From assembly GCA_045577985.1 (NCBI GenBank), contig JAZNJJ010000003.1:87192-151191 (forward strand): 64,000 nt of DNA, in the 5' to 3' direction. A program made the position numbers and the translations under genes. The stretch comes from Alphaproteobacteria bacterium (GTDB taxonomy: Bacteria > Pseudomonadota > Alphaproteobacteria > RF32 > CAG-239). Of this stretch, positions 1-64,000 are shown piece after piece (the first letter of the stretch is position 1; the number at the start of each line of letters is the position of its first letter). Below the pieces are notes generated by a model. It was not told the DNA's origin. It worked only from the letters and a program-made list of their open reading frames with translations, and did not search any database.

Positions 1-286
1 ATTAAACCGCAAATAATTAAATATGAAATGATAAAAGAAGGTATAATAAATGGATTTTCTGAATTGCCATAACAAAAGAAAGCCAAAGAAGTAGTTAATA
101 TTAAACCTGTTAAGAAAAAAGCTATAGTTTTTTGTAAATTCATATTTATTTCTCTGTACATATACACCAATTAATTTTCTATAAAAGTAATATATTATTT
201 TTTACATTGTTACAATAAGAATATTCAATATATGCAATTTCTTAATCATTAATTGATATTGTACCGTTAATTAAATGGAGGATAAT

Positions 287-1414
287 ATGAAAGTTGATGA
301 AAGATTATATCATTTAGCGGAAAATGTTTTGAAAAATTCACTAAATTTAAAAAAGGGTGAAACTATATACATCGAAACATTTAGTTCATGTACAAAAGAC
401 TTTCTTAATGAGCTTATAAAAGCAACAATAAAAATTGGAGCAACACCTTTTTATTTCCATAATGATAATAGTTATAAAAAAAGTTTGATGGAAGGGGCAA
501 CTTCTCAACAAATTGAAAGATATACTTCGTTACACAAATATTTAATGGAAAAATCTGACTGTTATATTGCGGTTAGAGGGTATGATGACATATTTGCTCT
601 ATCAGATATAAAAGATAAATATATGGAACAATATTGCAAGATTTTTGATGAGCAAGTTCATATGCGTACACGCTTGCCTAAAACACGTTGGTGTGTGATG
701 AGATACCCTAATAATACAATGGCTGCATTATCACGGATGTCATTAGAAAAATTTGAGGATTTTTACTTCAAAGCCTGCCTTTTAGATTACAAGAAAATGG
801 GAAAAGCTATGAAGAATTTGAAAAAATTAATGGATAAAACAAATTACGTTCATATAAAAGGTAAAGATACCGATTTAACATTTTCTCTTAAAGGTCAAAA
901 ATCAGTAATTTGTGATGGAAAAATGAATATACCTGATGGAGAGGTATATACAGCCCCTATAAAAAATTCAATAAATGGTTATGTGCAGTTTAATACAGAC
1001 ACAATGCATGATGGTGTATTTTATTCAAACATTCGACTAGAGTTCAAAGATGGGAAAATTATTAATGGAACATCAAGTGTAAACAACGATAAGTTCCAGA
1101 AGATATTAAACACAGACGAGGGCAGTCGATATATTGGTGAATTTGCTCTAGGTGTAAATCCGTATATAACATATCCGATACAAGATATTCTTTTTGATGA
1201 AAAAATATGTGGCTCATTTCATATGGCAATAGGTAATTCTTATGAAGATGAAACAAATAATGGCAATGTTTCATCAATACACTGGGATTTAGTTAAAATT
1301 CAAAACAAAGAAAATGGAGGAGGAGAGATTTGGTTTGATAATACTCTTATTAGAAAAGATGGTGTTTTTGTTATTTCACAATTAGATAACTTAAATCCCG
1401 AAAATCTTAAATAG
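287..1414 (+). CDS. Aminopeptidase, peptidase family M29 (AmpS/PepS-like)
   Basis: ORF 275..1414. Motifs PDGEVYTAP, YIGEFALGVNP, HMAIGNSY and IHWDLV are typical of M29 aminopeptidases. The second ATG at 287 lies 5 nt after GGAGG and is the likelier start. Confidence 0.75.
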   Translation: MKVDERLYHLAENVLKNSLNLKKGETIYIETFSSCTKDFLNELIKATIKIGATPFYFHNDNSYKKSLMEGATSQQIERYTSLHKYLMEKSDCYIAVRGYDDIFALSDIKDKYMEQYCKIFDEQVHMRTRLPKTRWCVMRYPNNTMAALSRMSLEKFEDFYFKACLLDYKKMGKAMKNLKKLMDKTNYVHIKGKDTDLTFSLKGQKSVICDGKMNIPDGEVYTAPIKNSINGYVQFNTDTMHDGVFYSNIRLEFKDGKIINGTSSVNNDKFQKILNTDEGSRYIGEFALGVNPYITYPIQDILFDEKICGSFHMAIGNSYEDETNNGNVSSIHWDLVKIQNKENGGGEIWFDNTLIRKDGVFVISQLDNLNPENLK

Positions 1415-1467
1415 TATTTAATATTTATATGATAGAATATAACAAAATACTAGTATGGAGATAGAAA

Positions 1468-2436
1468 ATGGCAAGAATTAATGATGTATTTTATTCTGAT
1501 ATATATATAACACCGGATAAGCAGGTATTTGTACCAGACTCTAGATCAGAAAATGGCTTAACACAGATTCAAGCAGATGATTTTAATGATTTTTATGAAT
1601 TACTTGAAAAAATGTATCAAGGAAAATCAAGTTATTCAGTGATTTATGAAGGTTATTTCTTTCGTGTAGAAAGAACAGTTTCAATGTATGGTGTTATGTA
1701 CTGTATGCGTAAAATGCCAAAGAAAGTTCCTGATTTAAATAGTCTAGGTTATCCTTTGCCTTTAATTAATTACTTAGCAAGTTTAGGTAATGCTTCTGGT
1801 TTGATATTACTCGGAGGAGCAACAGGATCAGGAAAAACAACAACAATCTCTAGTCTATTACGAGAGTTTTTAGTACGCCATGGTGGTTTTGCATATACAA
1901 TTGAAGATCCGTTTGAAATGCCTTTAGATGGTGAATATAAATCGTTAAATGGTTCAATGGGATTATGTAAACAAACTCAGCCAATAGAGGATTGTTGGGG
2001 TGCTTCTTTGCGTTCAGCCTTACGTTCTCGACCACGTTATATCTTTGTTGGTGAGATTCGAACCCCCGATGCGGCAAGTGAATGTTTGCGTGCAGCAACA
2101 TCTGGACACTTAGTTCTATCAACTATTCACGCTAACAATGTATCTGATGCTATTGATGCTATGGTAAAACATGCATCCGCAGGTGAAATGAGCGAAGAAT
2201 TGGCATTTGACTTACTTTCTCGAGGTATTTTAGCTGTAATTCATCAATCATTAGTTGGTGTTGGCAAAAAACGTCCGGTTGTTCAATATTTATTTGCAAA
2301 CCCGAATAGTAATCAGGGTGATCAAACTAGAAATATTATAAAGAGTGGAAAAATAAATCTTGCAACAACAATTGAAATGCAAATGACCAGAATGTCTCAA
2401 GGAAGACCATTATTTGATATTGTTGATAGACAATAA
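1468..2436 (+). CDS. PilT/PilU/DotB-like hexameric secretion ATPase (possible pilus retraction motor)
   Basis: 322 aa. Walker A GGATGSGKTTT, Asp box AYTIEDPFE, Walker B RYIFVGEIR, His box GHLVLSTIHANN. The N-terminal FRVER...MRKMPKKVPDLNSLGYP resembles the PilT N-domain. RBS GGAGA upstream. Convergent with the pilus operon. Confidence 0.8.
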   Translation: MARINDVFYSDIYITPDKQVFVPDSRSENGLTQIQADDFNDFYELLEKMYQGKSSYSVIYEGYFFRVERTVSMYGVMYCMRKMPKKVPDLNSLGYPLPLINYLASLGNASGLILLGGATGSGKTTTISSLLREFLVRHGGFAYTIEDPFEMPLDGEYKSLNGSMGLCKQTQPIEDCWGASLRSALRSRPRYIFVGEIRTPDAASECLRAATSGHLVLSTIHANNVSDAIDAMVKHASAGEMSEELAFDLLSRGILAVIHQSLVGVGKKRPVVQYLFANPNSNQGDQTRNIIKSGKINLATTIEMQMTRMSQGRPLFDIVDRQ

Positions 2437-2452
2437 AGAATAATTTGCCCCC

Positions 2453-2481
2453 AAAAAAAGCCCTTAAATAGGGCTTTTTTT
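2453..2481. terminator. Bidirectional stem-loop terminator between convergent genes
   Basis: AAAAAAAGCCC-TTAAATA-GGGCTTTTTTT forms a perfect inverted repeat with an A-tract and a T-tract. It sits between the stop at 2436 (+) and the stop at 2480 (-). Confidence 0.55.
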
Positions 2482-3025
2482 ATTGGAAAGTCCACATAAC
2501 AATATTATCTTGAGGCATACAAATATCCCGTGTGGAATATTTCTTTACAGGTAGTGAATTGTCTTCTCCCCACGAGAATTCAGTTGTTTTTTCTGAGGTA
2601 ATAACGGTTATCTTTTGCAATAACAACTGCTTATCTTTTGCTATAGTCATCTCACTTAGACTAATACAAGCAGATTTATTGAGATTTTTTAACGTAATAT
2701 CAAAGCTCATGTTATTAGGTAGACTAAAAGCTCCATCAATACCTTGTCCTATTTGGATATCAAATTCTTTTAATTGTTTTAAGTTCTTATCCAATAGACC
2801 ATTATCAATAGCACTTTGTGTTGATAGCTTCCAATACCCCGGTTGATCCCTATAATAGTTTACAGTTTTATCAGCTATCTCAAAAATCTTATTATGCAAA
2901 TCTCTATGAGGATTATGTAATAATACATAGCTCAATACAATACACGCAAAAACAAGGGCAAACATGATAATTAAACCGGATATACCACTAAGTCTAGCCT
3001 TTTCAAAATCAATGTGTACTTTCAT
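2480..3025 (-). CDS. Type IVb pilin-like protein (position of R64 PilS); atypical N-terminus
   Basis: The ATG at 3025 lies just after the upstream gene's stop; the longer track ORF to 3097 overlaps that gene. It has a short charged leader MKVHIDFEKARLSG, then a hydrophobic helix ISGLIIMFALVFACIVLSYVLL. The size is about 180 aa, with two C-terminal Cys (KSACISL, RDICMPQ) like a pilin D-region disulfide. It is the last gene of the pilus operon. There is no Glu at +5. Confidence 0.45.
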   Translation of the reverse strand: MKVHIDFEKARLSGISGLIIMFALVFACIVLSYVLLHNPHRDLHNKIFEIADKTVNYYRDQPGYWKLSTQSAIDNGLLDKNLKQLKEFDIQIGQGIDGAFSLPNNMSFDITLKNLNKSACISLSEMTIAKDKQLLLQKITVITSEKTTEFSWGEDNSLPVKKYSTRDICMPQDNIVMWTFQ

Positions 3026-3029
3026 TCTT

Positions 3030-4151
3030 TTAACCTTTACCCATAGAGCTTGTAATTTGATCTTGCATATCGAAAGTACCAAATACGGCCCAAGCAATAA
3101 TACCGGAAACCATCAACATTGCAGCCATATTCATTACTTCAGCTCTTTGCTCAATCAAAAATACAGATTCTTCAAGCCATTCGTTAGCAAGTTTATCCAA
3201 GGCCTCTTCAAAGTTGTCCAATTCAGAATAGATCTTTAAATCAGCAATAATCTGTTTATCTGGAAACTCTTGACCTGCTTTATCTAATGCTTGTCCTAAG
3301 TTATCACCGTTTTTAATATGGAATAAAGCACCATCAATACGTTCTTTCAAATATCTACTAGAATCTCTTCTTAATGATGTTAATGCCACTGAAACAGGTA
3401 CACCACCTTTTACCAACGCAGACAAAGCCAATAACCAAGTAATACCCGTGAAGATTTTATATAAAGACCAAGGTGGATAGTGATCAGCTTTAACTCTGGC
3501 TTTTCCTATCCAAAAACCAATTGTGGCATATATAGTTCCTCCGATAACAGGAAAGATTGAAAATGCTAATCCCCAATTTTCTTGAATCCATTCAGATAAA
3601 TCAATCAACGATTTTGCCGTTCCAGTCCATACTGTATTAGGTGCTGCACTTAACATAGGAGGCACCATGTAAACACCAATAGCATACAAAATCAATACAG
3701 ACATCATCAGTAAGAACGAAGGATAGGTAATAGCACTAATAATAGGTCTAATCATTCTAGTTGAACCTTCGGTAACTTTAATTAAGTTAAGTAAAGCACT
3801 TTCCAAATCAGAAACATCACCAACTGATAGCATAAGTCTTTCGCGGTTTGGAGCCCAACCTTTTAAACAGTCAGAGAAAGGATGACCTTCTTGTAAAGCA
3901 CGTCCCCATGCTGCAACAGAAACGGCTAGAGGATTATTAGGATGTTTACCCTCTTCAGAAAGACCATTATAAATCATTTCCAAGGCATTCATTAAAGAGA
4001 ACCTGTTTTTTAATAACGCTGCAAGTTTTCTATATATTTTCAACCGCCCTTTACCAGAAAAAGCGCACATAAATTTAGCGTATTTTAAAAGCCATTCATT
4101 ATTATTATGTAAAGCCTTACTATAGGCACTTTGTTTTTTTACTTCAGGCAT
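3030..4151 (-). CDS. GspF/PilC-family inner-membrane platform protein (R64 PilR-like)
   Basis: 373 aa polytopic protein with two GspF-like halves, e.g. GDNLGQALDKAGQEFPDKQIIADLKIYSELDNFEEALDKLANEW. It lies immediately downstream of the GspE-type ATPase. Confidence 0.8.
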   Translation of the reverse strand: MPEVKKQSAYSKALHNNNEWLLKYAKFMCAFSGKGRLKIYRKLAALLKNRFSLMNALEMIYNGLSEEGKHPNNPLAVSVAAWGRALQEGHPFSDCLKGWAPNRERLMLSVGDVSDLESALLNLIKVTEGSTRMIRPIISAITYPSFLLMMSVLILYAIGVYMVPPMLSAAPNTVWTGTAKSLIDLSEWIQENWGLAFSIFPVIGGTIYATIGFWIGKARVKADHYPPWSLYKIFTGITWLLALSALVKGGVPVSVALTSLRRDSSRYLKERIDGALFHIKNGDNLGQALDKAGQEFPDKQIIADLKIYSELDNFEEALDKLANEWLEESVFLIEQRAEVMNMAAMLMVSGIIAWAVFGTFDMQDQITSSMGKG

Positions 4152-4160
4152 TTAATCCTC

Positions 4161-5948
4161 CTAATAAATAGGTCGTTGATCTAAAAGACCGCACCAACGT
4201 TCAACTTCATCTAAATCGATGTAACCTTTTAGCATTCTTTCAATAGCAGCTTCTCTTAGAGGTCTTCCATCAAGTTCACTTACCCAATAATCAATTGCAC
4301 TTTTTGTATCGCCCTTAACAATTAATTGTAAAAAGTGTCCATCAGGTATAATAATTTCAGGGACGGACATACGTCCAATCACTCCTTTATGATTGCAGTA
4401 TTTACATCCTGGACCTCGAAGATACGTATTTTCAATTCCGTAATCACCTAAGGCTGTTTTCAATCTTTCATAGGATGGATCAGTCATTCTTTCCTTGATT
4501 GAAATTCTGCAATAAGGACAAATTTTACGGAATAAACGTTGAGATATTAATCCTTTCATAATTTCAGGATCACTCAACATATAAGGTTGCACACCCATAT
4601 CTCGTAAACGTGTAACAATTGCCGGTGCTGAGTTTGCGTGTAGAGTTGACCACACACTATGACCGGAAAGAGCGCCTTTGAACACCAAACTAGCTGCCGA
4701 TAGGGAACGAATTTCTCCGACCATCATTACATCTGGGTCAGAACGCAAAGCAGCAGACAAAGCTTTTGTAAACTCTTCATCTTTCTCTTCTTCGGTATTA
4801 GCGTTTGTTACCGGCATTTGTCGCGCTCCTGGGATCGGATACTCTGGGGGATCCTCCACGGTAATAACATTGATTTCACCATTTCTTTCTTGAATAAGTT
4901 TAATCATATTACGTTGAAGTGTTGTTGACTTACCCGAACCTGTAGGACCAGCAACAATATTAAGTCCTACGGCCGTTGCGCGTAAACGATAAAATAAGTT
5001 AAGTTCACGTTCTCCTAGACCTAAAGATTTTAAATCACCATTTCCTTTAGGGTTATCATCTGCGTAAAGCAAACGCATAACAAGGTATTGAGAACCAAAA
5101 GCCACAGGGTTAAATTGTAAACGAATAGCTAACACGTTATGTGGTAATTTTAGTTTACCGTCAGTACCACGTAAAGGTGTAGAACCTAGTTTTTGTGCGC
5201 CCTGAAATTCATTTTGAGCATAGTTGGCATCAGAAATATCCGCAGAAGCGAATGCTGCACGAACGAAAGCTTCACCCCATTCTTTTGAGTACTCAAGCTC
5301 TCTTTCCATCATACCGCTAACTCTAAACAGAACAACAGATGAATCCGCCACAATAACATGTACGTCTGATACTTTTTTTGCGGATGCTCTGTTAATAACA
5401 CTTAGAAAGTCTATCTGCATTTGATAGTCTGCAGATTCTTCGGCAGAAATATTAATTTGACCGGTACCACGTTCCGCAAAAGCATAGATAGCCGCAATTT
5501 CTTGAGCAGACACATATTTAGGTGCATGCATCAATAATTTTCGGCGTTTAGCAATTGCTGTAAAGTTTAAAACTTTACCATCGAAACGGTGAGTTTCGTC
5601 AATTAAGTATGTACCATCAGAAAATAATGCGATCATGCGGCGAGTTTCGCTATCTATACTGACCTCGCCATCTTCTAAAGTAAGTAGTTTATTTTCATTC
5701 GCAAATAGCGAATGTAAAATATTTTTATTATCATCTTCGCTATCATCTGTTGCAATATCGGAACTTTTGGAAGCGTTACCAGAGCTTGTGCCTTGTTCTT
5801 TTGCATTTTGAACAGGGGAAGGAGATGATTGTGTTACATTGTTTGTTGTGGCTGCAGAAACACCAGAAACAGCAGACTGAACTTTTTCAGTCGCTGTTTC
5901 CAAAGAACCATCTTTTGATGTGGCTATTTTATTTTCTTCTTCAGCCAT
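4161..5948 (-). CDS. GspE/PilB-family assembly ATPase (R64 PilQ-like) with disordered N-terminal extension
   Basis: Walker A GPTGSGKST, VEDPPEYPIPG, Walker B VMMVGEIRS, His box GHSVWSTLHAN, and a tetracysteine CPYC...CKYC as in GspE-type ATPases. The first 80 aa or so are Ser/Thr/Asp-rich low complexity. Confidence 0.9.
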   Translation of the reverse strand: MAEEENKIATSKDGSLETATEKVQSAVSGVSAATTNNVTQSSPSPVQNAKEQGTSSGNASKSSDIATDDSEDDNKNILHSLFANENKLLTLEDGEVSIDSETRRMIALFSDGTYLIDETHRFDGKVLNFTAIAKRRKLLMHAPKYVSAQEIAAIYAFAERGTGQINISAEESADYQMQIDFLSVINRASAKKVSDVHVIVADSSVVLFRVSGMMERELEYSKEWGEAFVRAAFASADISDANYAQNEFQGAQKLGSTPLRGTDGKLKLPHNVLAIRLQFNPVAFGSQYLVMRLLYADDNPKGNGDLKSLGLGERELNLFYRLRATAVGLNIVAGPTGSGKSTTLQRNMIKLIQERNGEINVITVEDPPEYPIPGARQMPVTNANTEEEKDEEFTKALSAALRSDPDVMMVGEIRSLSAASLVFKGALSGHSVWSTLHANSAPAIVTRLRDMGVQPYMLSDPEIMKGLISQRLFRKICPYCRISIKERMTDPSYERLKTALGDYGIENTYLRGPGCKYCNHKGVIGRMSVPEIIIPDGHFLQLIVKGDTKSAIDYWVSELDGRPLREAAIERMLKGYIDLDEVERWCGLLDQRPIY

Positions 5949-5956
5949 TTTCTAAC

Positions 5957-7507
5957 TTATTTCACAAACATTCCATTTCCAAAAGAAACTTGTTTAGATG
6001 AAGCTCTTTTTTTGCTAGAACTAGAGCTAGATGTTGAAGATTTGCTCGAACTACTAGAACTAGATTCTCTTTGGGTTCTCTGTCTATTTGATGTACTAGA
6101 GCTAGAACTTGAAGAACTTACATTTGCACCTCTAACATTTTTAACATCAGATTTAATGCTCTTCTTTTCTGTAGATTCAGGTGTTTTATCAGCTCCGTTG
6201 AATGTAACAACAGGCTCATATTCCATAACTGTTCCACCTGTATACAAATAACTCTTCACACCTTTATTATTAAATGCAATATAGTTATCTGTAATAGCTG
6301 TAACAACTTCGCCACCTTTTAACATTGAACCTTTATGAACAATAAAAGTTGTTCCATCTTTACTAACAATTTTCGCAATAATATCTCTACCTTGACCGGT
6401 AATATCCATGATAGCATATTCTTGAGACATATCAATAGCATTTTCGTCTAGGCCACTTAATGCCATATCTGCGAAAGGATTAGCCGAATTGCCAGCTTTA
6501 ATCTTCTTAACCTCATCTTCAGAATCAACCAAAGACTGTCTTAATTGACTAACCTGAGCTTTATATGATGTAATAATTCTCTCATGAGCTGATTTAGCTG
6601 CTTCAGCTTTCTTATTAACAGAAGTAGCTTCTCTTTTTATTGTTGCAATTTTATTTTCGAAATCAGCAATTAATTTTATACGTTCATCTTGCAATTCATT
6701 GATTTTTTGTTGCAATTCAACATTTTTAGCAACCCAATCTTGATTAACTCTAAGCATTTCGTTCATATATTCATTAAGAACTTTTGCTTGGCGAACTTTT
6801 TCTAATTCAATCTCTTTTGCCTTAATTTTTTGCTCTTCAGCCATAAGCATTGCTTGTCGTTCAGCCTCTTCATCTTTAATACGTTGCTCAGCTAAACGTT
6901 TCTTTTCTGCTATTTCTTCTTGAGCTTGGATTCTAGCTGCTTTCAGAGCCTCCACTTTATTTTTCAATTCTTCGCGTTTTAATTCTAAATTCAATAATGT
7001 TGTTTGTTTTTCAATATTAGACATTTGATTAAACAAATCACTATCAACCTTAGATAAGATTGCATTACCAAATCTTTCAAACGGAGATTTTGGAGCCTCA
7101 ACTTCAGGAATAACCTCTGTTGTGCTAGGAGCAGGAGCTTCAGAAGCAGGAGTTTCAGAAGTAGGAGCTACTTCAGGTTGAGTTGTTTCTGTAGTAGGAG
7201 CTACTTCTTCTGTAGTATTTACATCAACAGTTTCTTCAGCAAAAGGATCATCTTCTACAACAGGTGGTTCGCTAGAACTTTCAGTACCTTCTGCTAATAT
7301 ATCTGCAACCTCATCTGTATTTTGAGTTTCTTCTGTTCCCAAAATATCTCCAGTAGCTGGAATTACCTCATCGACGGGAGCTTGTTGAGCTTCTATCTCT
7401 GCTTCTGTTCCCAAATTAGGAACTGCATCTTCCGCAAAACAAGAATTGTGCATAGCTATCATTATTGCAAACGCCAAAACAATCATAACTATATTTTTAT
7501 TTTTCAT
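5957..7507 (-). CDS. Expanded PilP/GspC-HR-like pilus protein (signal peptide, acidic P/T/E region, long coiled coil, beta domain, poly-Ser tail)
   Basis: The start at 7507 (MKNKNIVMIVLAFAIMIAMHNSCFA) follows the upstream stop as TAATATG. The C-terminal MDITGQGRDIIAKIVSKDGTTFIVHKGSMLKGGEVVTAITDNYIAF matches the PilP/GspC HR-domain pattern. Its position equals pilP in R64 order. Confidence 0.5.
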   Translation of the reverse strand: MKNKNIVMIVLAFAIMIAMHNSCFAEDAVPNLGTEAEIEAQQAPVDEVIPATGDILGTEETQNTDEVADILAEGTESSSEPPVVEDDPFAEETVDVNTTEEVAPTTETTQPEVAPTSETPASEAPAPSTTEVIPEVEAPKSPFERFGNAILSKVDSDLFNQMSNIEKQTTLLNLELKREELKNKVEALKAARIQAQEEIAEKKRLAEQRIKDEEAERQAMLMAEEQKIKAKEIELEKVRQAKVLNEYMNEMLRVNQDWVAKNVELQQKINELQDERIKLIADFENKIATIKREATSVNKKAEAAKSAHERIITSYKAQVSQLRQSLVDSEDEVKKIKAGNSANPFADMALSGLDENAIDMSQEYAIMDITGQGRDIIAKIVSKDGTTFIVHKGSMLKGGEVVTAITDNYIAFNNKGVKSYLYTGGTVMEYEPVVTFNGADKTPESTEKKSIKSDVKNVRGANVSSSSSSSSTSNRQRTQRESSSSSSSKSSTSSSSSSKKRASSKQVSFGNGMFVK

Positions 7508-7508
7508 A

Positions 7509-8756
7509 TTATAACTCATAAATTTCTCCCTTATAGCTCCAATTTCCAGAATTAATATCATATGTTATAGTATTAACAGTTAACCCTGAAAATTTCATTA
7601 ATAATTCAATCCACATTAAAGGATCACTATTAGACGTAAAAGAATACCCCATAACTTTGTATCTATTACCTCTTGGTGATTGCCACGTAGTTGGTGACAT
7701 TTTTATATCTATACCAAGACCTTGATTTAAGTCATTGATAATATCAATCAATTCTTCTTCTTTATACTCTGGAGGTGAGTTTAATGTACTTATTTCACCA
7801 ATAGGTACGGTCACCATAAAAGTATTACCATCTTTTGCAATAACTCTGGATGAAAACTCAACTCCTGAAACATCAAGAGCTTGCTCCATCCACATCATTC
7901 GACCTAATTCTCTTTTCCAAGATGTTACTAAACCTGTTGCTGGCTCACAAGTAACACCTTCTAATTTCCATCCTGGAGTTACAATCTGAACAACCTTTTT
8001 TGTTGCTTCAAAGCAATTTTTCATAACATCAATAGGATTCTCCAGTTTTTCCCATGGTTTAGGTTCAGGAGGAATAAATACCGGAGCCTCAACCTGCTCG
8101 ACTGGTGCAATTACCGGCGCATCAGGAGCGGTAAAAAACATACTCTGTAAGCTTGAATAACCAAACCAACCAATGATGGCAAAACCAATAACAATGATAA
8201 CAAGCATAATACCATCATTATTAGCACTTATCTTATCCAGCTTAACAGTTAAACCTTTTTTTAATAGTTTTCCTATTTCATCACTCTTAGTGTCTTCAAT
8301 ACCCCACTCAGGAGGAGCAAAGATCATATCCCAATCTGGCACTGCCAACATTGAAATAAATTGATCTTTTGCATCTTTTTCATCAACATAAAGAGTATCA
8401 CCATCTGATAATATCACATCGTTTCTAAAACAGATATACCACCATCCGGTATCAACTTTGAATACACCAAGAAAGGAAGTTACGTTTCCCAATCCTGAAA
8501 CAAGAGACACTGCAGCAGAAGGAATGCCACGAGTAAATCCTTGAGCTGAAGAAGCCAAACCAAATTGTGATGATTTACCTTTTCTTACAGCATATAAATC
8601 TGCACCTTCAAGAATATTTTCAGCAGCTTCTTTAACTTCATTTAGTGGATTATCTTCATCCAAGAGTGGTTGCCAAAACAGACTCGCTGCATATGTCACC
8701 CCATCCTCAGTAAAGGACGATTTCCACGCTTTTTCTTCAGTTTGATCTTCAGCCAC
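7509..8756 (-). CDS. Bitopic inner-membrane pilus assembly protein (R64 PilO / BfpC / GspL class by topology and position)
   Basis: 415 aa with a single central TM (IMLVIIVIGFAIIGWFGYSSL) separating cytoplasmic and periplasmic halves of about 190 aa each. It sits between the secretin and the PilP-like gene. The assignment rests on synteny and topology only. Confidence 0.4.
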   Translation of the reverse strand: MAEDQTEEKAWKSSFTEDGVTYAASLFWQPLLDEDNPLNEVKEAAENILEGADLYAVRKGKSSQFGLASSAQGFTRGIPSAAVSLVSGLGNVTSFLGVFKVDTGWWYICFRNDVILSDGDTLYVDEKDAKDQFISMLAVPDWDMIFAPPEWGIEDTKSDEIGKLLKKGLTVKLDKISANNDGIMLVIIVIGFAIIGWFGYSSLQSMFFTAPDAPVIAPVEQVEAPVFIPPEPKPWEKLENPIDVMKNCFEATKKVVQIVTPGWKLEGVTCEPATGLVTSWKRELGRMMWMEQALDVSGVEFSSRVIAKDGNTFMVTVPIGEISTLNSPPEYKEEELIDIINDLNQGLGIDIKMSPTTWQSPRGNRYKVMGYSFTSNSDPLMWIELLMKFSGLTVNTITYDINSGNWSYKGEIYEL

Positions 8757-8771
8757 GAGTGCCTCCTATGT

Positions 8772-10379
8772 TTAATTCATTCTTGATTCAGGAGATAATG
8801 GAGATTCCAATACAACAGGAGTCAACATAATAACCAAAATCGTTCTATCCTTTTGAGCTGTAGAAGATCCTCCTAACAAGTTATTTTCAGGAGTTCCTAC
8901 GCCTTTTTTATCGGCAGTATTTTCAACACGTTCATAACCTGCTAAAATAAGTGTTTCGCCAGATTTCATAGCAACTTCTTGGGTAAATCCACGTGTTTCG
9001 ATAACTGGATTTTGAATATATTCGCTATCCCCTTCAGTAGCTTCTCCTTCTTCATTAGTACTGGTTGATGTAACATTAACAGAATCTAATGATAACAAAT
9101 CAGACAATGTTAAGTTGAAAAACATCAGGATTCTTCCATGATCCAAAATTCTTGGTAAAACACTCATAGTGAAACCTGTTTCAATTTCTTCGGTTTCAAC
9201 AGATATATCGTAAGAATCACTATCACCACTATTTGTTTTAGTAATTTCAGATATATAGTTTTGAGTTTTAACAACTTGGATTGGAGCCGGTTTGTTATTC
9301 ATTGTAGTAACAGTACCACTTGTAATCAAATTCGTCTGACCTTCTTCAGAGAGAGCTTGCATTGCTGCATCAACACTCCAACGGCTAGAACTAATACCCA
9401 TTGTTAAACTACTAATAGAGTTTTCTAATGCGCTAGTAGTTGAAGCACTAATATCTTTTATCGAACCACGTCCACCAAAAGTAGCTCTTAAGTCTAAACT
9501 ATACTGATCAGCATTAGAAATATTAACTTGAATAACTTTAACACTAATAGCAACTTGCTTAGATACACGCATATTTTGTTCATTAATATACTTTGCCACT
9601 CTCTTAATATCTGTTGGTGTAGCTGTTAACGTGATTGTTCCATTACCTTTATCCATAACCAAATTTGAATCTTGAGTAATCATAGATGAAATTGAGCTTT
9701 GAATATTTCCCCACATATCCATTCCATCAACAGAACTACTTTGGGATATACTAGCAGCACCGCCAGATCCTCCTACTGATACACTTAGAGAAGGGTTGGT
9801 TGGTAAAGAATACAATACAAATGTCTTTGTAATATACTTATAGAAATAAATTTCATTTTTTTCATATTTCCACCAAATACCAAAGCGATTAGCTACTTCA
9901 TCTAGTAATCCGCTGATAGGACCTTTATAATTTAAAATCATACGAGTAGAATCAGTCCATTGAGCACCAATATCCTTCATCGATGGTTGGTTGTGATCTG
10001 CGTTAGAAATTGCATCTTCTTCCAGTTCAGGAGCATAACGAACTGAGATAGATGTAATTTTATTAATCATACTACCTATTTCGTAAAGAGTGATTGGTCT
10101 ATTACTAATCAATGTAATACCATCAGATGTTTCTAAATAAGCAGGAACAGGCTGTCCCTCAAATTCAATACTACTTGTATCACCAAGCCAAATATCATCC
10201 TTAACTCTAATAACATCATCAGCTATAGGATCACCTGGAATAGCAGCCTTTTGTTTTAAATCCAACGCATTTTCCGCTTGTCTTGCCATTTGCTGGTCTA
10301 ATTCAGGAGAAACAGAACATGCAACGGTAATGCCAAGGATTCCGGCAATAGCAAGTTTAAATAAATTAGTCATACGCAT
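8772..10379 (-). CDS. Secretin lipoprotein (R64 PilN-like)
   Basis: The start at 10379 is preceded by GGAGGACGAAA. Lipobox ILGITVAC. The C-terminal secretin domain has VLPRILDHGRILMFFNLTLSDL, GETLILAGYERVENTADKKGVG and TILVIMLTPVVL. Confidence 0.85.
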   Translation of the reverse strand: MRMTNLFKLAIAGILGITVACSVSPELDQQMARQAENALDLKQKAAIPGDPIADDVIRVKDDIWLGDTSSIEFEGQPVPAYLETSDGITLISNRPITLYEIGSMINKITSISVRYAPELEEDAISNADHNQPSMKDIGAQWTDSTRMILNYKGPISGLLDEVANRFGIWWKYEKNEIYFYKYITKTFVLYSLPTNPSLSVSVGGSGGAASISQSSSVDGMDMWGNIQSSISSMITQDSNLVMDKGNGTITLTATPTDIKRVAKYINEQNMRVSKQVAISVKVIQVNISNADQYSLDLRATFGGRGSIKDISASTTSALENSISSLTMGISSSRWSVDAAMQALSEEGQTNLITSGTVTTMNNKPAPIQVVKTQNYISEITKTNSGDSDSYDISVETEEIETGFTMSVLPRILDHGRILMFFNLTLSDLLSLDSVNVTSTSTNEEGEATEGDSEYIQNPVIETRGFTQEVAMKSGETLILAGYERVENTADKKGVGTPENNLLGGSSTAQKDRTILVIMLTPVVLESPLSPESRMN

Positions 10380-11148
10380 TTTCGTCCTCCATAGTTTCAA
10401 TTACTAATACACGGTTTCCTTTATAAAATGTTGCAACAGGAGCAGGTCTAGCTCTAGCGAATGCTCTAACTAATGCAGAAGCAACATCTGCAAAATTACC
10501 TCTAAACATAGCTCCAGCATTTAATGTATAATTACGATTTGTTTTCCAAATCAATCTCCAACCAGATTCTTCGCTCCAGTTTGTCAAGAGTTCTTTTAAG
10601 CTTTGACCTTCTTCCGCTAACCAATCTTTAGTTGTATCTTCTTCTTCAGAAGTAGATTTATTTTCAGTTTGTGCATTTTCAGTATTATTATCTACAGATG
10701 TTGAATTTGTGTAACCTTGTTCATTAGTTGCTTGAATGTAAGCAGCATTAAACTGATTATTAGGATTACCCTCTCTTTCCATTATTGCAACTTCATAGTC
10801 AACAACTTCATCATCTATGCTAGGAGGAATTGCTGCAGACATATTATTTCCAGCTCTAGCCTGAGTAATACGATGATCTCTTGGTGTGCGTTCTCCATAT
10901 TTACGAAAATCAGCAGCTGTCTTTGTGTAGTTCACATATTCAGGAGCATCTTCGCAAACACTGAATCCCTCAGGAGTTTCAACACAAACCTCATTATATT
11001 CCTGATTACTAGTACAGATGCCATCTTCACATTCTTCTTTTAGATAGCTTTCGTTACTAATACATCCAGAAAGTCCCAGAACACTGAATAATAAACCTAC
11101 AATTGTAAGTTTGTTAAACAAAATATTTTTCTTTAAATTACATCTCAT
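10366..11148 (-). CDS. PilL/TcpQ-domain lipoprotein
   Basis: Lipobox VLGLSGC. The C-terminus LLTNWSEESGWRLIWKTNRNYTLNAGAMFRGNFADVASALVRAF...KGNRVLVI fits the TcpQ/PilL domain pattern. It lies directly upstream of the secretin, as in R64/PAPI-type clusters. Confidence 0.6.
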   Translation of the reverse strand: MRCNLKKNILFNKLTIVGLLFSVLGLSGCISNESYLKEECEDGICTSNQEYNEVCVETPEGFSVCEDAPEYVNYTKTAADFRKYGERTPRDHRITQARAGNNMSAAIPPSIDDEVVDYEVAIMEREGNPNNQFNAAYIQATNEQGYTNSTSVDNNTENAQTENKSTSEEEDTTKDWLAEEGQSLKELLTNWSEESGWRLIWKTNRNYTLNAGAMFRGNFADVASALVRAFARARPAPVATFYKGNRVLVIETMEDENAYD

Positions 11149-11196
11149 CGTATTTTCCTATAATACTTGTTGAAAATTAATTTGCACAAACAAGAA

Positions 11197-12687
11197 TCAA
11201 TACCAAGGGTTATCTCCTTTTTTAACCGCTTTAGCCAATTCTTCTTCTGTTGCATACCGCACATTTCTAATAATAAAAGAGTTTGGTTCTCTATCTGTAA
11301 AAATTATATTAATTTTATTATAATCTACACTATTATTTATTAAGATTGTGTATAACAGGTTCAAACGCTTTTGTTGTAAGGCTTTGTTTGAATCTCCGTT
11401 TATACGAATTTCAATAATAACATTTTCATTTTTTGTTACATTTTCTGAAAAAGCGTGCAACCATTCTAATGTTTGACCTGATATTTCTGCTCTATTTGGC
11501 TGAAATGACAATTTTAACTCGGTAGGAGCTATATTGTTTTTTGCATTATCCAGTCCAAATAATTTTCTAAATGTAGAACTTTGAGAACTCTTCTTTTCTG
11601 TTTCGTCAGAACTATCATTTTCTTCAATCACATTATCTTCAGATGTTTTCTTGGTTCCCCCTGAAAGCCATGATACAATTCCCTCAGTTAGAGAAGAACT
11701 CTTCTTTTCTGTTTTTTCATTTTTTAATGGTTCTATAGGAGTTGTATTTGATACGGCATTTGTTTTATCTTCATTATCTTTATCTTCAGATAATGCCAAG
11801 TCTTCAAGAACTTTCTTTTCAAGCTTTTTATTTTCTTCAGATGTTGCCAACTTAGGAGTTAAGTTCTCTTCATTCAGAATATCTTCAGGGATAGGCAGTA
11901 AAATATTATCATTTTTTATTTTATATACAACTTGCGTTTCATTTTCTGATTTAGCTACATCATTTTGAGTTCTATCTAATGCCGAAATATTATCTCTATT
12001 AGCTTCATTAAATTGTTCAATAGTATTTCTTGTTATATGTTTATTTGCAACTTCTGCAACTTCCCATGGACTATCTTCTACTAAAGGTAATGGTTGCTCT
12101 AATTCAATAGAAGTTAAAGCTTTTTCGTTTTCGGACCCTAAGTTATCAATAACAACATTTGCCGACGCTAAGGCAATTTGGCTACTTTCCGCTTCGCTAG
12201 AAACAGAAACACTAGAAGCAGTTTTTTCAAAATTATATACTAAAGGTATTTCAAAAACAGGTGCAGATGATACATCAGCAATAACGAGTTCATTGTTAAC
12301 ATCTTCATTACCTTTATTGATAATACCTATTTCTTCTTTTTTTTCTTCCATAAGAATATTGGTATTGTCGGCTAAAACAATTGGAGCATCCTGAGTTGCG
12401 TTCTCGTCTTCTGGTTCATATAAAACAACTTCAGAATTTTGAATGTCAATAGGGACATCTTTTATTATTTCATTTGAAGCAAACTTTTCTTCTTTTACCT
12501 CATAAGAAGTTAAATCATCTTCATTTTGAGCAAATAATTCTATATTTTTGGTCTCTAACTCGGATACAACAAAATCTGCTTGTTTATCATTATGTGATAA
12601 AGTATTATAAAACTTAGTGGCCGCAAACACTGCAGCTAAAGAAAATATAAAGCTTCCTAAAAAGCATTTCAAACCAAATTTTGGCAT
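11197..12687 (-). CDS. Membrane-anchored acidic protein, first gene of the pilus operon; possible degenerate OmpA_C-like C-terminus
   Basis: N-terminal anchor FLGSFIFSLAAVFAATKF, then about 350 aa of E/D/N/S-rich low complexity. The C-terminal LSFQPNRAEISGQTLEWLHAFSEN...VIIEIRINGDSNKALQQKRLNLLYTILINNSVDYNKINI loosely follows the OmpA C-terminal domain pattern. Confidence 0.3.
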   Translation of the reverse strand: MPKFGLKCFLGSFIFSLAAVFAATKFYNTLSHNDKQADFVVSELETKNIELFAQNEDDLTSYEVKEEKFASNEIIKDVPIDIQNSEVVLYEPEDENATQDAPIVLADNTNILMEEKKEEIGIINKGNEDVNNELVIADVSSAPVFEIPLVYNFEKTASSVSVSSEAESSQIALASANVVIDNLGSENEKALTSIELEQPLPLVEDSPWEVAEVANKHITRNTIEQFNEANRDNISALDRTQNDVAKSENETQVVYKIKNDNILLPIPEDILNEENLTPKLATSEENKKLEKKVLEDLALSEDKDNEDKTNAVSNTTPIEPLKNEKTEKKSSSLTEGIVSWLSGGTKKTSEDNVIEENDSSDETEKKSSQSSTFRKLFGLDNAKNNIAPTELKLSFQPNRAEISGQTLEWLHAFSENVTKNENVIIEIRINGDSNKALQQKRLNLLYTILINNSVDYNKINIIFTDREPNSFIIRNVRYATEEELAKAVKKGDNPWY

Positions 12688-13041
12688 CTCTAAACCTTAT
12701 AAATGCAGGAGTATGTACGCAAAACCGGAGCGCAATACACCCGTCTTCGGATTGAGGATACAACTAATTGTGTTAAAATAGAGTTAATGAAGAATCACTG
12801 AATTAAACAAAATTTTCGACATCTGTTTTCGAGCATTTAAAATAATTAAAATGTTATCAAATTATTTACTTTTTATTGTTAAAATCAGCTAGTGTAAGGC
12901 ACTTTATAAATGTGAATTTTTTGTTACAAGACTTTTTATCTCGTAAAAACAGCATGTTGTTCGAATATTAAAAATCTGGAAGTTTTACAGAAAATGAGTT
13001 AATATAAAAGTGTGATAGAATTCTACTTAAGGAGAAGAAAA
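12688..13041. promoter_or_regulatory. Divergent control region between the pilus operon and the T4SS array
   Basis: This is the only sizeable non-coding gap between the two arrays. One candidate sigma70-like promoter is TTGTTA (12921..12926), a 17-nt spacer, then TAAAAA (12944..12949). TTTTCGA-type repeats lie at 12813..12840. Most of the region is duplicated upstream of the second virB2. Confidence 0.4.
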
Positions 13042-13410
13042 ATGAAATTTATAAAAAATAACATACTCAGCATCACTACTATGGTATTCTTATTTACCAT
13101 AGTTATGATGGGTGATTCTTATGCAGCTACAGTGTTTGGTGCTGCTCGTAATAAGTTGGTTGAGCTGTTTAAAAATGCCAAGATGATTGTATTTGTTATT
13201 GGTGGTTTTGGTTTAATTGCTTTGGCATTCCAAGCTATCTTTGGTAAAGTAAAATGGCCTTGGTTTGCAGCATTAGCATTCGGTTTGGCTGTAGTTGCTG
13301 CTGCAGGTGCTATCGTTAACTACGCCGCAAATACAAGTGGTGCTGCTTCTTTCAATGATAGCATAGGAACTTCTGATTACGATGGTACAGGTGCATTGGG
13401 CACAATGTAA
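13042..13410 (+). CDS. virB2: VirB2/TrbC-type T4SS pilin, copy 1
   Basis: The ATG at 13042 follows AAGGAGAAG; the track start at 13012 is an upstream GTG. It has a signal peptide ending DSYA/A and two hydrophobic helices separated by GKVKWPW (FVIGGFGLIALAFQAIFGKVKWPWFAALAFGLAVVAAAGAIV). Size is 122 aa. It lies upstream of virB3 and virB4. Confidence 0.75.
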   Translation: MKFIKNNILSITTMVFLFTIVMMGDSYAATVFGAARNKLVELFKNAKMIVFVIGGFGLIALAFQAIFGKVKWPWFAALAFGLAVVAAAGAIVNYAANTSGAASFNDSIGTSDYDGTGALGTM

Positions 13411-13435
13411 GTGAGTTTGCACTTTCTTTGTTTTA

Positions 13436-13462
13436 TTCGGAGAGGGATAGCCCCTCTCCGAA
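13436..13462 (+). other. Perfect 11-bp stem-loop downstream of virB2 copy 1
   Basis: TTCGGAGAGGG-ATAGC-CCCTCTCCGAA. No U-tract follows it, so it is not a canonical intrinsic terminator. A homologous hairpin follows copy 2. Confidence 0.5.
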
Positions 13463-13861
13463 AAGGTAGTTGCATTATATCTTCTTACCAATATAAAGAA
13501 ATTAGAATTTTAAATACTAATAAGATTTTCTTTCATTATTTTACTTGAAGCGAGTTTTTTTCTTTTTGTTAAAATAGAGTTAATGAAGAATAACAGAATT
13601 AAACAAAATTTTCGACATCTCTTTTCGAACATTTAACGATATCTGTTTTCGAACATTTAAAATAATTAAAATGTTATCAAATTATTTACCTTTTGTTGTT
13701 AAAATCAGCTAGTGTAAGGCACTTTATAAATATGAATTTTTTGTTACAAGACCTTTTATCTCGTAAAAACAGTATGTTGTTCGAATATTAAAAAGCTGGA
13801 AGTTTTGCAAAAAATGAGTTAATATAAAAGTGTGATAGAGTTCTACTTAAGGAGAAGAAAA

Positions 13862-14236
13862 ATGAAATTTATAAAAAATAACATACTCAGCATCACCACT
13901 ATGGTATTCTTATTTACCATAGTTATGATGGGTGATTCTTATGCAGCTACAGTGTTTGGTGCTGCTCGTGATAAGTTGGTTGAGCTGTTTAAAAATGCCA
14001 AGATGATTGTATTCGTTATTGGTGGTTTTGGTTTAATTGCCTTAGCATTCCAAGCTATCTTTGGTAAAGTAAAATGGCCTTGGTTTGCAGCATTAGCATT
14101 CGGTTTAGCTGTTGTTGCAGCAGCAGGTGCTATCGTTAACTACGCCGCAAATACAGATGGTGCTGCTTCTTTCAATGATAGCATTGGAGATCAAGCACAT
14201 GCCGGTTCAGGTGAATTGGATACTACAAATTGGTAG
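13862..14236 (+). CDS. virB2: VirB2/TrbC-type T4SS pilin, copy 2 (divergent C-terminal tail)
   Basis: It has the same RBS and start context as copy 1. The protein is identical by eye except for ARNKL>ARDKL and the last 25 residues or so. Confidence 0.75.
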   Translation: MKFIKNNILSITTMVFLFTIVMMGDSYAATVFGAARDKLVELFKNAKMIVFVIGGFGLIALAFQAIFGKVKWPWFAALAFGLAVVAAAGAIVNYAANTDGAASFNDSIGDQAHAGSGELDTTNW

Positions 14237-14251
14237 TAACACTTTGTTTTA

Positions 14252-14278
14252 TTCGGGGAGGGATTATTCCTCTCCGAA
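14252..14278 (+). other. Conserved stem-loop downstream of virB2 copy 2
   Basis: TTCGGGGAGG...CCTCTCCGAA. The A>G change relative to copy 1 gives a G-U pair, so the structure is retained. It lies about 25 nt upstream of the next pilin start. Confidence 0.4.
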
Positions 14279-14304
14279 GAGACAATTATCTTATGGAGGT
14301 TATT

Positions 14305-14628
14305 ATGTTGTGCATTAAAATAGGGAAATTTATTTATAATAACAAATATACATTATGTTTGTTTCTTTCTTTATTTTTATTCACAACAGATGCTTTTGCC
14401 GCATTTGAAGCTTTGGATACTGCCGGAAAAACTATATTCAAAGGTTTAAGAAAAGTTATATACCCTGCTGCCACTATTGGTATTGCTTGTATTTGTATTG
14501 CCGGAATGTTTGGAAATTTCAACTGGAAATGGCTTGCAGCTATTCTGATTGGTGTATTTGTTATTGCAGTTGCGACACAGGTTGCTGGTTTGACCGGGGC
14601 AGAAGTTAGTCTGGATGGCGGAGATTAG
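14305..14628 (+). CDS. VirB2-like pilin paralogue 3
   Basis: The ATG at 14305 lies 5 nt after GGAGG. Signal peptide ...TTDAFA/A, then two hydrophobic segments around GNFNWKW (ATIGIACICIAGMFGNFNWKWLAAILIGVFVIAVATQVAG). The architecture matches copies 1 and 2. Confidence 0.6.
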   Translation: MLCIKIGKFIYNNKYTLCLFLSLFLFTTDAFAAFEALDTAGKTIFKGLRKVIYPAATIGIACICIAGMFGNFNWKWLAAILIGVFVIAVATQVAGLTGAEVSLDGGD

Positions 14629-14637
14629 GAGGGTATT

Positions 14638-15009
14638 ATGAAAAATAAAGTATTTTATCTACTTTTATTGTTTGTCGGTATAATCCTCACTCCAAATAAT
14701 GCTTATGCTGATATTTGGGATAGTTTGTCAGGTAAAGCGGATGAAATAGGTAAAGGCCTGTCTAATGTTGGATATATTATAGCTGGATTTGGTCTTATTG
14801 CATTTTCTGTTGCCGCCATTTTTAATAAAATATCCTGGAAAACGCTTGCTTATATCATGATAAGTTGTTTTATTTTAGGTATTACAACAATGGTTGTGGG
14901 AGAGATTACTGGAGAATCAGAATTTATCGGTTATCTTGATTATTCTTCGTCAGCAAGTGCAAATGTTGAAACTCCTGGTGATGCTCAGAGTGTTTCCGTA
15001 AAAAAGTAA
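14638..15009 (+). CDS. VirB2-like pilin paralogue 4
   Basis: RBS AGGAGG. Signal peptide ...NNAYA/D. The core GYIIAGFGLIAFSVAAIFNKISWKTLAYIMISCFILGITTMVVG has the same two-helix layout. Confidence 0.6.
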   Translation: MKNKVFYLLLLFVGIILTPNNAYADIWDSLSGKADEIGKGLSNVGYIIAGFGLIAFSVAAIFNKISWKTLAYIMISCFILGITTMVVGEITGESEFIGYLDYSSSASANVETPGDAQSVSVKK

Positions 15010-15021
15010 GGAAGCAAATAA

Positions 15022-15462
15022 ATGAAGTATTTTCTTTATGCCATCATATCAACTTTCTTTTATTGTTCAACGGCAAATGCCTATATTGATGATCGGCAAA
15101 CAGGGGAAGCTGAAGCTACAGCCGGAGAACAAAATTCTAATTTGTACCGTTTAAATGCTTCAAGTACAATGTCTATAAAAAAGCTGAAGAAATTAGACGA
15201 GTTATATGCGAAAGAGCAGATTTCAGGAAAAAGATTGACTGAAACTGATATCGAAAAGCTTTTAGATTTAGATGATAATAAAACACAAAAAGAGCTTGAT
15301 TTGGCTCTGAAAGATGCGATAAAAAAGACTAAGAATACAAGAGATTTGGTTATTTCTATTGATATAGGTGTTTATAATCAGTTCAAAAATTTTCACCAAA
15401 TATCTATAAAAGATAGAGAGATAGCTAAAAATCTTACAAATAATTTAGGGAGGCGCAAATGA
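15022..15462 (+). CDS. Small secreted helical protein, unknown family
   Basis: 146 aa with signal peptide ...CSTANA/Y and a K/E/D-rich helical body. Its stop overlaps the virB3 start (ATGA). No recognisable motif. Confidence 0.5.
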   Translation: MKYFLYAIISTFFYCSTANAYIDDRQTGEAEATAGEQNSNLYRLNASSTMSIKKLKKLDELYAKEQISGKRLTETDIEKLLDLDDNKTQKELDLALKDAIKKTKNTRDLVISIDIGVYNQFKNFHQISIKDREIAKNLTNNLGRRK

Positions 15463-15749
15463 GAGAGGATATATTAAAAGCAGTTGCTCAACCACCTAAA
15501 TTTTTGCTTGCACCAATGGTTCCTGGAATTATTAATTTAGGCATACAGTTTCCAATGTTGTTTATGGGGATTGGTATTGCAGATATGAATCCTTTGTTTT
15601 TTGGAACAACCATAATAATGGCACATTTGGGATTAGTTGTTGCCGGTGTTAAAGAACCTCATTTATCTACGATGATGCAAGCTTATGGTCAAACAAATAA
15701 AATAAGTAGCAATCTTTATGCAGTAAGAGGAAATAAATTTGAGCCATGA
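15459..15749 (+). CDS. virB3: VirB3/TrbD-like protein
   Basis: 96 aa with two TM segments (LLAPMVPGIINLGIQFPMLFMGIGI; FFGTTIIMAHLGLVVAGV). RBS GGGAGG. It is translationally coupled (ATGA) to virB4. Confidence 0.7.
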   Translation: MREDILKAVAQPPKFLLAPMVPGIINLGIQFPMLFMGIGIADMNPLFFGTTIIMAHLGLVVAGVKEPHLSTMMQAYGQTNKISSNLYAVRGNKFEP

Positions 15750-18175
15750 ACCAGTATGATATTTTTAGTATTTTTGTTGAAGGGCTTAGTAACGTAGAAG
15801 TTGCTGTGGCTCTTATTGGTATAGCTTCAGCAGCCTCTTTTGCTGTGTTATTATCAACTAAATTTGGAAACTGGATTCTTCCTCAACCTCGAGAGTCTCG
15901 TGTGTCTGACTTTTTGCCTTTTACTAAATTGATGTCAGATGGTGTAACTATTCAATGTAGCAATAATTCGTATGCTCGTGTATTTCGCTTAGACGGTGTA
16001 GATTTGTCTTCTGCAACAGCTGAAGCTATATATTCAATGATGGAAGCTCGCAAATCTTGGATTGATGATATGGCAAACATGCAAATTGTATGTCGTGTCA
16101 TAACAACAAGAAATCGCACATCATTAGAAAGTGAAAAAAGAGATTTTGGTAATCAGCTGTTAGAAACAGTATCCGAAATATGGTATCAAAACATGAATAG
16201 GGTATATAGTAATAAACACTATATTATTCTTTCTGTGATAGATCGCAAAGATGCATTAAAAGATTTGAATTATGCATCACAAAGCTTGATTTCAACACTT
16301 GGAGAATATGGCGTGAGCCCTATGTATGAAACAAGTGATAGTAAAGCAGTTGATGGACCTTTTTATCTATTTTCGCAATTATGTAGTCCGGTATCCAAGC
16401 CAGAACCTAAGGTTCGCAATACAGAAGGTGCTCGTTTATGTGAGATGCTCACCGCAGATCATATCCATTTTACAAAAGAAGAGGGTATTATAAAATTCTT
16501 TTCCGGAGAAAAAGAAGTATATGAAATTGCAATGGGTATAAGAGTTAGTGGTGACGCAATGGATGAAAGTATGATTTATTCATTGAACGCTATTGATTGT
16601 GAGCTAGTTATTTTGCATAATATTCGTCCAATGTTTAGAGCTGAAGCTAGAATGCTCTTGGTTCAACAACAACGAATGGCGGCAGTAACAAGTTTTTCTG
16701 GAGGTGTTGCTGAACAATATGATGAGGCCTTGGCTTCAATAGATGATAGTGATAGCAATTACCAATCATTGTGTGAGTACTCCATGACTATTATCCTTAA
16801 AGGAGAAAGTATGGAAGAAATAAACTTTGGAGAGTCTGAAGTTCAACGTATTTGTCGTGCATTTGGTGTAACACCTGTTCGAGAAGGTTGGGTAAACCAA
16901 GCTGTATTCTTTACACAATTTCCTACATATGATACATATCCACGAACATATCGTTATCTCTCCCGAGTGATTGCAATGGCAATTACATTAGATAAGCCTG
17001 CAGAGGGATTTGGTAAGAGTGACTGGGGACAAGGAGCAATTTCTATATTCCGTACAATGTCCGGATCAGCATATAGATTTCAATTCCATGTATCTAGTGA
17101 AGAGTCAGCCGTTGCCCACTGTTGTATTATTGGACCTACAGGTCAAGGTAAAACAACGTTACTTACTTTCCTTGCTGGTCAGGCAATGAGACATGGTGAT
17201 TTGAAGGTGTTTTTCTTTGATAGACACTTAGGTGCTCAAATCTTTACACGAGCAGTAAAAGGTGCATATATAGGCTTTGACGGTGATGAAAAGAATGTTG
17301 CCTTAAATCCGTTTGACTGTGCAAATACTCCTGAAAATAGAGCATTTTTAAGACGATGGTTAAAAGCTATCACAATGGTTGATGATGCATTGGCAGATAG
17401 AGAGGTTTCTCGTGCTGTAACGACTGCTTTTGATTATTTACGTCCTGAAGAGAGATTATTGAAGAATTTATATAAAAGCTGTTTTTCTCCAACAGGAAAT
17501 ATGCGAAGAGAATTATATCGTTGGGTGAATCCTGAACAATATGGTGCAATTTTTAACGGTCAAGATGATAGTTTAGACTTGAAAAGCCGTCGTTTCATGG
17601 CATTTGATTTTACACATATTTTTGAAGATGAAAATTTGGCACCTGCCGTAATTAGTTATATTATGCACAGAATTCAGGCAGAAACAGGTGAAACAGGTGT
17701 TCCGTCTTTAATTATGATAGATGAAACGGCACCAATGTTAAAACACCCTATGTTTAGAGATTACTTTATCATCGGTTTGCAAGAGGGACGTAAAAAACGT
17801 CAGGCATATCTCTGTGCATTCCAACAGCCGAATATTGTAGATAAATTAGGGGTTGGTGAAGTTATTCGTGGTCAGTGTCAAACTGTTATTTTCTTCCGCA
17901 ACCCTCAAGCACAAGTTGAAGATTACGCAAACTGGAACTTAACACAAAATGAATTAGATTTCATTTTTGGTAAAAGTTATCGAGATTTTCCTTATGCAAT
18001 ATTATTATCACGTCCTGTTACGGGAGAGTCTGTAATTTTGGATGTTAACTTAGGTGGTTTAGGTAAATATTTGCGAGTTTATAACTCCGGACGTAAAAAT
18101 GTTTTATTAGTTCAACAACTAATAAAAGAATACGGTGAAGATGGATTTGTTACAAAATATTTAAATATTGCCTAG
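15746..18175 (+). CDS. virB4: VirB4-family T4SS ATPase
   Basis: 809 aa. Walker A IIGPTGQGKTT, Walker B PSLIMIDETAPML. It has the typical VirB4 size and lies just after virB3. Confidence 0.9.
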   Translation: MNQYDIFSIFVEGLSNVEVAVALIGIASAASFAVLLSTKFGNWILPQPRESRVSDFLPFTKLMSDGVTIQCSNNSYARVFRLDGVDLSSATAEAIYSMMEARKSWIDDMANMQIVCRVITTRNRTSLESEKRDFGNQLLETVSEIWYQNMNRVYSNKHYIILSVIDRKDALKDLNYASQSLISTLGEYGVSPMYETSDSKAVDGPFYLFSQLCSPVSKPEPKVRNTEGARLCEMLTADHIHFTKEEGIIKFFSGEKEVYEIAMGIRVSGDAMDESMIYSLNAIDCELVILHNIRPMFRAEARMLLVQQQRMAAVTSFSGGVAEQYDEALASIDDSDSNYQSLCEYSMTIILKGESMEEINFGESEVQRICRAFGVTPVREGWVNQAVFFTQFPTYDTYPRTYRYLSRVIAMAITLDKPAEGFGKSDWGQGAISIFRTMSGSAYRFQFHVSSEESAVAHCCIIGPTGQGKTTLLTFLAGQAMRHGDLKVFFFDRHLGAQIFTRAVKGAYIGFDGDEKNVALNPFDCANTPENRAFLRRWLKAITMVDDALADREVSRAVTTAFDYLRPEERLLKNLYKSCFSPTGNMRRELYRWVNPEQYGAIFNGQDDSLDLKSRRFMAFDFTHIFEDENLAPAVISYIMHRIQAETGETGVPSLIMIDETAPMLKHPMFRDYFIIGLQEGRKKRQAYLCAFQQPNIVDKLGVGEVIRGQCQTVIFFRNPQAQVEDYANWNLTQNELDFIFGKSYRDFPYAILLSRPVTGESVILDVNLGGLGKYLRVYNSGRKNVLLVQQLIKEYGEDGFVTKYLNIA

Positions 18176-18250
18176 GTTTTGGAAAAAAGATTTATTTTTA
18201 ATGAAAAATATGATACGATATTTTTAATTAAGTATTATAGGGAGGTTATC

Positions 18251-19255
18251 ATGATTATAGACATAAGAAAAATATTGTTCTTGGCTGTTGCAAGCCTAAT
18301 GATAACAACTCTTCCAATAAAGGAATGTGCATCATTTCCTCTGCCATCCGCGGATATAAAAAGAATGGTGGAAAATGCTAAAAAAACGTATAATCAGATA
18401 CTTGAGATTAAACAAGAAGTAGAAAGTAATATGCGTATCGTCCAAGAAATTCAAAATGGAGGATATGCAGCAGCAGCTGGTGATTTATTTGCAAAAATTC
18501 AAAATGGAGACTATGACCGATTCGGAGCTAACGTAAAGGGGGCTGTTCAAGGATTAAAACAAGGTGCAAAAGATGCTCAATATGCCGCAGCAGACAAAGA
18601 AAAAAGAGAAAAAATGGCTCAAGAAGAGGCTAATAAACTAGCACAGAAAAAGAAAGCTGAAGACCAAAAAGCTGAAGGCGAAGGTAAAGAGAAAACCGAA
18701 GAAAATATCGAAAAAGAGAAAGAGAATAAATTCAAAAAAGCTTATACTTGGTTAAAAGAGAGCAAGCTAGGTAAAGGTACAAAGTCTACATATAATTTCA
18801 TTAAAAATAATAGAACGCTGACATCTAGTGGATTGGCCGCTATAGAAGATGCACAGGAAGGAAACTGGGGAGATGCCGTGCTTAGAGCAGGGTATGGTGC
18901 AAGTAATATATATGGCATGGATGAAAATACTAGCGATTGGATTAGTAGTATTTCAACGATTGGTGGAACAGGTTATAATATAGGAACAAGTGGGGGGGAC
19001 GCACTTGATATGCTGAATGATGCCGTGAATAATAGTGCATTATGGGATAGTGCAGGATTCGTTAACGACGAATATTATGATTTTAGAGTAGAACAAGAAG
19101 AACAAGAAAAATTTGATGCTTGGCAAGAAGAACAACGTAAAAAACAAGCGGAAGAGTTTAATAAATGGAGTGAAGAACAAAAAAACAATACTCCAAGTTT
19201 TGGGGATGCACCATCCACTGACGATCTTACAGACAGTATGACATTTGATTTCTAA
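18251..19255 (+). CDS. Secreted coiled-coil protein (possible VirB5/TrbJ-like), triple G-[DN]-[YW] motif
   Basis: The ATG at 18251 follows AGGGAGG. It has a signal peptide, an N-terminal Q/N/E-rich helix (ADIKRMVENAKKTYNQILEIKQEVESN), and a K/E coiled coil. Motifs NGGYAAAAGDLFA, NGDYDRFGANVKGA and EGNWGDAVLRAGYGA are present. There is no internal TM. Confidence 0.4.
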   Translation: MIIDIRKILFLAVASLMITTLPIKECASFPLPSADIKRMVENAKKTYNQILEIKQEVESNMRIVQEIQNGGYAAAAGDLFAKIQNGDYDRFGANVKGAVQGLKQGAKDAQYAAADKEKREKMAQEEANKLAQKKKAEDQKAEGEGKEKTEENIEKEKENKFKKAYTWLKESKLGKGTKSTYNFIKNNRTLTSSGLAAIEDAQEGNWGDAVLRAGYGASNIYGMDENTSDWISSISTIGGTGYNIGTSGGDALDMLNDAVNNSALWDSAGFVNDEYYDFRVEQEEQEKFDAWQEEQRKKQAEEFNKWSEEQKNNTPSFGDAPSTDDLTDSMTFDF

Positions 19256-19279
19256 AGATAATAACCAAGGAGTAATAAT

Positions 19280-20959
19280 ATGACTAATACTTGTAAAAGA
19301 ATAATCAAGATGTTTGCTTTAGCAATTATTGCTATCTGTGGTTCATTATATTCTGTGCCATCAGAGGCTGCAGGTGAAGACGTTAATTATGACGGTTTGT
19401 ATAATGATCGACAAATTGTTCCAAACACAATGGCCATAATATGTAAAACAGATGCCGATGATATGGTTGCAGATGTTACAAGAGCATACAATTGTGTGAA
19501 TAAAATTGTAACCAAACTGAATAATTCAGATGCCTCTGTAAAGAAAGAAGGTAAGGATGATTTAGCCAGAATAAAATATGAAGAATTGAACAACATTTTA
19601 GGTATGGCTATTACCAAAAGTGCAACAATTTCTAATTATGAAGAAGTGCAAAACTCTATGATGGAAGCTAGCGCTCAAACTCAAACAGAACATGACGATA
19701 ATGCATCAATTGCAAATACAACAGCTGTTTTAACTGATGTTATTAATAGTATGCGAGATTTATATGCAGAAAAATTAAAATATCAAGCATTAGCAGGTAT
19801 TACAAGCATAGACCCGGGAGTTATTCAAGATTTTGAAACAGAGGGTAGTGAAGGTGATAATGGTGAAGATAATAATAGCGGAAATAGTGGAGAGGGAGAT
19901 ACTACACCAGGAGCCAGTGTTGAAGGTAGCTCAACAACTACTACCGCTACAAAAGAAGTTCCATTCCAAGGATATTTAAAGTGGGTTAGTGATAACCAAT
20001 GTGTAGAATTAGTTTGTACTGGAACAGATGAGTTAAGTAAAACGTGCCAAGAAAATTATCAAATTTGTCCTGATGGACGTTATTTAGACCCACATAACCC
20101 TAACATTGTTATTGCATGTGAAAGCGGATCTTGTACAGAGATTGATTTAAATCAAATATCGTCTACATCAAACCAAAATATTGAATATTCAAGTGGAAAT
20201 TATTGTAAATCAGGAAATTCTTTAATCAAATGTCCGGATGGTTTTTATAAACAAGGTTTAAATTGTTACGAATGTATGGGAGGATATTGTGCTCTATCTA
20301 TCTGTCCGGAAGGATTAAGAGAAGCTGAACAAAAAGCAAAAAATGATATGGAAGGAAAAGGTTATTTAGGTTCAAATGTGAGTACAGATAAGGTACTAGG
20401 AGCCGTTGATTATACAACAAGGTTGGTTGGCGGAGAAAATGCTGACACCGTAAATAGCATATTTAGCGGAATAATTAATAACACTGATCGCAAATTTTCT
20501 AATCCGAATAGCAGTTCTTTAGGTAGAACACCTACTTATTCAGGTAAAACAAAAGAAGAAAGAGATGCTGCAAATAAACGTAGTTCCGGTGATGCTAATT
20601 CAAGAAATAGTTCTAGCTCCAGAGACTCAAGAACAAGCGAAGCAATAAATGATACCAATAGTAGTAATAATTCTTCTCAACCAGATACAAAAACATTGAA
20701 TACAAATTTGAGAACGAATAGTGGAAATACAGTATTTACAATGGAAAATGATGGGAGCCAAAACGTATTTTTACCGGTTTCAGAAACATTGAATTTTGAC
20801 AAAGGTAATACGTCGGATAAAGATAATACGTCGGATAAAGGTAATACGTCTGATGCTACACCATCTACGAAAAACTCTGGTACAGATACAAAGCCAAAAT
20901 TAGATATTAGCGTTCCTAAGCCAACTTTGGTAGATTCAAAAGACGCATGGGCAATGTAG
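19280..20959 (+). CDS. Secreted Cys-rich protein with S/N-rich tail
   Basis: RBS AAGGAG and signal peptide ...VPSEAA/G. A cluster of about 16 Cys runs from CVELVCTG through CQENYQICPDG, ACESGSC, YCKSG, KCPDG, NCYECMGGYCALSICPEG. The tail is S/N/T/D-rich with a DKGNTS x3 repeat. Confidence 0.55.
   Translation: MTNTCKRIIKMFALAIIAICGSLYSVPSEAAGEDVNYDGLYNDRQIVPNTMAIICKTDADDMVADVTRAYNCVNKIVTKLNNSDASVKKEGKDDLARIKYEELNNILGMAITKSATISNYEEVQNSMMEASAQTQTEHDDNASIANTTAVLTDVINSMRDLYAEKLKYQALAGITSIDPGVIQDFETEGSEGDNGEDNNSGNSGEGDTTPGASVEGSSTTTTATKEVPFQGYLKWVSDNQCVELVCTGTDELSKTCQENYQICPDGRYLDPHNPNIVIACESGSCTEIDLNQISSTSNQNIEYSSGNYCKSGNSLIKCPDGFYKQGLNCYECMGGYCALSICPEGLREAEQKAKNDMEGKGYLGSNVSTDKVLGAVDYTTRLVGGENADTVNSIFSGIINNTDRKFSNPNSSSLGRTPTYSGKTKEERDAANKRSSGDANSRNSSSSRDSRTSEAINDTNSSNNSSQPDTKTLNTNLRTNSGNTVFTMENDGSQNVFLPVSETLNFDKGNTSDKDNTSDKGNTSDATPSTKNSGTDTKPKLDISVPKPTLVDSKDAWAM
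20798..20851 (+). repeat. 3 x 18-bp in-frame tandem repeat (DKGNTS/DKDNTS/DKGNTS)
   Basis: GACAAAGGTAATACGTCG / GATAAAGATAATACGTCG / GATAAAGGTAATACGTCT, read directly from the sequence. Confidence 0.9.
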
Positions 20960-20996
20960 GTACGTTTTATTATAATTATAAAGAGGGAGACTGAAT

Positions 20997-22310
20997 ATGA
21001 GAAAAAATATTGGAATAATATTCGCAATGATATTAGTCTTATACCCTCGTGTATCTAAAGCAGACCTCGATTTAGCGTCAATTGTACAAGATACGTTATC
21101 AACTGTACAAGAAAACGTTAACAAAATAGTGAAGCAATATACAGGTTTAGAGATAAATCTCCAAGAATTAGCAAAGAACAGAGATGCTCTTAAGGGCTTA
21201 AAAGATCAAGCTTTGCAATTAGCAAAAGATCAGGCTGCAGCTTTTGTATGTAATATAAAAGTATCGGATTTAAATTTGAAAGGAGTAAAGGATAAGATCA
21301 AAGGAAATCAGAGTACAGCAGAATTAAAAGCCGCCGTTCACGAAGAATACGTAAAAAAAGGTAAAGTATTGGATGATATAAAACAAGCAGAAGAACAAGT
21401 CGAAAAAAATAACCAATTAATGGCTGAAAACATTGCGGCAACATTTGCTAGATCGTTAGTCAACCGAAAAAAAATTATGGAAGAAGCTAAAACTTTAGAA
21501 AATGAAGAATCAAATGCTTTATCTGATTTACCTTCAATTATTGAAAGATATAAAACTATAAATGCTCGAGCCAATAGTCGTTGGCGTACTATTTTGGAGG
21601 CATCTGTAAGTTTTGAACAACAACTTGCTCAAGATGATATTATGCAGATGAAACTGCTAGATGAAGAAACTGCTTTAGAAACATTAAAACAAGCTCAAGA
21701 ACAGGCAGAAGCAACTCGTAGAGCTAGTGAAAAAAGAAGAGCTGAGAAGCAAAAGAAATCTATCAGTCTAGGCGAAATATATGGTGCCGGATCAAAATCT
21801 CTAGATGCCTTAGGCAGAGGCGATTATGCTGGAGCATTCGGAGCAGCAGTTAGCGGTTACACATCGTATTATGGTCATGATTGTCCTGAAGGTGATAAAG
21901 AATGTATAAGCACTGCTGAAAAATTAAATCGAATTTCTACGGGAGCATATGCAACACAAAATGCTTACAAAGATGCCGAGCTTGGTGATTATAAAGGTGC
22001 ATTGAGTGATTTAGCATATGGTGCTAGAAGAGCTGGAACAGAAGGTATGCAACAATATGGTACTGCTGTAGATGCTCTTCTTCGAGGAGATTATGTAACT
22101 GCAGCATCATACGGACTGGCATCAAGTAATTACTATGGAAATGGTCAATGCATAAAAGGTAATAATGTCGTTGCATGTGATGATGGAATATATGATTTAT
22201 TTAATGGTAAAGTCGTTGTATGTAAAGATCGTAAATGTGTAGAACAAGATGCACCAAAAGATGATAATAACAAAGGTTCCGATAAAGAAACAGAGGATAA
22301 GGAGCAATAA
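20997..22310 (+). CDS. Secreted coiled-coil protein, triple G-D-Y motif and Cys-rich C-terminus
   Basis: RBS GGGAGA, a signal peptide, and long heptad-like helices. Motifs RGDYAGAFGAAVSGY, LGDYKGALSDLAYGA and RGDYVTAASYGLA are present. The C-terminal cysteines are in CPEGDKEC, QCIKGNNVVACDDG and VCKDRKC. Confidence 0.5.
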   Translation: MRKNIGIIFAMILVLYPRVSKADLDLASIVQDTLSTVQENVNKIVKQYTGLEINLQELAKNRDALKGLKDQALQLAKDQAAAFVCNIKVSDLNLKGVKDKIKGNQSTAELKAAVHEEYVKKGKVLDDIKQAEEQVEKNNQLMAENIAATFARSLVNRKKIMEEAKTLENEESNALSDLPSIIERYKTINARANSRWRTILEASVSFEQQLAQDDIMQMKLLDEETALETLKQAQEQAEATRRASEKRRAEKQKKSISLGEIYGAGSKSLDALGRGDYAGAFGAAVSGYTSYYGHDCPEGDKECISTAEKLNRISTGAYATQNAYKDAELGDYKGALSDLAYGARRAGTEGMQQYGTAVDALLRGDYVTAASYGLASSNYYGNGQCIKGNNVVACDDGIYDLFNGKVVVCKDRKCVEQDAPKDDNNKGSDKETEDKEQ

Positions 22311-22311
22311 A

Positions 22312-23526
22312 ATGAGGAATATTCTTAAAAATTCTTTGATTTTAGCAGCAATTATGCAAATTGCTCTAACTTCTAATTCTCACGCAATTGTGAAGCTTGA
22401 TTTTCCCGGACCAATCTCTGATGCCATAAATCAAATACAAAAATTTGGCGAAGGTGTTGAACAAAAATATAATGCTGTGATGGAAACTTTAAATACAAAA
22501 GTACGTCAAGCTGTTGGAGCGGAAGGTGCCGCTTTATTTAGTGTATTTGTTAAAAAGATAGAAAGAAATGTTGTTAGAGGAGTTATAAATCAGGATTTCA
22601 GCGTAAACGGGTTATTTGGTGATGTAACTAATATGAAGTTAGATTATGCTACTTACAAGAATTTAGCAGAAGATTATTCAGGTGCACTACAAAAAGAAAA
22701 AATGAAAAAAAATCAAGATATAAATGCTGAAATAGCTAGATTGGAAGCCTTATATAAAGTCGAAAAAGACCCTGAAAAAATAGATGAAATATCTAAACAA
22801 ATTGCAGAATTACAAGCTCAAAAACAAGCAAACTTGAAACAACAATCATTAAGAGATGAAAAAATACAAGAATATCAAGAAAAGACAAGAACTCTTTCTA
22901 GTTCTCTACAAGACCTCAATGCTGCAACAGAGCATGAAGAAATATTAAAGAAATTAGAAAACAGATCTCGAGCAATGTTCGAAGAAGAGGAAGATCCTGA
23001 AGTTGAAAAACAAGAATTAGCCGGATTAGTACAAAAAGATATTTCAGAATTCTTTATTGCTGAATATGATCATGTTGGTAAGGATAACGTAAATAAAGTT
23101 ATGAAAGTTCGTAAAACAGAATACTACAAAGCATTCCTCAATATGTATAAATCAACGATAACAAGTGATAAGAAAACGCAAGAAATATCAGAAGATTCGG
23201 TAACCATGGTTGATACATCAACTCAAGAGGCAGATGGCTTATATGGTGCTATGGCAATGCGTATAGGTGCGGATATCCAAACGGCAAAAACAGCAGCCAG
23301 ATTTACAGAACTTTTACTTGCAGAAATTCGTTTCAATACAACACAAGATATGCAAACATGGCACGATAAGTATAAAATGTACGATTATGATAAAGATCCA
23401 ACCACGTTTAATTTAGATGATTATGTTTTGAAAGAAAAAGACTACAAACAAGATTTTGTATCTAAACAGATATCAAAGCAAAAGAATAGTATGTTGGATA
23501 AAATTAGTAATTGGCAAGGACTATAA
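22312..23526 (+). CDS. Secreted coiled-coil protein, unknown family
   Basis: The ATG at 22312 follows AAGGAGCAATAAA; the track start at 22249 overlaps the previous gene. Signal peptide ...SNSHA/I. The body is long and K/E/Q-rich and helical. There is no internal TM. Confidence 0.5.
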   Translation: MRNILKNSLILAAIMQIALTSNSHAIVKLDFPGPISDAINQIQKFGEGVEQKYNAVMETLNTKVRQAVGAEGAALFSVFVKKIERNVVRGVINQDFSVNGLFGDVTNMKLDYATYKNLAEDYSGALQKEKMKKNQDINAEIARLEALYKVEKDPEKIDEISKQIAELQAQKQANLKQQSLRDEKIQEYQEKTRTLSSSLQDLNAATEHEEILKKLENRSRAMFEEEEDPEVEKQELAGLVQKDISEFFIAEYDHVGKDNVNKVMKVRKTEYYKAFLNMYKSTITSDKKTQEISEDSVTMVDTSTQEADGLYGAMAMRIGADIQTAKTAARFTELLLAEIRFNTTQDMQTWHDKYKMYDYDKDPTTFNLDDYVLKEKDYKQDFVSKQISKQKNSMLDKISNWQGL

Positions 23527-23538
23527 GGAGAGACAGAC

Positions 23539-24585
23539 ATGAAAAAAATAGCATACATTACATTAATTCTGTTTCTCAATATCCTTATAATAAGACCAGC
23601 ACATGCAATCTGGCCTGATTTCACACCATTAATTCCCGTTGCTCCTCAATTATGTGTGATGTGTACTCCAGCTGCTATTACAGAGGTTTCAACAGCCATA
23701 CGGCAAGTTAACCAAATGCGTTCAAAATTTGATCAATTTACGAATATGAGTAGTTTGAAAAAAATGTTAGCTGATTATACAATGTCTATAGGAAAAGGAA
23801 TCTTAGGAGGAGCATTACAGAAGATTCGTTCCAAAAAACAAGTTATCTCTTATTCAAGAACAATAGAGGAATGTGAAGTAGCCGATATTACTAATGAAGC
23901 ATCCGTAAAACAAGCTTTTATGAAATTATTTTTACAGTATCCTTCTCGAAAAACAGAAATTATGGCTGCTTACAAGAGAAAAGGTGAACAGTTTAAGATT
24001 GATACAACTCTAGAAATGTATATTACTGCAAGAGAAATGGAAAAAGAGCTTAAACAAATGATCTCGGAATTGGATAATATTGAACGTTGCATTGTTGCCG
24101 GAGAGGATTGTAGTGAACAAGGAATGGAACAATATAACTGTCAGCAAAGTCCAGAAAGTGCAGAAGCTGCCGGAGATGGCGGAAATGAAGATAATTTATG
24201 CTTATGGAGAAATGCCGTAACCGCAGTTAGTTTATATGATAAAATTATGCGTTATAATGAATTTTTAATTGCAATGAATGCTCAATATCAAGCTGTAAAA
24301 GGAATTGATGAACGTGTTGCTATCATGAAATTTACAGATTTGGAAGAAGACCAAAAGAAACGAGGAGAAAAATTCCTACCTAAAGTACAAGATAATTTAT
24401 CTTCATCTATAGCAAAACCAAAAGGTTCCTCAGGAGGAGATCTTCCTGATAAAATAGATGTAAATATTCCTTTAGTTGTAAACACACCATCTTCAGCTGA
24501 ACATAATAGCTCTACAGTTGAAGAACAATCAGTTGTTGTAACAAATCCGGATTTTTACGTTACTCCGGATTATTTAAAGCAGTAA
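23539..24585 (+). CDS. Secreted helical protein (possible VirB5/TrbJ-like)
   Basis: RBS AAGGAGAG and signal peptide ...RPAHA/I. The N-terminus PLIPVAPQLCVMCTPAAITEVSTAIRQVNQMRSKFDQF resembles TrbJ/VirB5 N-termini by pattern only. Confidence 0.4.
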   Translation: MKKIAYITLILFLNILIIRPAHAIWPDFTPLIPVAPQLCVMCTPAAITEVSTAIRQVNQMRSKFDQFTNMSSLKKMLADYTMSIGKGILGGALQKIRSKKQVISYSRTIEECEVADITNEASVKQAFMKLFLQYPSRKTEIMAAYKRKGEQFKIDTTLEMYITAREMEKELKQMISELDNIERCIVAGEDCSEQGMEQYNCQQSPESAEAAGDGGNEDNLCLWRNAVTAVSLYDKIMRYNEFLIAMNAQYQAVKGIDERVAIMKFTDLEEDQKKRGEKFLPKVQDNLSSSIAKPKGSSGGDLPDKIDVNIPLVVNTPSSAEHNSSTVEEQSVVVTNPDFYVTPDYLKQ

Positions 24586-24607
24586 AGAACAAGTTGGGAG
24601 TAATAAA

Positions 24608-34300: not shown

Positions 34301-35813
34301 TGTCCGCGATTTAAACAATAAAGAAATTGGTTGTTTGAATCCAGATGGAACAGTATTAGGTTTAGACGAACCGAAAATAAAAGGACATTTAGTGAAAAGA
34401 CGTTCTGTTTATTCTATAGATTGGGATAAAATAGGTATCCTTGATGAAGACGGTAGCCTTCGAAATAAAGAAGGACGGTTAGTCGGTTGTGTTAATGATT
34501 ATGGTGATGTTTACGACAAAGATGGGGCTTATATAGGAACAACATCAAAATCGCATTATGCTTATAGCTTTGACGGAAAATTTTTAGGCTTTTTCGATGA
34601 GTATGGAGATATTTCAATACCAGGAATAGATGGTGCTCACGTATATTTGGATGATTTACTAGCTGATAAAAATAAAAATATTGTAGGGTATGCTGCTCCA
34701 GAAATAAATATTCTTATAGATGCTACAGGAAAAAAATTAGGTCATCTTTTTCCAGATGGAGTTGTTTATAACGATAACGGCGTTGCTATAGATAAAATAA
34801 ATGGAGGAAAATCTGGTTTCTATAGCGGAATTGCGGCAAAGTTTTTAAAAACAAATTATGTTATAGATATGGACGGCGTAAATATTGGTTTTGTTAATTA
34901 TGATCAAAATATTGTAAACAATAAAGGATCTATAATAGGAAAGATAAATTCAAAGGGACAACTATTTGATGATAATGGCCGTCAAATAGGAGGAGTTGTA
35001 AAACAAGGGGCTGTTCGCGGTTATGATGGGTCTTATCTAGGATATGTTATCCCAACAGGAGAAGTTATTGAATTAGAGACGGTTAAGAATAGTGGTGGGC
35101 AGGTTTATCAAAAAGGCGATATAACCGGTTATGTCGTTCCTGATGGGCGTATTGTAAAAGATGGTAACATAATAGGAGAAGTCCTTCCACAAAAAGTTAT
35201 GATTGATGTTTTAGGTAATTATGTCGGTTTTGCTAATGCTAAAGGTTTTGTTGTTGGAACTGATAATACATATATTTCCGTAATTTTACCAGGTGGTGTC
35301 TCTAATAAAAATATTGTTGCGTTACAAACTGGTTTTGTTATTGATTTTTCAGGCAATTTAATAGGGACAGTATTACCTACGGGACAATTTATGAATAATC
35401 AACATTACATTGCCGGAAGAGTTCTTTCTGATGGTAAGGTAATTAGCAACGAAGGTAAGTTGTTGGGAGAAGTTATTAGCGGAGATATAGTCATCGGCAA
35501 TGATGATAAAGTTTCTGGTTTTATTGGATTCGATGGGAAAATATATCAAAATGGTAGGCATATAGGAAAGATAATCACTGATGGCTTAGCAGTTGATAAT
35601 CAAAACAATATTATTGGACACACATACGTAATAGGAAACACTGTCTTATCAAATAGTGGTGAATACATAGGTCGATTAGCAGCAAATGGACGCGTTATTG
35701 AAAATAAGAACAAAGAAATTGGTTATATGAAGAGTAATGGTTCATTCATAGACGCAGATAAAAATGTTTCTGGATATATTTTACCTGAAGTAGCAAAAAG
35801 TCGGAGGAATTAA
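31383..35813 (+). CDS. Giant (1476 aa) membrane-anchored repeat protein (D-x-N-G-N-[VI]-I-G repeats)
   Basis: N-terminal TM IILIIGIIALLVFLFGLALL. A beta-sandwich-like segment follows (PINMGQVVLGSDATNVLTIGTNGKSAIKIISVEL...ITCNVTMKWTP), resembling the ASH/PapD-like pattern. More than 1200 aa of short G-x-x-I-G/D-x-N-G repeats come next, crisp in the first half and degenerate in the second. Confidence 0.8.
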   Translation: MSKEPLTHSDRYVRKTNRIILIIGIIALLVFLFGLALLSTEEVEQVQRYQVETGISAETNFGLSSEGSNEAEIEFDDSEEIGRPITMTPNPINMGQVVLGSDATNVLTIGTNGKSAIKIISVELEEVAFEGFTFETNCKDKELRGKITCNVTMKWTPTVAANVQNNFKIIWRETNVSDSNAKHDEVPVFGNSIRKEDCNFCDTTGVTSGNIAIDSGKNSRLAIGPDGRVIGTIGEDGIVRDANGNEIGRVNADGMIVDKDGNIIGVASTEKLIMDENGNVIGYVDANGVAHDVDGNVIGTMLADGTIVDANGNKIGKAVDSGYVYDDNGNIIGRVLSDGSVIDLDGNVIGRVNENGEVVDMNGNKIGHVAKSGEVVFDANGNAIGVVMPNGDVVNENGDVIGRIDENGNLITKQVIGKRGSTAQLAVDENGNVIGYIDGNGNVVDFNGNIIGKVDENGNILDKDGNIIGKASEEWMDLALDENGNVIGYIDNEGLVHNSSGEVVGYVDENGNVIGNITQQEIIGKQLDIGSDQNLAVDENGNIIGTIDANGNVLDSQGNIIGRVDENGNIIDKDGNTIGRRGSSRRLAVDADGNVIGYIDEKGNVIDFNGNMIGKVDESGNIIDKDGNIIGKASNEARDLAIDENGNVIGYIDENGFVHGADGTIVGKMNKDGSIVDNNGNVIGKRKTGPSKVAVDENGNIIGIIDANGNVLDSQGNIIGRVDENGNIIKNNENDTNNQFIGTKGRNVQLAVDENGNVIGYIDEKGNVIDFNGNVIGKVDESGNIIDENGNIIGKRGALAQLALDKNGNVIGYVDANGVTRNANGQIIGIVDVVGNIKTFGTKISGAMINRNLLPITPSGSVLGSINNRGEVVKDNKVVGKMRPNGIVTDISGARVLAKGVNPGYIVNWGCDYSKKLDKDGVVRQDGADTNYKVFADGTVWSPEGLFVGKVIRTGSVYDNKCNYVGEASADGYVRDLNNKEIGCLNPDGTVLGLDEPKIKGHLVKRRSVYSIDWDKIGILDEDGSLRNKEGRLVGCVNDYGDVYDKDGAYIGTTSKSHYAYSFDGKFLGFFDEYGDISIPGIDGAHVYLDDLLADKNKNIVGYAAPEINILIDATGKKLGHLFPDGVVYNDNGVAIDKINGGKSGFYSGIAAKFLKTNYVIDMDGVNIGFVNYDQNIVNNKGSIIGKINSKGQLFDDNGRQIGGVVKQGAVRGYDGSYLGYVIPTGEVIELETVKNSGGQVYQKGDITGYVVPDGRIVKDGNIIGEVLPQKVMIDVLGNYVGFANAKGFVVGTDNTYISVILPGGVSNKNIVALQTGFVIDFSGNLIGTVLPTGQFMNNQHYIAGRVLSDGKVISNEGKLLGEVISGDIVIGNDDKVSGFIGFDGKIYQNGRHIGKIITDGLAVDNQNNIIGHTYVIGNTVLSNSGEYIGRLAANGRVIENKNKEIGYMKSNGSFIDADKNVSGYILPEVAKSRRN
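32637..33900 (+). repeat. Higher-order coding repeat, about 2.5 copies of a module of about 162 aa (486-489 bp)
   Basis: The module landmark LAVD starts at 32655, 33141 and 33630. The sub-segments 32988..33093 and 33462..33567 differ at only about 2 positions by eye. Confidence 0.85.
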
Positions 35814-35818
35814 TTATA

Positions 35819-38800
35819 ATGGCTAAAACAAATAATTATATAAAAATTGCTCTAATAACTATAGTGTATATTTTGATTACTATTACCAGAGTAAGCGCGG
35901 CTGAAATAACAGCTGTAGACTTTCAGGGAAATATTATTGGTCAAGTTATTAGTACTGGTTTAGTTATAAATTCCAACGGTGAAAATATTGGTTCAATAAC
36001 AGCAGATAGTTTAATTATCAATGAAAATAATGAAATCATTGGCGGTGTTGTTCCTCAAGGAATTGCAATCGGTAATGATAATAGAATGCTTGGAAAAGTA
36101 CACAGTGATGGCGTTGTACGTAGTTTAAGTGGAAAAGTATTAGGTAAAGCTCTACCCAATGGTATTGCTGTTGATGATAATTTTACAATCATCGGTTCAA
36201 TTTTATTTCCAGGATTAATATATTCTTCTGAAGGTAAAACAATTGGTAGATTAACAGGTTCTGGAACATATACAAATTTGGATGGTCAGGAAATAGGATA
36301 TGTTTCTGCAAATGGGTATGCATATCGTAAAACAGGAGATGACTATGTTTTAGATGGAATATTAATATCATCTAAAATGGTAGTTTCTAACAATGGAAAA
36401 TTTATAGGAAGCATTTCTCCGTCAGGAAGAGTTATTGATTTTGAAGGAAAGGATATTGGTAATGTCCATGCAAATGATTATGTTTATAATGATGCACTAA
36501 AAGTTATCGGTAAGGTTGTTAGAACAGGTTACGCATTTGATTTATCAGGAAGATATATTGGAATAATTAGTTACAATGGTGCTGTTATTAATGGAGATAA
36601 AACAGTTGGTTTTTATCGTTCTGATGGGAAAATTATCAATGATAAAGAAACCGTTATTGGCTTTTCTGTTAACATATCTGCAACGGCAAATGACAATAAA
36701 GGAAAATATTTAGGAATATTAGTCCCTAATGGCTTGATTGTACGTGGTAAAGAAATAATCGGAAGAGCCGGAGCTAATAAATATGTATTTGATAGAGAAG
36801 GTAATAAAATCGGAGAAATTATTGAAACAGGTCCAATTTACGATGCTTTAGCGAAATTAAAAGGAGAAAGTATGCGTAATGGAAATATTGTTTCTTTAGG
36901 CGGTGGAGTCATCGGACAAATAAAAGGAAGATTTGCATACGATAGTAATGGTGTATTGATAGGTGGATTATCAAAGGATTTATTTGCCATTTCTTCAAAT
37001 AATAATCCTCTAGGTATTGTTGGTGTAGATGCTTCTATTCAAGATGGAGCAAATAAATCGAAAGCCTCTCCTTTTGGTTATGTATTTAATTCTGATGGAA
37101 AAATAATCGGACAGAATCATGAATTATTACCTATATATGGATTAGAAGGCCTTCTCTATTCATATGTTAATCCAAACGGGGAATTATATCGCAATATCTC
37201 TGATGTAAATATAACACAAACAGGTACCTTAATTGGAAAAAATGGATATATCGGAAATATTCTATCTCCATTATATGCTCTTAATTATGATGGAATACGC
37301 TTTGGTAATTTTGCGAATAATAATTTAATTATGAACAAAAAAGGTGGAATAGATTATAAAGTTATTCCCGGTAATTATGTTGTTGAATCGCAAGGCGCTC
37401 TCGATCAGAGATTAACGCCTATAAAAGGCTTCTCCGGAAATCGGCGAATAGCGTTAAATTTTGGCGGAGATTTATTAGGATACTCAAATAGCTCAGGTGA
37501 GGTTGTTGATTTAAATGGGAATATTTTGGGACATGTAATTTATGGGGAGTATGTTGTCGATAATAACAATTCCGTAATTGGACAATTAGTACCTTTTGTT
37601 ACAGTTAATAATGAAAAATGCCAAACACTTGGAATAATAAATGGTCAAGGAGAAATTCTTAACAATAGAGAAGTAGTTGTAGGAAAAATGCTACCAAATG
37701 GTCAGGTATTATCAGATGTTGGTAGTTATGTTGGTTATACTCTCTTCAATACAGGTCTAATAGATATAAACGGAAATTTTGTCGGTACTCAGAATTTAGG
37801 TGTAGGTGTAGATTTTAGTGGTAAGAATTTAGGTTGTGCAAATCGTAAAGGTTTAATTTATGACAACGATAACGCTCTAAAATATAGTGTGATAAATATG
37901 GAACCCGCAATAGATTTTGATAACAAAATTATAGGAAACATTATATCTAATGGAAGTATTGTTGATAATAACAATCAAATCATTGGTCATATGCAACCTA
38001 ATGGAGATGTTGTCTCTAAATCGAAAAAGGTACTTGGAAATGTAATGAAATATAAGGTTGCATTTAGCAATGATAATAAGTTTCTAGGAATGATACATCC
38101 TTCTGGAGAAGTATTAAATCAGAATGGAAATAAAGTGGGACATATAAATTTTGATGGAAGCATATCTTCTGATGGAGAAACAATTGGTTATGGATTATAT
38201 GACTTTTATGTATATGATGAAAACTTTATAACTTACGGATATATAACTAAAGATGGTACAATCTTGAATTTTTTGGGTAGTAAAGTTGGTAATATAGATA
38301 AAGGTTTTGTCGTTAACAAGAAAAAACAACTAGTTGCAAGAATTCATAGAGATTTCATTGTAAGGGATGTAAGTAATAATGCCGTCGGAGAATTACAATT
38401 AGATGGAAATATTGTAAATTTCTTGGGTGAAAACATCGGATATTTATCTGAAAGTGGAAGTATTTTAAATCCGGAAGGACAAGAAATCGCTAAGGCCACT
38501 CCTCTGCAGTATTACATTATACAAAGCCAAGAGCAATCAGAAAAAGAAGAAGATGAAGATTGGCAAAAGAATAATAAAAAAGTTCAGATAACTGATTATA
38601 AAGAAGAGGATAATATAACGAAAACTTCTGGGGAAATGTCTTCGGGAAGAAGAAAAATAGTAGGTATTGCAATAAGTCCGGACGGAGATGTTTTGGGTGA
38701 TATATATGATGACGAAAGTGTAAGAAATAAAGATGGCGAACAAATCGGTTTTCGTACTCCTGACGGTATTATTGTAGATATGAATCATAATACTATTGGT

Positions 38801-39991
38801 ATTGAGGATATTAAACATACATCAGCAAGTGAAATGTTTGTCCCAGCAGGTGCTTTTGGTCAAGGTAACCCATACGGCATAGGCTCTCAACCATCAAATT
38901 TAGGACCAGGAGGTGGATATGGACAAGGGGAACGATATGATCCCATAAGAGCAAACGCGCTTAACCAATTACAACAAGCTCGTCGAAGCGATATATCTGT
39001 AGGAAGAGTATCTACTAATGTAAAAATGTCTAATTTTACAGGCTATGAGGAAGATGGTTGGCCTGGTGTCGGTAAAAATATATCTACATGGAGAGTAGAT
39101 ATGAGCCAAATGATATTAGAAGATAAACCAATTCCTGCTGTATTATCTCGTTCTGTATACGCCTCAGAAGGATTTGGCAGTAACATTCCTGTAACAGCAA
39201 TTGTGGAGAGAAATATTTATGCTGAAGAAGGTCGAAATATCGTCATCCCAGCCGGCTCAAGAGTTATCGGTGCTTTAGGTGGAGAAGGTGGTACTGGTGG
39301 AAGCAGTGGTGGTGCTGTAAAGATTGGTATAAGCTGGCGTCGATTGATTCGTCCGGATGGTTCTCAGTTTACATTCGGAAATGCCCAAACAGCTGATTCT
39401 CAAGGTAGAGCTGGAGCAATTGGATATTTAGACGAACAATTACTGAAAAAATATACTATGCCAACTTTAACAACCATTGTTGAAAGTGCCACAGCTTATC
39501 TAACCGCAGCGGGAGAAGGAACTACAACATCAGACGGAGGTTCAACGGAAAGTTCCAAGAGCCAAGCTGCACAAGATGCACGTGATAATTTCTTAGAGCA
39601 AATGAATACAATATTTGATGATATAATGAATAGAAAAGCAAATATTCGTTCAGTTACATATATTCCTGCCGGTACAAGAATAATAATATTCCCTAATGAA
39701 GATTTATGGTTAAATGATGAAAAACGTGATAAAGAAAAAGAAGTTATAGACGAATATAGAGGAGGAAATTCAGGGCTTACAGAGAAAAGACCTGAGGCCG
39801 TAGGGTCAAGAGGTGGAGCTACGGTAACATATGATGGTACTTATAATGAAAATGTTCGTCCCGCAGGAGGAGGCTTGGTAGAAGAAACTCCTGCTCAAAA
39901 TCCTAATCGTAGAATAAGACAACTTCCTCCTGCCACAATACAACAAATGCCGGCAGAAGAAACTACAGATGATGTACCTGCTTTATTATAG
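35819..39991 (+). CDS. virB10: Giant (1390 aa) VirB10/TrbI-family protein with about 880 aa of N-terminal repeats
   Basis: RBS GGAGGA and N-terminal anchor IALITIVYILITITRVSA. Long G-x-x-I-G-x-V...G repeats are followed by an acidic/K-rich linker and a G/P-rich segment (GPGGGYGQGERYDP). The TrbI domain, about 39100..39710, reads IPAVLSRSVYASEG...VTAIVERNIYAEEGRNIVIPAGSRVIG...ISWRRLIRPDGSQFTF...ADSQGRAGAIGYLDEQ. Confidence 0.8.
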   Translation: MAKTNNYIKIALITIVYILITITRVSAAEITAVDFQGNIIGQVISTGLVINSNGENIGSITADSLIINENNEIIGGVVPQGIAIGNDNRMLGKVHSDGVVRSLSGKVLGKALPNGIAVDDNFTIIGSILFPGLIYSSEGKTIGRLTGSGTYTNLDGQEIGYVSANGYAYRKTGDDYVLDGILISSKMVVSNNGKFIGSISPSGRVIDFEGKDIGNVHANDYVYNDALKVIGKVVRTGYAFDLSGRYIGIISYNGAVINGDKTVGFYRSDGKIINDKETVIGFSVNISATANDNKGKYLGILVPNGLIVRGKEIIGRAGANKYVFDREGNKIGEIIETGPIYDALAKLKGESMRNGNIVSLGGGVIGQIKGRFAYDSNGVLIGGLSKDLFAISSNNNPLGIVGVDASIQDGANKSKASPFGYVFNSDGKIIGQNHELLPIYGLEGLLYSYVNPNGELYRNISDVNITQTGTLIGKNGYIGNILSPLYALNYDGIRFGNFANNNLIMNKKGGIDYKVIPGNYVVESQGALDQRLTPIKGFSGNRRIALNFGGDLLGYSNSSGEVVDLNGNILGHVIYGEYVVDNNNSVIGQLVPFVTVNNEKCQTLGIINGQGEILNNREVVVGKMLPNGQVLSDVGSYVGYTLFNTGLIDINGNFVGTQNLGVGVDFSGKNLGCANRKGLIYDNDNALKYSVINMEPAIDFDNKIIGNIISNGSIVDNNNQIIGHMQPNGDVVSKSKKVLGNVMKYKVAFSNDNKFLGMIHPSGEVLNQNGNKVGHINFDGSISSDGETIGYGLYDFYVYDENFITYGYITKDGTILNFLGSKVGNIDKGFVVNKKKQLVARIHRDFIVRDVSNNAVGELQLDGNIVNFLGENIGYLSESGSILNPEGQEIAKATPLQYYIIQSQEQSEKEEDEDWQKNNKKVQITDYKEEDNITKTSGEMSSGRRKIVGIAISPDGDVLGDIYDDESVRNKDGEQIGFRTPDGIIVDMNHNTIGIEDIKHTSASEMFVPAGAFGQGNPYGIGSQPSNLGPGGGYGQGERYDPIRANALNQLQQARRSDISVGRVSTNVKMSNFTGYEEDGWPGVGKNISTWRVDMSQMILEDKPIPAVLSRSVYASEGFGSNIPVTAIVERNIYAEEGRNIVIPAGSRVIGALGGEGGTGGSSGGAVKIGISWRRLIRPDGSQFTFGNAQTADSQGRAGAIGYLDEQLLKKYTMPTLTTIVESATAYLTAAGEGTTTSDGGSTESSKSQAAQDARDNFLEQMNTIFDDIMNRKANIRSVTYIPAGTRIIIFPNEDLWLNDEKRDKEKEVIDEYRGGNSGLTEKRPEAVGSRGGATVTYDGTYNENVRPAGGGLVEETPAQNPNRRIRQLPPATIQQMPAEETTDDVPALL

Positions 39992-40000
39992 GAGATAAAT

Positions 40001-40975
40001 ATGAGTGATTTTTCAGTATTAGAATCTGTTTTACGCCCATTATCCTATTGGTATACACAGGATAATTTGGAAGAAGTTGCCATAAATCGTGCCGGACAAA
40101 TATGGCTTCGTATGCGAGGCAAACGAGCATATCCGTGGGTGATGTATAAAGATGAGAAATTATCAAAAGAATATTTAACAGATTTATTATATATCATTGC
40201 TAATACTTATGAAATCAAATTTGATCCATTACAGGGATCACCATTAGTATATGCAACAATTCCTGGAGATCACCGTTTTTCAGCCATCTGTGGTAGAAAT
40301 ATCATGTATGATGAAGAGGATTTAACAGGAGGAATAGCCTTAACTATTCGTATTCATTCGGATGATGTAGCTTTTGGTCTTGAAGACTATGGAATGAGAC
40401 AAGGTGAGGCCTTAAAAAAATTAAATCCGCTAAAAGATATAAAAGTTCCTGATGATGCATATGAACGTTTATTGTTGTATATCAAAAGAGGAGAACATAT
40501 TCTAGTTAGTGGTGCTACTGCTACAGGTAAGACAACTTTCTTAAATAACTTGCTTAAAATATTAGATATACATAAACGTATCATAACAGTTGAAGATACT
40601 CGAGAATTAATAGTTCCACATCCTAATAGAGTTCATTTAGTTATGTCGCGTACAGATCAAACAAATGATATTGACTATGCAAAAATAATAGACCTTGTTG
40701 TGCGTTTTACACCAGACGCTATCATCGGCGGAGAGATTTCAACAAGTAATGCTAGTGGTATTTGGCAACTTATGGGATCTGGTCACGATAATTGTTTTGC
40801 AACGATTCACGCCGAAAGTTCTCAAGAAGCGTATCTCCAGTTTATAAAACGTATTATGGCATCAACAAATGGGGCTGTAAACGTTGAGCAAACACTAGAC
40901 GAAATGAAAAGAAAACTTCATGTTGTTCAGATTTGTAGAATGGGTAATCAGCGCGCAATTACAGAAGTAACCTAA
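40001..40975 (+). CDS. virB11: VirB11-family T4SS ATPase
   Basis: 324 aa. Walker A SGATATGKTT, VEDTRELIVPHPN, Walker B-like AIIGGEIS, His box GHDNCFATIHAES. RBS AGGAG. Confidence 0.9.
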   Translation: MSDFSVLESVLRPLSYWYTQDNLEEVAINRAGQIWLRMRGKRAYPWVMYKDEKLSKEYLTDLLYIIANTYEIKFDPLQGSPLVYATIPGDHRFSAICGRNIMYDEEDLTGGIALTIRIHSDDVAFGLEDYGMRQGEALKKLNPLKDIKVPDDAYERLLLYIKRGEHILVSGATATGKTTFLNNLLKILDIHKRIITVEDTRELIVPHPNRVHLVMSRTDQTNDIDYAKIIDLVVRFTPDAIIGGEISTSNASGIWQLMGSGHDNCFATIHAESSQEAYLQFIKRIMASTNGAVNVEQTLDEMKRKLHVVQICRMGNQRAITEVT

Positions 40976-41616
40976 AAGTTGTTAGGCATTAAGGAATATA
41001 TTTCAGCCTTAAAAAATTCGAGCCCTATTTTCTTTTCGGAACTTGTTATTATAATATCATTCAGCGCTGCCGCATGTGATTTAATTTCATCCAAAGTTTT
41101 CTGTAATACTTTATCCAATTCCTCTTTGGATATTTTATCCGCCTTAGTCAATATTACCTGATAAGGCACTGCTGCATCATCTAACATCTTCATGATATCT
41201 TTATCATCTTTTTTTAATCCGTGTCTGGAATCTATCATCAAAAAAACTCTTCTAAGATTAGGTCTTCCTCTTAAATAAGTTTTTAATATTTGTTGCCACT
41301 GTTTTACAAGTGTTTCTGGTGCTTTTGCATAACCATACCCTGGTAAGTCAACCAAATATAATTTATTATCAAAATTAAAAAAATTCAGTTGTTGCGTTCT
41401 ACCAGGTGTACTTGAAGTTTTTGCTAATTTTCTCTGATTGAATAACGCATTTATTAAACTTGATTTTCCAACATTAGATCTGCCGGCAAACGCTACTTCA
41501 TCAATTGTGGCCTCTGGTAATTGTTCTAATTTTGCAACACTAATAACAAAATTGCAGGGACGCAAAAATTGCGCCTCTGCATTTTTTAAATCAGCAATCG
41601 AAAACTTATCACTCAT
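40972..41616 (-). CDS. engB: Ribosome-biogenesis GTPase EngB/YihA
   Basis: G1 GRSNVGKSSLINAL, G3 DLPGYGYA, G4 TKADK. 214 aa. Its stop codon overlaps the virB11 stop. Confidence 0.9.
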   Translation of the reverse strand: MSDKFSIADLKNAEAQFLRPCNFVISVAKLEQLPEATIDEVAFAGRSNVGKSSLINALFNQRKLAKTSSTPGRTQQLNFFNFDNKLYLVDLPGYGYAKAPETLVKQWQQILKTYLRGRPNLRRVFLMIDSRHGLKKDDKDIMKMLDDAAVPYQVILTKADKISKEELDKVLQKTLDEIKSHAAALNDIIITSSEKKIGLEFFKAEIYSLMPNNF

Positions 41617-43283
41617 TTTACACCATTTCTATGCATTATCAATTTTTGTTGAATTATAGATAAAACATTACTTAAAGTCCAATAAATAACCAAACCGACA
41701 GCAAAATGAGCAAACATTATCGTAAATATTATAGGCATTAGAGCAAACATTCTTGCTTGATCTCGATTCGCCGGAGCTGGATTTAGTTTTTGTTGAATGT
41801 ACATTGTTAAACCATAAATAATAGGCCAAATACCAATATCTAGCATTGATGGAATATATACATTGGACCAAACCGAAATAGTTAAAGGGTCTGGAGCTGA
41901 CAAATCTTTTATCCAACCTATGAAAGGAGCGTGTCTTATTTCTATAGCAATATTTAATACTTTATACAAAGAGAAGAATATCGGAATTTGGATAAACATT
42001 GGTAAACAACCAGAAGCTGGATTAATCTTTTCCTTTTTATACAAATCCATAGTTGCACGTTGTAAGCCCATTTTATCTTCTTTATATAATTCTTGTAATA
42101 TAACCAATTTAGGTTGGATTTTTTTCATCTTTGACATATTCTCATATGATTTATTTGCAATAGGGAATAAGAAAATACGTAGCAACGCAGCAAATAATAG
42201 AATTGCCCATCCCATATTGCCTATAAAATTATATAAAAAGTCCAAGATGTAGAAAAATGGTTTTGTTAAGAAATAATACCATCCGAAATCCACGGCTAAA
42301 TCGAATTTCTTAATATTTTCTGAATACTTATCAAGGAGTTTAATTTCCTTTGCACCAGCAAAGAATTTTGAATCAATAGAAGAAGCACTTCCAGGTTGAA
42401 TCTGTAGAGAGAGTCCTTTAAAATCAGTTTGAAAGAAATCATCACCAATTTTTCTTAGTGATACTTTTGATTTATATACATCATTGAAAACAAAAGCACT
42501 AAACCAATATTTATCAGAGAATGAAATCCATCCACCTGTTGTATCAAAGTTTTTTGGCTCATCTAATTTTTTCATATCTGCATAATTTATTTCTTTTAAA
42601 TCATTATCCAATATTGCTGTAAATCCTTCATGTACAATTCCACCTCTTTTTGCAATATCAGATATTCTTCTACTCAAAATACCATAAGGAATCAAAGTAA
42701 TGGTTTCATTAGTATTATTTTCAATTGTCTGCTTTATTTCGAATAAATAATTATCGTCCAATGATATATTATAAATAAATTTTACACCTTCGCCATTATC
42801 CCAAAGCAAAGTAACTGGCGATGTTGGAGTTAATTCTCTATCCCCTAGAACAGTCCAGATAGTTTCTTTATTTGGTAGTTTTAGATTTTTATTTGATGAT
42901 AACCAACCATATTCTGCATAATAGGAATTAGACGTTTTAGCTGGAGATAACAATTCTACTGGTTTACTATCCGCATCTATAGTGTTTTTATATTTAGATA
43001 ACAAAAGATCATCAAATCTAGCTCCTTTAAGTCTGATTGAACCTGTTAACACATTATTTTTAATGCTAATTCTTTCATCTTTTAATTTTACTTCGGAAGC
43101 ATCTTCAAAAGAGGGTAACGTTTCTTTATTATCCACTATTTGTTCAGTGTTTTCTACAGGAACCGAAACTTCTTCTTCAACAGGAGTTTGAACAACTTGT
43201 TTAGGGAAAAAGTAATTAACACCAAAAACAACAAAGGCTGACAAAATAACAGCCACATAAAAACTTTTTAAATCGTCTTTCAT
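41613..43283 (-). CDS. yidC: Membrane protein insertase YidC
   Basis: 556 aa with a large periplasmic domain followed by the conserved core ...MSKMKKIQPKLVILQELYKEDKMGLQRATMDLYKKEKINPASGCLPMFIQIPIFFSLY. Synteny with yidD-rnpA-rpmH. Confidence 0.9.
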   Translation of the reverse strand: MKDDLKSFYVAVILSAFVVFGVNYFFPKQVVQTPVEEEVSVPVENTEQIVDNKETLPSFEDASEVKLKDERISIKNNVLTGSIRLKGARFDDLLLSKYKNTIDADSKPVELLSPAKTSNSYYAEYGWLSSNKNLKLPNKETIWTVLGDRELTPTSPVTLLWDNGEGVKFIYNISLDDNYLFEIKQTIENNTNETITLIPYGILSRRISDIAKRGGIVHEGFTAILDNDLKEINYADMKKLDEPKNFDTTGGWISFSDKYWFSAFVFNDVYKSKVSLRKIGDDFFQTDFKGLSLQIQPGSASSIDSKFFAGAKEIKLLDKYSENIKKFDLAVDFGWYYFLTKPFFYILDFLYNFIGNMGWAILLFAALLRIFLFPIANKSYENMSKMKKIQPKLVILQELYKEDKMGLQRATMDLYKKEKINPASGCLPMFIQIPIFFSLYKVLNIAIEIRHAPFIGWIKDLSAPDPLTISVWSNVYIPSMLDIGIWPIIYGLTMYIQQKLNPAPANRDQARMFALMPIIFTIMFAHFAVGLVIYWTLSNVLSIIQQKLIMHRNGVK

Positions 43284-43356
43284 TATCTAAAACTCCTTTG
43301 ATATATAAACATTATTTTATCTAAAATACTTTTGTGTTAAAATCAAGAAATTATAA

Positions 43357-43587
43357 TTACTTATGCTTTGCTTCTTTTTTGGGAACAGGATCATATCCTG
43401 AGCCACCCCAAGGATGACATTTTACTAGTCGTTTTATGCCTAAATATATTCCTTTAAATATTCCATGTGTTTCAATAGCTTCAATCATATATTGCGAACA
43501 AGTGGGTCTAAACCGACATACACCTGGAAAAAATGGAGATATGAAAATTTGATAAAATTTAACCATTAATATTGGAATTTTCTTCAT
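43357..43587 (-). CDS. yidD: Membrane protein insertion efficiency factor YidD
   Basis: [32 protein letters not shown]...[13 protein letters not shown]. Confidence 0.85.
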
Positions 43588-43957
43588 TATCGGCTTTGTC
43601 TCTCAATAATATTTTATTTGTCTTTTTTAAGGCCCAAATGATATCTTTTTTTAGATCTTCAAAAGAACAAGAAAAAGTATTATATCGCCCAACCAAGACA
43701 TAATCAATCATGTTAAGGGTATACTCATCATAAACTTCACGCATAACAGCTCTTAAACGTCGTTTTGTTTTGTTTCGAATATGAGCTTTACCTAGTCGTT
43801 TTGTCGCAGTAAAACCTACTCTTGCCTTTTTATTATCATCAATATCAGAATATAAAGAAGGAGCCGCCTGAATCATTACATTTTTTGAAACCATTGTAAT
43901 GTTTTTGGCGGCTCTTAAGAAATCTCTTCTCTTTTTCAGAACTAGAAATTTACTCAT
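43559..43957 (-). CDS. rnpA: RNase P protein component
   Basis: [29 protein letters not shown]. It lies immediately downstream of rpmH. Confidence 0.85.
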
Positions 43958-43967
43958 TTAAAAGTCA

Positions 43968-44102
43968 CTAAGCAGATAATCTTTTACGACCTCTAGCTCT
44001 GCGTGCAGCTAACACTTTACGTCCGCCAGCAGTAGCCATACGAGCTCTAAAACCATGGCGACGAGCACGAACTAATTTACTTGGTTGATATGTTCTTTTC
44101 AT
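43968..44102 (-). CDS. rpmH: 50S ribosomal protein L34
   Basis: Not in the ORF track because it is only 44 aa. Hand translation gives [51 protein letters not shown] upstream. Confidence 0.9.
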
Positions 44103-44198
44103 TTTAAATCTCCGGTTATTTATTAATTATTTAAAGTCTAAAAGCTAGACTCTCGGTTATTTCAAGAAACTTATAAACACATAAAATCAATAAGTCAA

Positions 44199-44225
44199 TA
44201 AAAAAAAGCGACCACTGAGGTCGCT
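44199..44225 (-). terminator. Rho-independent terminator after the BI-1 family gene
   Basis: On the minus strand, AGCGACC-TCAGT-GGTCGCT is followed by a T9 run. Confidence 0.7.
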
Positions 44226-44245
44226 TGATAAGGATAAATGCTAAT

Positions 44246-44974
44246 TTATTTTCTATCACCCATTATTCTAATTAAAGCAATAAATAAATTTAAGAAGTCC
44301 AAATACAATGCTAATGCTCCAGATATTGCCTTTCTGGACGACATCTCTTCATTATCACCAGCAATATACATACCTTTTATTTTTTGTATATCATATGCTG
44401 TAAATCCTGTAAATAATACAACAGATACATAGGATAACATATAATACATTCCACTACTGTTCATAAAGATATTTACAATTGACGCAATAATAACACCAAC
44501 CAACCCCATCATTAGAAAAGAACGAAATGCTGTTAAATCTCTTTTAGTTGTATAACCAATCAAACTCATTGTTCCAAACATTGCAGCTGTTATTAAGAAT
44601 ACACGAGTAATGCTAGAAGCAGTATACGCAATAAGAATAGTGCCTAAAGAAGCTCCAACCAAAGCAGAGTATGTCCAAAACAGTATTTGTACTGTGGCAA
44701 AACTACCGTTTCTTAGTGCAGAATAGAATTGGAAGATAAGGAATAGTGGAGCAAAGGTAACAATCCACCCTATAGCTGATAATCCGGTTATCTGTCCTGC
44801 TGAATTTATTTTGAGCATATAAAAAAGTAATGATGTATTAGCAATAATATATGCACTTAATGCTGTAATACATAACCCCATACCCATATAATTGAAAACT
44901 TTTAACATATATTGACGAAGTCCTTCATCAATAACTTCTATACTTTTACTTGGTATTTCTTTAGTTTGAAACAT
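44246..44974 (-). CDS. BAX inhibitor-1/YccA-family membrane protein
   Basis: The start at 44974 follows GGAGGTTTTT. It has seven hydrophobic segments, the N-terminal LRQYMLKVFNYMGMGL pattern, and a charged C-terminal tail, all typical of the family. Confidence 0.75.
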   Translation of the reverse strand: MFQTKEIPSKSIEVIDEGLRQYMLKVFNYMGMGLCITALSAYIIANTSLLFYMLKINSAGQITGLSAIGWIVTFAPLFLIFQFYSALRNGSFATVQILFWTYSALVGASLGTILIAYTASSITRVFLITAAMFGTMSLIGYTTKRDLTAFRSFLMMGLVGVIIASIVNIFMNSSGMYYMLSYVSVVLFTGFTAYDIQKIKGMYIAGDNEEMSSRKAISGALALYLDFLNLFIALIRIMGDRK

Positions 44975-45096
44975 AAAAACCTCCATATATTTACACATAA
45001 AGAATATAGGGTGTGTAAAAATAAAAATCAATAATAATAAGAAAAAGCTTGGAATTTTTTTTAATATGGTATATCAGCTAGTCAGGAGAAAAAAAG

Positions 45097-45807
45097 ATGT
45101 ATAGTGAGAGATTTCAGCAATTTATAGAAATGTGGCGTAAGGATTTTGCCATAGAGAGAAGTATGAATGAAAAAGTTTGCGAAGATCGGGATGGTAACCC
45201 GATACCATGGTACACATATCCGGCTATAGAGTATATTTCGCAATTTGATTATAGTGATAAAAAAATATTTGAATTTGGAACGGGATATTCGTCAATGTAT
45301 TGGGCAAAACGTTCTAAAAAGGTTGTAAGTATTGAAGATAATGTTCAGTGGTTTGAAAAGTTTAAAACCGAATTTAAAGCTGAAAACTGGCAAATGCGTT
45401 ATTGTGATGAAAAGATGGGGTATGAGGATACTATATTTCAGGACAATGAAAAATATGATGTTATAGTTGTTGATGGAAAACGTCGGGCAGAATGTGCAGC
45501 AAACGCTGTAAAGGCGTTGGCAGATGGGGGGATGATTATTTTAGATGATAGTGATAGAATTAACACGAGTCAAGAATATGTAAATGCTGTTAAAATACTA
45601 AAAGAAGCAAATTTGTTGCAGGTTGATTTTTATGGATTCTGTCCGATGAATAATTATTCAAAGACAACATCTATATTCTTTTCAAGAAGCTTTAATTTTC
45701 CTTCACTATATACTATTCAACCAATAAATGGTTGGGGAAATATTTGGTCAATGAGTAGAAAAGAGCGTAAGCAATTTTTCCGAAAACAGAATGATGTTTT
45801 GGAATAG
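45097..45807 (+). CDS. Putative class I SAM-dependent methyltransferase-fold protein
   Basis: A glycine-rich motif-I-like IFEFGTGYSSMYW, then an acidic VVSIEDN, then DVIVVDGKRR...GGMIILDD. The assignment is by pattern only. Confidence 0.35.
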   Translation: MYSERFQQFIEMWRKDFAIERSMNEKVCEDRDGNPIPWYTYPAIEYISQFDYSDKKIFEFGTGYSSMYWAKRSKKVVSIEDNVQWFEKFKTEFKAENWQMRYCDEKMGYEDTIFQDNEKYDVIVVDGKRRAECAANAVKALADGGMIILDDSDRINTSQEYVNAVKILKEANLLQVDFYGFCPMNNYSKTTSIFFSRSFNFPSLYTIQPINGWGNIWSMSRKERKQFFRKQNDVLE

Positions 45808-45815
45808 TTTATATC

Positions 45816-46814
45816 TTACCCCAAACGTTGAATAATTTTTTTTGCGATATCTTCATATGCTTTCGTATATGGACTATCTGGAAATGTTGCAACAATCGGA
45901 GTTCCATTATCCGCATTTTTTCTTATCTCAATATGTAATGGAATTTCTCCTAAAAAGACTTCATTTAGATTATCCGCTATTTGTTTAGCTCCATCAGATC
46001 CGAATATATCTGCCTTATTTCCGCAATTAGGACAAACAAAATAGCTCATATTCTCAATGATTCCCAATATTGGAGAACCTGTTTTTTTAAACATATTAAC
46101 CCCTTTTATTGCGTCAATAAGTGCAATATCTTGAGGAGTTGAAACAATTACTATACCATCAAAGTCAATATGTTGAGATAGAGTTATTTGAATATCACCA
46201 GTGCCGGGAGGCATATCAATAACCATAATGTCAATATCATTCCATTTTGTTTGTGTTATCAATTGTTCTATTGCGCCACACGCTTTAGAGCCGCGCCATA
46301 TTAAGGGAGTATTTTTATCAATTAATGCACCAATGGATATGGATTCTATCCCGAAATCGCAAAAAGGATTAAAAGTTTCTTTATCATCCGACGTAATTGG
46401 TTGCCCTTCGTAGCCAAGCATTGTTGGTATAGATGGGCCATAAATATCCGCATCAACTAATGCAACTTTTTTTCCTTGATTAGCCAAGGCTAATGCTAAA
46501 TTAACGGATGTTGTGGATTTTCCAACTCCACCTTTGCCAGAGGCAACGCCTATAATCTTTTTTACATTCTTTATATTCCATTTTGCAATTGCCTGTGTAG
46601 ATATATTAGAGTTCTTTTCTTCTATAAAGGCCATTGAAATTTTTTTATTTACATCTAAAGAAAAAAGTTCTTCTTTCACTCTTTTTGAGAGTTCAGGGTT
46701 TTCACTGATGTTTTTAAATTCAATGATGATTCTATTATCCAAAATTTTTACCTTCGATATATTCTTTCTAGGATAGTATTTTGCTACAACATTAGTAACA
46801 TATTCTTCACTCAT
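45816..46814 (-). CDS. Mrp/ApbC-family Fe-S cluster carrier ATPase
   Basis: Deviant Walker A SGKGGVGKST, CPNCG motif, and an N-terminal MIP18-like region. Confidence 0.85.
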   Translation of the reverse strand: MSEEYVTNVVAKYYPRKNISKVKILDNRIIIEFKNISENPELSKRVKEELFSLDVNKKISMAFIEEKNSNISTQAIAKWNIKNVKKIIGVASGKGGVGKSTTSVNLALALANQGKKVALVDADIYGPSIPTMLGYEGQPITSDDKETFNPFCDFGIESISIGALIDKNTPLIWRGSKACGAIEQLITQTKWNDIDIMVIDMPPGTGDIQITLSQHIDFDGIVIVSTPQDIALIDAIKGVNMFKKTGSPILGIIENMSYFVCPNCGNKADIFGSDGAKQIADNLNEVFLGEIPLHIEIRKNADNGTPIVATFPDSPYTKAYEDIAKKIIQRLG

Positions 46815-46914
46815 TAAAACTCTCCAATGTGGATATTATTTTTAACCTAATTGTTTTTATCTAATATTTAGATTATTTTAATGCAAGAATTATTTTTTAT
46901 AAAAAGGAATTGAT

Positions 46915-47964
46915 ATGGGTAAGAAATTAAATCCTTGGGATGATGAAGGTGGTGAAGAACTTTGGCCTGCTAATGGTGGTGTTCTGCATAAAAATAAAAT
47001 AGTTGATTTTGGTAAAATTGCAAAATTAAATGGTTCAAAAAATAATTTTGGAGGGTATTCAAAATATTTATTGTTCTTTGTTTTGTTTTTGTGGTTGTTA
47101 TCAGGTTTTTATCAGGTTCAGCCTAGTGAAGAGGGTGTCGTACTGCGCTTTGGTAAATATGTTTATACAACAGATGCTGGATTGCATTATCATATTCCAT
47201 ATCCAATTGAGGAGGTTATAAAGGTTAATGTATCTCAAGAGAGAAGTATCAATTTAGGAACAGGAGATAGTCGAGATTATCGTAATAACTCTTTTACAGA
47301 AAGTCATATGCTTACGGGAGATGAAAATATTGTTGATATAAATCTTACTGTTGTGTGGCGTATTAAGGATGCAAAGAATTATTTGTTTAAGATGCGTAGC
47401 CCTGATGAAACTGTTAAGGTCGCTGCTCAATCTGTTTTAAGAGAAATTGTCGGACAGTCTGAAATGCAACCGATTATCACTGGTGATCGAGGTAAAGTTG
47501 AGGATGAAACAAAAGAAGAGTTGCAACGTGTTCTTGACGAATTTGAGGCAGGGGTGCAAATTGTTCGTGTAAAGTTGCAAAAGGCAGATCCTCCGAGAGA
47601 AGTTGTTGATGCATTTAACGAAGTTCAGCGTGCAAAGGCTGATATGGAGAGGTTTAAAAATGAAGCTGAGGCATATAGGAATGAAGTTCTGCCTAAAGCA
47701 AGAGGACGTGCAGCTCAAATATCTCAAGATGCAGAAGCATATAAAGCAGCAACTATTAATAAGGCAGAGGGTGAGGCAAAACGTTTTGCTTCGGTTTATG
47801 AGGCCTATAAAAATGGTAAAACTGTAACAATAAAGAAAATGTATCTTGAAGCAATAGAAGATGTTTTAAAGAAATCAAATAAAGTTATTGTTGATCCATC
47901 TCAAAAAGGACATCTATTGCCTGTGTTGCAATTAAATAATCAAACACCATCTTTGAGTAAATAA
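46915..47964 (+). CDS. hflK: Protease modulator HflK (SPFH/band-7)
   Basis: N-terminal TM, an SPFH domain (QVQPSEEGVVLRFGKY...), and a C-terminal coiled coil. It is paired with hflC. Confidence 0.85.
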   Translation: MGKKLNPWDDEGGEELWPANGGVLHKNKIVDFGKIAKLNGSKNNFGGYSKYLLFFVLFLWLLSGFYQVQPSEEGVVLRFGKYVYTTDAGLHYHIPYPIEEVIKVNVSQERSINLGTGDSRDYRNNSFTESHMLTGDENIVDINLTVVWRIKDAKNYLFKMRSPDETVKVAAQSVLREIVGQSEMQPIITGDRGKVEDETKEELQRVLDEFEAGVQIVRVKLQKADPPREVVDAFNEVQRAKADMERFKNEAEAYRNEVLPKARGRAAQISQDAEAYKAATINKAEGEAKRFASVYEAYKNGKTVTIKKMYLEAIEDVLKKSNKVIVDPSQKGHLLPVLQLNNQTPSLSK

Positions 47965-47974
47965 GAGAGAGGTA

Positions 47975-48856
47975 ATGAAAATGAAGAAAATTAATTTGTT
48001 TCAATATATAATAATCTCAGCAGTTGCGTTGTTTGTGTTATTATTTAGTTCTGCTTATATTGTATATCAGCCGGAGCAAGCTCTTGTTTTGCAATTTGGT
48101 GAGCCTGTTCGTCTGGTTACAGAACCGGGATTAAAATTAAAAATACCATTTATTCAAAATGTAATTTTTTATGATGCACGTTTATTAAATCTGGATCCTC
48201 CTGCACAAGAAGTTGTTTTGAATGATAAAAAACGTTTAGATGTTGACAGTTTTACCAGATATAAAATTGTAGATCCTCTGAAGTTCTATAAAACAGTTCG
48301 TACAGAGATGCAGGCGCGTAGTAAGTTAGCAGAAATTGTTAACTCATCAGTTCGAAAAGTTTTGGGTCGTAGTACATTAACAGAACTTCTTTCTGAACAA
48401 CGTACAGAAGTAATGCATGAAATCAGTAAAACAGTTAAGAAAGATGCGGAAGCTATAGGTGTTAGCGTTGCAGATGTGCGGATTCGTAGAGCTGATTTAC
48501 CTATAGAAGTTATGCAAGCTATAAATGAAAGAATGAAAACTGAGCGAGAACGAGATGCAAAAGAATTTAGGGCTAAAGGACAACAGCAAGCCCAAAATAT
48601 CCGAGCAACAGCTGATAAAGAGGCGACCATAATTATCGCAGAGGCTGAGAAAAATGCTCAAATAACTCGAGGAGAAGGGGATAAAACAGCAGTTGTTTTA
48701 TGGAATAAAACGGTTGGAAAGGATGTTGAATTTTACGAATTTTATAGATCTTTAGAGGCATATAAAAAGTCATTGTCGGATACAGAAACTTCTTTGGTTC
48801 TTTCTCCCGATTCTGAATTTTTTAAATATTTTAATAAAACAATGAGGAACTATTAA
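47975..48856 (+). CDS. hflC: Protease modulator HflC (SPFH/band-7)
   Basis: IVYQPEQALVLQFGEPVR..., an SPFH domain, and a position right after hflK. Confidence 0.85.
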   Translation: MKMKKINLFQYIIISAVALFVLLFSSAYIVYQPEQALVLQFGEPVRLVTEPGLKLKIPFIQNVIFYDARLLNLDPPAQEVVLNDKKRLDVDSFTRYKIVDPLKFYKTVRTEMQARSKLAEIVNSSVRKVLGRSTLTELLSEQRTEVMHEISKTVKKDAEAIGVSVADVRIRRADLPIEVMQAINERMKTERERDAKEFRAKGQQQAQNIRATADKEATIIIAEAEKNAQITRGEGDKTAVVLWNKTVGKDVEFYEFYRSLEAYKKSLSDTETSLVLSPDSEFFKYFNKTMRNY

Positions 48857-48859
48857 AAT

Positions 48860-50161
48860 ATGCAAAAAATTATATACTTTTTTATCTGTTTACTTATTTC
48901 TAGTGTATCCAAAGCTCATGATTTTACTTTGGAAGACGTTATTGAAAACGTAAATTCATCGGTTGTAAGTATAAATGTCAAAACGGATGAAACAGAAGCA
49001 TTGGGTGCAGGTATTATAATAGATACATCTGGGTATATTGTTACCAATGCTCATGTTACGGAAAAGGCCAAGAAAATAGTTGTAATTACAGTCGATGACG
49101 AATATTACGAAGCGGAACTTATTGGTTCAGATGATAAAACAGATATAGCTCTATTAAAAATATCAGGAAATATCGATGTTAAAGCGATTGAATTTGGTGA
49201 TTCTGAACTAATAAGAGTTGGCTCTCCTGTTTTTGCAATAGGCAATCCTTTTGGTTTGGGAAATAGCGTATCTTTAGGTATTATCTCTGCAAAGGAGCGG
49301 GATATAGAAAAAGGCCCTTATGATAATTTTATTCAGACAGATGCTTCTATTAATCAAGGAAATTCTGGCGGTCCTCTTTTTAACAAACATGGTGAAGTTA
49401 TTGGTATAAATACGGCTATTTTTTCTACAGATGGTAAAAATACCGGAGTTGCGTTTGCAACCCCTTCTAATATTGTTAAATGGGTGGTAGATCAAATAAA
49501 ACAAAATGGCAAAGTTATTCGAGGGTGGCTTGGAATAAGTGTTAAAAAGGTAAGTAATAAAAAAATGCAACAAGGGACATCTCTTGCAGTATCATCAATG
49601 GTTGAAAATTCACCAGCTTCCAAAACAGGAATAAAAGTTGGCGATGTCATTGAGGCTTTTGGTGAAATTTCTTTGGATAATCCTCGAAAATTCTCCCTAG
49701 GTATTTCTAAGATAGCTCCTGAAACTACAGTGCCTGTAACTATAAGTAGAGATGGTAGTGTCTTTGATTTACAGATTAAAATAGCTGAAATGCCTTCAGA
49801 TGATACAAATAATCTAAATACAGAAAACAATATAAAAAGCTTTTCAGATTTAGGTATTGATAAATATAGTATAAAAAAAGCAAAATATTTTCCTGAAATA
49901 GGTTTAAAAGCGTATTATGATACTGTTGAACAGGAGTTCGTTGTTGTAGAGGTTGTAACTGCTTCTGAAGCTTATAATAAAGGCATAAAAGTAGGTAATA
50001 GATTTAGTGAAATAGATGATAAAAAAGTTTTTAGCGAGGAAGATTTACGCATAAAGATAAAGGAAGCTTCTGAAAATAAAAAAATAAAAATTTCTTTACG
50101 TGATGAAAAAGATATATTGACCTTTACAGTTTATTTGAATTTGGAATCTCAAAATGATTAG
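48860..50161 (+). CDS. DegP/HtrA-family periplasmic serine protease with PDZ domains
   Basis: The catalytic triad contexts are TNAHV, DIALLKI and GNSGGPLF. A signal peptide and C-terminal PDZ-like regions are present. Confidence 0.85.
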   Translation: MQKIIYFFICLLISSVSKAHDFTLEDVIENVNSSVVSINVKTDETEALGAGIIIDTSGYIVTNAHVTEKAKKIVVITVDDEYYEAELIGSDDKTDIALLKISGNIDVKAIEFGDSELIRVGSPVFAIGNPFGLGNSVSLGIISAKERDIEKGPYDNFIQTDASINQGNSGGPLFNKHGEVIGINTAIFSTDGKNTGVAFATPSNIVKWVVDQIKQNGKVIRGWLGISVKKVSNKKMQQGTSLAVSSMVENSPASKTGIKVGDVIEAFGEISLDNPRKFSLGISKIAPETTVPVTISRDGSVFDLQIKIAEMPSDDTNNLNTENNIKSFSDLGIDKYSIKKAKYFPEIGLKAYYDTVEQEFVVVEVVTASEAYNKGIKVGNRFSEIDDKKVFSEEDLRIKIKEASENKKIKISLRDEKDILTFTVYLNLESQND

Positions 50162-50597
50162 AATAGATTTTTATCATTTACAAAAACAAACATTAGAAGA
50201 AGTGCTACCAAAATTATTGAGTAAAGCCTATGTTACAGGAACGAGAATAAAAATAAAAACTTTAGAAGATAGGGTGGAATATATAAATTCTTTTTTGTGG
50301 AGTTTTAATGATGAAAGTTTTCTGCCTCACGGCTCCAAAAAAGATGGTTTTGCTGAAGAACAACCTATATGGATAAGTTCAGATTCTAATAATTCTAATC
50401 ACGCTGAATTTTTGTTTTTAATTGATGGTGCTGAAGATAACGTTTCGCAATATAATAGAGTGTTTAACATATTTAATGGAAACTCTGAAGAGGCTTTAAG
50501 CCAAGCAAGGAGATTATGGAAAGAATATAAGAACGCTGGATACGAGGTCTATTATTGGCAGCAATCACCATCTGGTAATTGGGAACAAAAGTCTTAA
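50154..50597 (+). CDS. holC: DNA polymerase III chi subunit
   Basis: IDFYHL...VLPKLLSKAYVTGTRIKI...INSFLWSFNDESFLPHG fits the chi-subunit pattern. 147 aa. Confidence 0.75.
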   Translation: MIRIDFYHLQKQTLEEVLPKLLSKAYVTGTRIKIKTLEDRVEYINSFLWSFNDESFLPHGSKKDGFAEEQPIWISSDSNNSNHAEFLFLIDGAEDNVSQYNRVFNIFNGNSEEALSQARRLWKEYKNAGYEVYYWQQSPSGNWEQKS

Positions 50598-50679
50598 AAG
50601 TCGCAGTTTAAAAAAAACTTGCTAAATTATAATAAAAGTGCTACATTGCAGCGGTATTAATTTTTTAAAGGAGATTAAT

Positions 50680-51777
50680 GTGAGCGAAAATAAAGACATT
50701 ATGTCCGTTGGCGATTCTATTAATTTTAATACTGAGATGCGACAAGTTGCCGGTAGCGATATTCGTGAAAGTGTACAACAAAACGCAAAGATAATACCAA
50801 TGGATGCATTGATGCTTGAGAAACAAGATCTGGATGTTGCCAAACAAACAATTGATCAAGAAATCGAAGCATTAAGGTCAATGGAAAGCGAACTAAATAT
50901 TTCATTAACAAAAGTTTTGGACCTTTTACAAAATACTAAAGGTCGTGTAATTGTAACCGGTATGGGTAAATCTGGACACATAGCAAGCAAAATAAGTGCT
51001 ACTATGGCATCTACAGGAACACCTGCATTCTTTCTACATCCTGGAGAAGCCAGCCACGGTGATTTGGGAATGATAACTACAAATGATACAGTTATTGCTA
51101 TTTCTAATAGTGGTGAATCAAGAGAATTGTCAGATATAATTACATATTGTAAACGTTTTTCTATACCTCTAGTTGGTATGACGAAAAATCCCGAAAGTTC
51201 TTTAGGAAAGTGTAGCGATTATCTATTAAAATTGCCATCTAACAAGGAAGCTTGCCCATTAGGATTAGCTCCAATGTCTTCTACAACGGCAACTCTTGTT
51301 ATGGGTGATATTTTAGCAGCGAACTTAATGGTAAGAAGAGGATTCACAGCAGAAGATTTCAAGATTCGTCATCCTGGAGGAAAACTTGGTTCAGTACTCC
51401 GTCATGTTGCAGATGTTATGCATACAGGCAGTGAAATGCCTTTAATTGATGAAAATGCGATCATGCAAGATGCATTAATCACAATGTCTGAAAAAATGCT
51501 TGGTTGTGTTGGGATTATTAATACTGCTGGAGAACTTATCGGATTGATTACTGATGGTGATTTACGTCGTTGGATGTCTCCTGATTTAATATCTACAAAA
51601 GTTACAGATGTAATGACTAAAAATCCAAAAACAATATCTTCAGAGGCATTGATTGCTGAAGCTGTTAATATTATGAACAATACAGGTAGAGGTATAACAA
51701 ATTTATTTGTTGTATCAAATAAAAAACCTATTGGAATCATACATATTCATGATTGCTTAAAAGCTGGAGCCAGCTAA
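50680..51777 (+). CDS. kdsD: Arabinose-5-phosphate isomerase (KdsD/KpsF; SIS + 2 CBS)
   Basis: VTGMGKSGHIASKISATMASTGTPAFFLHPGEASHGDLGMI, with a C-terminal CBS pair. The GTG at 50680 follows AAGGAGATTAAT. The true start is uncertain and could be as late as 50800. Confidence 0.8.
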   Translation: MSENKDIMSVGDSINFNTEMRQVAGSDIRESVQQNAKIIPMDALMLEKQDLDVAKQTIDQEIEALRSMESELNISLTKVLDLLQNTKGRVIVTGMGKSGHIASKISATMASTGTPAFFLHPGEASHGDLGMITTNDTVIAISNSGESRELSDIITYCKRFSIPLVGMTKNPESSLGKCSDYLLKLPSNKEACPLGLAPMSSTTATLVMGDILAANLMVRRGFTAEDFKIRHPGGKLGSVLRHVADVMHTGSEMPLIDENAIMQDALITMSEKMLGCVGIINTAGELIGLITDGDLRRWMSPDLISTKVTDVMTKNPKTISSEALIAEAVNIMNNTGRGITNLFVVSNKKPIGIIHIHDCLKAGAS

Positions 51778-51780
51778 TTT

Positions 51781-52830
51781 ATGTTTGATTTTGGCAAGAT
51801 AGATGCTTTTTTCAATGGAGATAAGCCTTTTGATAATAGAAAAAAGGATAATTCTCCTAAAATATCACCGTGGCAACGTTTTGTTAAATTAGGTTTTCCA
51901 TGCGTTGCTGCGGTCATTTTAGGTGTAATGATTGTCCTGCCAAATATAAAAAAGAGTATTGATTTACATAACGATATTACAATACCTCGCAAAAATGAAC
52001 TAGAAAAATTACATATTGAAGAAACTGTCTTTAATTCCACAGACAATAAAAATAGAGTAAGTACCATTATTGCAGACAGCGTTGATGAGGTTGCTCCTGG
52101 TTCTAATGAAGTCAAAATAACAAATCCTCACGGAAATATTCCTACAGATAATGGTGAGGTTCTAATATTTTCAGATGAAGGATATTTTAATCAAAAGGAA
52201 AATATTTTAACCTTAGCTAACAATGTTAAAGCTATTGTTGATACTAAAACAACAATCAATACTGATAAAGCTATATATGAATTTAATAATGACTATGGAT
52301 ATGGAAAAAATCGCATATATGTTGCTGGTGAGTGGGGTACTATAGATGCAGAAGGTTTTGAGTATTATAAAAAAGATAATATTTTAGTATTAACGGGGCA
52401 TTCTATAATTTCTACAAAAGATGGGATTTTGACGTCTGAAAAAGAAACAAAATATTTTCAAAACGAGAATAAAACTATATCTATTGGAAACGTGGTTATT
52501 CACCATGAACATAATATATTAAAAGCAGATAAAGTTATTGGCTATTTTTCAGGAGAAGGAAAAAAGGAATTGCAGAAAGTTGAAGCATTCGGTAATGTGT
52601 TTGTAATAACACCAAAAGGAACTGCGAAGGGAGATAAAGGGATTTACAATCCTAAAAAATCTGTAGTAGAATTAATTGATAACGTTCAAATAGAACAAAA
52701 TGGTAATTTTATAAAAGGTAGTAGAGCTGAAACAAATCTAACTACGTCGATCAGCAAAATGACCGCTGATAAAGATAAGGGCGAACGGATAACCGGAACT
52801 TTTTATAATAAAAGGAAATCCTCAAAATGA
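51781..52830 (+). CDS. LptC/LptA-like protein with two OstA-type domains in one ORF
   Basis: It has an N-terminal anchor FPCVAAVILGVMIVLPN. An LptC-like half follows (VKITNPHG...ILTLANNVKAIVDTKTTINTDKAIYEF). Then comes an LptA-like half (GNVVIHHEHNILKADKVIGYF...VEAFGNVFVITPKGTAKGDKGIYNP...VELIDNVQIEQNGNFIKGSRAE). There is no internal signal peptide. It is coupled to lptB (ATGA). Confidence 0.55.
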   Translation: MFDFGKIDAFFNGDKPFDNRKKDNSPKISPWQRFVKLGFPCVAAVILGVMIVLPNIKKSIDLHNDITIPRKNELEKLHIEETVFNSTDNKNRVSTIIADSVDEVAPGSNEVKITNPHGNIPTDNGEVLIFSDEGYFNQKENILTLANNVKAIVDTKTTINTDKAIYEFNNDYGYGKNRIYVAGEWGTIDAEGFEYYKKDNILVLTGHSIISTKDGILTSEKETKYFQNENKTISIGNVVIHHEHNILKADKVIGYFSGEGKKELQKVEAFGNVFVITPKGTAKGDKGIYNPKKSVVELIDNVQIEQNGNFIKGSRAETNLTTSISKMTADKDKGERITGTFYNKRKSSK

Positions 52831-53573
52831 TAGTAAAACAATCCAATGAAAATTCTGTACTTGAAATTTTCAACATAGGAAAAAAATATAAGAAACGTAC
52901 AGTTCTAAAAAATGTATCACTCCATGTAAAAAAAGGTGAAGCCGTGGGGCTATTGGGACCTAATGGAGCAGGTAAAACAACATGCTTTTATTGTGTTACA
53001 GGATTAATTACACCTGATTATGGTGATGTTTACATAAACGGACAGGATATTACAGAATTGCCAATGTACAAGAGGGCAAAAATGGGAATAGGCTATCTTC
53101 CTCAAGAAGCTTCTATTTTTCGGACACTAAGTGTTGAGGATAATATCAAAGCGGTATTACAAGTTGCTATTGAAGATGAAAGTGAAAGAGAAAATCTATT
53201 AGAAGAACTTTTAAATGAATTTTCTATATCTCACTTAAGGAAGTCTCCAGCATTAGCTCTTTCTGGTGGAGAAAGACGACGTTTAGAGATAGCTAGAGCC
53301 TTAGCTAGTAAGCCTAATTTCATATTATTGGATGAGCCTCTTGCCGGAATTGATCCAATTGCTGTTGGTGAGATTCGTTCTTTGGTTGCTCAACTCAAAA
53401 ATAGAGGATTGGGAGTGTTGATAACGGATCATAATGTTCGTGAAACATTAGATATTATAGATCGGGCATATATTTTACATGGCGGTACTGTTTTAATGGA
53501 GGGAACTCCTTCGGAAATAGTAGCAAATGAAGAGGTTAGAAAAGTATATTTAGGTGATAATTTTTCTCTATAA
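52827..53573 (+). CDS. lptB: LPS export ABC ATPase LptB
   Basis: Walker A GPNGAGKTT, signature LSGGERRR, Walker B ILLDEP. Synteny with lptC/A. Confidence 0.9.
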   Translation: MIVKQSNENSVLEIFNIGKKYKKRTVLKNVSLHVKKGEAVGLLGPNGAGKTTCFYCVTGLITPDYGDVYINGQDITELPMYKRAKMGIGYLPQEASIFRTLSVEDNIKAVLQVAIEDESERENLLEELLNEFSISHLRKSPALALSGGERRRLEIARALASKPNFILLDEPLAGIDPIAVGEIRSLVAQLKNRGLGVLITDHNVRETLDIIDRAYILHGGTVLMEGTPSEIVANEEVRKVYLGDNFSL

Positions 53574-53677
53574 AATCACAATAATATTTACTTTTGATTA
53601 AATATGTTTTACTATAAATACAATACAAAAAAGAAAGGGCGCTTATGCCTAAATAATAAAGAAAGACGAGGTAAATT

Positions 53678-64000: not shown

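Follow-up and report, generated by a model that had tools for sequence, protein, structure and literature searches.

A type IVb pilus operon adjoining a divergent VirB-like secretion system on the chromosome of an uncultured gut alphaproteobacterium

We describe a locus of an uncultured low-GC gut alphaproteobacterium in which a type IVb pilus operon lies opposite a type IV secretion system (T4SS) that, judged by its sequences, is a very divergent P-type (VirB-like) system. The pairing persists in most of the related gut and rumen species examined, and it most likely serves to grip a partner cell and act on it. We lean towards the view that the locus encodes a vertically inherited, chromosomal cell-contact apparatus, shared by a clade of low-GC Alphaproteobacteria that inhabit gut and rumen and have not been cultured, and not a device for DNA transfer. 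No description of such a pilus/VirB pairing was found in the searchable literature.

Within the window (the whole 64-kb stretch of DNA that was analysed), the pilus operon runs on the minus strand from 12687 to 2480 and the T4SS array on the plus strand from 13042 to 40975. The open reading frames lie where a preliminary description of this DNA had placed them (Table 1).

Table 1. Features of the pilus/VirB locus and its flanks
Feature	Coordinates	Strand	Evidence or remark
M29 peptidase	275-1414		left flank
PilT/PilU-like accessory ATPase of pilus module, 322 aa	1468-2436	+	Pfam T2SSE E 8.8e-30
PilS-like type IVb pilin	2480-3097	-	weak PilS_N match, E 0.03
PilR-like inner-membrane platform, GspF family	3030-4151	-	Pfam T2SSF E 3.8e-23, two stretches
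PilQ-like assembly ATPase, GspE family, 595 aa	4161-5948	-	Pfam T2SSE E 2.3e-65
PilP-like secreted protein, 534 aa	5957-7561	-	weak TIGR03021 pilP_fam match, E 2.9e-4
PilO, bitopic pilin accessory protein	7509-8756	-	Pfam PAP_PilO E 1.6e-16, full length
PilN-family type IVb secretin lipoprotein	8772-10400	-	Pfam Secretin
TcpQ/PilL-like lipoprotein	10366-11148	-	Pfam TcpQ E 6.3e-17; lipobox LSGC
First pilus-operon gene, 496 aa	11197-12687	-	N-terminal hydrophobic segment
Intergenic region, pilus operon to first VirB2	12688-13041		divergent
VirB2/TrbC pilin paralog a	13042-13410	+	Pfam TrbC E 5.2e-8
GC-rich hairpin	13436-13462; copy 14252-14278	+	3' of VirB2a and VirB2b
VirB2/TrbC pilin paralog b	13862-14236	+	Pfam TrbC E 5.1e-8
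VirB2/TrbC pilin paralog c	14230-14628	+	Pfam TrbC E 6.9e-10
VirB2/TrbC pilin paralog d	14638-15009	+	Pfam TrbC E 1.5e-8
Secreted protein, 146 aa	15022-15462	+	signal-peptide-like N-terminus
VirB3-like, 96 aa	15459-15749	+	two TM segments; immediately 5' of VirB4
VirB4 ATPase	15746-18175	+	Pfam CagE_TrbE_VirB
Four secreted, mostly coiled-coil proteins	18179-19255, 19280-20959, 20997-22310, 22249-23526	+	signal peptides, no TM bundles
Two secreted-protein genes	23539-24585, 24608-27880	+	one ~1350-aa protein in relatives
VirB8 paralog a	27896-28651	+	Pfam VirB8 E 1.2e-9
VirB7-like small lipoprotein, 62-78 aa	28749-28985	+	lipobox LILSAC; between two VirB8 genes
VirB8 paralog b	28999-29739	+	Pfam VirB8 E 1.4e-20
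VirB9/CagX with C-terminal SPOR domain	29757-31376	+	Pfam CagX E 2.2e-10, SPOR E 8.4e-4
Bitopic repeat protein, 1476 aa	31383-35813	+	Pfam Bflower_2 E 3.3e-77, 12 stretches
Giant VirB10, 1390 aa	35819-39991	+	Pfam Bflower_2 E 1.4e-51; TrbI E 5.5e-29
VirB11 ATPase	40001-40975	+	TIGR02788 146 bits, under cut-off 250
engB	40972-41616		right flank; convergent with VirB11, 4 bp overlap
Third VirB8 paralog	63004-63798	+	Pfam VirB8 E 4.8e-17; separate islet

Chromosomal setting, pilus operon and conservation

The locus is chromosomal, as had been claimed, and fixed in its position. It is surrounded by core genes (M29 peptidase, engB, yidC, rnpA, hflKC, lptB, gyrB, nrdDG), and its GC content (0.30-0.38, against 0.29-0.35 outside) reveals no compositional break. 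No tRNA and no mobility-type repeats were found in the 64 kb, and an Rfam scan of the window returned zero matches. Among the scanned ORFs of the window (at least 80-90 aa), none matched integrase, relaxase or T4CP-type families. The preliminary description had considered that a relaxase, a T4CP or an integrase might lie just outside the window; on the right side, none was present among the genes called over the next 10 kb in same-species contigs. Near-identical DNA was absent from 72,556 plasmids.

Family matches (Pfam/NCBIfam) bear out the resemblance of the minus-strand operon to the R64 PilL-S kind, in both content and order. The secretin carries the lipobox ITVAC and scored 267.6 bits with TIGR02520 (PilN-family type IVB; cut-off 287.65), and its best plasmid matches are annotated PilN/type IVB. 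PilO has one TM segment (residues 182-200), four are predicted in the PilR-like platform, and the PilQ-like ATPase scored 230 bits with TIGR02533. The PilP-like gene sits between the PilO and ATPase genes and is kept in 53 loci. The 496-aa product of the first gene matched no Pfam or NCBIfam family; 56 related loci, and a sister lineage too, have the gene at the same position, at about 30-45% identity. The module includes an additional, PilT-like ATPase (TIGR01420 pilT_fam 120 bits, under the cut-off of 319), which is 36% identical to an extra ATPase on the Thalassospira plasmid NZ_CP004389, where that gene adjoins a T4bP operon and a prepilin peptidase gene.

The PilS-like pilin, which probably starts at the ATG at 3025, has a single N-terminal hydrophobic helix and two Cys at its C-terminal end, and its homologues at the same position in relatives match Pfam Bundlin/PilS. 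Pilus assembly is nevertheless not assured, because the 64-kb window holds no prepilin peptidase, the pilin lacks Glu at +5, and in one pilin of the sister lineage no Gly precedes the hydrophobic helix.

The divergent layout of pilus operon and VirB2-VirB4 genes is kept in 49 of 56 species-level gut/rumen Alphaproteobacteria MAG loci with at least 7 kb of upstream DNA, so the locus looks inherited and not freshly mobile. In the other 7 the pilus operon is absent at this position; thus, physical linkage is not obligatory. VirB4 relatives with 70-92% identity occur in at least 80 species-representative loci among the matches listed, and nearly all of these have titles naming MAGs of Alphaproteobacteria or proteobacteria, sampled from gut or rumen. 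In the sister lineage, whose VirB4 is 63% identical, the pilus operon still adjoins T4SS genes: it lies directly opposite a gene for a 650-860 aa TrbL/VirB6-like protein, and of seven contigs with this arrangement VirB2 was found within 10 kb in four and VirB3/VirB4 in two. That the pairing persists in this more distant lineage as well favours a domesticated, vertically inherited apparatus.

Components of the secretion system

The preliminary description had recognised a VirB-like partner, not an I-type or GI-type one, and could match it to no described T4SS class. The first point holds and the second does not: every recognisable part matches P-type (VirB/Trb) models, with scores far under the curated cut-offs. 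VirB4 scored 369 bits with TIGR00929 (cut-off 643) and matched TrwK in the PDB (E 3e-38). The VirB3-like protein has 27% identity with the VirB3 annotated on Microvirga pMVF16-3 (E 2e-8), and VirB9 and VirB11 are 29% and 40% identical to their Microvirga counterparts. The VirB7-like lipoprotein, for which family models gave no match, shares 43% identity with a 58-aa ORF before VirB8 on the Microvirga plasmid.

VirB8 paralogs a and b are 27% identical. A third paralog, overlooked in the first reading, lies 22 kb from the main array and is 31% identical to b and 27% to a; the identical protein with the same neighbours was found on 18 other contigs. About 4 kb beyond it lies a gene for an ankyrin-repeat protein, a possible substrate.

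Family scans and the tRNA search agree with the earlier list of parts missing from the window, which included VirD4, VirB1, relaxase, prepilin peptidase, integrase and tRNA; a recognisable VirB5 was not found there either. No polytopic VirB6-like ORF exists anywhere in the 64 kb, so the reported lack of VirB6 is true of the window, but the sister lineage has such a gene opposite the same pilus operon. Together with the distant VirB8, this indicates a scattered gene set, and absences from the genome cannot be deduced from the window. By the canonical VirB model, the machine seen here would be incomplete and would need genes encoded elsewhere, among which a coupling protein and VirB6 may take part.

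Two proteins stand out by their size. The 1476-aa protein has an N-terminal TM segment (19-37) followed by ~1250 aa of hairpin repeats of the beta-flower type (17 residues, DxNGNIIGxV), evident in both sequence and DNA. The giant VirB10 consists of an N-terminal TM segment, ~900 aa of beta-flower repeats, a Gly/Pro linker and a TrbI domain (residues 1099-1298), and its PDB matches are the C-terminal domains of ComB10 and CagY.

Six genes following VirB4 had been listed as unknowns, and they still have no family. Their products carry signal peptides, are largely coiled-coil and are not membrane proteins, and the last two genes align with a single, fused protein in relatives; here each has its own RBS and its own signal peptide. 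For the first four, Pfam and PDB sequence searches returned only coiled-coil noise, and median identity among relatives is 30-38%; a Gly-rich module at the C-terminal end is common to the first and the third. An AF2 model of the sixth product (pLDDT 65) predicts long antiparallel helices and two small beta domains, with no Foldseek PDB match at E<=1e-3. The 146-aa protein upstream of VirB3 gave no match in family searches and has counterparts, about 33% identical, in 49 related loci. Median identity among relatives is 85% for VirB4, 69% for VirB3, 68% for PilO and 64% for PilN, against 29-38% for the secreted unknowns. A slowly evolving core thus contrasts with fast-evolving secreted parts, the pattern expected of exposed, interaction-facing components.

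A candidate cell-contact apparatus and its alternatives

Our model suggests two joined machines, both of conjugation-associated descent: the type IVb pilus and the divergent P-type T4SS. The pilus would first attach to a partner cell at long range, and may retract, pulling the cells together. The enlarged T4SS would then build a surface structure featuring the four VirB2 variants and three VirB8 paralogs, with VirB10 and its companion inner-membrane protein each contributing beta-flower repeats that span ~1000 residues in the periplasm. The coiled-coil proteins encoded in the operon, which are Sec-exported and diverge rapidly, would be displayed on this structure or released through it, acting as adhesins, tip proteins or substrates, and DNA transfer would not be the job of the apparatus. 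The putative function is attachment to a partner cell, combined with display at the surface or the secretion of proteins; what kind of cell the partner is, we infer. Of the domesticated adhesion and secretion apparatus proposed earlier, domestication is favoured by the kept pairing, and adhesion and secretion are putative roles. As lineage context, and not as an assignment of the window, reduced gut Alphaproteobacteria of the order Rs-D84 (GC 34-39%, <1 Mb) are metabolically dependent and have been proposed to sustain themselves from partner cells (PMC12306168, PMC8957277).

A rather unlikely alternative is an organelle for adhesion only, in which the coupling protein and substrate transfer have been lost, the T4SS merely displays variable pili of VirB2 and accessory proteins, and the type IVb pilus serves as a further adhesin. 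Such is Bartonella Trw, a non-translocating system whose duplicated VirB2 and VirB5 form variable pili (PMC4676284). The several VirB2 paralogs, the fast-evolving secreted proteins and the lack of a T4CP in the window fit this scheme. However, conservation of VirB11 and VirB4 is high, none of the unknowns could be shown to have a VirB5-like fold or to belong to such a family, and the T4CP absence concerns the window only.

We consider it decidedly improbable that the locus is a conjugation system, either still working or decayed only recently, whose VirB channel would move DNA while the type IVb pilus stabilises mating pairs in the manner of the R64 thin pilus, and whose relaxase, coupling protein and VirB6 would lie in other chromosomal islets. 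The nearest plasmid relatives, with VirB4 29-38% identical, are alphaproteobacterial and, among those inspected, conjugative or mobilizable; both of the plasmids inspected have relaxases (MobA/MobL with VirD4 in Microvirga, which has the nearest plasmid VirB4, B8, B9, B10 and B11; MOBQ, by typing, in Paracaedimonas). The nearest plasmid-borne PilN lies beside I-type transfer genes on a Thalassospira plasmid, and the distant third VirB8 implies that T4SS genes are scattered and lacking parts could be elsewhere. Against this reading stand the absence of mobility features from the window and of relaxase, T4CP and integrase from the further 10 kb, the fixed position and host-like composition, the retention in at least 80 species with core parts under purifying selection, and the plasmid collection without near-identical DNA.

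It is scarcely credible that the locus encodes a competence machine which, like Helicobacter ComB, takes up DNA and which acts with the type IV pilus: the VirB10 C-terminal domain does match ComB10 best (PDB 2bhv, E 2e-17; NF038092 115 bits) and neither a T4CP nor a relaxase is nearby, but 115 bits is far under the family cut-off of 300, the locus has a VirB11, which to our knowledge ComB systems lack, ComB offers no counterpart to the giant periplasmic repeat proteins or the many secreted coiled-coil proteins, and plasmid matches already suggest placing VirB4 and VirB10 away from ComB.

The divergent region and the VirB2 cluster

The gap between the two operons measures 240-520 bp in nearly all relatives and contains conserved non-coding blocks, e.g. 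TGTTAAAATAGAGTTAAT; consensus promoter matches in this region were no more frequent than in shuffles. The arrangement and its blocks are thus conserved, as the idea of one divergent control region would have it, but the first two VirB2 genes each have their own upstream copy. The pilus and VirB operons may be co-regulated. VirB2 a and b are part of a tandem duplication of 820 bp in which the upstream region is copied as well, the copies at 12768-13116 and 13564-13936 being 93-96% identical. Each of the two genes is followed by the GC-rich hairpin TTCGGAGAGGGATAGCCCCTCTCCGAA, which could be a terminator or an attenuator.

Gene content of the locus

The preliminary description had read the locus as a minus-strand type IVb pilus operon diverging from a plus-strand VirB-type array. 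ORF mapping and family scans bore this out almost gene for gene, and the features are collected in the table below.

Features of the locus, the rest of the window and related contigs (L098, same species; L087, L089, L092, L094 and L095, sister lineage; L023, relative with no pilus operon at the site)
Feature	Position	Strand	Remarks
PilT/PilU-like ATPase	1468-2436		convergent with pilus operon; 36% identical to an extra ATPase of a Thalassospira plasmid
PilS-like protein, 181-205 aa	2480-3097	-	one N-terminal hydrophobic helix, two C-terminal Cys; weak PilS_N match (E 0.03)
GspF-type platform (PilR)		-	passes Pfam T2SSF
GspE-type ATPase (PilQ), 595 aa		-	passes Pfam T2SSE
PilP-like protein, 534 aa		-	weak PilP match
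PAP_PilO protein, full length		-	passes Pfam cut-off
Secretin lipoprotein		-	best model PilN-family type IVB TIGR02520, 267.6 bits, just under equivalog cut-off 287.65; passes Pfam Secretin; lipobox
TcpQ-domain lipoprotein		-	upstream of secretin; passes Pfam TcpQ; lipobox
496-aa protein	12687 end	-	first gene of pilus operon; no family
VirB-type array	13042-40975	+	four TrbC/VirB2, 146-aa secreted protein, VirB3-like, VirB4, six secreted proteins with no family, VirB8, small lipoprotein, VirB8, VirB9-SPOR, 1476-aa repeat protein, 1390-aa VirB10, VirB11
GC-rich hairpins	13436-13462, 14252-14278		after each duplicated VirB2 copy
18-nt tandem repeat x3	20801-20854		encodes KGNTSD
Split secreted protein	23539-24585, 24608-27880	+	two genes
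VirB8 paralog a	27896-28651	+
VirB8 paralog b	28999-29739	+
VirB9	29757-31376	+
349-aa ORF	51781-52830		first half matches LptC, second half LptA; apparent fusion of two LPS-transport proteins
nrdD, nrdG	54855-60538		anaerobic ribonucleotide reductase
648-aa lipoprotein	61015-62961	-	divergent from third VirB8; weak TolC-like (OEP) and Ig-like (He_PIG) matches; no confident family
Third VirB8	63004-63798		plus strand; Pfam VirB8 E 4.8e-17
250-aa lipoprotein	to L098:10001-11531		downstream of third VirB8, crosses window end; weak alpha/beta-hydrolase matches; GYSGG motif
Membrane H+-pyrophosphatase	L098:12214-14664
Ankyrin-repeat protein, 243 aa	L098:14798-15529	-	~4 kb past window's right end; Ank_2 E 4e-27
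BspA-type LRR protein	L023:4651-5628		few kb upstream of VirB2 genes
Sister-lineage pilin	L087:1-197
Sister-lineage 1170-1424 aa protein	L089:16793-20497, L092:16687-20241, L094:16881-20387, L095:17897-22082		between VirB2 genes and VirB3

The pilus module resembles the R64 thin pilus (pilL-pilV) and those of PAPI-1 and ICEclc, with a TcpQ/PilL-like lipoprotein, PilN, PilO, a PilP-like protein, a GspE-type ATPase, a GspF-type platform and a PilS-like pilin in the same order, which agrees with pilO-(P)-Q-R of R64. On plasmids, the proteins most similar to the secretin carry the annotation PilN/type IVB, although the identity to plasmid PilN is only about 26-29%. Homologues of the PilS-like protein on related contigs match Pfam Bundlin and PilS. 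Its leader ends in Gly and lacks Glu+5, and in the pilin of a sister lineage of more distant relatives the hydrophobic helix is not preceded by Gly. Processing of the pilin may follow a non-canonical route. Unlike R64, the module has an extra first gene and an extra PilT-like ATPase. We count this ATPase as a putative part of the module, and its Thalassospira relative adjoins a type IVb pilus operon and a prepilin peptidase. The window also differs from R64 in having no PilV adhesin, no PilT-type transglycosylase, no shufflon (shufflon-type inverted repeats were sought within 12500-15100) and no prepilin peptidase (PilU), with neither a peptidase A24-like polytopic ORF in the window nor such a family match on the scanned ORFs. 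Finally, the pilus locus is chromosomal and probably vertically inherited, and its partner T4SS is P-type rather than I-type or GI-type. The nearest inspected plasmid-borne type IVb pilus operon adjoins I-type transfer genes, as the preliminary description had expected, and no pilus operon lies near VirB4 on the inspected plasmid relatives of the array. To the I-type and GI-type partners of type IVb pili, the locus adds a third one, a P-type system.

The preliminary description could not match the array to a described T4SS class. This was not borne out, as all recognisable parts match P-type (VirB/Trb) models, though far below curated cut-offs. The four VirB2 ORFs pass the Pfam TrbC gathering score, and both in-locus VirB8 proteins, CagX/VirB9 and TrbI/VirB10 pass their Pfam cut-offs. 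VirB4 has a Pfam CagE_TrbE_VirB match, reaches 369 bits with TIGR00929 (subfamily cut-off 643) and has TrwK of R388 as its closest solved structure (E 3e-38). VirB10 scores 87-115 bits against cut-offs of 220-300, while VirB11 matches Pfam T2SSE and has TIGR02788 VirB11 as its best NCBIfam model, at 146 bits against a cut-off of 250. The VirB3-like ORF is 27% identical to an annotated VirB3 and matches no model. The first two VirB2 genes form a tandem duplication of 820 bp, in which the non-coding DNA upstream was copied as well (12768-13116 / 13564-13936; 93-96% identical). VirB9 ends in a SPOR peptidoglycan-binding domain, while a VirB1-type lytic transglycosylase gave no match on any scanned window ORF.

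No polytopic VirB6/TrbL-like ORF was found in the 64 kb. ORFs of at least 80 aa with at least three predicted TM segments comprise only YidC, a YccA-like protein, PilR, the VirB2 genes and short antisense ORFs, about 110 aa long, within annotated genes, and tblastn of the clade's VirB6-like proteins against the window gave no match. The small number of VirB6 hits among relatives was rejected as a sign of genome-wide absence: the word-based homology search is too insensitive for fast-evolving proteins, and for a protein that more than 60 of the retrieved loci encode it also recovered only 9 homologues.

The locus sits among housekeeping genes, with an M29 peptidase as its left neighbour and engB overlapping the VirB11 stop by 4 bp on the right. 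The remaining window genes are yidC, rnpA, apbC, hflKC, degP, holC, kdsD, lptCAB, hpf, ptsN, gyrB and nrdDG. G+C is about 33% across the window (0.30-0.38 in the locus, 0.29-0.35 outside), with no break at the borders. No tRNA and no Rfam family was detected in the window, and window ORFs of at least 80-90 aa gave no family match to a relaxase, a coupling protein, an integrase or peptidase A24. The earlier view that mobility genes are missing also stood beyond the right end of the window. There, the genes called over a further 10 kb, on same-species contigs with an identical third VirB8, are only the hydrolase-like lipoprotein, marC, the H+-pyrophosphatase, the ankyrin-repeat protein and housekeeping genes, and neither these nor the scanned window ORFs match a VirD4-type coupling protein.

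Secreted proteins, repeat proteins and a third VirB8

The six proteins encoded between VirB4 and VirB8, initially listed as unknowns, were found to carry one N-terminal signal segment each and to be mostly predicted coiled coils; they are not membrane proteins. Extended VirB6 paralogs, as found after VirB4 in the rickettsial rvh system, were ruled out here, as every protein has a single N-terminal signal segment and lacks a TM bundle. A VirB5 identity likewise found no support. Relaxed Pfam searches, PDB profile searches, hhalign against the Microvirga proteins at the same position and AF2/Foldseek, on models of low to moderate confidence, gave no VirB5 signal in the helical proteins; the sequence searches returned coiled-coil noise only, with no link to VirB5 or another family. 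The AF2 model of the 1090-aa protein (pLDDT 65) shows helices of great length, packed antiparallel, together with two small beta domains; Foldseek against the PDB returned nothing at E<=1e-3 for it, and the top matches were generic helical bundles (AhlB, SMC arms, chemoreceptors). The model of the 348-aa protein (pLDDT 44) was unusable.

In one genome set, the median identity of the secreted proteins was 29-38%, against 85% for VirB4, 69% for VirB3, 68% for PilO and 64% for PilN. Judged by these values, the secreted proteins evolve much faster than the machine. Two of them have a Gly-rich C-terminal module in common, and the 559-aa protein carries the tandem repeat in its low-complexity tail. 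The split secreted protein corresponds to a single protein of about 1350 aa in nearly all relatives. Each gene has its own ribosome-binding site and signal peptide, those of the second ORF being a gain, so that a frameshift was rejected in favour of gene fission.

Two further proteins of the array are dominated by repeats. In VirB10, the N-terminal membrane anchor and the TrbI domain are separated by about 900 residues of beta-hairpin repeats, each 17 residues long (Pfam beta-flower E 1e-51), and the 1476-aa protein encoded just before it is anchored in the inner membrane and contains about 1250 residues of the same repeats (E 3e-77). Judging by their position, both proteins probably fill the periplasm around the channel. 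The beta-flower fold has been described from predicted structures only, with no function assigned (PMC10584680), and the locus would provide its first functional context. A parallel is the Helicobacter pylori Cag system, whose VirB10 homologue CagY is also made giant by long repeats N-terminal to the TrbI/VirB10 domain. The C-terminal domain of CagY is weakly matched by the window's VirB10, and an additional large repeat protein next to VirB10 belongs to the likeness. Unlike Cag, the window has 17-residue beta-hairpin units instead of CagY-type repeats, and no other Cag-specific components or pathogenicity-island features. The VirB10 described here is a second example of a giant repeat-bearing VirB10.

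The two VirB8 genes that the preliminary description had counted within the locus were confirmed, while a third paralog, 22 kb to the right of VirB11, had been missed. Its identity is 31% with paralog b and 27% with paralog a. As it lies in a separate islet, the T4SS genes are scattered in the genome. The ankyrin-repeat protein encoded further to the right belongs to a eukaryote-like type that is often a T4SS substrate in other bacteria.

Kinship and conservation of the pairing

The nearest relatives of the array in the plasmid collection are alphaproteobacterial (Microvirga, with VirB4 38% identical; Sphingosinicella; Erythrobacter; Ca. Paracaedimonas). Outside the clade, these plasmid systems are the closest found by sequence; that of Microvirga sp. 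VF16 plasmid pMVF16-3 shows identities of 38% for VirB4, 40% for VirB11, 32% for VirB10, 30% for VirB8 and 29% for VirB9. Both systems share the order B2-B3-B4-(unknowns)-B7-B8-B9-B10-B11, with three small unknowns and a 58-aa lipoprotein in Microvirga. The window's small lipoprotein is 43% identical to this Microvirga ORF and, from this identity, its lipobox and its position, is probably VirB7. The Microvirga plasmid differs in encoding a MobA/MobL relaxase, VirD4, a single VirB2, a single VirB8 and a VirB10 of normal size, and in having no type IVb pilus within 20 kb. The window, in contrast, has such a pilus and no DNA-transfer genes, and shows paralog expansion and giant repeat proteins. 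The system is best read as a putative descendant of this alphaproteobacterial plasmid family, whose locus would have shed the genes for DNA transfer while acquiring paralogs and repeat domains of very large size.

The array also resembles rvh, a P-type T4SS passed on vertically in the chromosome of alphaproteobacteria that depend on a host or partner; rvh has no recognisable VirB5, and its genes lie in islets. Multiple VirB2 copies occur in some Rickettsiales, as they do here. The B8-B7-B8-B9-B10-B11 order described for Rickettsia typhi rvh (PMC4676284) is also the window's local order. In rvh, VirB4, VirB8 and VirB9 are duplicated, a four-to-five-fold VirB6 array follows VirB4, rvhD4 follows rvhB11, and no type IVb pilus is linked. 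In the window, we saw no VirB6 array, no VirB4 or VirB9 duplicates and no D4 after VirB11, and secreted coiled-coil proteins occupy the place of the VirB6 array. Because the VirB8 paralogs gave no significant match to solved VirB8 structures, the rickettsial ones included, the likeness to rvh is a parallel rather than demonstrated ancestry. The locus adds a case in which paralogs are expanded and genes scattered in the manner of rvh.

Metagenomes contain hundreds of close relatives of VirB4, the few named ones being "MAG: Alphaproteobacteria bacterium", whereas exact searches for the window's VirB4 and the 1090-aa protein retrieved no contig. When each species was represented by one genome, 80 loci were obtained, and VirB4 is 70-92% identical in all except two. 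Nearly all are labelled as MAGs of Alphaproteobacteria or proteobacteria, sampled from the gut of humans, ruminants, horses and rabbits; five have unrelated names, and a few are labelled Rhodospirillaceae, Azospirillaceae or Rhodospirillales. For 56 loci, 7 kb or more of sequence upstream of VirB4 was available; in 49 of them the pilus operon occupies the same divergent position, and the remaining 7 have housekeeping genes there. In the sister lineage, whose VirB4 is 63% and pilus proteins 40-70% identical to those of the window, the pilus operon is followed divergently by a TrbL/VirB6-like protein of 650-860 aa, a XerC-like recombinase, aroK, a ROK kinase, two VirB2 genes, a protein of about 1200 aa, VirB3 and VirB4. 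A segment of this large protein (1170-1424 aa) is similar to the window's fourth VirB2; VirB3 is visible after it in L089 and L094, while the L092 and L095 loci end earlier. This related layout suggests that the association of pilus and T4SS is older than the window's arrangement. Taken across the compared loci, the conserved association argues strongly against chance and against recent mobile insertion.

The two operons diverge from a gap of 354 bp in the window, whose length is conserved and which contains conserved blocks. Consensus promoter matches in this region were not enriched over shuffles. Shared regulation from the divergent region is plausible.

Possible functions

The best-supported reading, which we consider somewhat more likely than not, is that the locus encodes a domesticated apparatus for cell contact. 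Attachment would be the task of the type IVb pilus, which the extra ATPase might also retract. Variable VirB2 pili would be displayed by the enlarged VirB-type machine, and the rapidly diversifying proteins that its operon encodes for Sec export would be either displayed or released by it.

A narrower version of the cell-contact reading, an adhesion-only organelle like Trw, is unlikely. Trw derives from the R388 conjugation system. Like the window, it has amplified VirB2 variants and variable accessory surface proteins, and its locus has no coupling protein. Unlike the window, it has recognisable VirB5, VirB6 and VirB7 copies that are amplified, and neither a giant VirB10 nor a linked type IVb pilus. 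Bartonella uses Trw as an organelle for adhesion (PMC4676284).

Conjugation, with the transfer genes located elsewhere, appears improbable. As the sister lineage has a VirB6-like gene and T4SS genes are scattered, the absences of VirB6, VirD4, relaxase, VirB1 and prepilin peptidase describe the window and not the genome. When tested as an ICE or conjugative plasmid, the locus showed host-like composition and was conserved, with its relative position unchanged, in most related species, and the plasmid collection held no megablast match or near-identical DNA. DNA uptake of the ComB kind is very improbable.

Returning to the cell-contact apparatus, the ankyrin-repeat protein near the third VirB8 and the BspA-type LRR protein beside the locus in one relative may hint at a eukaryotic partner. 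A bolder proposal, which we put forward as speculative, is that pilus and T4SS together form the central organelle of an epibiotic or parasitic, partner-dependent life in widespread reduced-genome Alphaproteobacteria of gut and rumen. The pilus would catch and reel in another cell (bacterium, protist or host epithelium), the enlarged T4SS would dock without the usual VirB6 and coupling protein, the beta-flower proteins would serve as a periplasmic scaffold, and the diversifying Sec-dependent coiled-coil proteins would be delivered or displayed.

We found no description of the locus in the literature on RF32, Rs-D84 or Enterousia with secretion systems. Both machines are of known kinds. The novelty lies in their pairing, which is conserved, in a VirB10 expanded by beta-flower repeats, in the pattern of paralogs and in the set of fast-evolving genes for secreted proteins. 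The hosts are uncultured Alphaproteobacteria that recur in many gut metagenomes, from humans (MAG sets such as those of Hadza and Nepal) as well as from ruminants, horses and rabbits. GC content and the H+-pyrophosphatase fit the description of the order Rs-D84, with genomes below 1 Mb (PMC12306168, PMC8957277), which makes this a putative placement. If the genome is as small as in Rs-D84, several per cent of it would be taken by the locus. Published genome surveys of a gut order that is similarly low in GC and below 1 Mb proposed dependence on partner cells and named no machinery (PMC12306168). The apparatus of about 40 kb, kept in at least 80 species, is a concrete candidate for partner attachment and exploitation.

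As to metabolism, nrdD, nrdG and the membrane H+-pyrophosphatase point to an anaerobic, energy-frugal organism.

Follow-up and report, generated by a model that had tools for sequence, protein, structure and literature searches.

Results

Organization of the pilin locus

The locus lies in a 64-kb stretch of DNA, the whole of which is referred to below as the window. We interpret it as the part of a chromosomal VirB/Trb-type type IV secretion system (T4SS) that encodes the pilins, in an uncultured gut alphaproteobacterium. Four pilin genes, A1, A2, B, and C, stand in a row upstream of virB4, and the first two lie in duplicated units. The features are as follows.

12768..13465, plus strand: duplicated unit 1, with conserved leader, RBS, pilin A1, and hairpin (repeat finder and MAFFT)
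12772..12788, no strand assigned: TTAA-N7-TTAA(C) box, CtrA-box-like, at the first bases of unit 1, with TTAACTCTATTTTAAC at 12772-12787 on the minus strand
12854..12885, plus strand: promoter-like block of unit 1, TTATCA, 17 nt, TGTTAAAAT (extended -10), from the cross-species leader alignment
13042..13410, plus strand: pilin A1, 122 aa, VirB2/TrbC family; hypervariable tail encoded by 13369-13410
13436..13462, plus strand: GC-rich hairpin after A1; best 45-nt window about -21 kcal/mol; no U-run behind it
13466..13563, plus strand: spacer between the units, without counterpart after unit 2
13564..14281, plus strand: duplicated unit 2, leader with a 24-nt insertion, RBS, pilin A2, and hairpin
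13568..13584, no strand assigned: the same TTAA-N7-TTAA(C) box at the first bases of unit 2, with TTAACTCTATTTTAAC at 13568-13583 on the minus strand
13621..13644, plus strand: 24-nt insertion in unit 2, adding a third TTTTCGAAC motif (MAFFT alignment)
13674..13705, plus strand: promoter-like block of unit 2, same as that of unit 1 (leader alignments)
13862..14236, plus strand: pilin A2, 124 aa; tail encoded by 14189-14236
14252..14278, plus strand: GC-rich hairpin after A2; best 45-nt window about -23 kcal/mol
14305..14628, plus strand: pilin paralogue B, 107 aa; synteny conserved
14638..15009, plus strand: pilin paralogue C, 123 aa; synteny conserved
15459..15749, plus strand: VirB3-like protein, 96 aa, two hydrophobic segments, overlapping the virB4 start
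15746..18175, plus strand: VirB4 ATPase (Pfam)

The four pilin ORFs matched PF04956 (TrbC/VirB2) with 31.4 (A1), 31.4 (A2), 42.6 (B), and 35.2 bits (C), all above the gathering cut-off of 27.9 bits, which confirmed their first-pass annotation as VirB2-family pilins. Protein identity was 31% between A and B, 26% between A and C, and 34% between B and C. NCBIfam provided no usable names for the pilins or the neighbouring ORFs. The AlphaFold2 model of A1 (mean pLDDT 66) consists of a signal helix and two long helices (residues 2-27, 31-67, and 72-100) with the interhelix loop G68-K-V-K71, a loop motif common to A, B, and C; a long signal peptide followed by two hydrophobic helices with a short basic loop is the arrangement of the TrbC/VirB2 family. 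The pLDDT of tail residues 101-122 was below 50, and the tails of A1 and A2 are predicted to be disordered. The Foldseek search of the PDB with the A1 model yielded nothing significant, and the Agrobacterium T-pilus VirB2 entries 8fai_A (rank 3, E = 5.6) and 8exh_A (rank 5, E = 6.9) were among these nonsignificant matches. Sequence searches of the PDB, in which pilin A1 or a profile of 29 sequences served as the query, returned no pilin, only chance matches.

The pilins are encoded together with virB4 and other T4SS machinery. The downstream genes encode VirB4, two VirB8 proteins (27896 and 28999), VirB9, VirB10 (TrbI domain), and VirB11, and the window contains one VirB4, one VirB9, two VirB8, and four VirB2 genes. 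The ORF at 15459..15749 had no Pfam match and was called VirB3-like from its size, position, and hydropathy. None of the ORFs at 18179-27880 matched a family or had more than a single N-terminal hydrophobic segment, and no polytopic VirB6-like protein was recognized among them. There was no match to the VirB5 family, and the six secreted ORFs after virB4 were not mutually paralogous. No coupling protein was found adjoining the system, no TraF-like signal peptidase was found in Pfam scans of most of the larger ORFs of the window, and pilin A had no tblastn match at E <= 1e-3 among 72,556 plasmids.

Sequence comparison of the two pilin A units

Units 1 and 2 are direct repeats with a start-to-start offset of 796 nt, or 820 nt beyond the 24-nt insertion (MAFFT). 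As the first-pass annotation had described, each unit carries a leader, an RBS, a pilin ORF, and a hairpin, and the bounds are now set at 12768-13465 and 13564-14281. The two units were identical at 261/274 positions in the leader and 315/327 in pilin codons 1-109, at 20/36 nt in 12 tail codons, and at 41/53 in the 3' flank including the hairpin. In the maximum chi-square test, divergence rose from 4.0% to 36.4% across a breakpoint located after 13364, and 0/2000 permutations attained the observed statistic; this step in divergence is not due to chance. The noncoding sequence alone showed the same step, with 23% divergence in the 3' flank versus 4.7% upstream (Fisher p = 1e-4).

The signal peptides of A1 and A2 are identical, and the proteins differ by the substitutions N37D and S99D and in their C-terminal ends (13 residues in A1, 15 in A2), with 11 of the 15 distal tail positions changed. 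The tail strings given in the first-pass annotation were correct, but its account of one N/D change and a difference over about the last 25 residues is replaced by these two substitutions and the shorter tail. The core gave a dN of 0.004-0.012 and a dS of 0.13-0.19. In the tail, most codons differed at two or three positions, against a background of 4-5%. There was no sign of dN > dS in the tail, for which pN (0.41) and pS (0.56) are unreliable estimates from just 12 alignable codons, mostly with multiple hits, a stretch too short for a reliable dN/dS.

The spacer at 13466-13563 has no second copy anywhere in the 64-kb window. It may have arisen by decay of a copy of the 5' end of B. The local alignment between the two scored 15, compared with a shuffle mean of 12.3, which is not significant (149 of 1000 shuffles scored as high), and a 16-nt match to 14362-14377 had E = 0.27. 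No silent pilin cassettes or extra pilin fragments were detected in the window by blastn-short and tblastn.

Leader elements and hairpins

The box at the start of each unit corresponds to TTAA-N7-TTAAC, the CtrA consensus of the Caulobacter literature, and its conservation upstream of the gene marks it as a putative CtrA-type site. The motif TTAAAATNNNGTTAAT was present in 54 of 95 loci, with a single occurrence in each, and it lay upstream of pilin A in those whose positions were checked. The leader box and the promoter block are kept across species and are both present in each unit, where the blocks are putative promoters at the level of consensus. A scan with sigma-70 and terminator consensus sequences showed no enrichment. 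The 24-nt insertion, which lies between the box and the -35 element, might alter the expression of A2; in strains L094 and L095, an insertion about half as long occupies the same place in unit 2.

A hairpin was present behind A in 27/27 sequences (25 related loci and both window copies), with unrelated stem sequences. As the first reading of the locus had held, the duplicated gene has both an upstream region and a hairpin to itself; the upstream region is complete and conserved in evolution. The bases behind the hairpins are AAAAGG (A1) and GAGACA (A2). An intrinsic (Rho-independent) terminator was rejected for these hairpins, which have no U-run and which the terminator scan did not call; we infer a role as an attenuator or mRNA stabilizer. 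The Rfam scan of 12600-15100 at E <= 1 identified no family, and the tRNA scan of the 64-kb window found none.

Copy number and tail variation among strains

The junction running from tail 1 through hairpin 1 and the spacer to leader 2 was found in four independent assemblies, X1 and X4 from Logan and L094 and L095 from ENA, obtained from different samples with different assemblers. The X1 sequence covers 13257-13670, and those of X4 cover 13402-13578 and 13560-13781. Because the junction recurs in four independent assemblies, the duplication is not considered an assembly artefact, and independent contigs spanning it support the tandem duplication as genuine. Other conspecific contigs appear to carry a single A gene (X3/L006, and the X9/X10 contigs of 16-34 kb), and the duplication is therefore regarded as polymorphic in the species. 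Some of the single-copy contigs built by short-read assemblers could, however, be chimeras in which two copies have collapsed into one. The tail-1 coding sequence had 0 exact matches among JGI metagenome contigs, and runs X16-X19 yielded nothing at >=93%.

The flanking genes showed a dS of 0.02-0.06 between conspecific strains. For the A core, the corresponding dS was 0.36 with a dN of about 0, and the tail identity was 55-64%, so that the A gene forms an island of divergence within 99%-identical flanks; in L089/L091, the island covers B and C too. At least five or six different A tails were found on near-identical flanks within the species. A copy number and tails thus both vary between conspecific strains, a comparison that the first-pass annotation had called for. 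All four combinations of S/D99 with tail 1 or tail 2 were found (P0121, P0123, P0124, and P0125), as expected under recombination between copies.

Conservation of the pilin module in related species

Related loci were gathered with VirB4 as the anchor (n = 80). The relatives of the source organism are rumen and gut MAGs, including "Candidatus Scatocola." An A-B-C triad was present in at least 34 related gut/rumen MAG species (species-level loci), and by this sequence comparison it is the ancestral arrangement. The ancestral module comprises a leader of ~270 nt starting with the TTAA-N7-TTAAC box, pilin A, a GC-rich stem-loop, B, C, virB3, virB4, and further genes. The four paralogues of the first-pass annotation are indeed four VirB2 genes, but they represent this conserved triad plus a strain-level duplication of A. 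A was also duplicated independently in L029, L039/L040, L044, L073, and L082, and the A pairs of L044 and L082 differ mainly at the mature N-terminus and in the tail.

Across orthologues, the proportion of differing columns rose from 0.12 for the core to 0.49 for the mature N-terminus and 0.89 for the distal tail. The focus of variation on the C-terminal tail is found family-wide and in the independent duplications of other lineages. A conserved motif, F-x-D-[ST]-[LIF]-G (also given in the form F-x-D-S-[IL]-G), precedes the hypervariable tail, and the stretch that follows it ranges from 0 to about 17 residues across homologues. Homologue P0113 ends directly after the D-S-L motif, indicating that the distal tail is dispensable.

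Interpretation of the duplication

We judge it somewhat probable that the duplicated A unit represents diversification of the pilus surface kept up by recombination, with two tails predicted on one pilus. The source strain possesses the whole A expression unit, from box to stem-loop (~700 bp), twice. The core helical hairpin is the part expected to build the pilus wall, and the difference between A1 and A2 resides in the last 13-15 residues. Both genes would be transcribed, the promoters being near-identical, and because their cores are identical, A1 and A2 would co-polymerize into a single pilus with two different tails on its outer surface. The homogeneous 5' part and the divergent tail and 3' flank would stem from recombination or gene conversion between copies or alleles, as suggested by the jump in divergence that reaches the 3' noncoding flank and by a core dS above the strain background. 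Point mutation in a fresh duplicate is disfavoured as the source of tail divergence on the same two grounds. The diversity would be kept because a recogniser of the pilus surface selects for it, with pilus-binding phages, host antibody, and target-cell receptors as candidates. The stem-loop after A probably attenuates read-through or stabilizes the A message, and we propose that the output of A consequently exceeds that of B, C, and the machinery.

The first-pass annotation had instead read the locus as a recent tandem duplication under strong positive selection on amino-acid changes in the tail only. A leader and core that are 95-96% identical while 11/15 distal tail positions differ would agree with this, as would the terminus bias in other lineages. 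Variation is indeed concentrated in the C-terminal tail, but the divergent zone runs on into the 3' noncoding flank (41/53 versus 261/274, p = 1e-4), and thus not only the tail has diversified. The tail codons, mostly changed at two or three positions against the 4-5% background, suggest a mosaic formed by recombination or gene conversion rather than point-mutational positive selection on a new copy. The term "recent" is also doubtful because the A1/A2 core dS (0.13-0.19) exceeds the strain background (0.02-0.06 in flanking genes), and recombinant S/D99-tail combinations exist; we therefore regard this explanation as quite unlikely. It is unlikely, too, that the tail is a leaving peptide that is cut off in maturation and drifts neutrally, with a duplication that is neutral or serves major-pilin dosage. 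The C-terminus of RP4 TrbC is removed during maturation, before cyclisation, and by analogy the A tail could be cleaved off; the conserved F-x-D-[ST]-[LIF]-G motif just before a hypervariable stretch of 0 to about 17 residues, which is missing in P0113, the predicted disorder, and a tail pN/pS below 1 would all suit such a peptide. However, Pfam scans of most of the larger window ORFs revealed no TraF-like peptidase, the mature N-terminus is hypervariable too (0.49), and tail-divergent duplicates arose repeatedly. Moreover, the whole A gene, joined in some strains by B and C, forms a patch of old alleles between flanks that are 99% identical, for which drift of a discarded peptide is not sufficient.

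We consider it very unlikely that A1 and A2 are alternative, differently regulated pilins forming two pilus types for different conditions, a situation that would recall the Anaplasma virB2 paralogues, whose expression differs between tick and mammalian cells (PMC3556328). The full leader and hairpin of each unit and the unit-2 insertion, which adds a third TTTTCGAAC between the box and the -35 element and varies in length between strains, could be read in this way, but the conserved leader blocks are all intact and ~95% identical in both units, the insertion sits in a stretch without conservation between species, and identical cores would co-assemble if both pilins were made. An assembly artefact, in which two strain alleles of one single-copy gene were joined in tandem, is scarcely credible. 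Several short-read contigs do run from the left flank into an A gene with tail 2 and on to B with no second copy, and contig L001 stops at the A1 stop codon and L092 just past hairpin 1. Against this, the unique junction was found in X1, X4, L094, and L095, from different samples and assemblers, both pilins lie on one NCBI contig of 170,284 bp, and the spacer at 13466-13563 occurs nowhere else in the window.

Surface diversification by recombination may be extended, tentatively, to the population level. A would then be a serotype locus with old alleles, an invariant core, and hypervariable termini that are swapped by recombination and sometimes come to lie in tandem; pilus-specific phages or host IgA would exert frequency-dependent selection on them. 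It would belong to a vertically inherited T4SS, common to a clade of uncultured gut and rumen Alphaproteobacteria, with three ancient VirB2 proteins and control by a CtrA-like box and a post-pilin attenuator. We hold this extension to be possible but doubtful.

Discussion

Strain-variable tandem VirB2 genes with hypervariable termini have so far been known from intracellular pathogens (Bartonella and Anaplasmataceae), in which such arrays have been interpreted as a means of host adaptation or antigenic variation. Here, this architecture is seen in an abundant uncultured lineage of gut and rumen Alphaproteobacteria, where it has arisen repeatedly on the background of a conserved set of three pilins. 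These observations suggest that T4SS pili in general respond to selection on an exposed filament by diversifying their surface, and that such diversification is not confined to pathogens. The combination of the same core with different tails offers a natural experiment on the recognisers of T4SS pili in the gut, such as phages, antibodies, and partner cells, and strains in gut metagenomes could be told apart by their pilin locus. If the serotype-locus reading is true, pilin tails would be a previously unrecognised determinant of strain type and phage reception in gut commensals. For assembly, the locus is a documented spot at which contigs built from short reads of this lineage break off or may merge both copies.

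Pilin A resembles RP4 TrbC and Agrobacterium VirB2 in its Pfam family, long signal peptide, and two hydrophobic helices, although sequence and fold searches gave no significant link to solved pilins. The TrbC prepilin has a C-terminal extension beyond helix 2, and pilin A likewise extends past helix 2; unlike in RP4, no TraF-like peptidase was seen in the locus by the Pfam scans of most of the larger ORFs. The allele groups of type IV pilins and the central domains of flagellins combine a conserved assembly core with variable exposed parts. Pilin A shares with them a filament-building core under strong purifying selection (dN about 0), hypervariable parts that are predicted to be exposed, and an island of divergence in near-identical genomes, but it belongs to another protein family and machine, and its variable part is a short terminal tail rather than a domain. 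Unlike in programmed-variation systems, no silent cassettes were found in the window.

The Rickettsiales rvh system is split over several loci, whereas a single locus is present here. The rvh system also has expanded large polytopic VirB6 proteins after virB3-virB4, which were not seen among the ORFs checked here, and it duplicates virB4, virB8, virB9, and virB2; the window contains two VirB8, four VirB2, one VirB4, and one VirB9 genes.

In the Bartonella Trw system, tandem trwL (VirB2 homologue) and trwJ (VirB5 homologue) genes are amplified, and recombination and concerted evolution have been invoked (PMC2883598). Variant pilus surfaces have also been proposed (PMC2883598; Nystedt et al. 2008 as cited in PMC3610622). 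The present locus likewise has tandem copies of the major pilin, varying in number between lineages, in an alphaproteobacterial chromosomal T4SS; the VirB2 homologues are amplified in tandem with diversification between copies, far beyond that of the machinery genes, and just as Trw is without TrwB, no coupling protein was found adjoining. In contrast to Trw, which has an R388-like/IncW conjugation origin, pilin A had no detectable homologue among 72,556 plasmids, and no amplified VirB5-like genes were recognized, whereas trwJ is co-amplified with trwI and trwH. Furthermore, the host here is a gut commensal-type MAG and not a blood-borne pathogen, there are only two A copies in addition to the ancient paralogues B and C, and each duplicated unit has its own promoter region and hairpin.

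The virB2 genes of Anaplasma vary in copy number between strains (8-15), are hypervariable near the mature N-terminus and near the C-terminus, and keep the signal peptide and two hydrophobic helices (PMC3556328). Pilin A shows the same regional pattern of variability, and as in Anaplasmataceae (Anaplasma phagocytophilum, A. marginale, and Ehrlichia), the virB2 genes stand in a row adjoining virB4. The analogy with Anaplasmataceae drawn in the first-pass annotation is thus apt, given the terminal hypervariable regions and strain copy-number variation described there (PMC3556328). Unlike in Anaplasmataceae, three old paralogues are syntenic across many species here, and copy number varies only for A. 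With these differences, the duplication of a variable-tail pilin follows the pattern known from Bartonella trwL and Anaplasma virB2.

Duplicated pilin unit at the T4SS locus

The ORF calls, Pfam matches and repeat alignment bore out the first-pass annotation, which had described four VirB2 pilin paralogues in a row, two of them a tandem duplication. The four genes and VirB4 are arranged as follows.

13042-13410, plus strand: pilin A1, 122 aa from ATG (ORF list and raw sequence)
13862-14236, plus strand: pilin A2, 124 aa
14305-14628, plus strand: pilin B, 107 aa
14638-15009, plus strand: pilin C, 123 aa
15746-18175: VirB4, downstream of a 146-aa secreted protein (orf146) and a 96-aa VirB3-like protein

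A1, A2, B and C all matched Pfam TrbC/VirB2 (PF04956) above the gathering score, with identities of 91% (A1-A2), 31% (A-B), 26% (A-C) and 34% (B-C); the VirB3-like protein has two hydrophobic segments. The repeat finder and pairwise alignment delimited two direct units, 12768-13465 and 13564-14281, separated by a 98-nt spacer (13466-13563) without a counterpart 3' of unit 2. The A1 and A2 proteins differ by N37D, S99D and their last 13 versus 15 residues (tail 1 and tail 2), indicating that the C-terminus is divergent, as had been noted, but over about 13-15 residues rather than about 25. The AlphaFold2 model of A1, built on a 22-sequence alignment, predicted a signal helix (residues 2-27) and two long helices (31-67 and 72-100) linked by G-K-V-K, with pLDDT falling below 50 in the tail (101-122). 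Foldseek gave no significant match, with Agrobacterium T-pilus VirB2 chains ranked third and fifth (E = 5.6 and 6.9), and PDB sequence searches returned no pilin, so family membership rests on Pfam and gene context.

Both A copies lie on one NCBI contig of 170,284 bp. The junction from tail 1 through hairpin 1 and the spacer to leader 2, the conserved upstream region of unit 2, was spanned by a Logan contig of sequencing run X1 (13257-13670), and the same tail 1-to-leader 2 junction was present in run X4 (sheep gut) on two contigs, 13402-13578 and 13560-13781. L094 and L095, ENA loci from other samples, extend without a break from hairpin 1 to gene B, with the spacer, unit 2 and tail 2 in between. 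Because contigs from independent samples carry the junction, an artefactual join of two alleles is very unlikely, and the proposed duplication withstood this check of copy number. In loci L002-L006 and L093, the unique left flank is followed by one A gene with tail 2 and then immediately by B, and some of these short-read contigs could be collapses of two copies. In run X3, however, a 1,761-nt k=31 contig omits exactly 820 nt, and no tail-1 or spacer material was found in that run; in runs X9/X10, contigs 16-34 kb long (depth 14) carry a single A gene. Most likely, the copy number of A is polymorphic among strains.

Mosaic divergence of A1 and A2

The differences between the two copies are unevenly distributed.

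Identity between units 1 and 2 by region
Leader: 261/274 identical, 4.7% differences
Codons 1-109: 315/327 identical, 3.7% differences
12 alignable tail codons: 20/36 identical, 44% differences
3' flank with hairpin: 41/53 identical, 23% differences

In a maximum chi-square scan, one breakpoint emerged, after 13364; differences amount to 4.0% on its left and 36.4% on its right (0/2000 permutations reached the observed value). The core had a dS of 0.13 and a dN of 0.004-0.012 (Nei-Gojobori), a substitution pattern indicative of strong purifying selection. The tail values (pS 0.56, pN 0.41) are unreliable estimates, with two or three changes in most codons. The high-divergence zone takes in non-coding DNA as well (upstream versus downstream non-coding, Fisher p = 1e-4). 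Given the breakpoint, the multiply changed tail codons and the divergent non-coding flank, a fresh duplicate with a tail under positive selection, as originally suggested, fits these data poorly. A mosaic fits them better, arising either from gene conversion that evened out the 5' 600 nt of an older duplicate or from recombination that brought in a tail and 3' flank from a different allele. Among database proteins of the species, S or D at residue 99 is paired with tail 1 and with tail 2 in all four ways (P0121, P0123, P0124 and P0125), as would be expected from exchange between copies, with chimeric assembly possible in each single case. The core dS between A1 and A2 (0.13-0.19) exceeds the strain background (0.02-0.06), so the pair is not recent relative to strain divergence, and the word "recent" in the first-pass annotation is doubtful. 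The pair may represent a tandem stack of two related alleles or, alternatively, an older duplication lost in some strains.

Allelic island within the species

In the conspecific loci L087/L088 and L089-L091, the flanking genes were about 99% identical to the window, with a dS of 0.02-0.06 in the 496-aa gene upstream of unit 1, orf146 and virB4. DNA identity in the pilin A core was only 85-87% (dS 0.36, dN about 0), and the tail was 55-64% identical. In L089/L091, the divergence island runs on through B and C, with a dS of 0.46 in C, and yet other tails occur on the same flanks in runs X7/X8, X11/X12 and X9/X10/X14/X15. The near-identical flanks, divergent pilin alleles and multiple tails mark the pilin genes as a hotspot of recombination and diversity with sharp borders, where a single species has at least five or six different tails.

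The divergent B and C alleles of L089/L091 (5434-6141 versus window 14305-15009) have 87-89% nucleotide identity between flanks of 99%, and the amino-acid changes in B cluster in its C-terminal tail. In L089, gene calling split the 496-aa gene (3148-4646) into ORFs of 217 and 273 aa; the alignment has an 8-nt gap at about window position 11800, which points to a frameshift or to faulty assembly.

Conservation across related loci

With VirB4 as the anchor (identity 76%-91%), 80 loci were collected from species-representative genomes, all of them gut, rumen or faecal Alphaproteobacteria MAGs, including "Candidatus Scatocola" (Rhodospirillales, NCBI taxonomy). L008, L010, L020 and L058 are labelled [Ruminococcus] gnavus, Eubacteriales, Bacteroidaceae and Lachnospiraceae, yet carry the alphaproteobacterial T4SS locus, with VirB4 identities of 78-91%; probably the labels are wrong or the bins contaminated. 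An A-B-C triad lies 5' of virB3/virB4 in 34 loci, and A-B was detected in 31 more distant loci, where C is probably too divergent for BLAST. The four paralogues of the window are all present, but given this conservation they amount to the conserved triad with its A gene duplicated.

Independent duplications of A were found elsewhere: in L044, with cores about 94% identical and unrelated tails; in L082, with a signal peptide about 97% and a core about 88% identical, and with divergence and indels in the mature N-terminus and tail; in L073, as a young pair including leader and hairpin; and in L029, L039 and L040, as old additional copies whose N-termini bear long Ser/Gly-rich extensions. These last A-like paralogues (L039 1340-2002, L040 3078-3818, L029 1848-2333) total 161-246 aa, and their Ser/Gly/Asn-rich extensions lie between signal peptide and conserved core, an unusual architecture for the VirB2 family.

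Among 21 pilin A orthologues, the fraction of differing alignment columns was 0.12 in the core, 0.30 in the signal peptide, 0.49 in the mature N-terminus, 0.57 in the proximal tail and 0.89 in the distal tail. An F-x-D-[ST]-[LIF]-G motif is conserved just before the hypervariable end, which is 0 to ~17 residues long. Solved T4SS pili have their termini on the outside and the inter-helix loop turned towards the lumen; by analogy, both variable regions would lie on the outer face of the pilus.

Conserved leader and hairpin

Across 33 loci, alignment of the ~330 nt preceding A revealed conserved leader elements, and a hairpin follows each A copy.

12772-12788 and 13568-13584: box TTAAAAT-NNN-GTTAAT, the very first bases of each unit
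12854-12885 and 13674-13705: promoter-like block TTATCA-17 nt-TGnTAnAAn, resembling a -35 and an extended -10
13436-13462 and 14252-14278: GC-rich hairpins after A

Read on the minus strand, the box is TTAA-N7-TTAAC, the consensus of CtrA binding sites. It is found exactly once per locus, on the plus strand, in 54/95 loci. TTAA-N7-TTAAY showed no enrichment across the window (6 found, 9.4 expected), so the argument for a CtrA-like box rests on positional conservation. In the aligned leaders, a few hundred nt separate the box from the downstream pilin A gene, and its place in the window is the intergenic stretch between the T4SS pilins and the divergently transcribed type IVb pilus operon. This candidate box could control the T4SS pilins, that operon or both.

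Further conserved blocks lie within the 170 nt from the promoter-like block to the RBS, and both units hold all conserved leader blocks. Unit 2 has a 24-nt insertion (13621-13644), which brings in a third TTTTCGAAC motif, in a stretch not conserved between species; at this site, the insertion in L094 and L095 is roughly half that length. The motif TTTTCGA(A/G)C occurs two or three times with strain-specific spacing (window 12812-12840 and 13608-13660; L094 160-200) and behaves like a small variable-number repeat between box and promoter-like block.

A GC-rich stem-loop was found 3' of A in 27/27 sequences (25 related loci and both window copies), with the best 45-nt window at -17 to -28 kcal/mol. 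The stem sequences are unrelated among the 27, the U-run is usually absent after the stem, and Rfam gave no family match for the hairpin/pilin region. The hairpin is thus a conserved structure without conserved sequence; like the box, it has a putative role, probably as an attenuator or mRNA stabiliser setting the ratio of A to downstream genes.

Locus context

After virB4 come six consecutive ORFs (18179-27880; 358, 559, 437, 425, 348 and 1090 aa) with N-terminal signal-like segments; no Pfam/NCBIfam family, mutual similarity or polytopic topology was found among them. They precede further T4SS genes.

27896-28651 and 28999-29739: two VirB8 paralogues in tandem
29757-31376: VirB9 homologue with a C-terminal SPOR (peptidoglycan-binding) domain
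31383-35813: 1,476-aa protein with beta-flower and RHS repeats
35819-39991: VirB10, 1,390 aa, TrbI domain at residues 1099-1298, N-terminal ~1,000 aa of beta-flower repeats

The 1,476-aa protein and VirB10 are 25% identical over ~1,000 residues. VirB11 follows VirB10, and then housekeeping genes (engB-like GTPase, yidC, rnpA, later gyrB and nrdD). No coupling protein (VirD4), relaxase, VirB5, VirB6 or TraF-like peptidase was recognised among the window ORFs scanned, and no pilin A homologue was detectable on any PLSDB plasmid. Upstream and divergent is a type IVb pilus cluster encoding a PilO-like protein, a secretin, TcpQ, an ATPase and a platform protein. This TCP/Tad-like cluster (3030-12687, minus strand; T2SS-F platform protein, T2SS-E ATPase, TcpQ-like protein) also includes the 496-aa acidic protein, which has no family, and its pairing with the T4SS pilins is kept in L087-L091.

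Origin of the tail difference and comparison with known systems

On the best-supported reading, the major T4SS pilin of this strain is encoded in two expression units whose products share the same assembly core but expose different tails. Of the steps behind this reading, the data show pilin family membership, a genuine duplication, variation in copy number, the mosaic divergence, the allelic island, independent recurrence elsewhere and the conservation of leader blocks and hairpin. A1 and A2 would be co-expressed and co-assembled with their tails at the surface, and recombination, under selection for surface diversity by an agent acting on the pilus surface, would have made and kept the tail difference. 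The main competing explanation is removal of the tail in maturation, as for RP4 TrbC, with drift as the consequence; it leaves unexplained the presence of old alleles in the core, the variability of the mature N-terminus and the reach of the island into B and C.

A full-text literature search found no paper joining RF32, Alphaproteobacteria and type IV secretion. In the Bartonella Trw system, tandem trwL and trwJ genes vary in number, are highly diversified and recombine, and variant pili have been proposed (PMC2883598; likewise Nystedt et al. 2008, in the passage of PMC3610622 citing it). Anaplasma virB2 arrays hold 8-15 copies depending on the strain and are hypervariable near the N- and C-termini (PMC3556328). 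This locus resembles both in how it works but belongs to neither, since, unlike Trw, it has no R388-like ancestry or VirB5 co-amplification and, unlike the Anaplasma system, it has no VirB6 expansion and lies in one place rather than being split over several loci. New here are the host, an uncultured gut/rumen lineage; the A-B-C triad and its conservation; an island of divergent alleles within one species; and a duplicated unit that is complete from promoter to hairpin.
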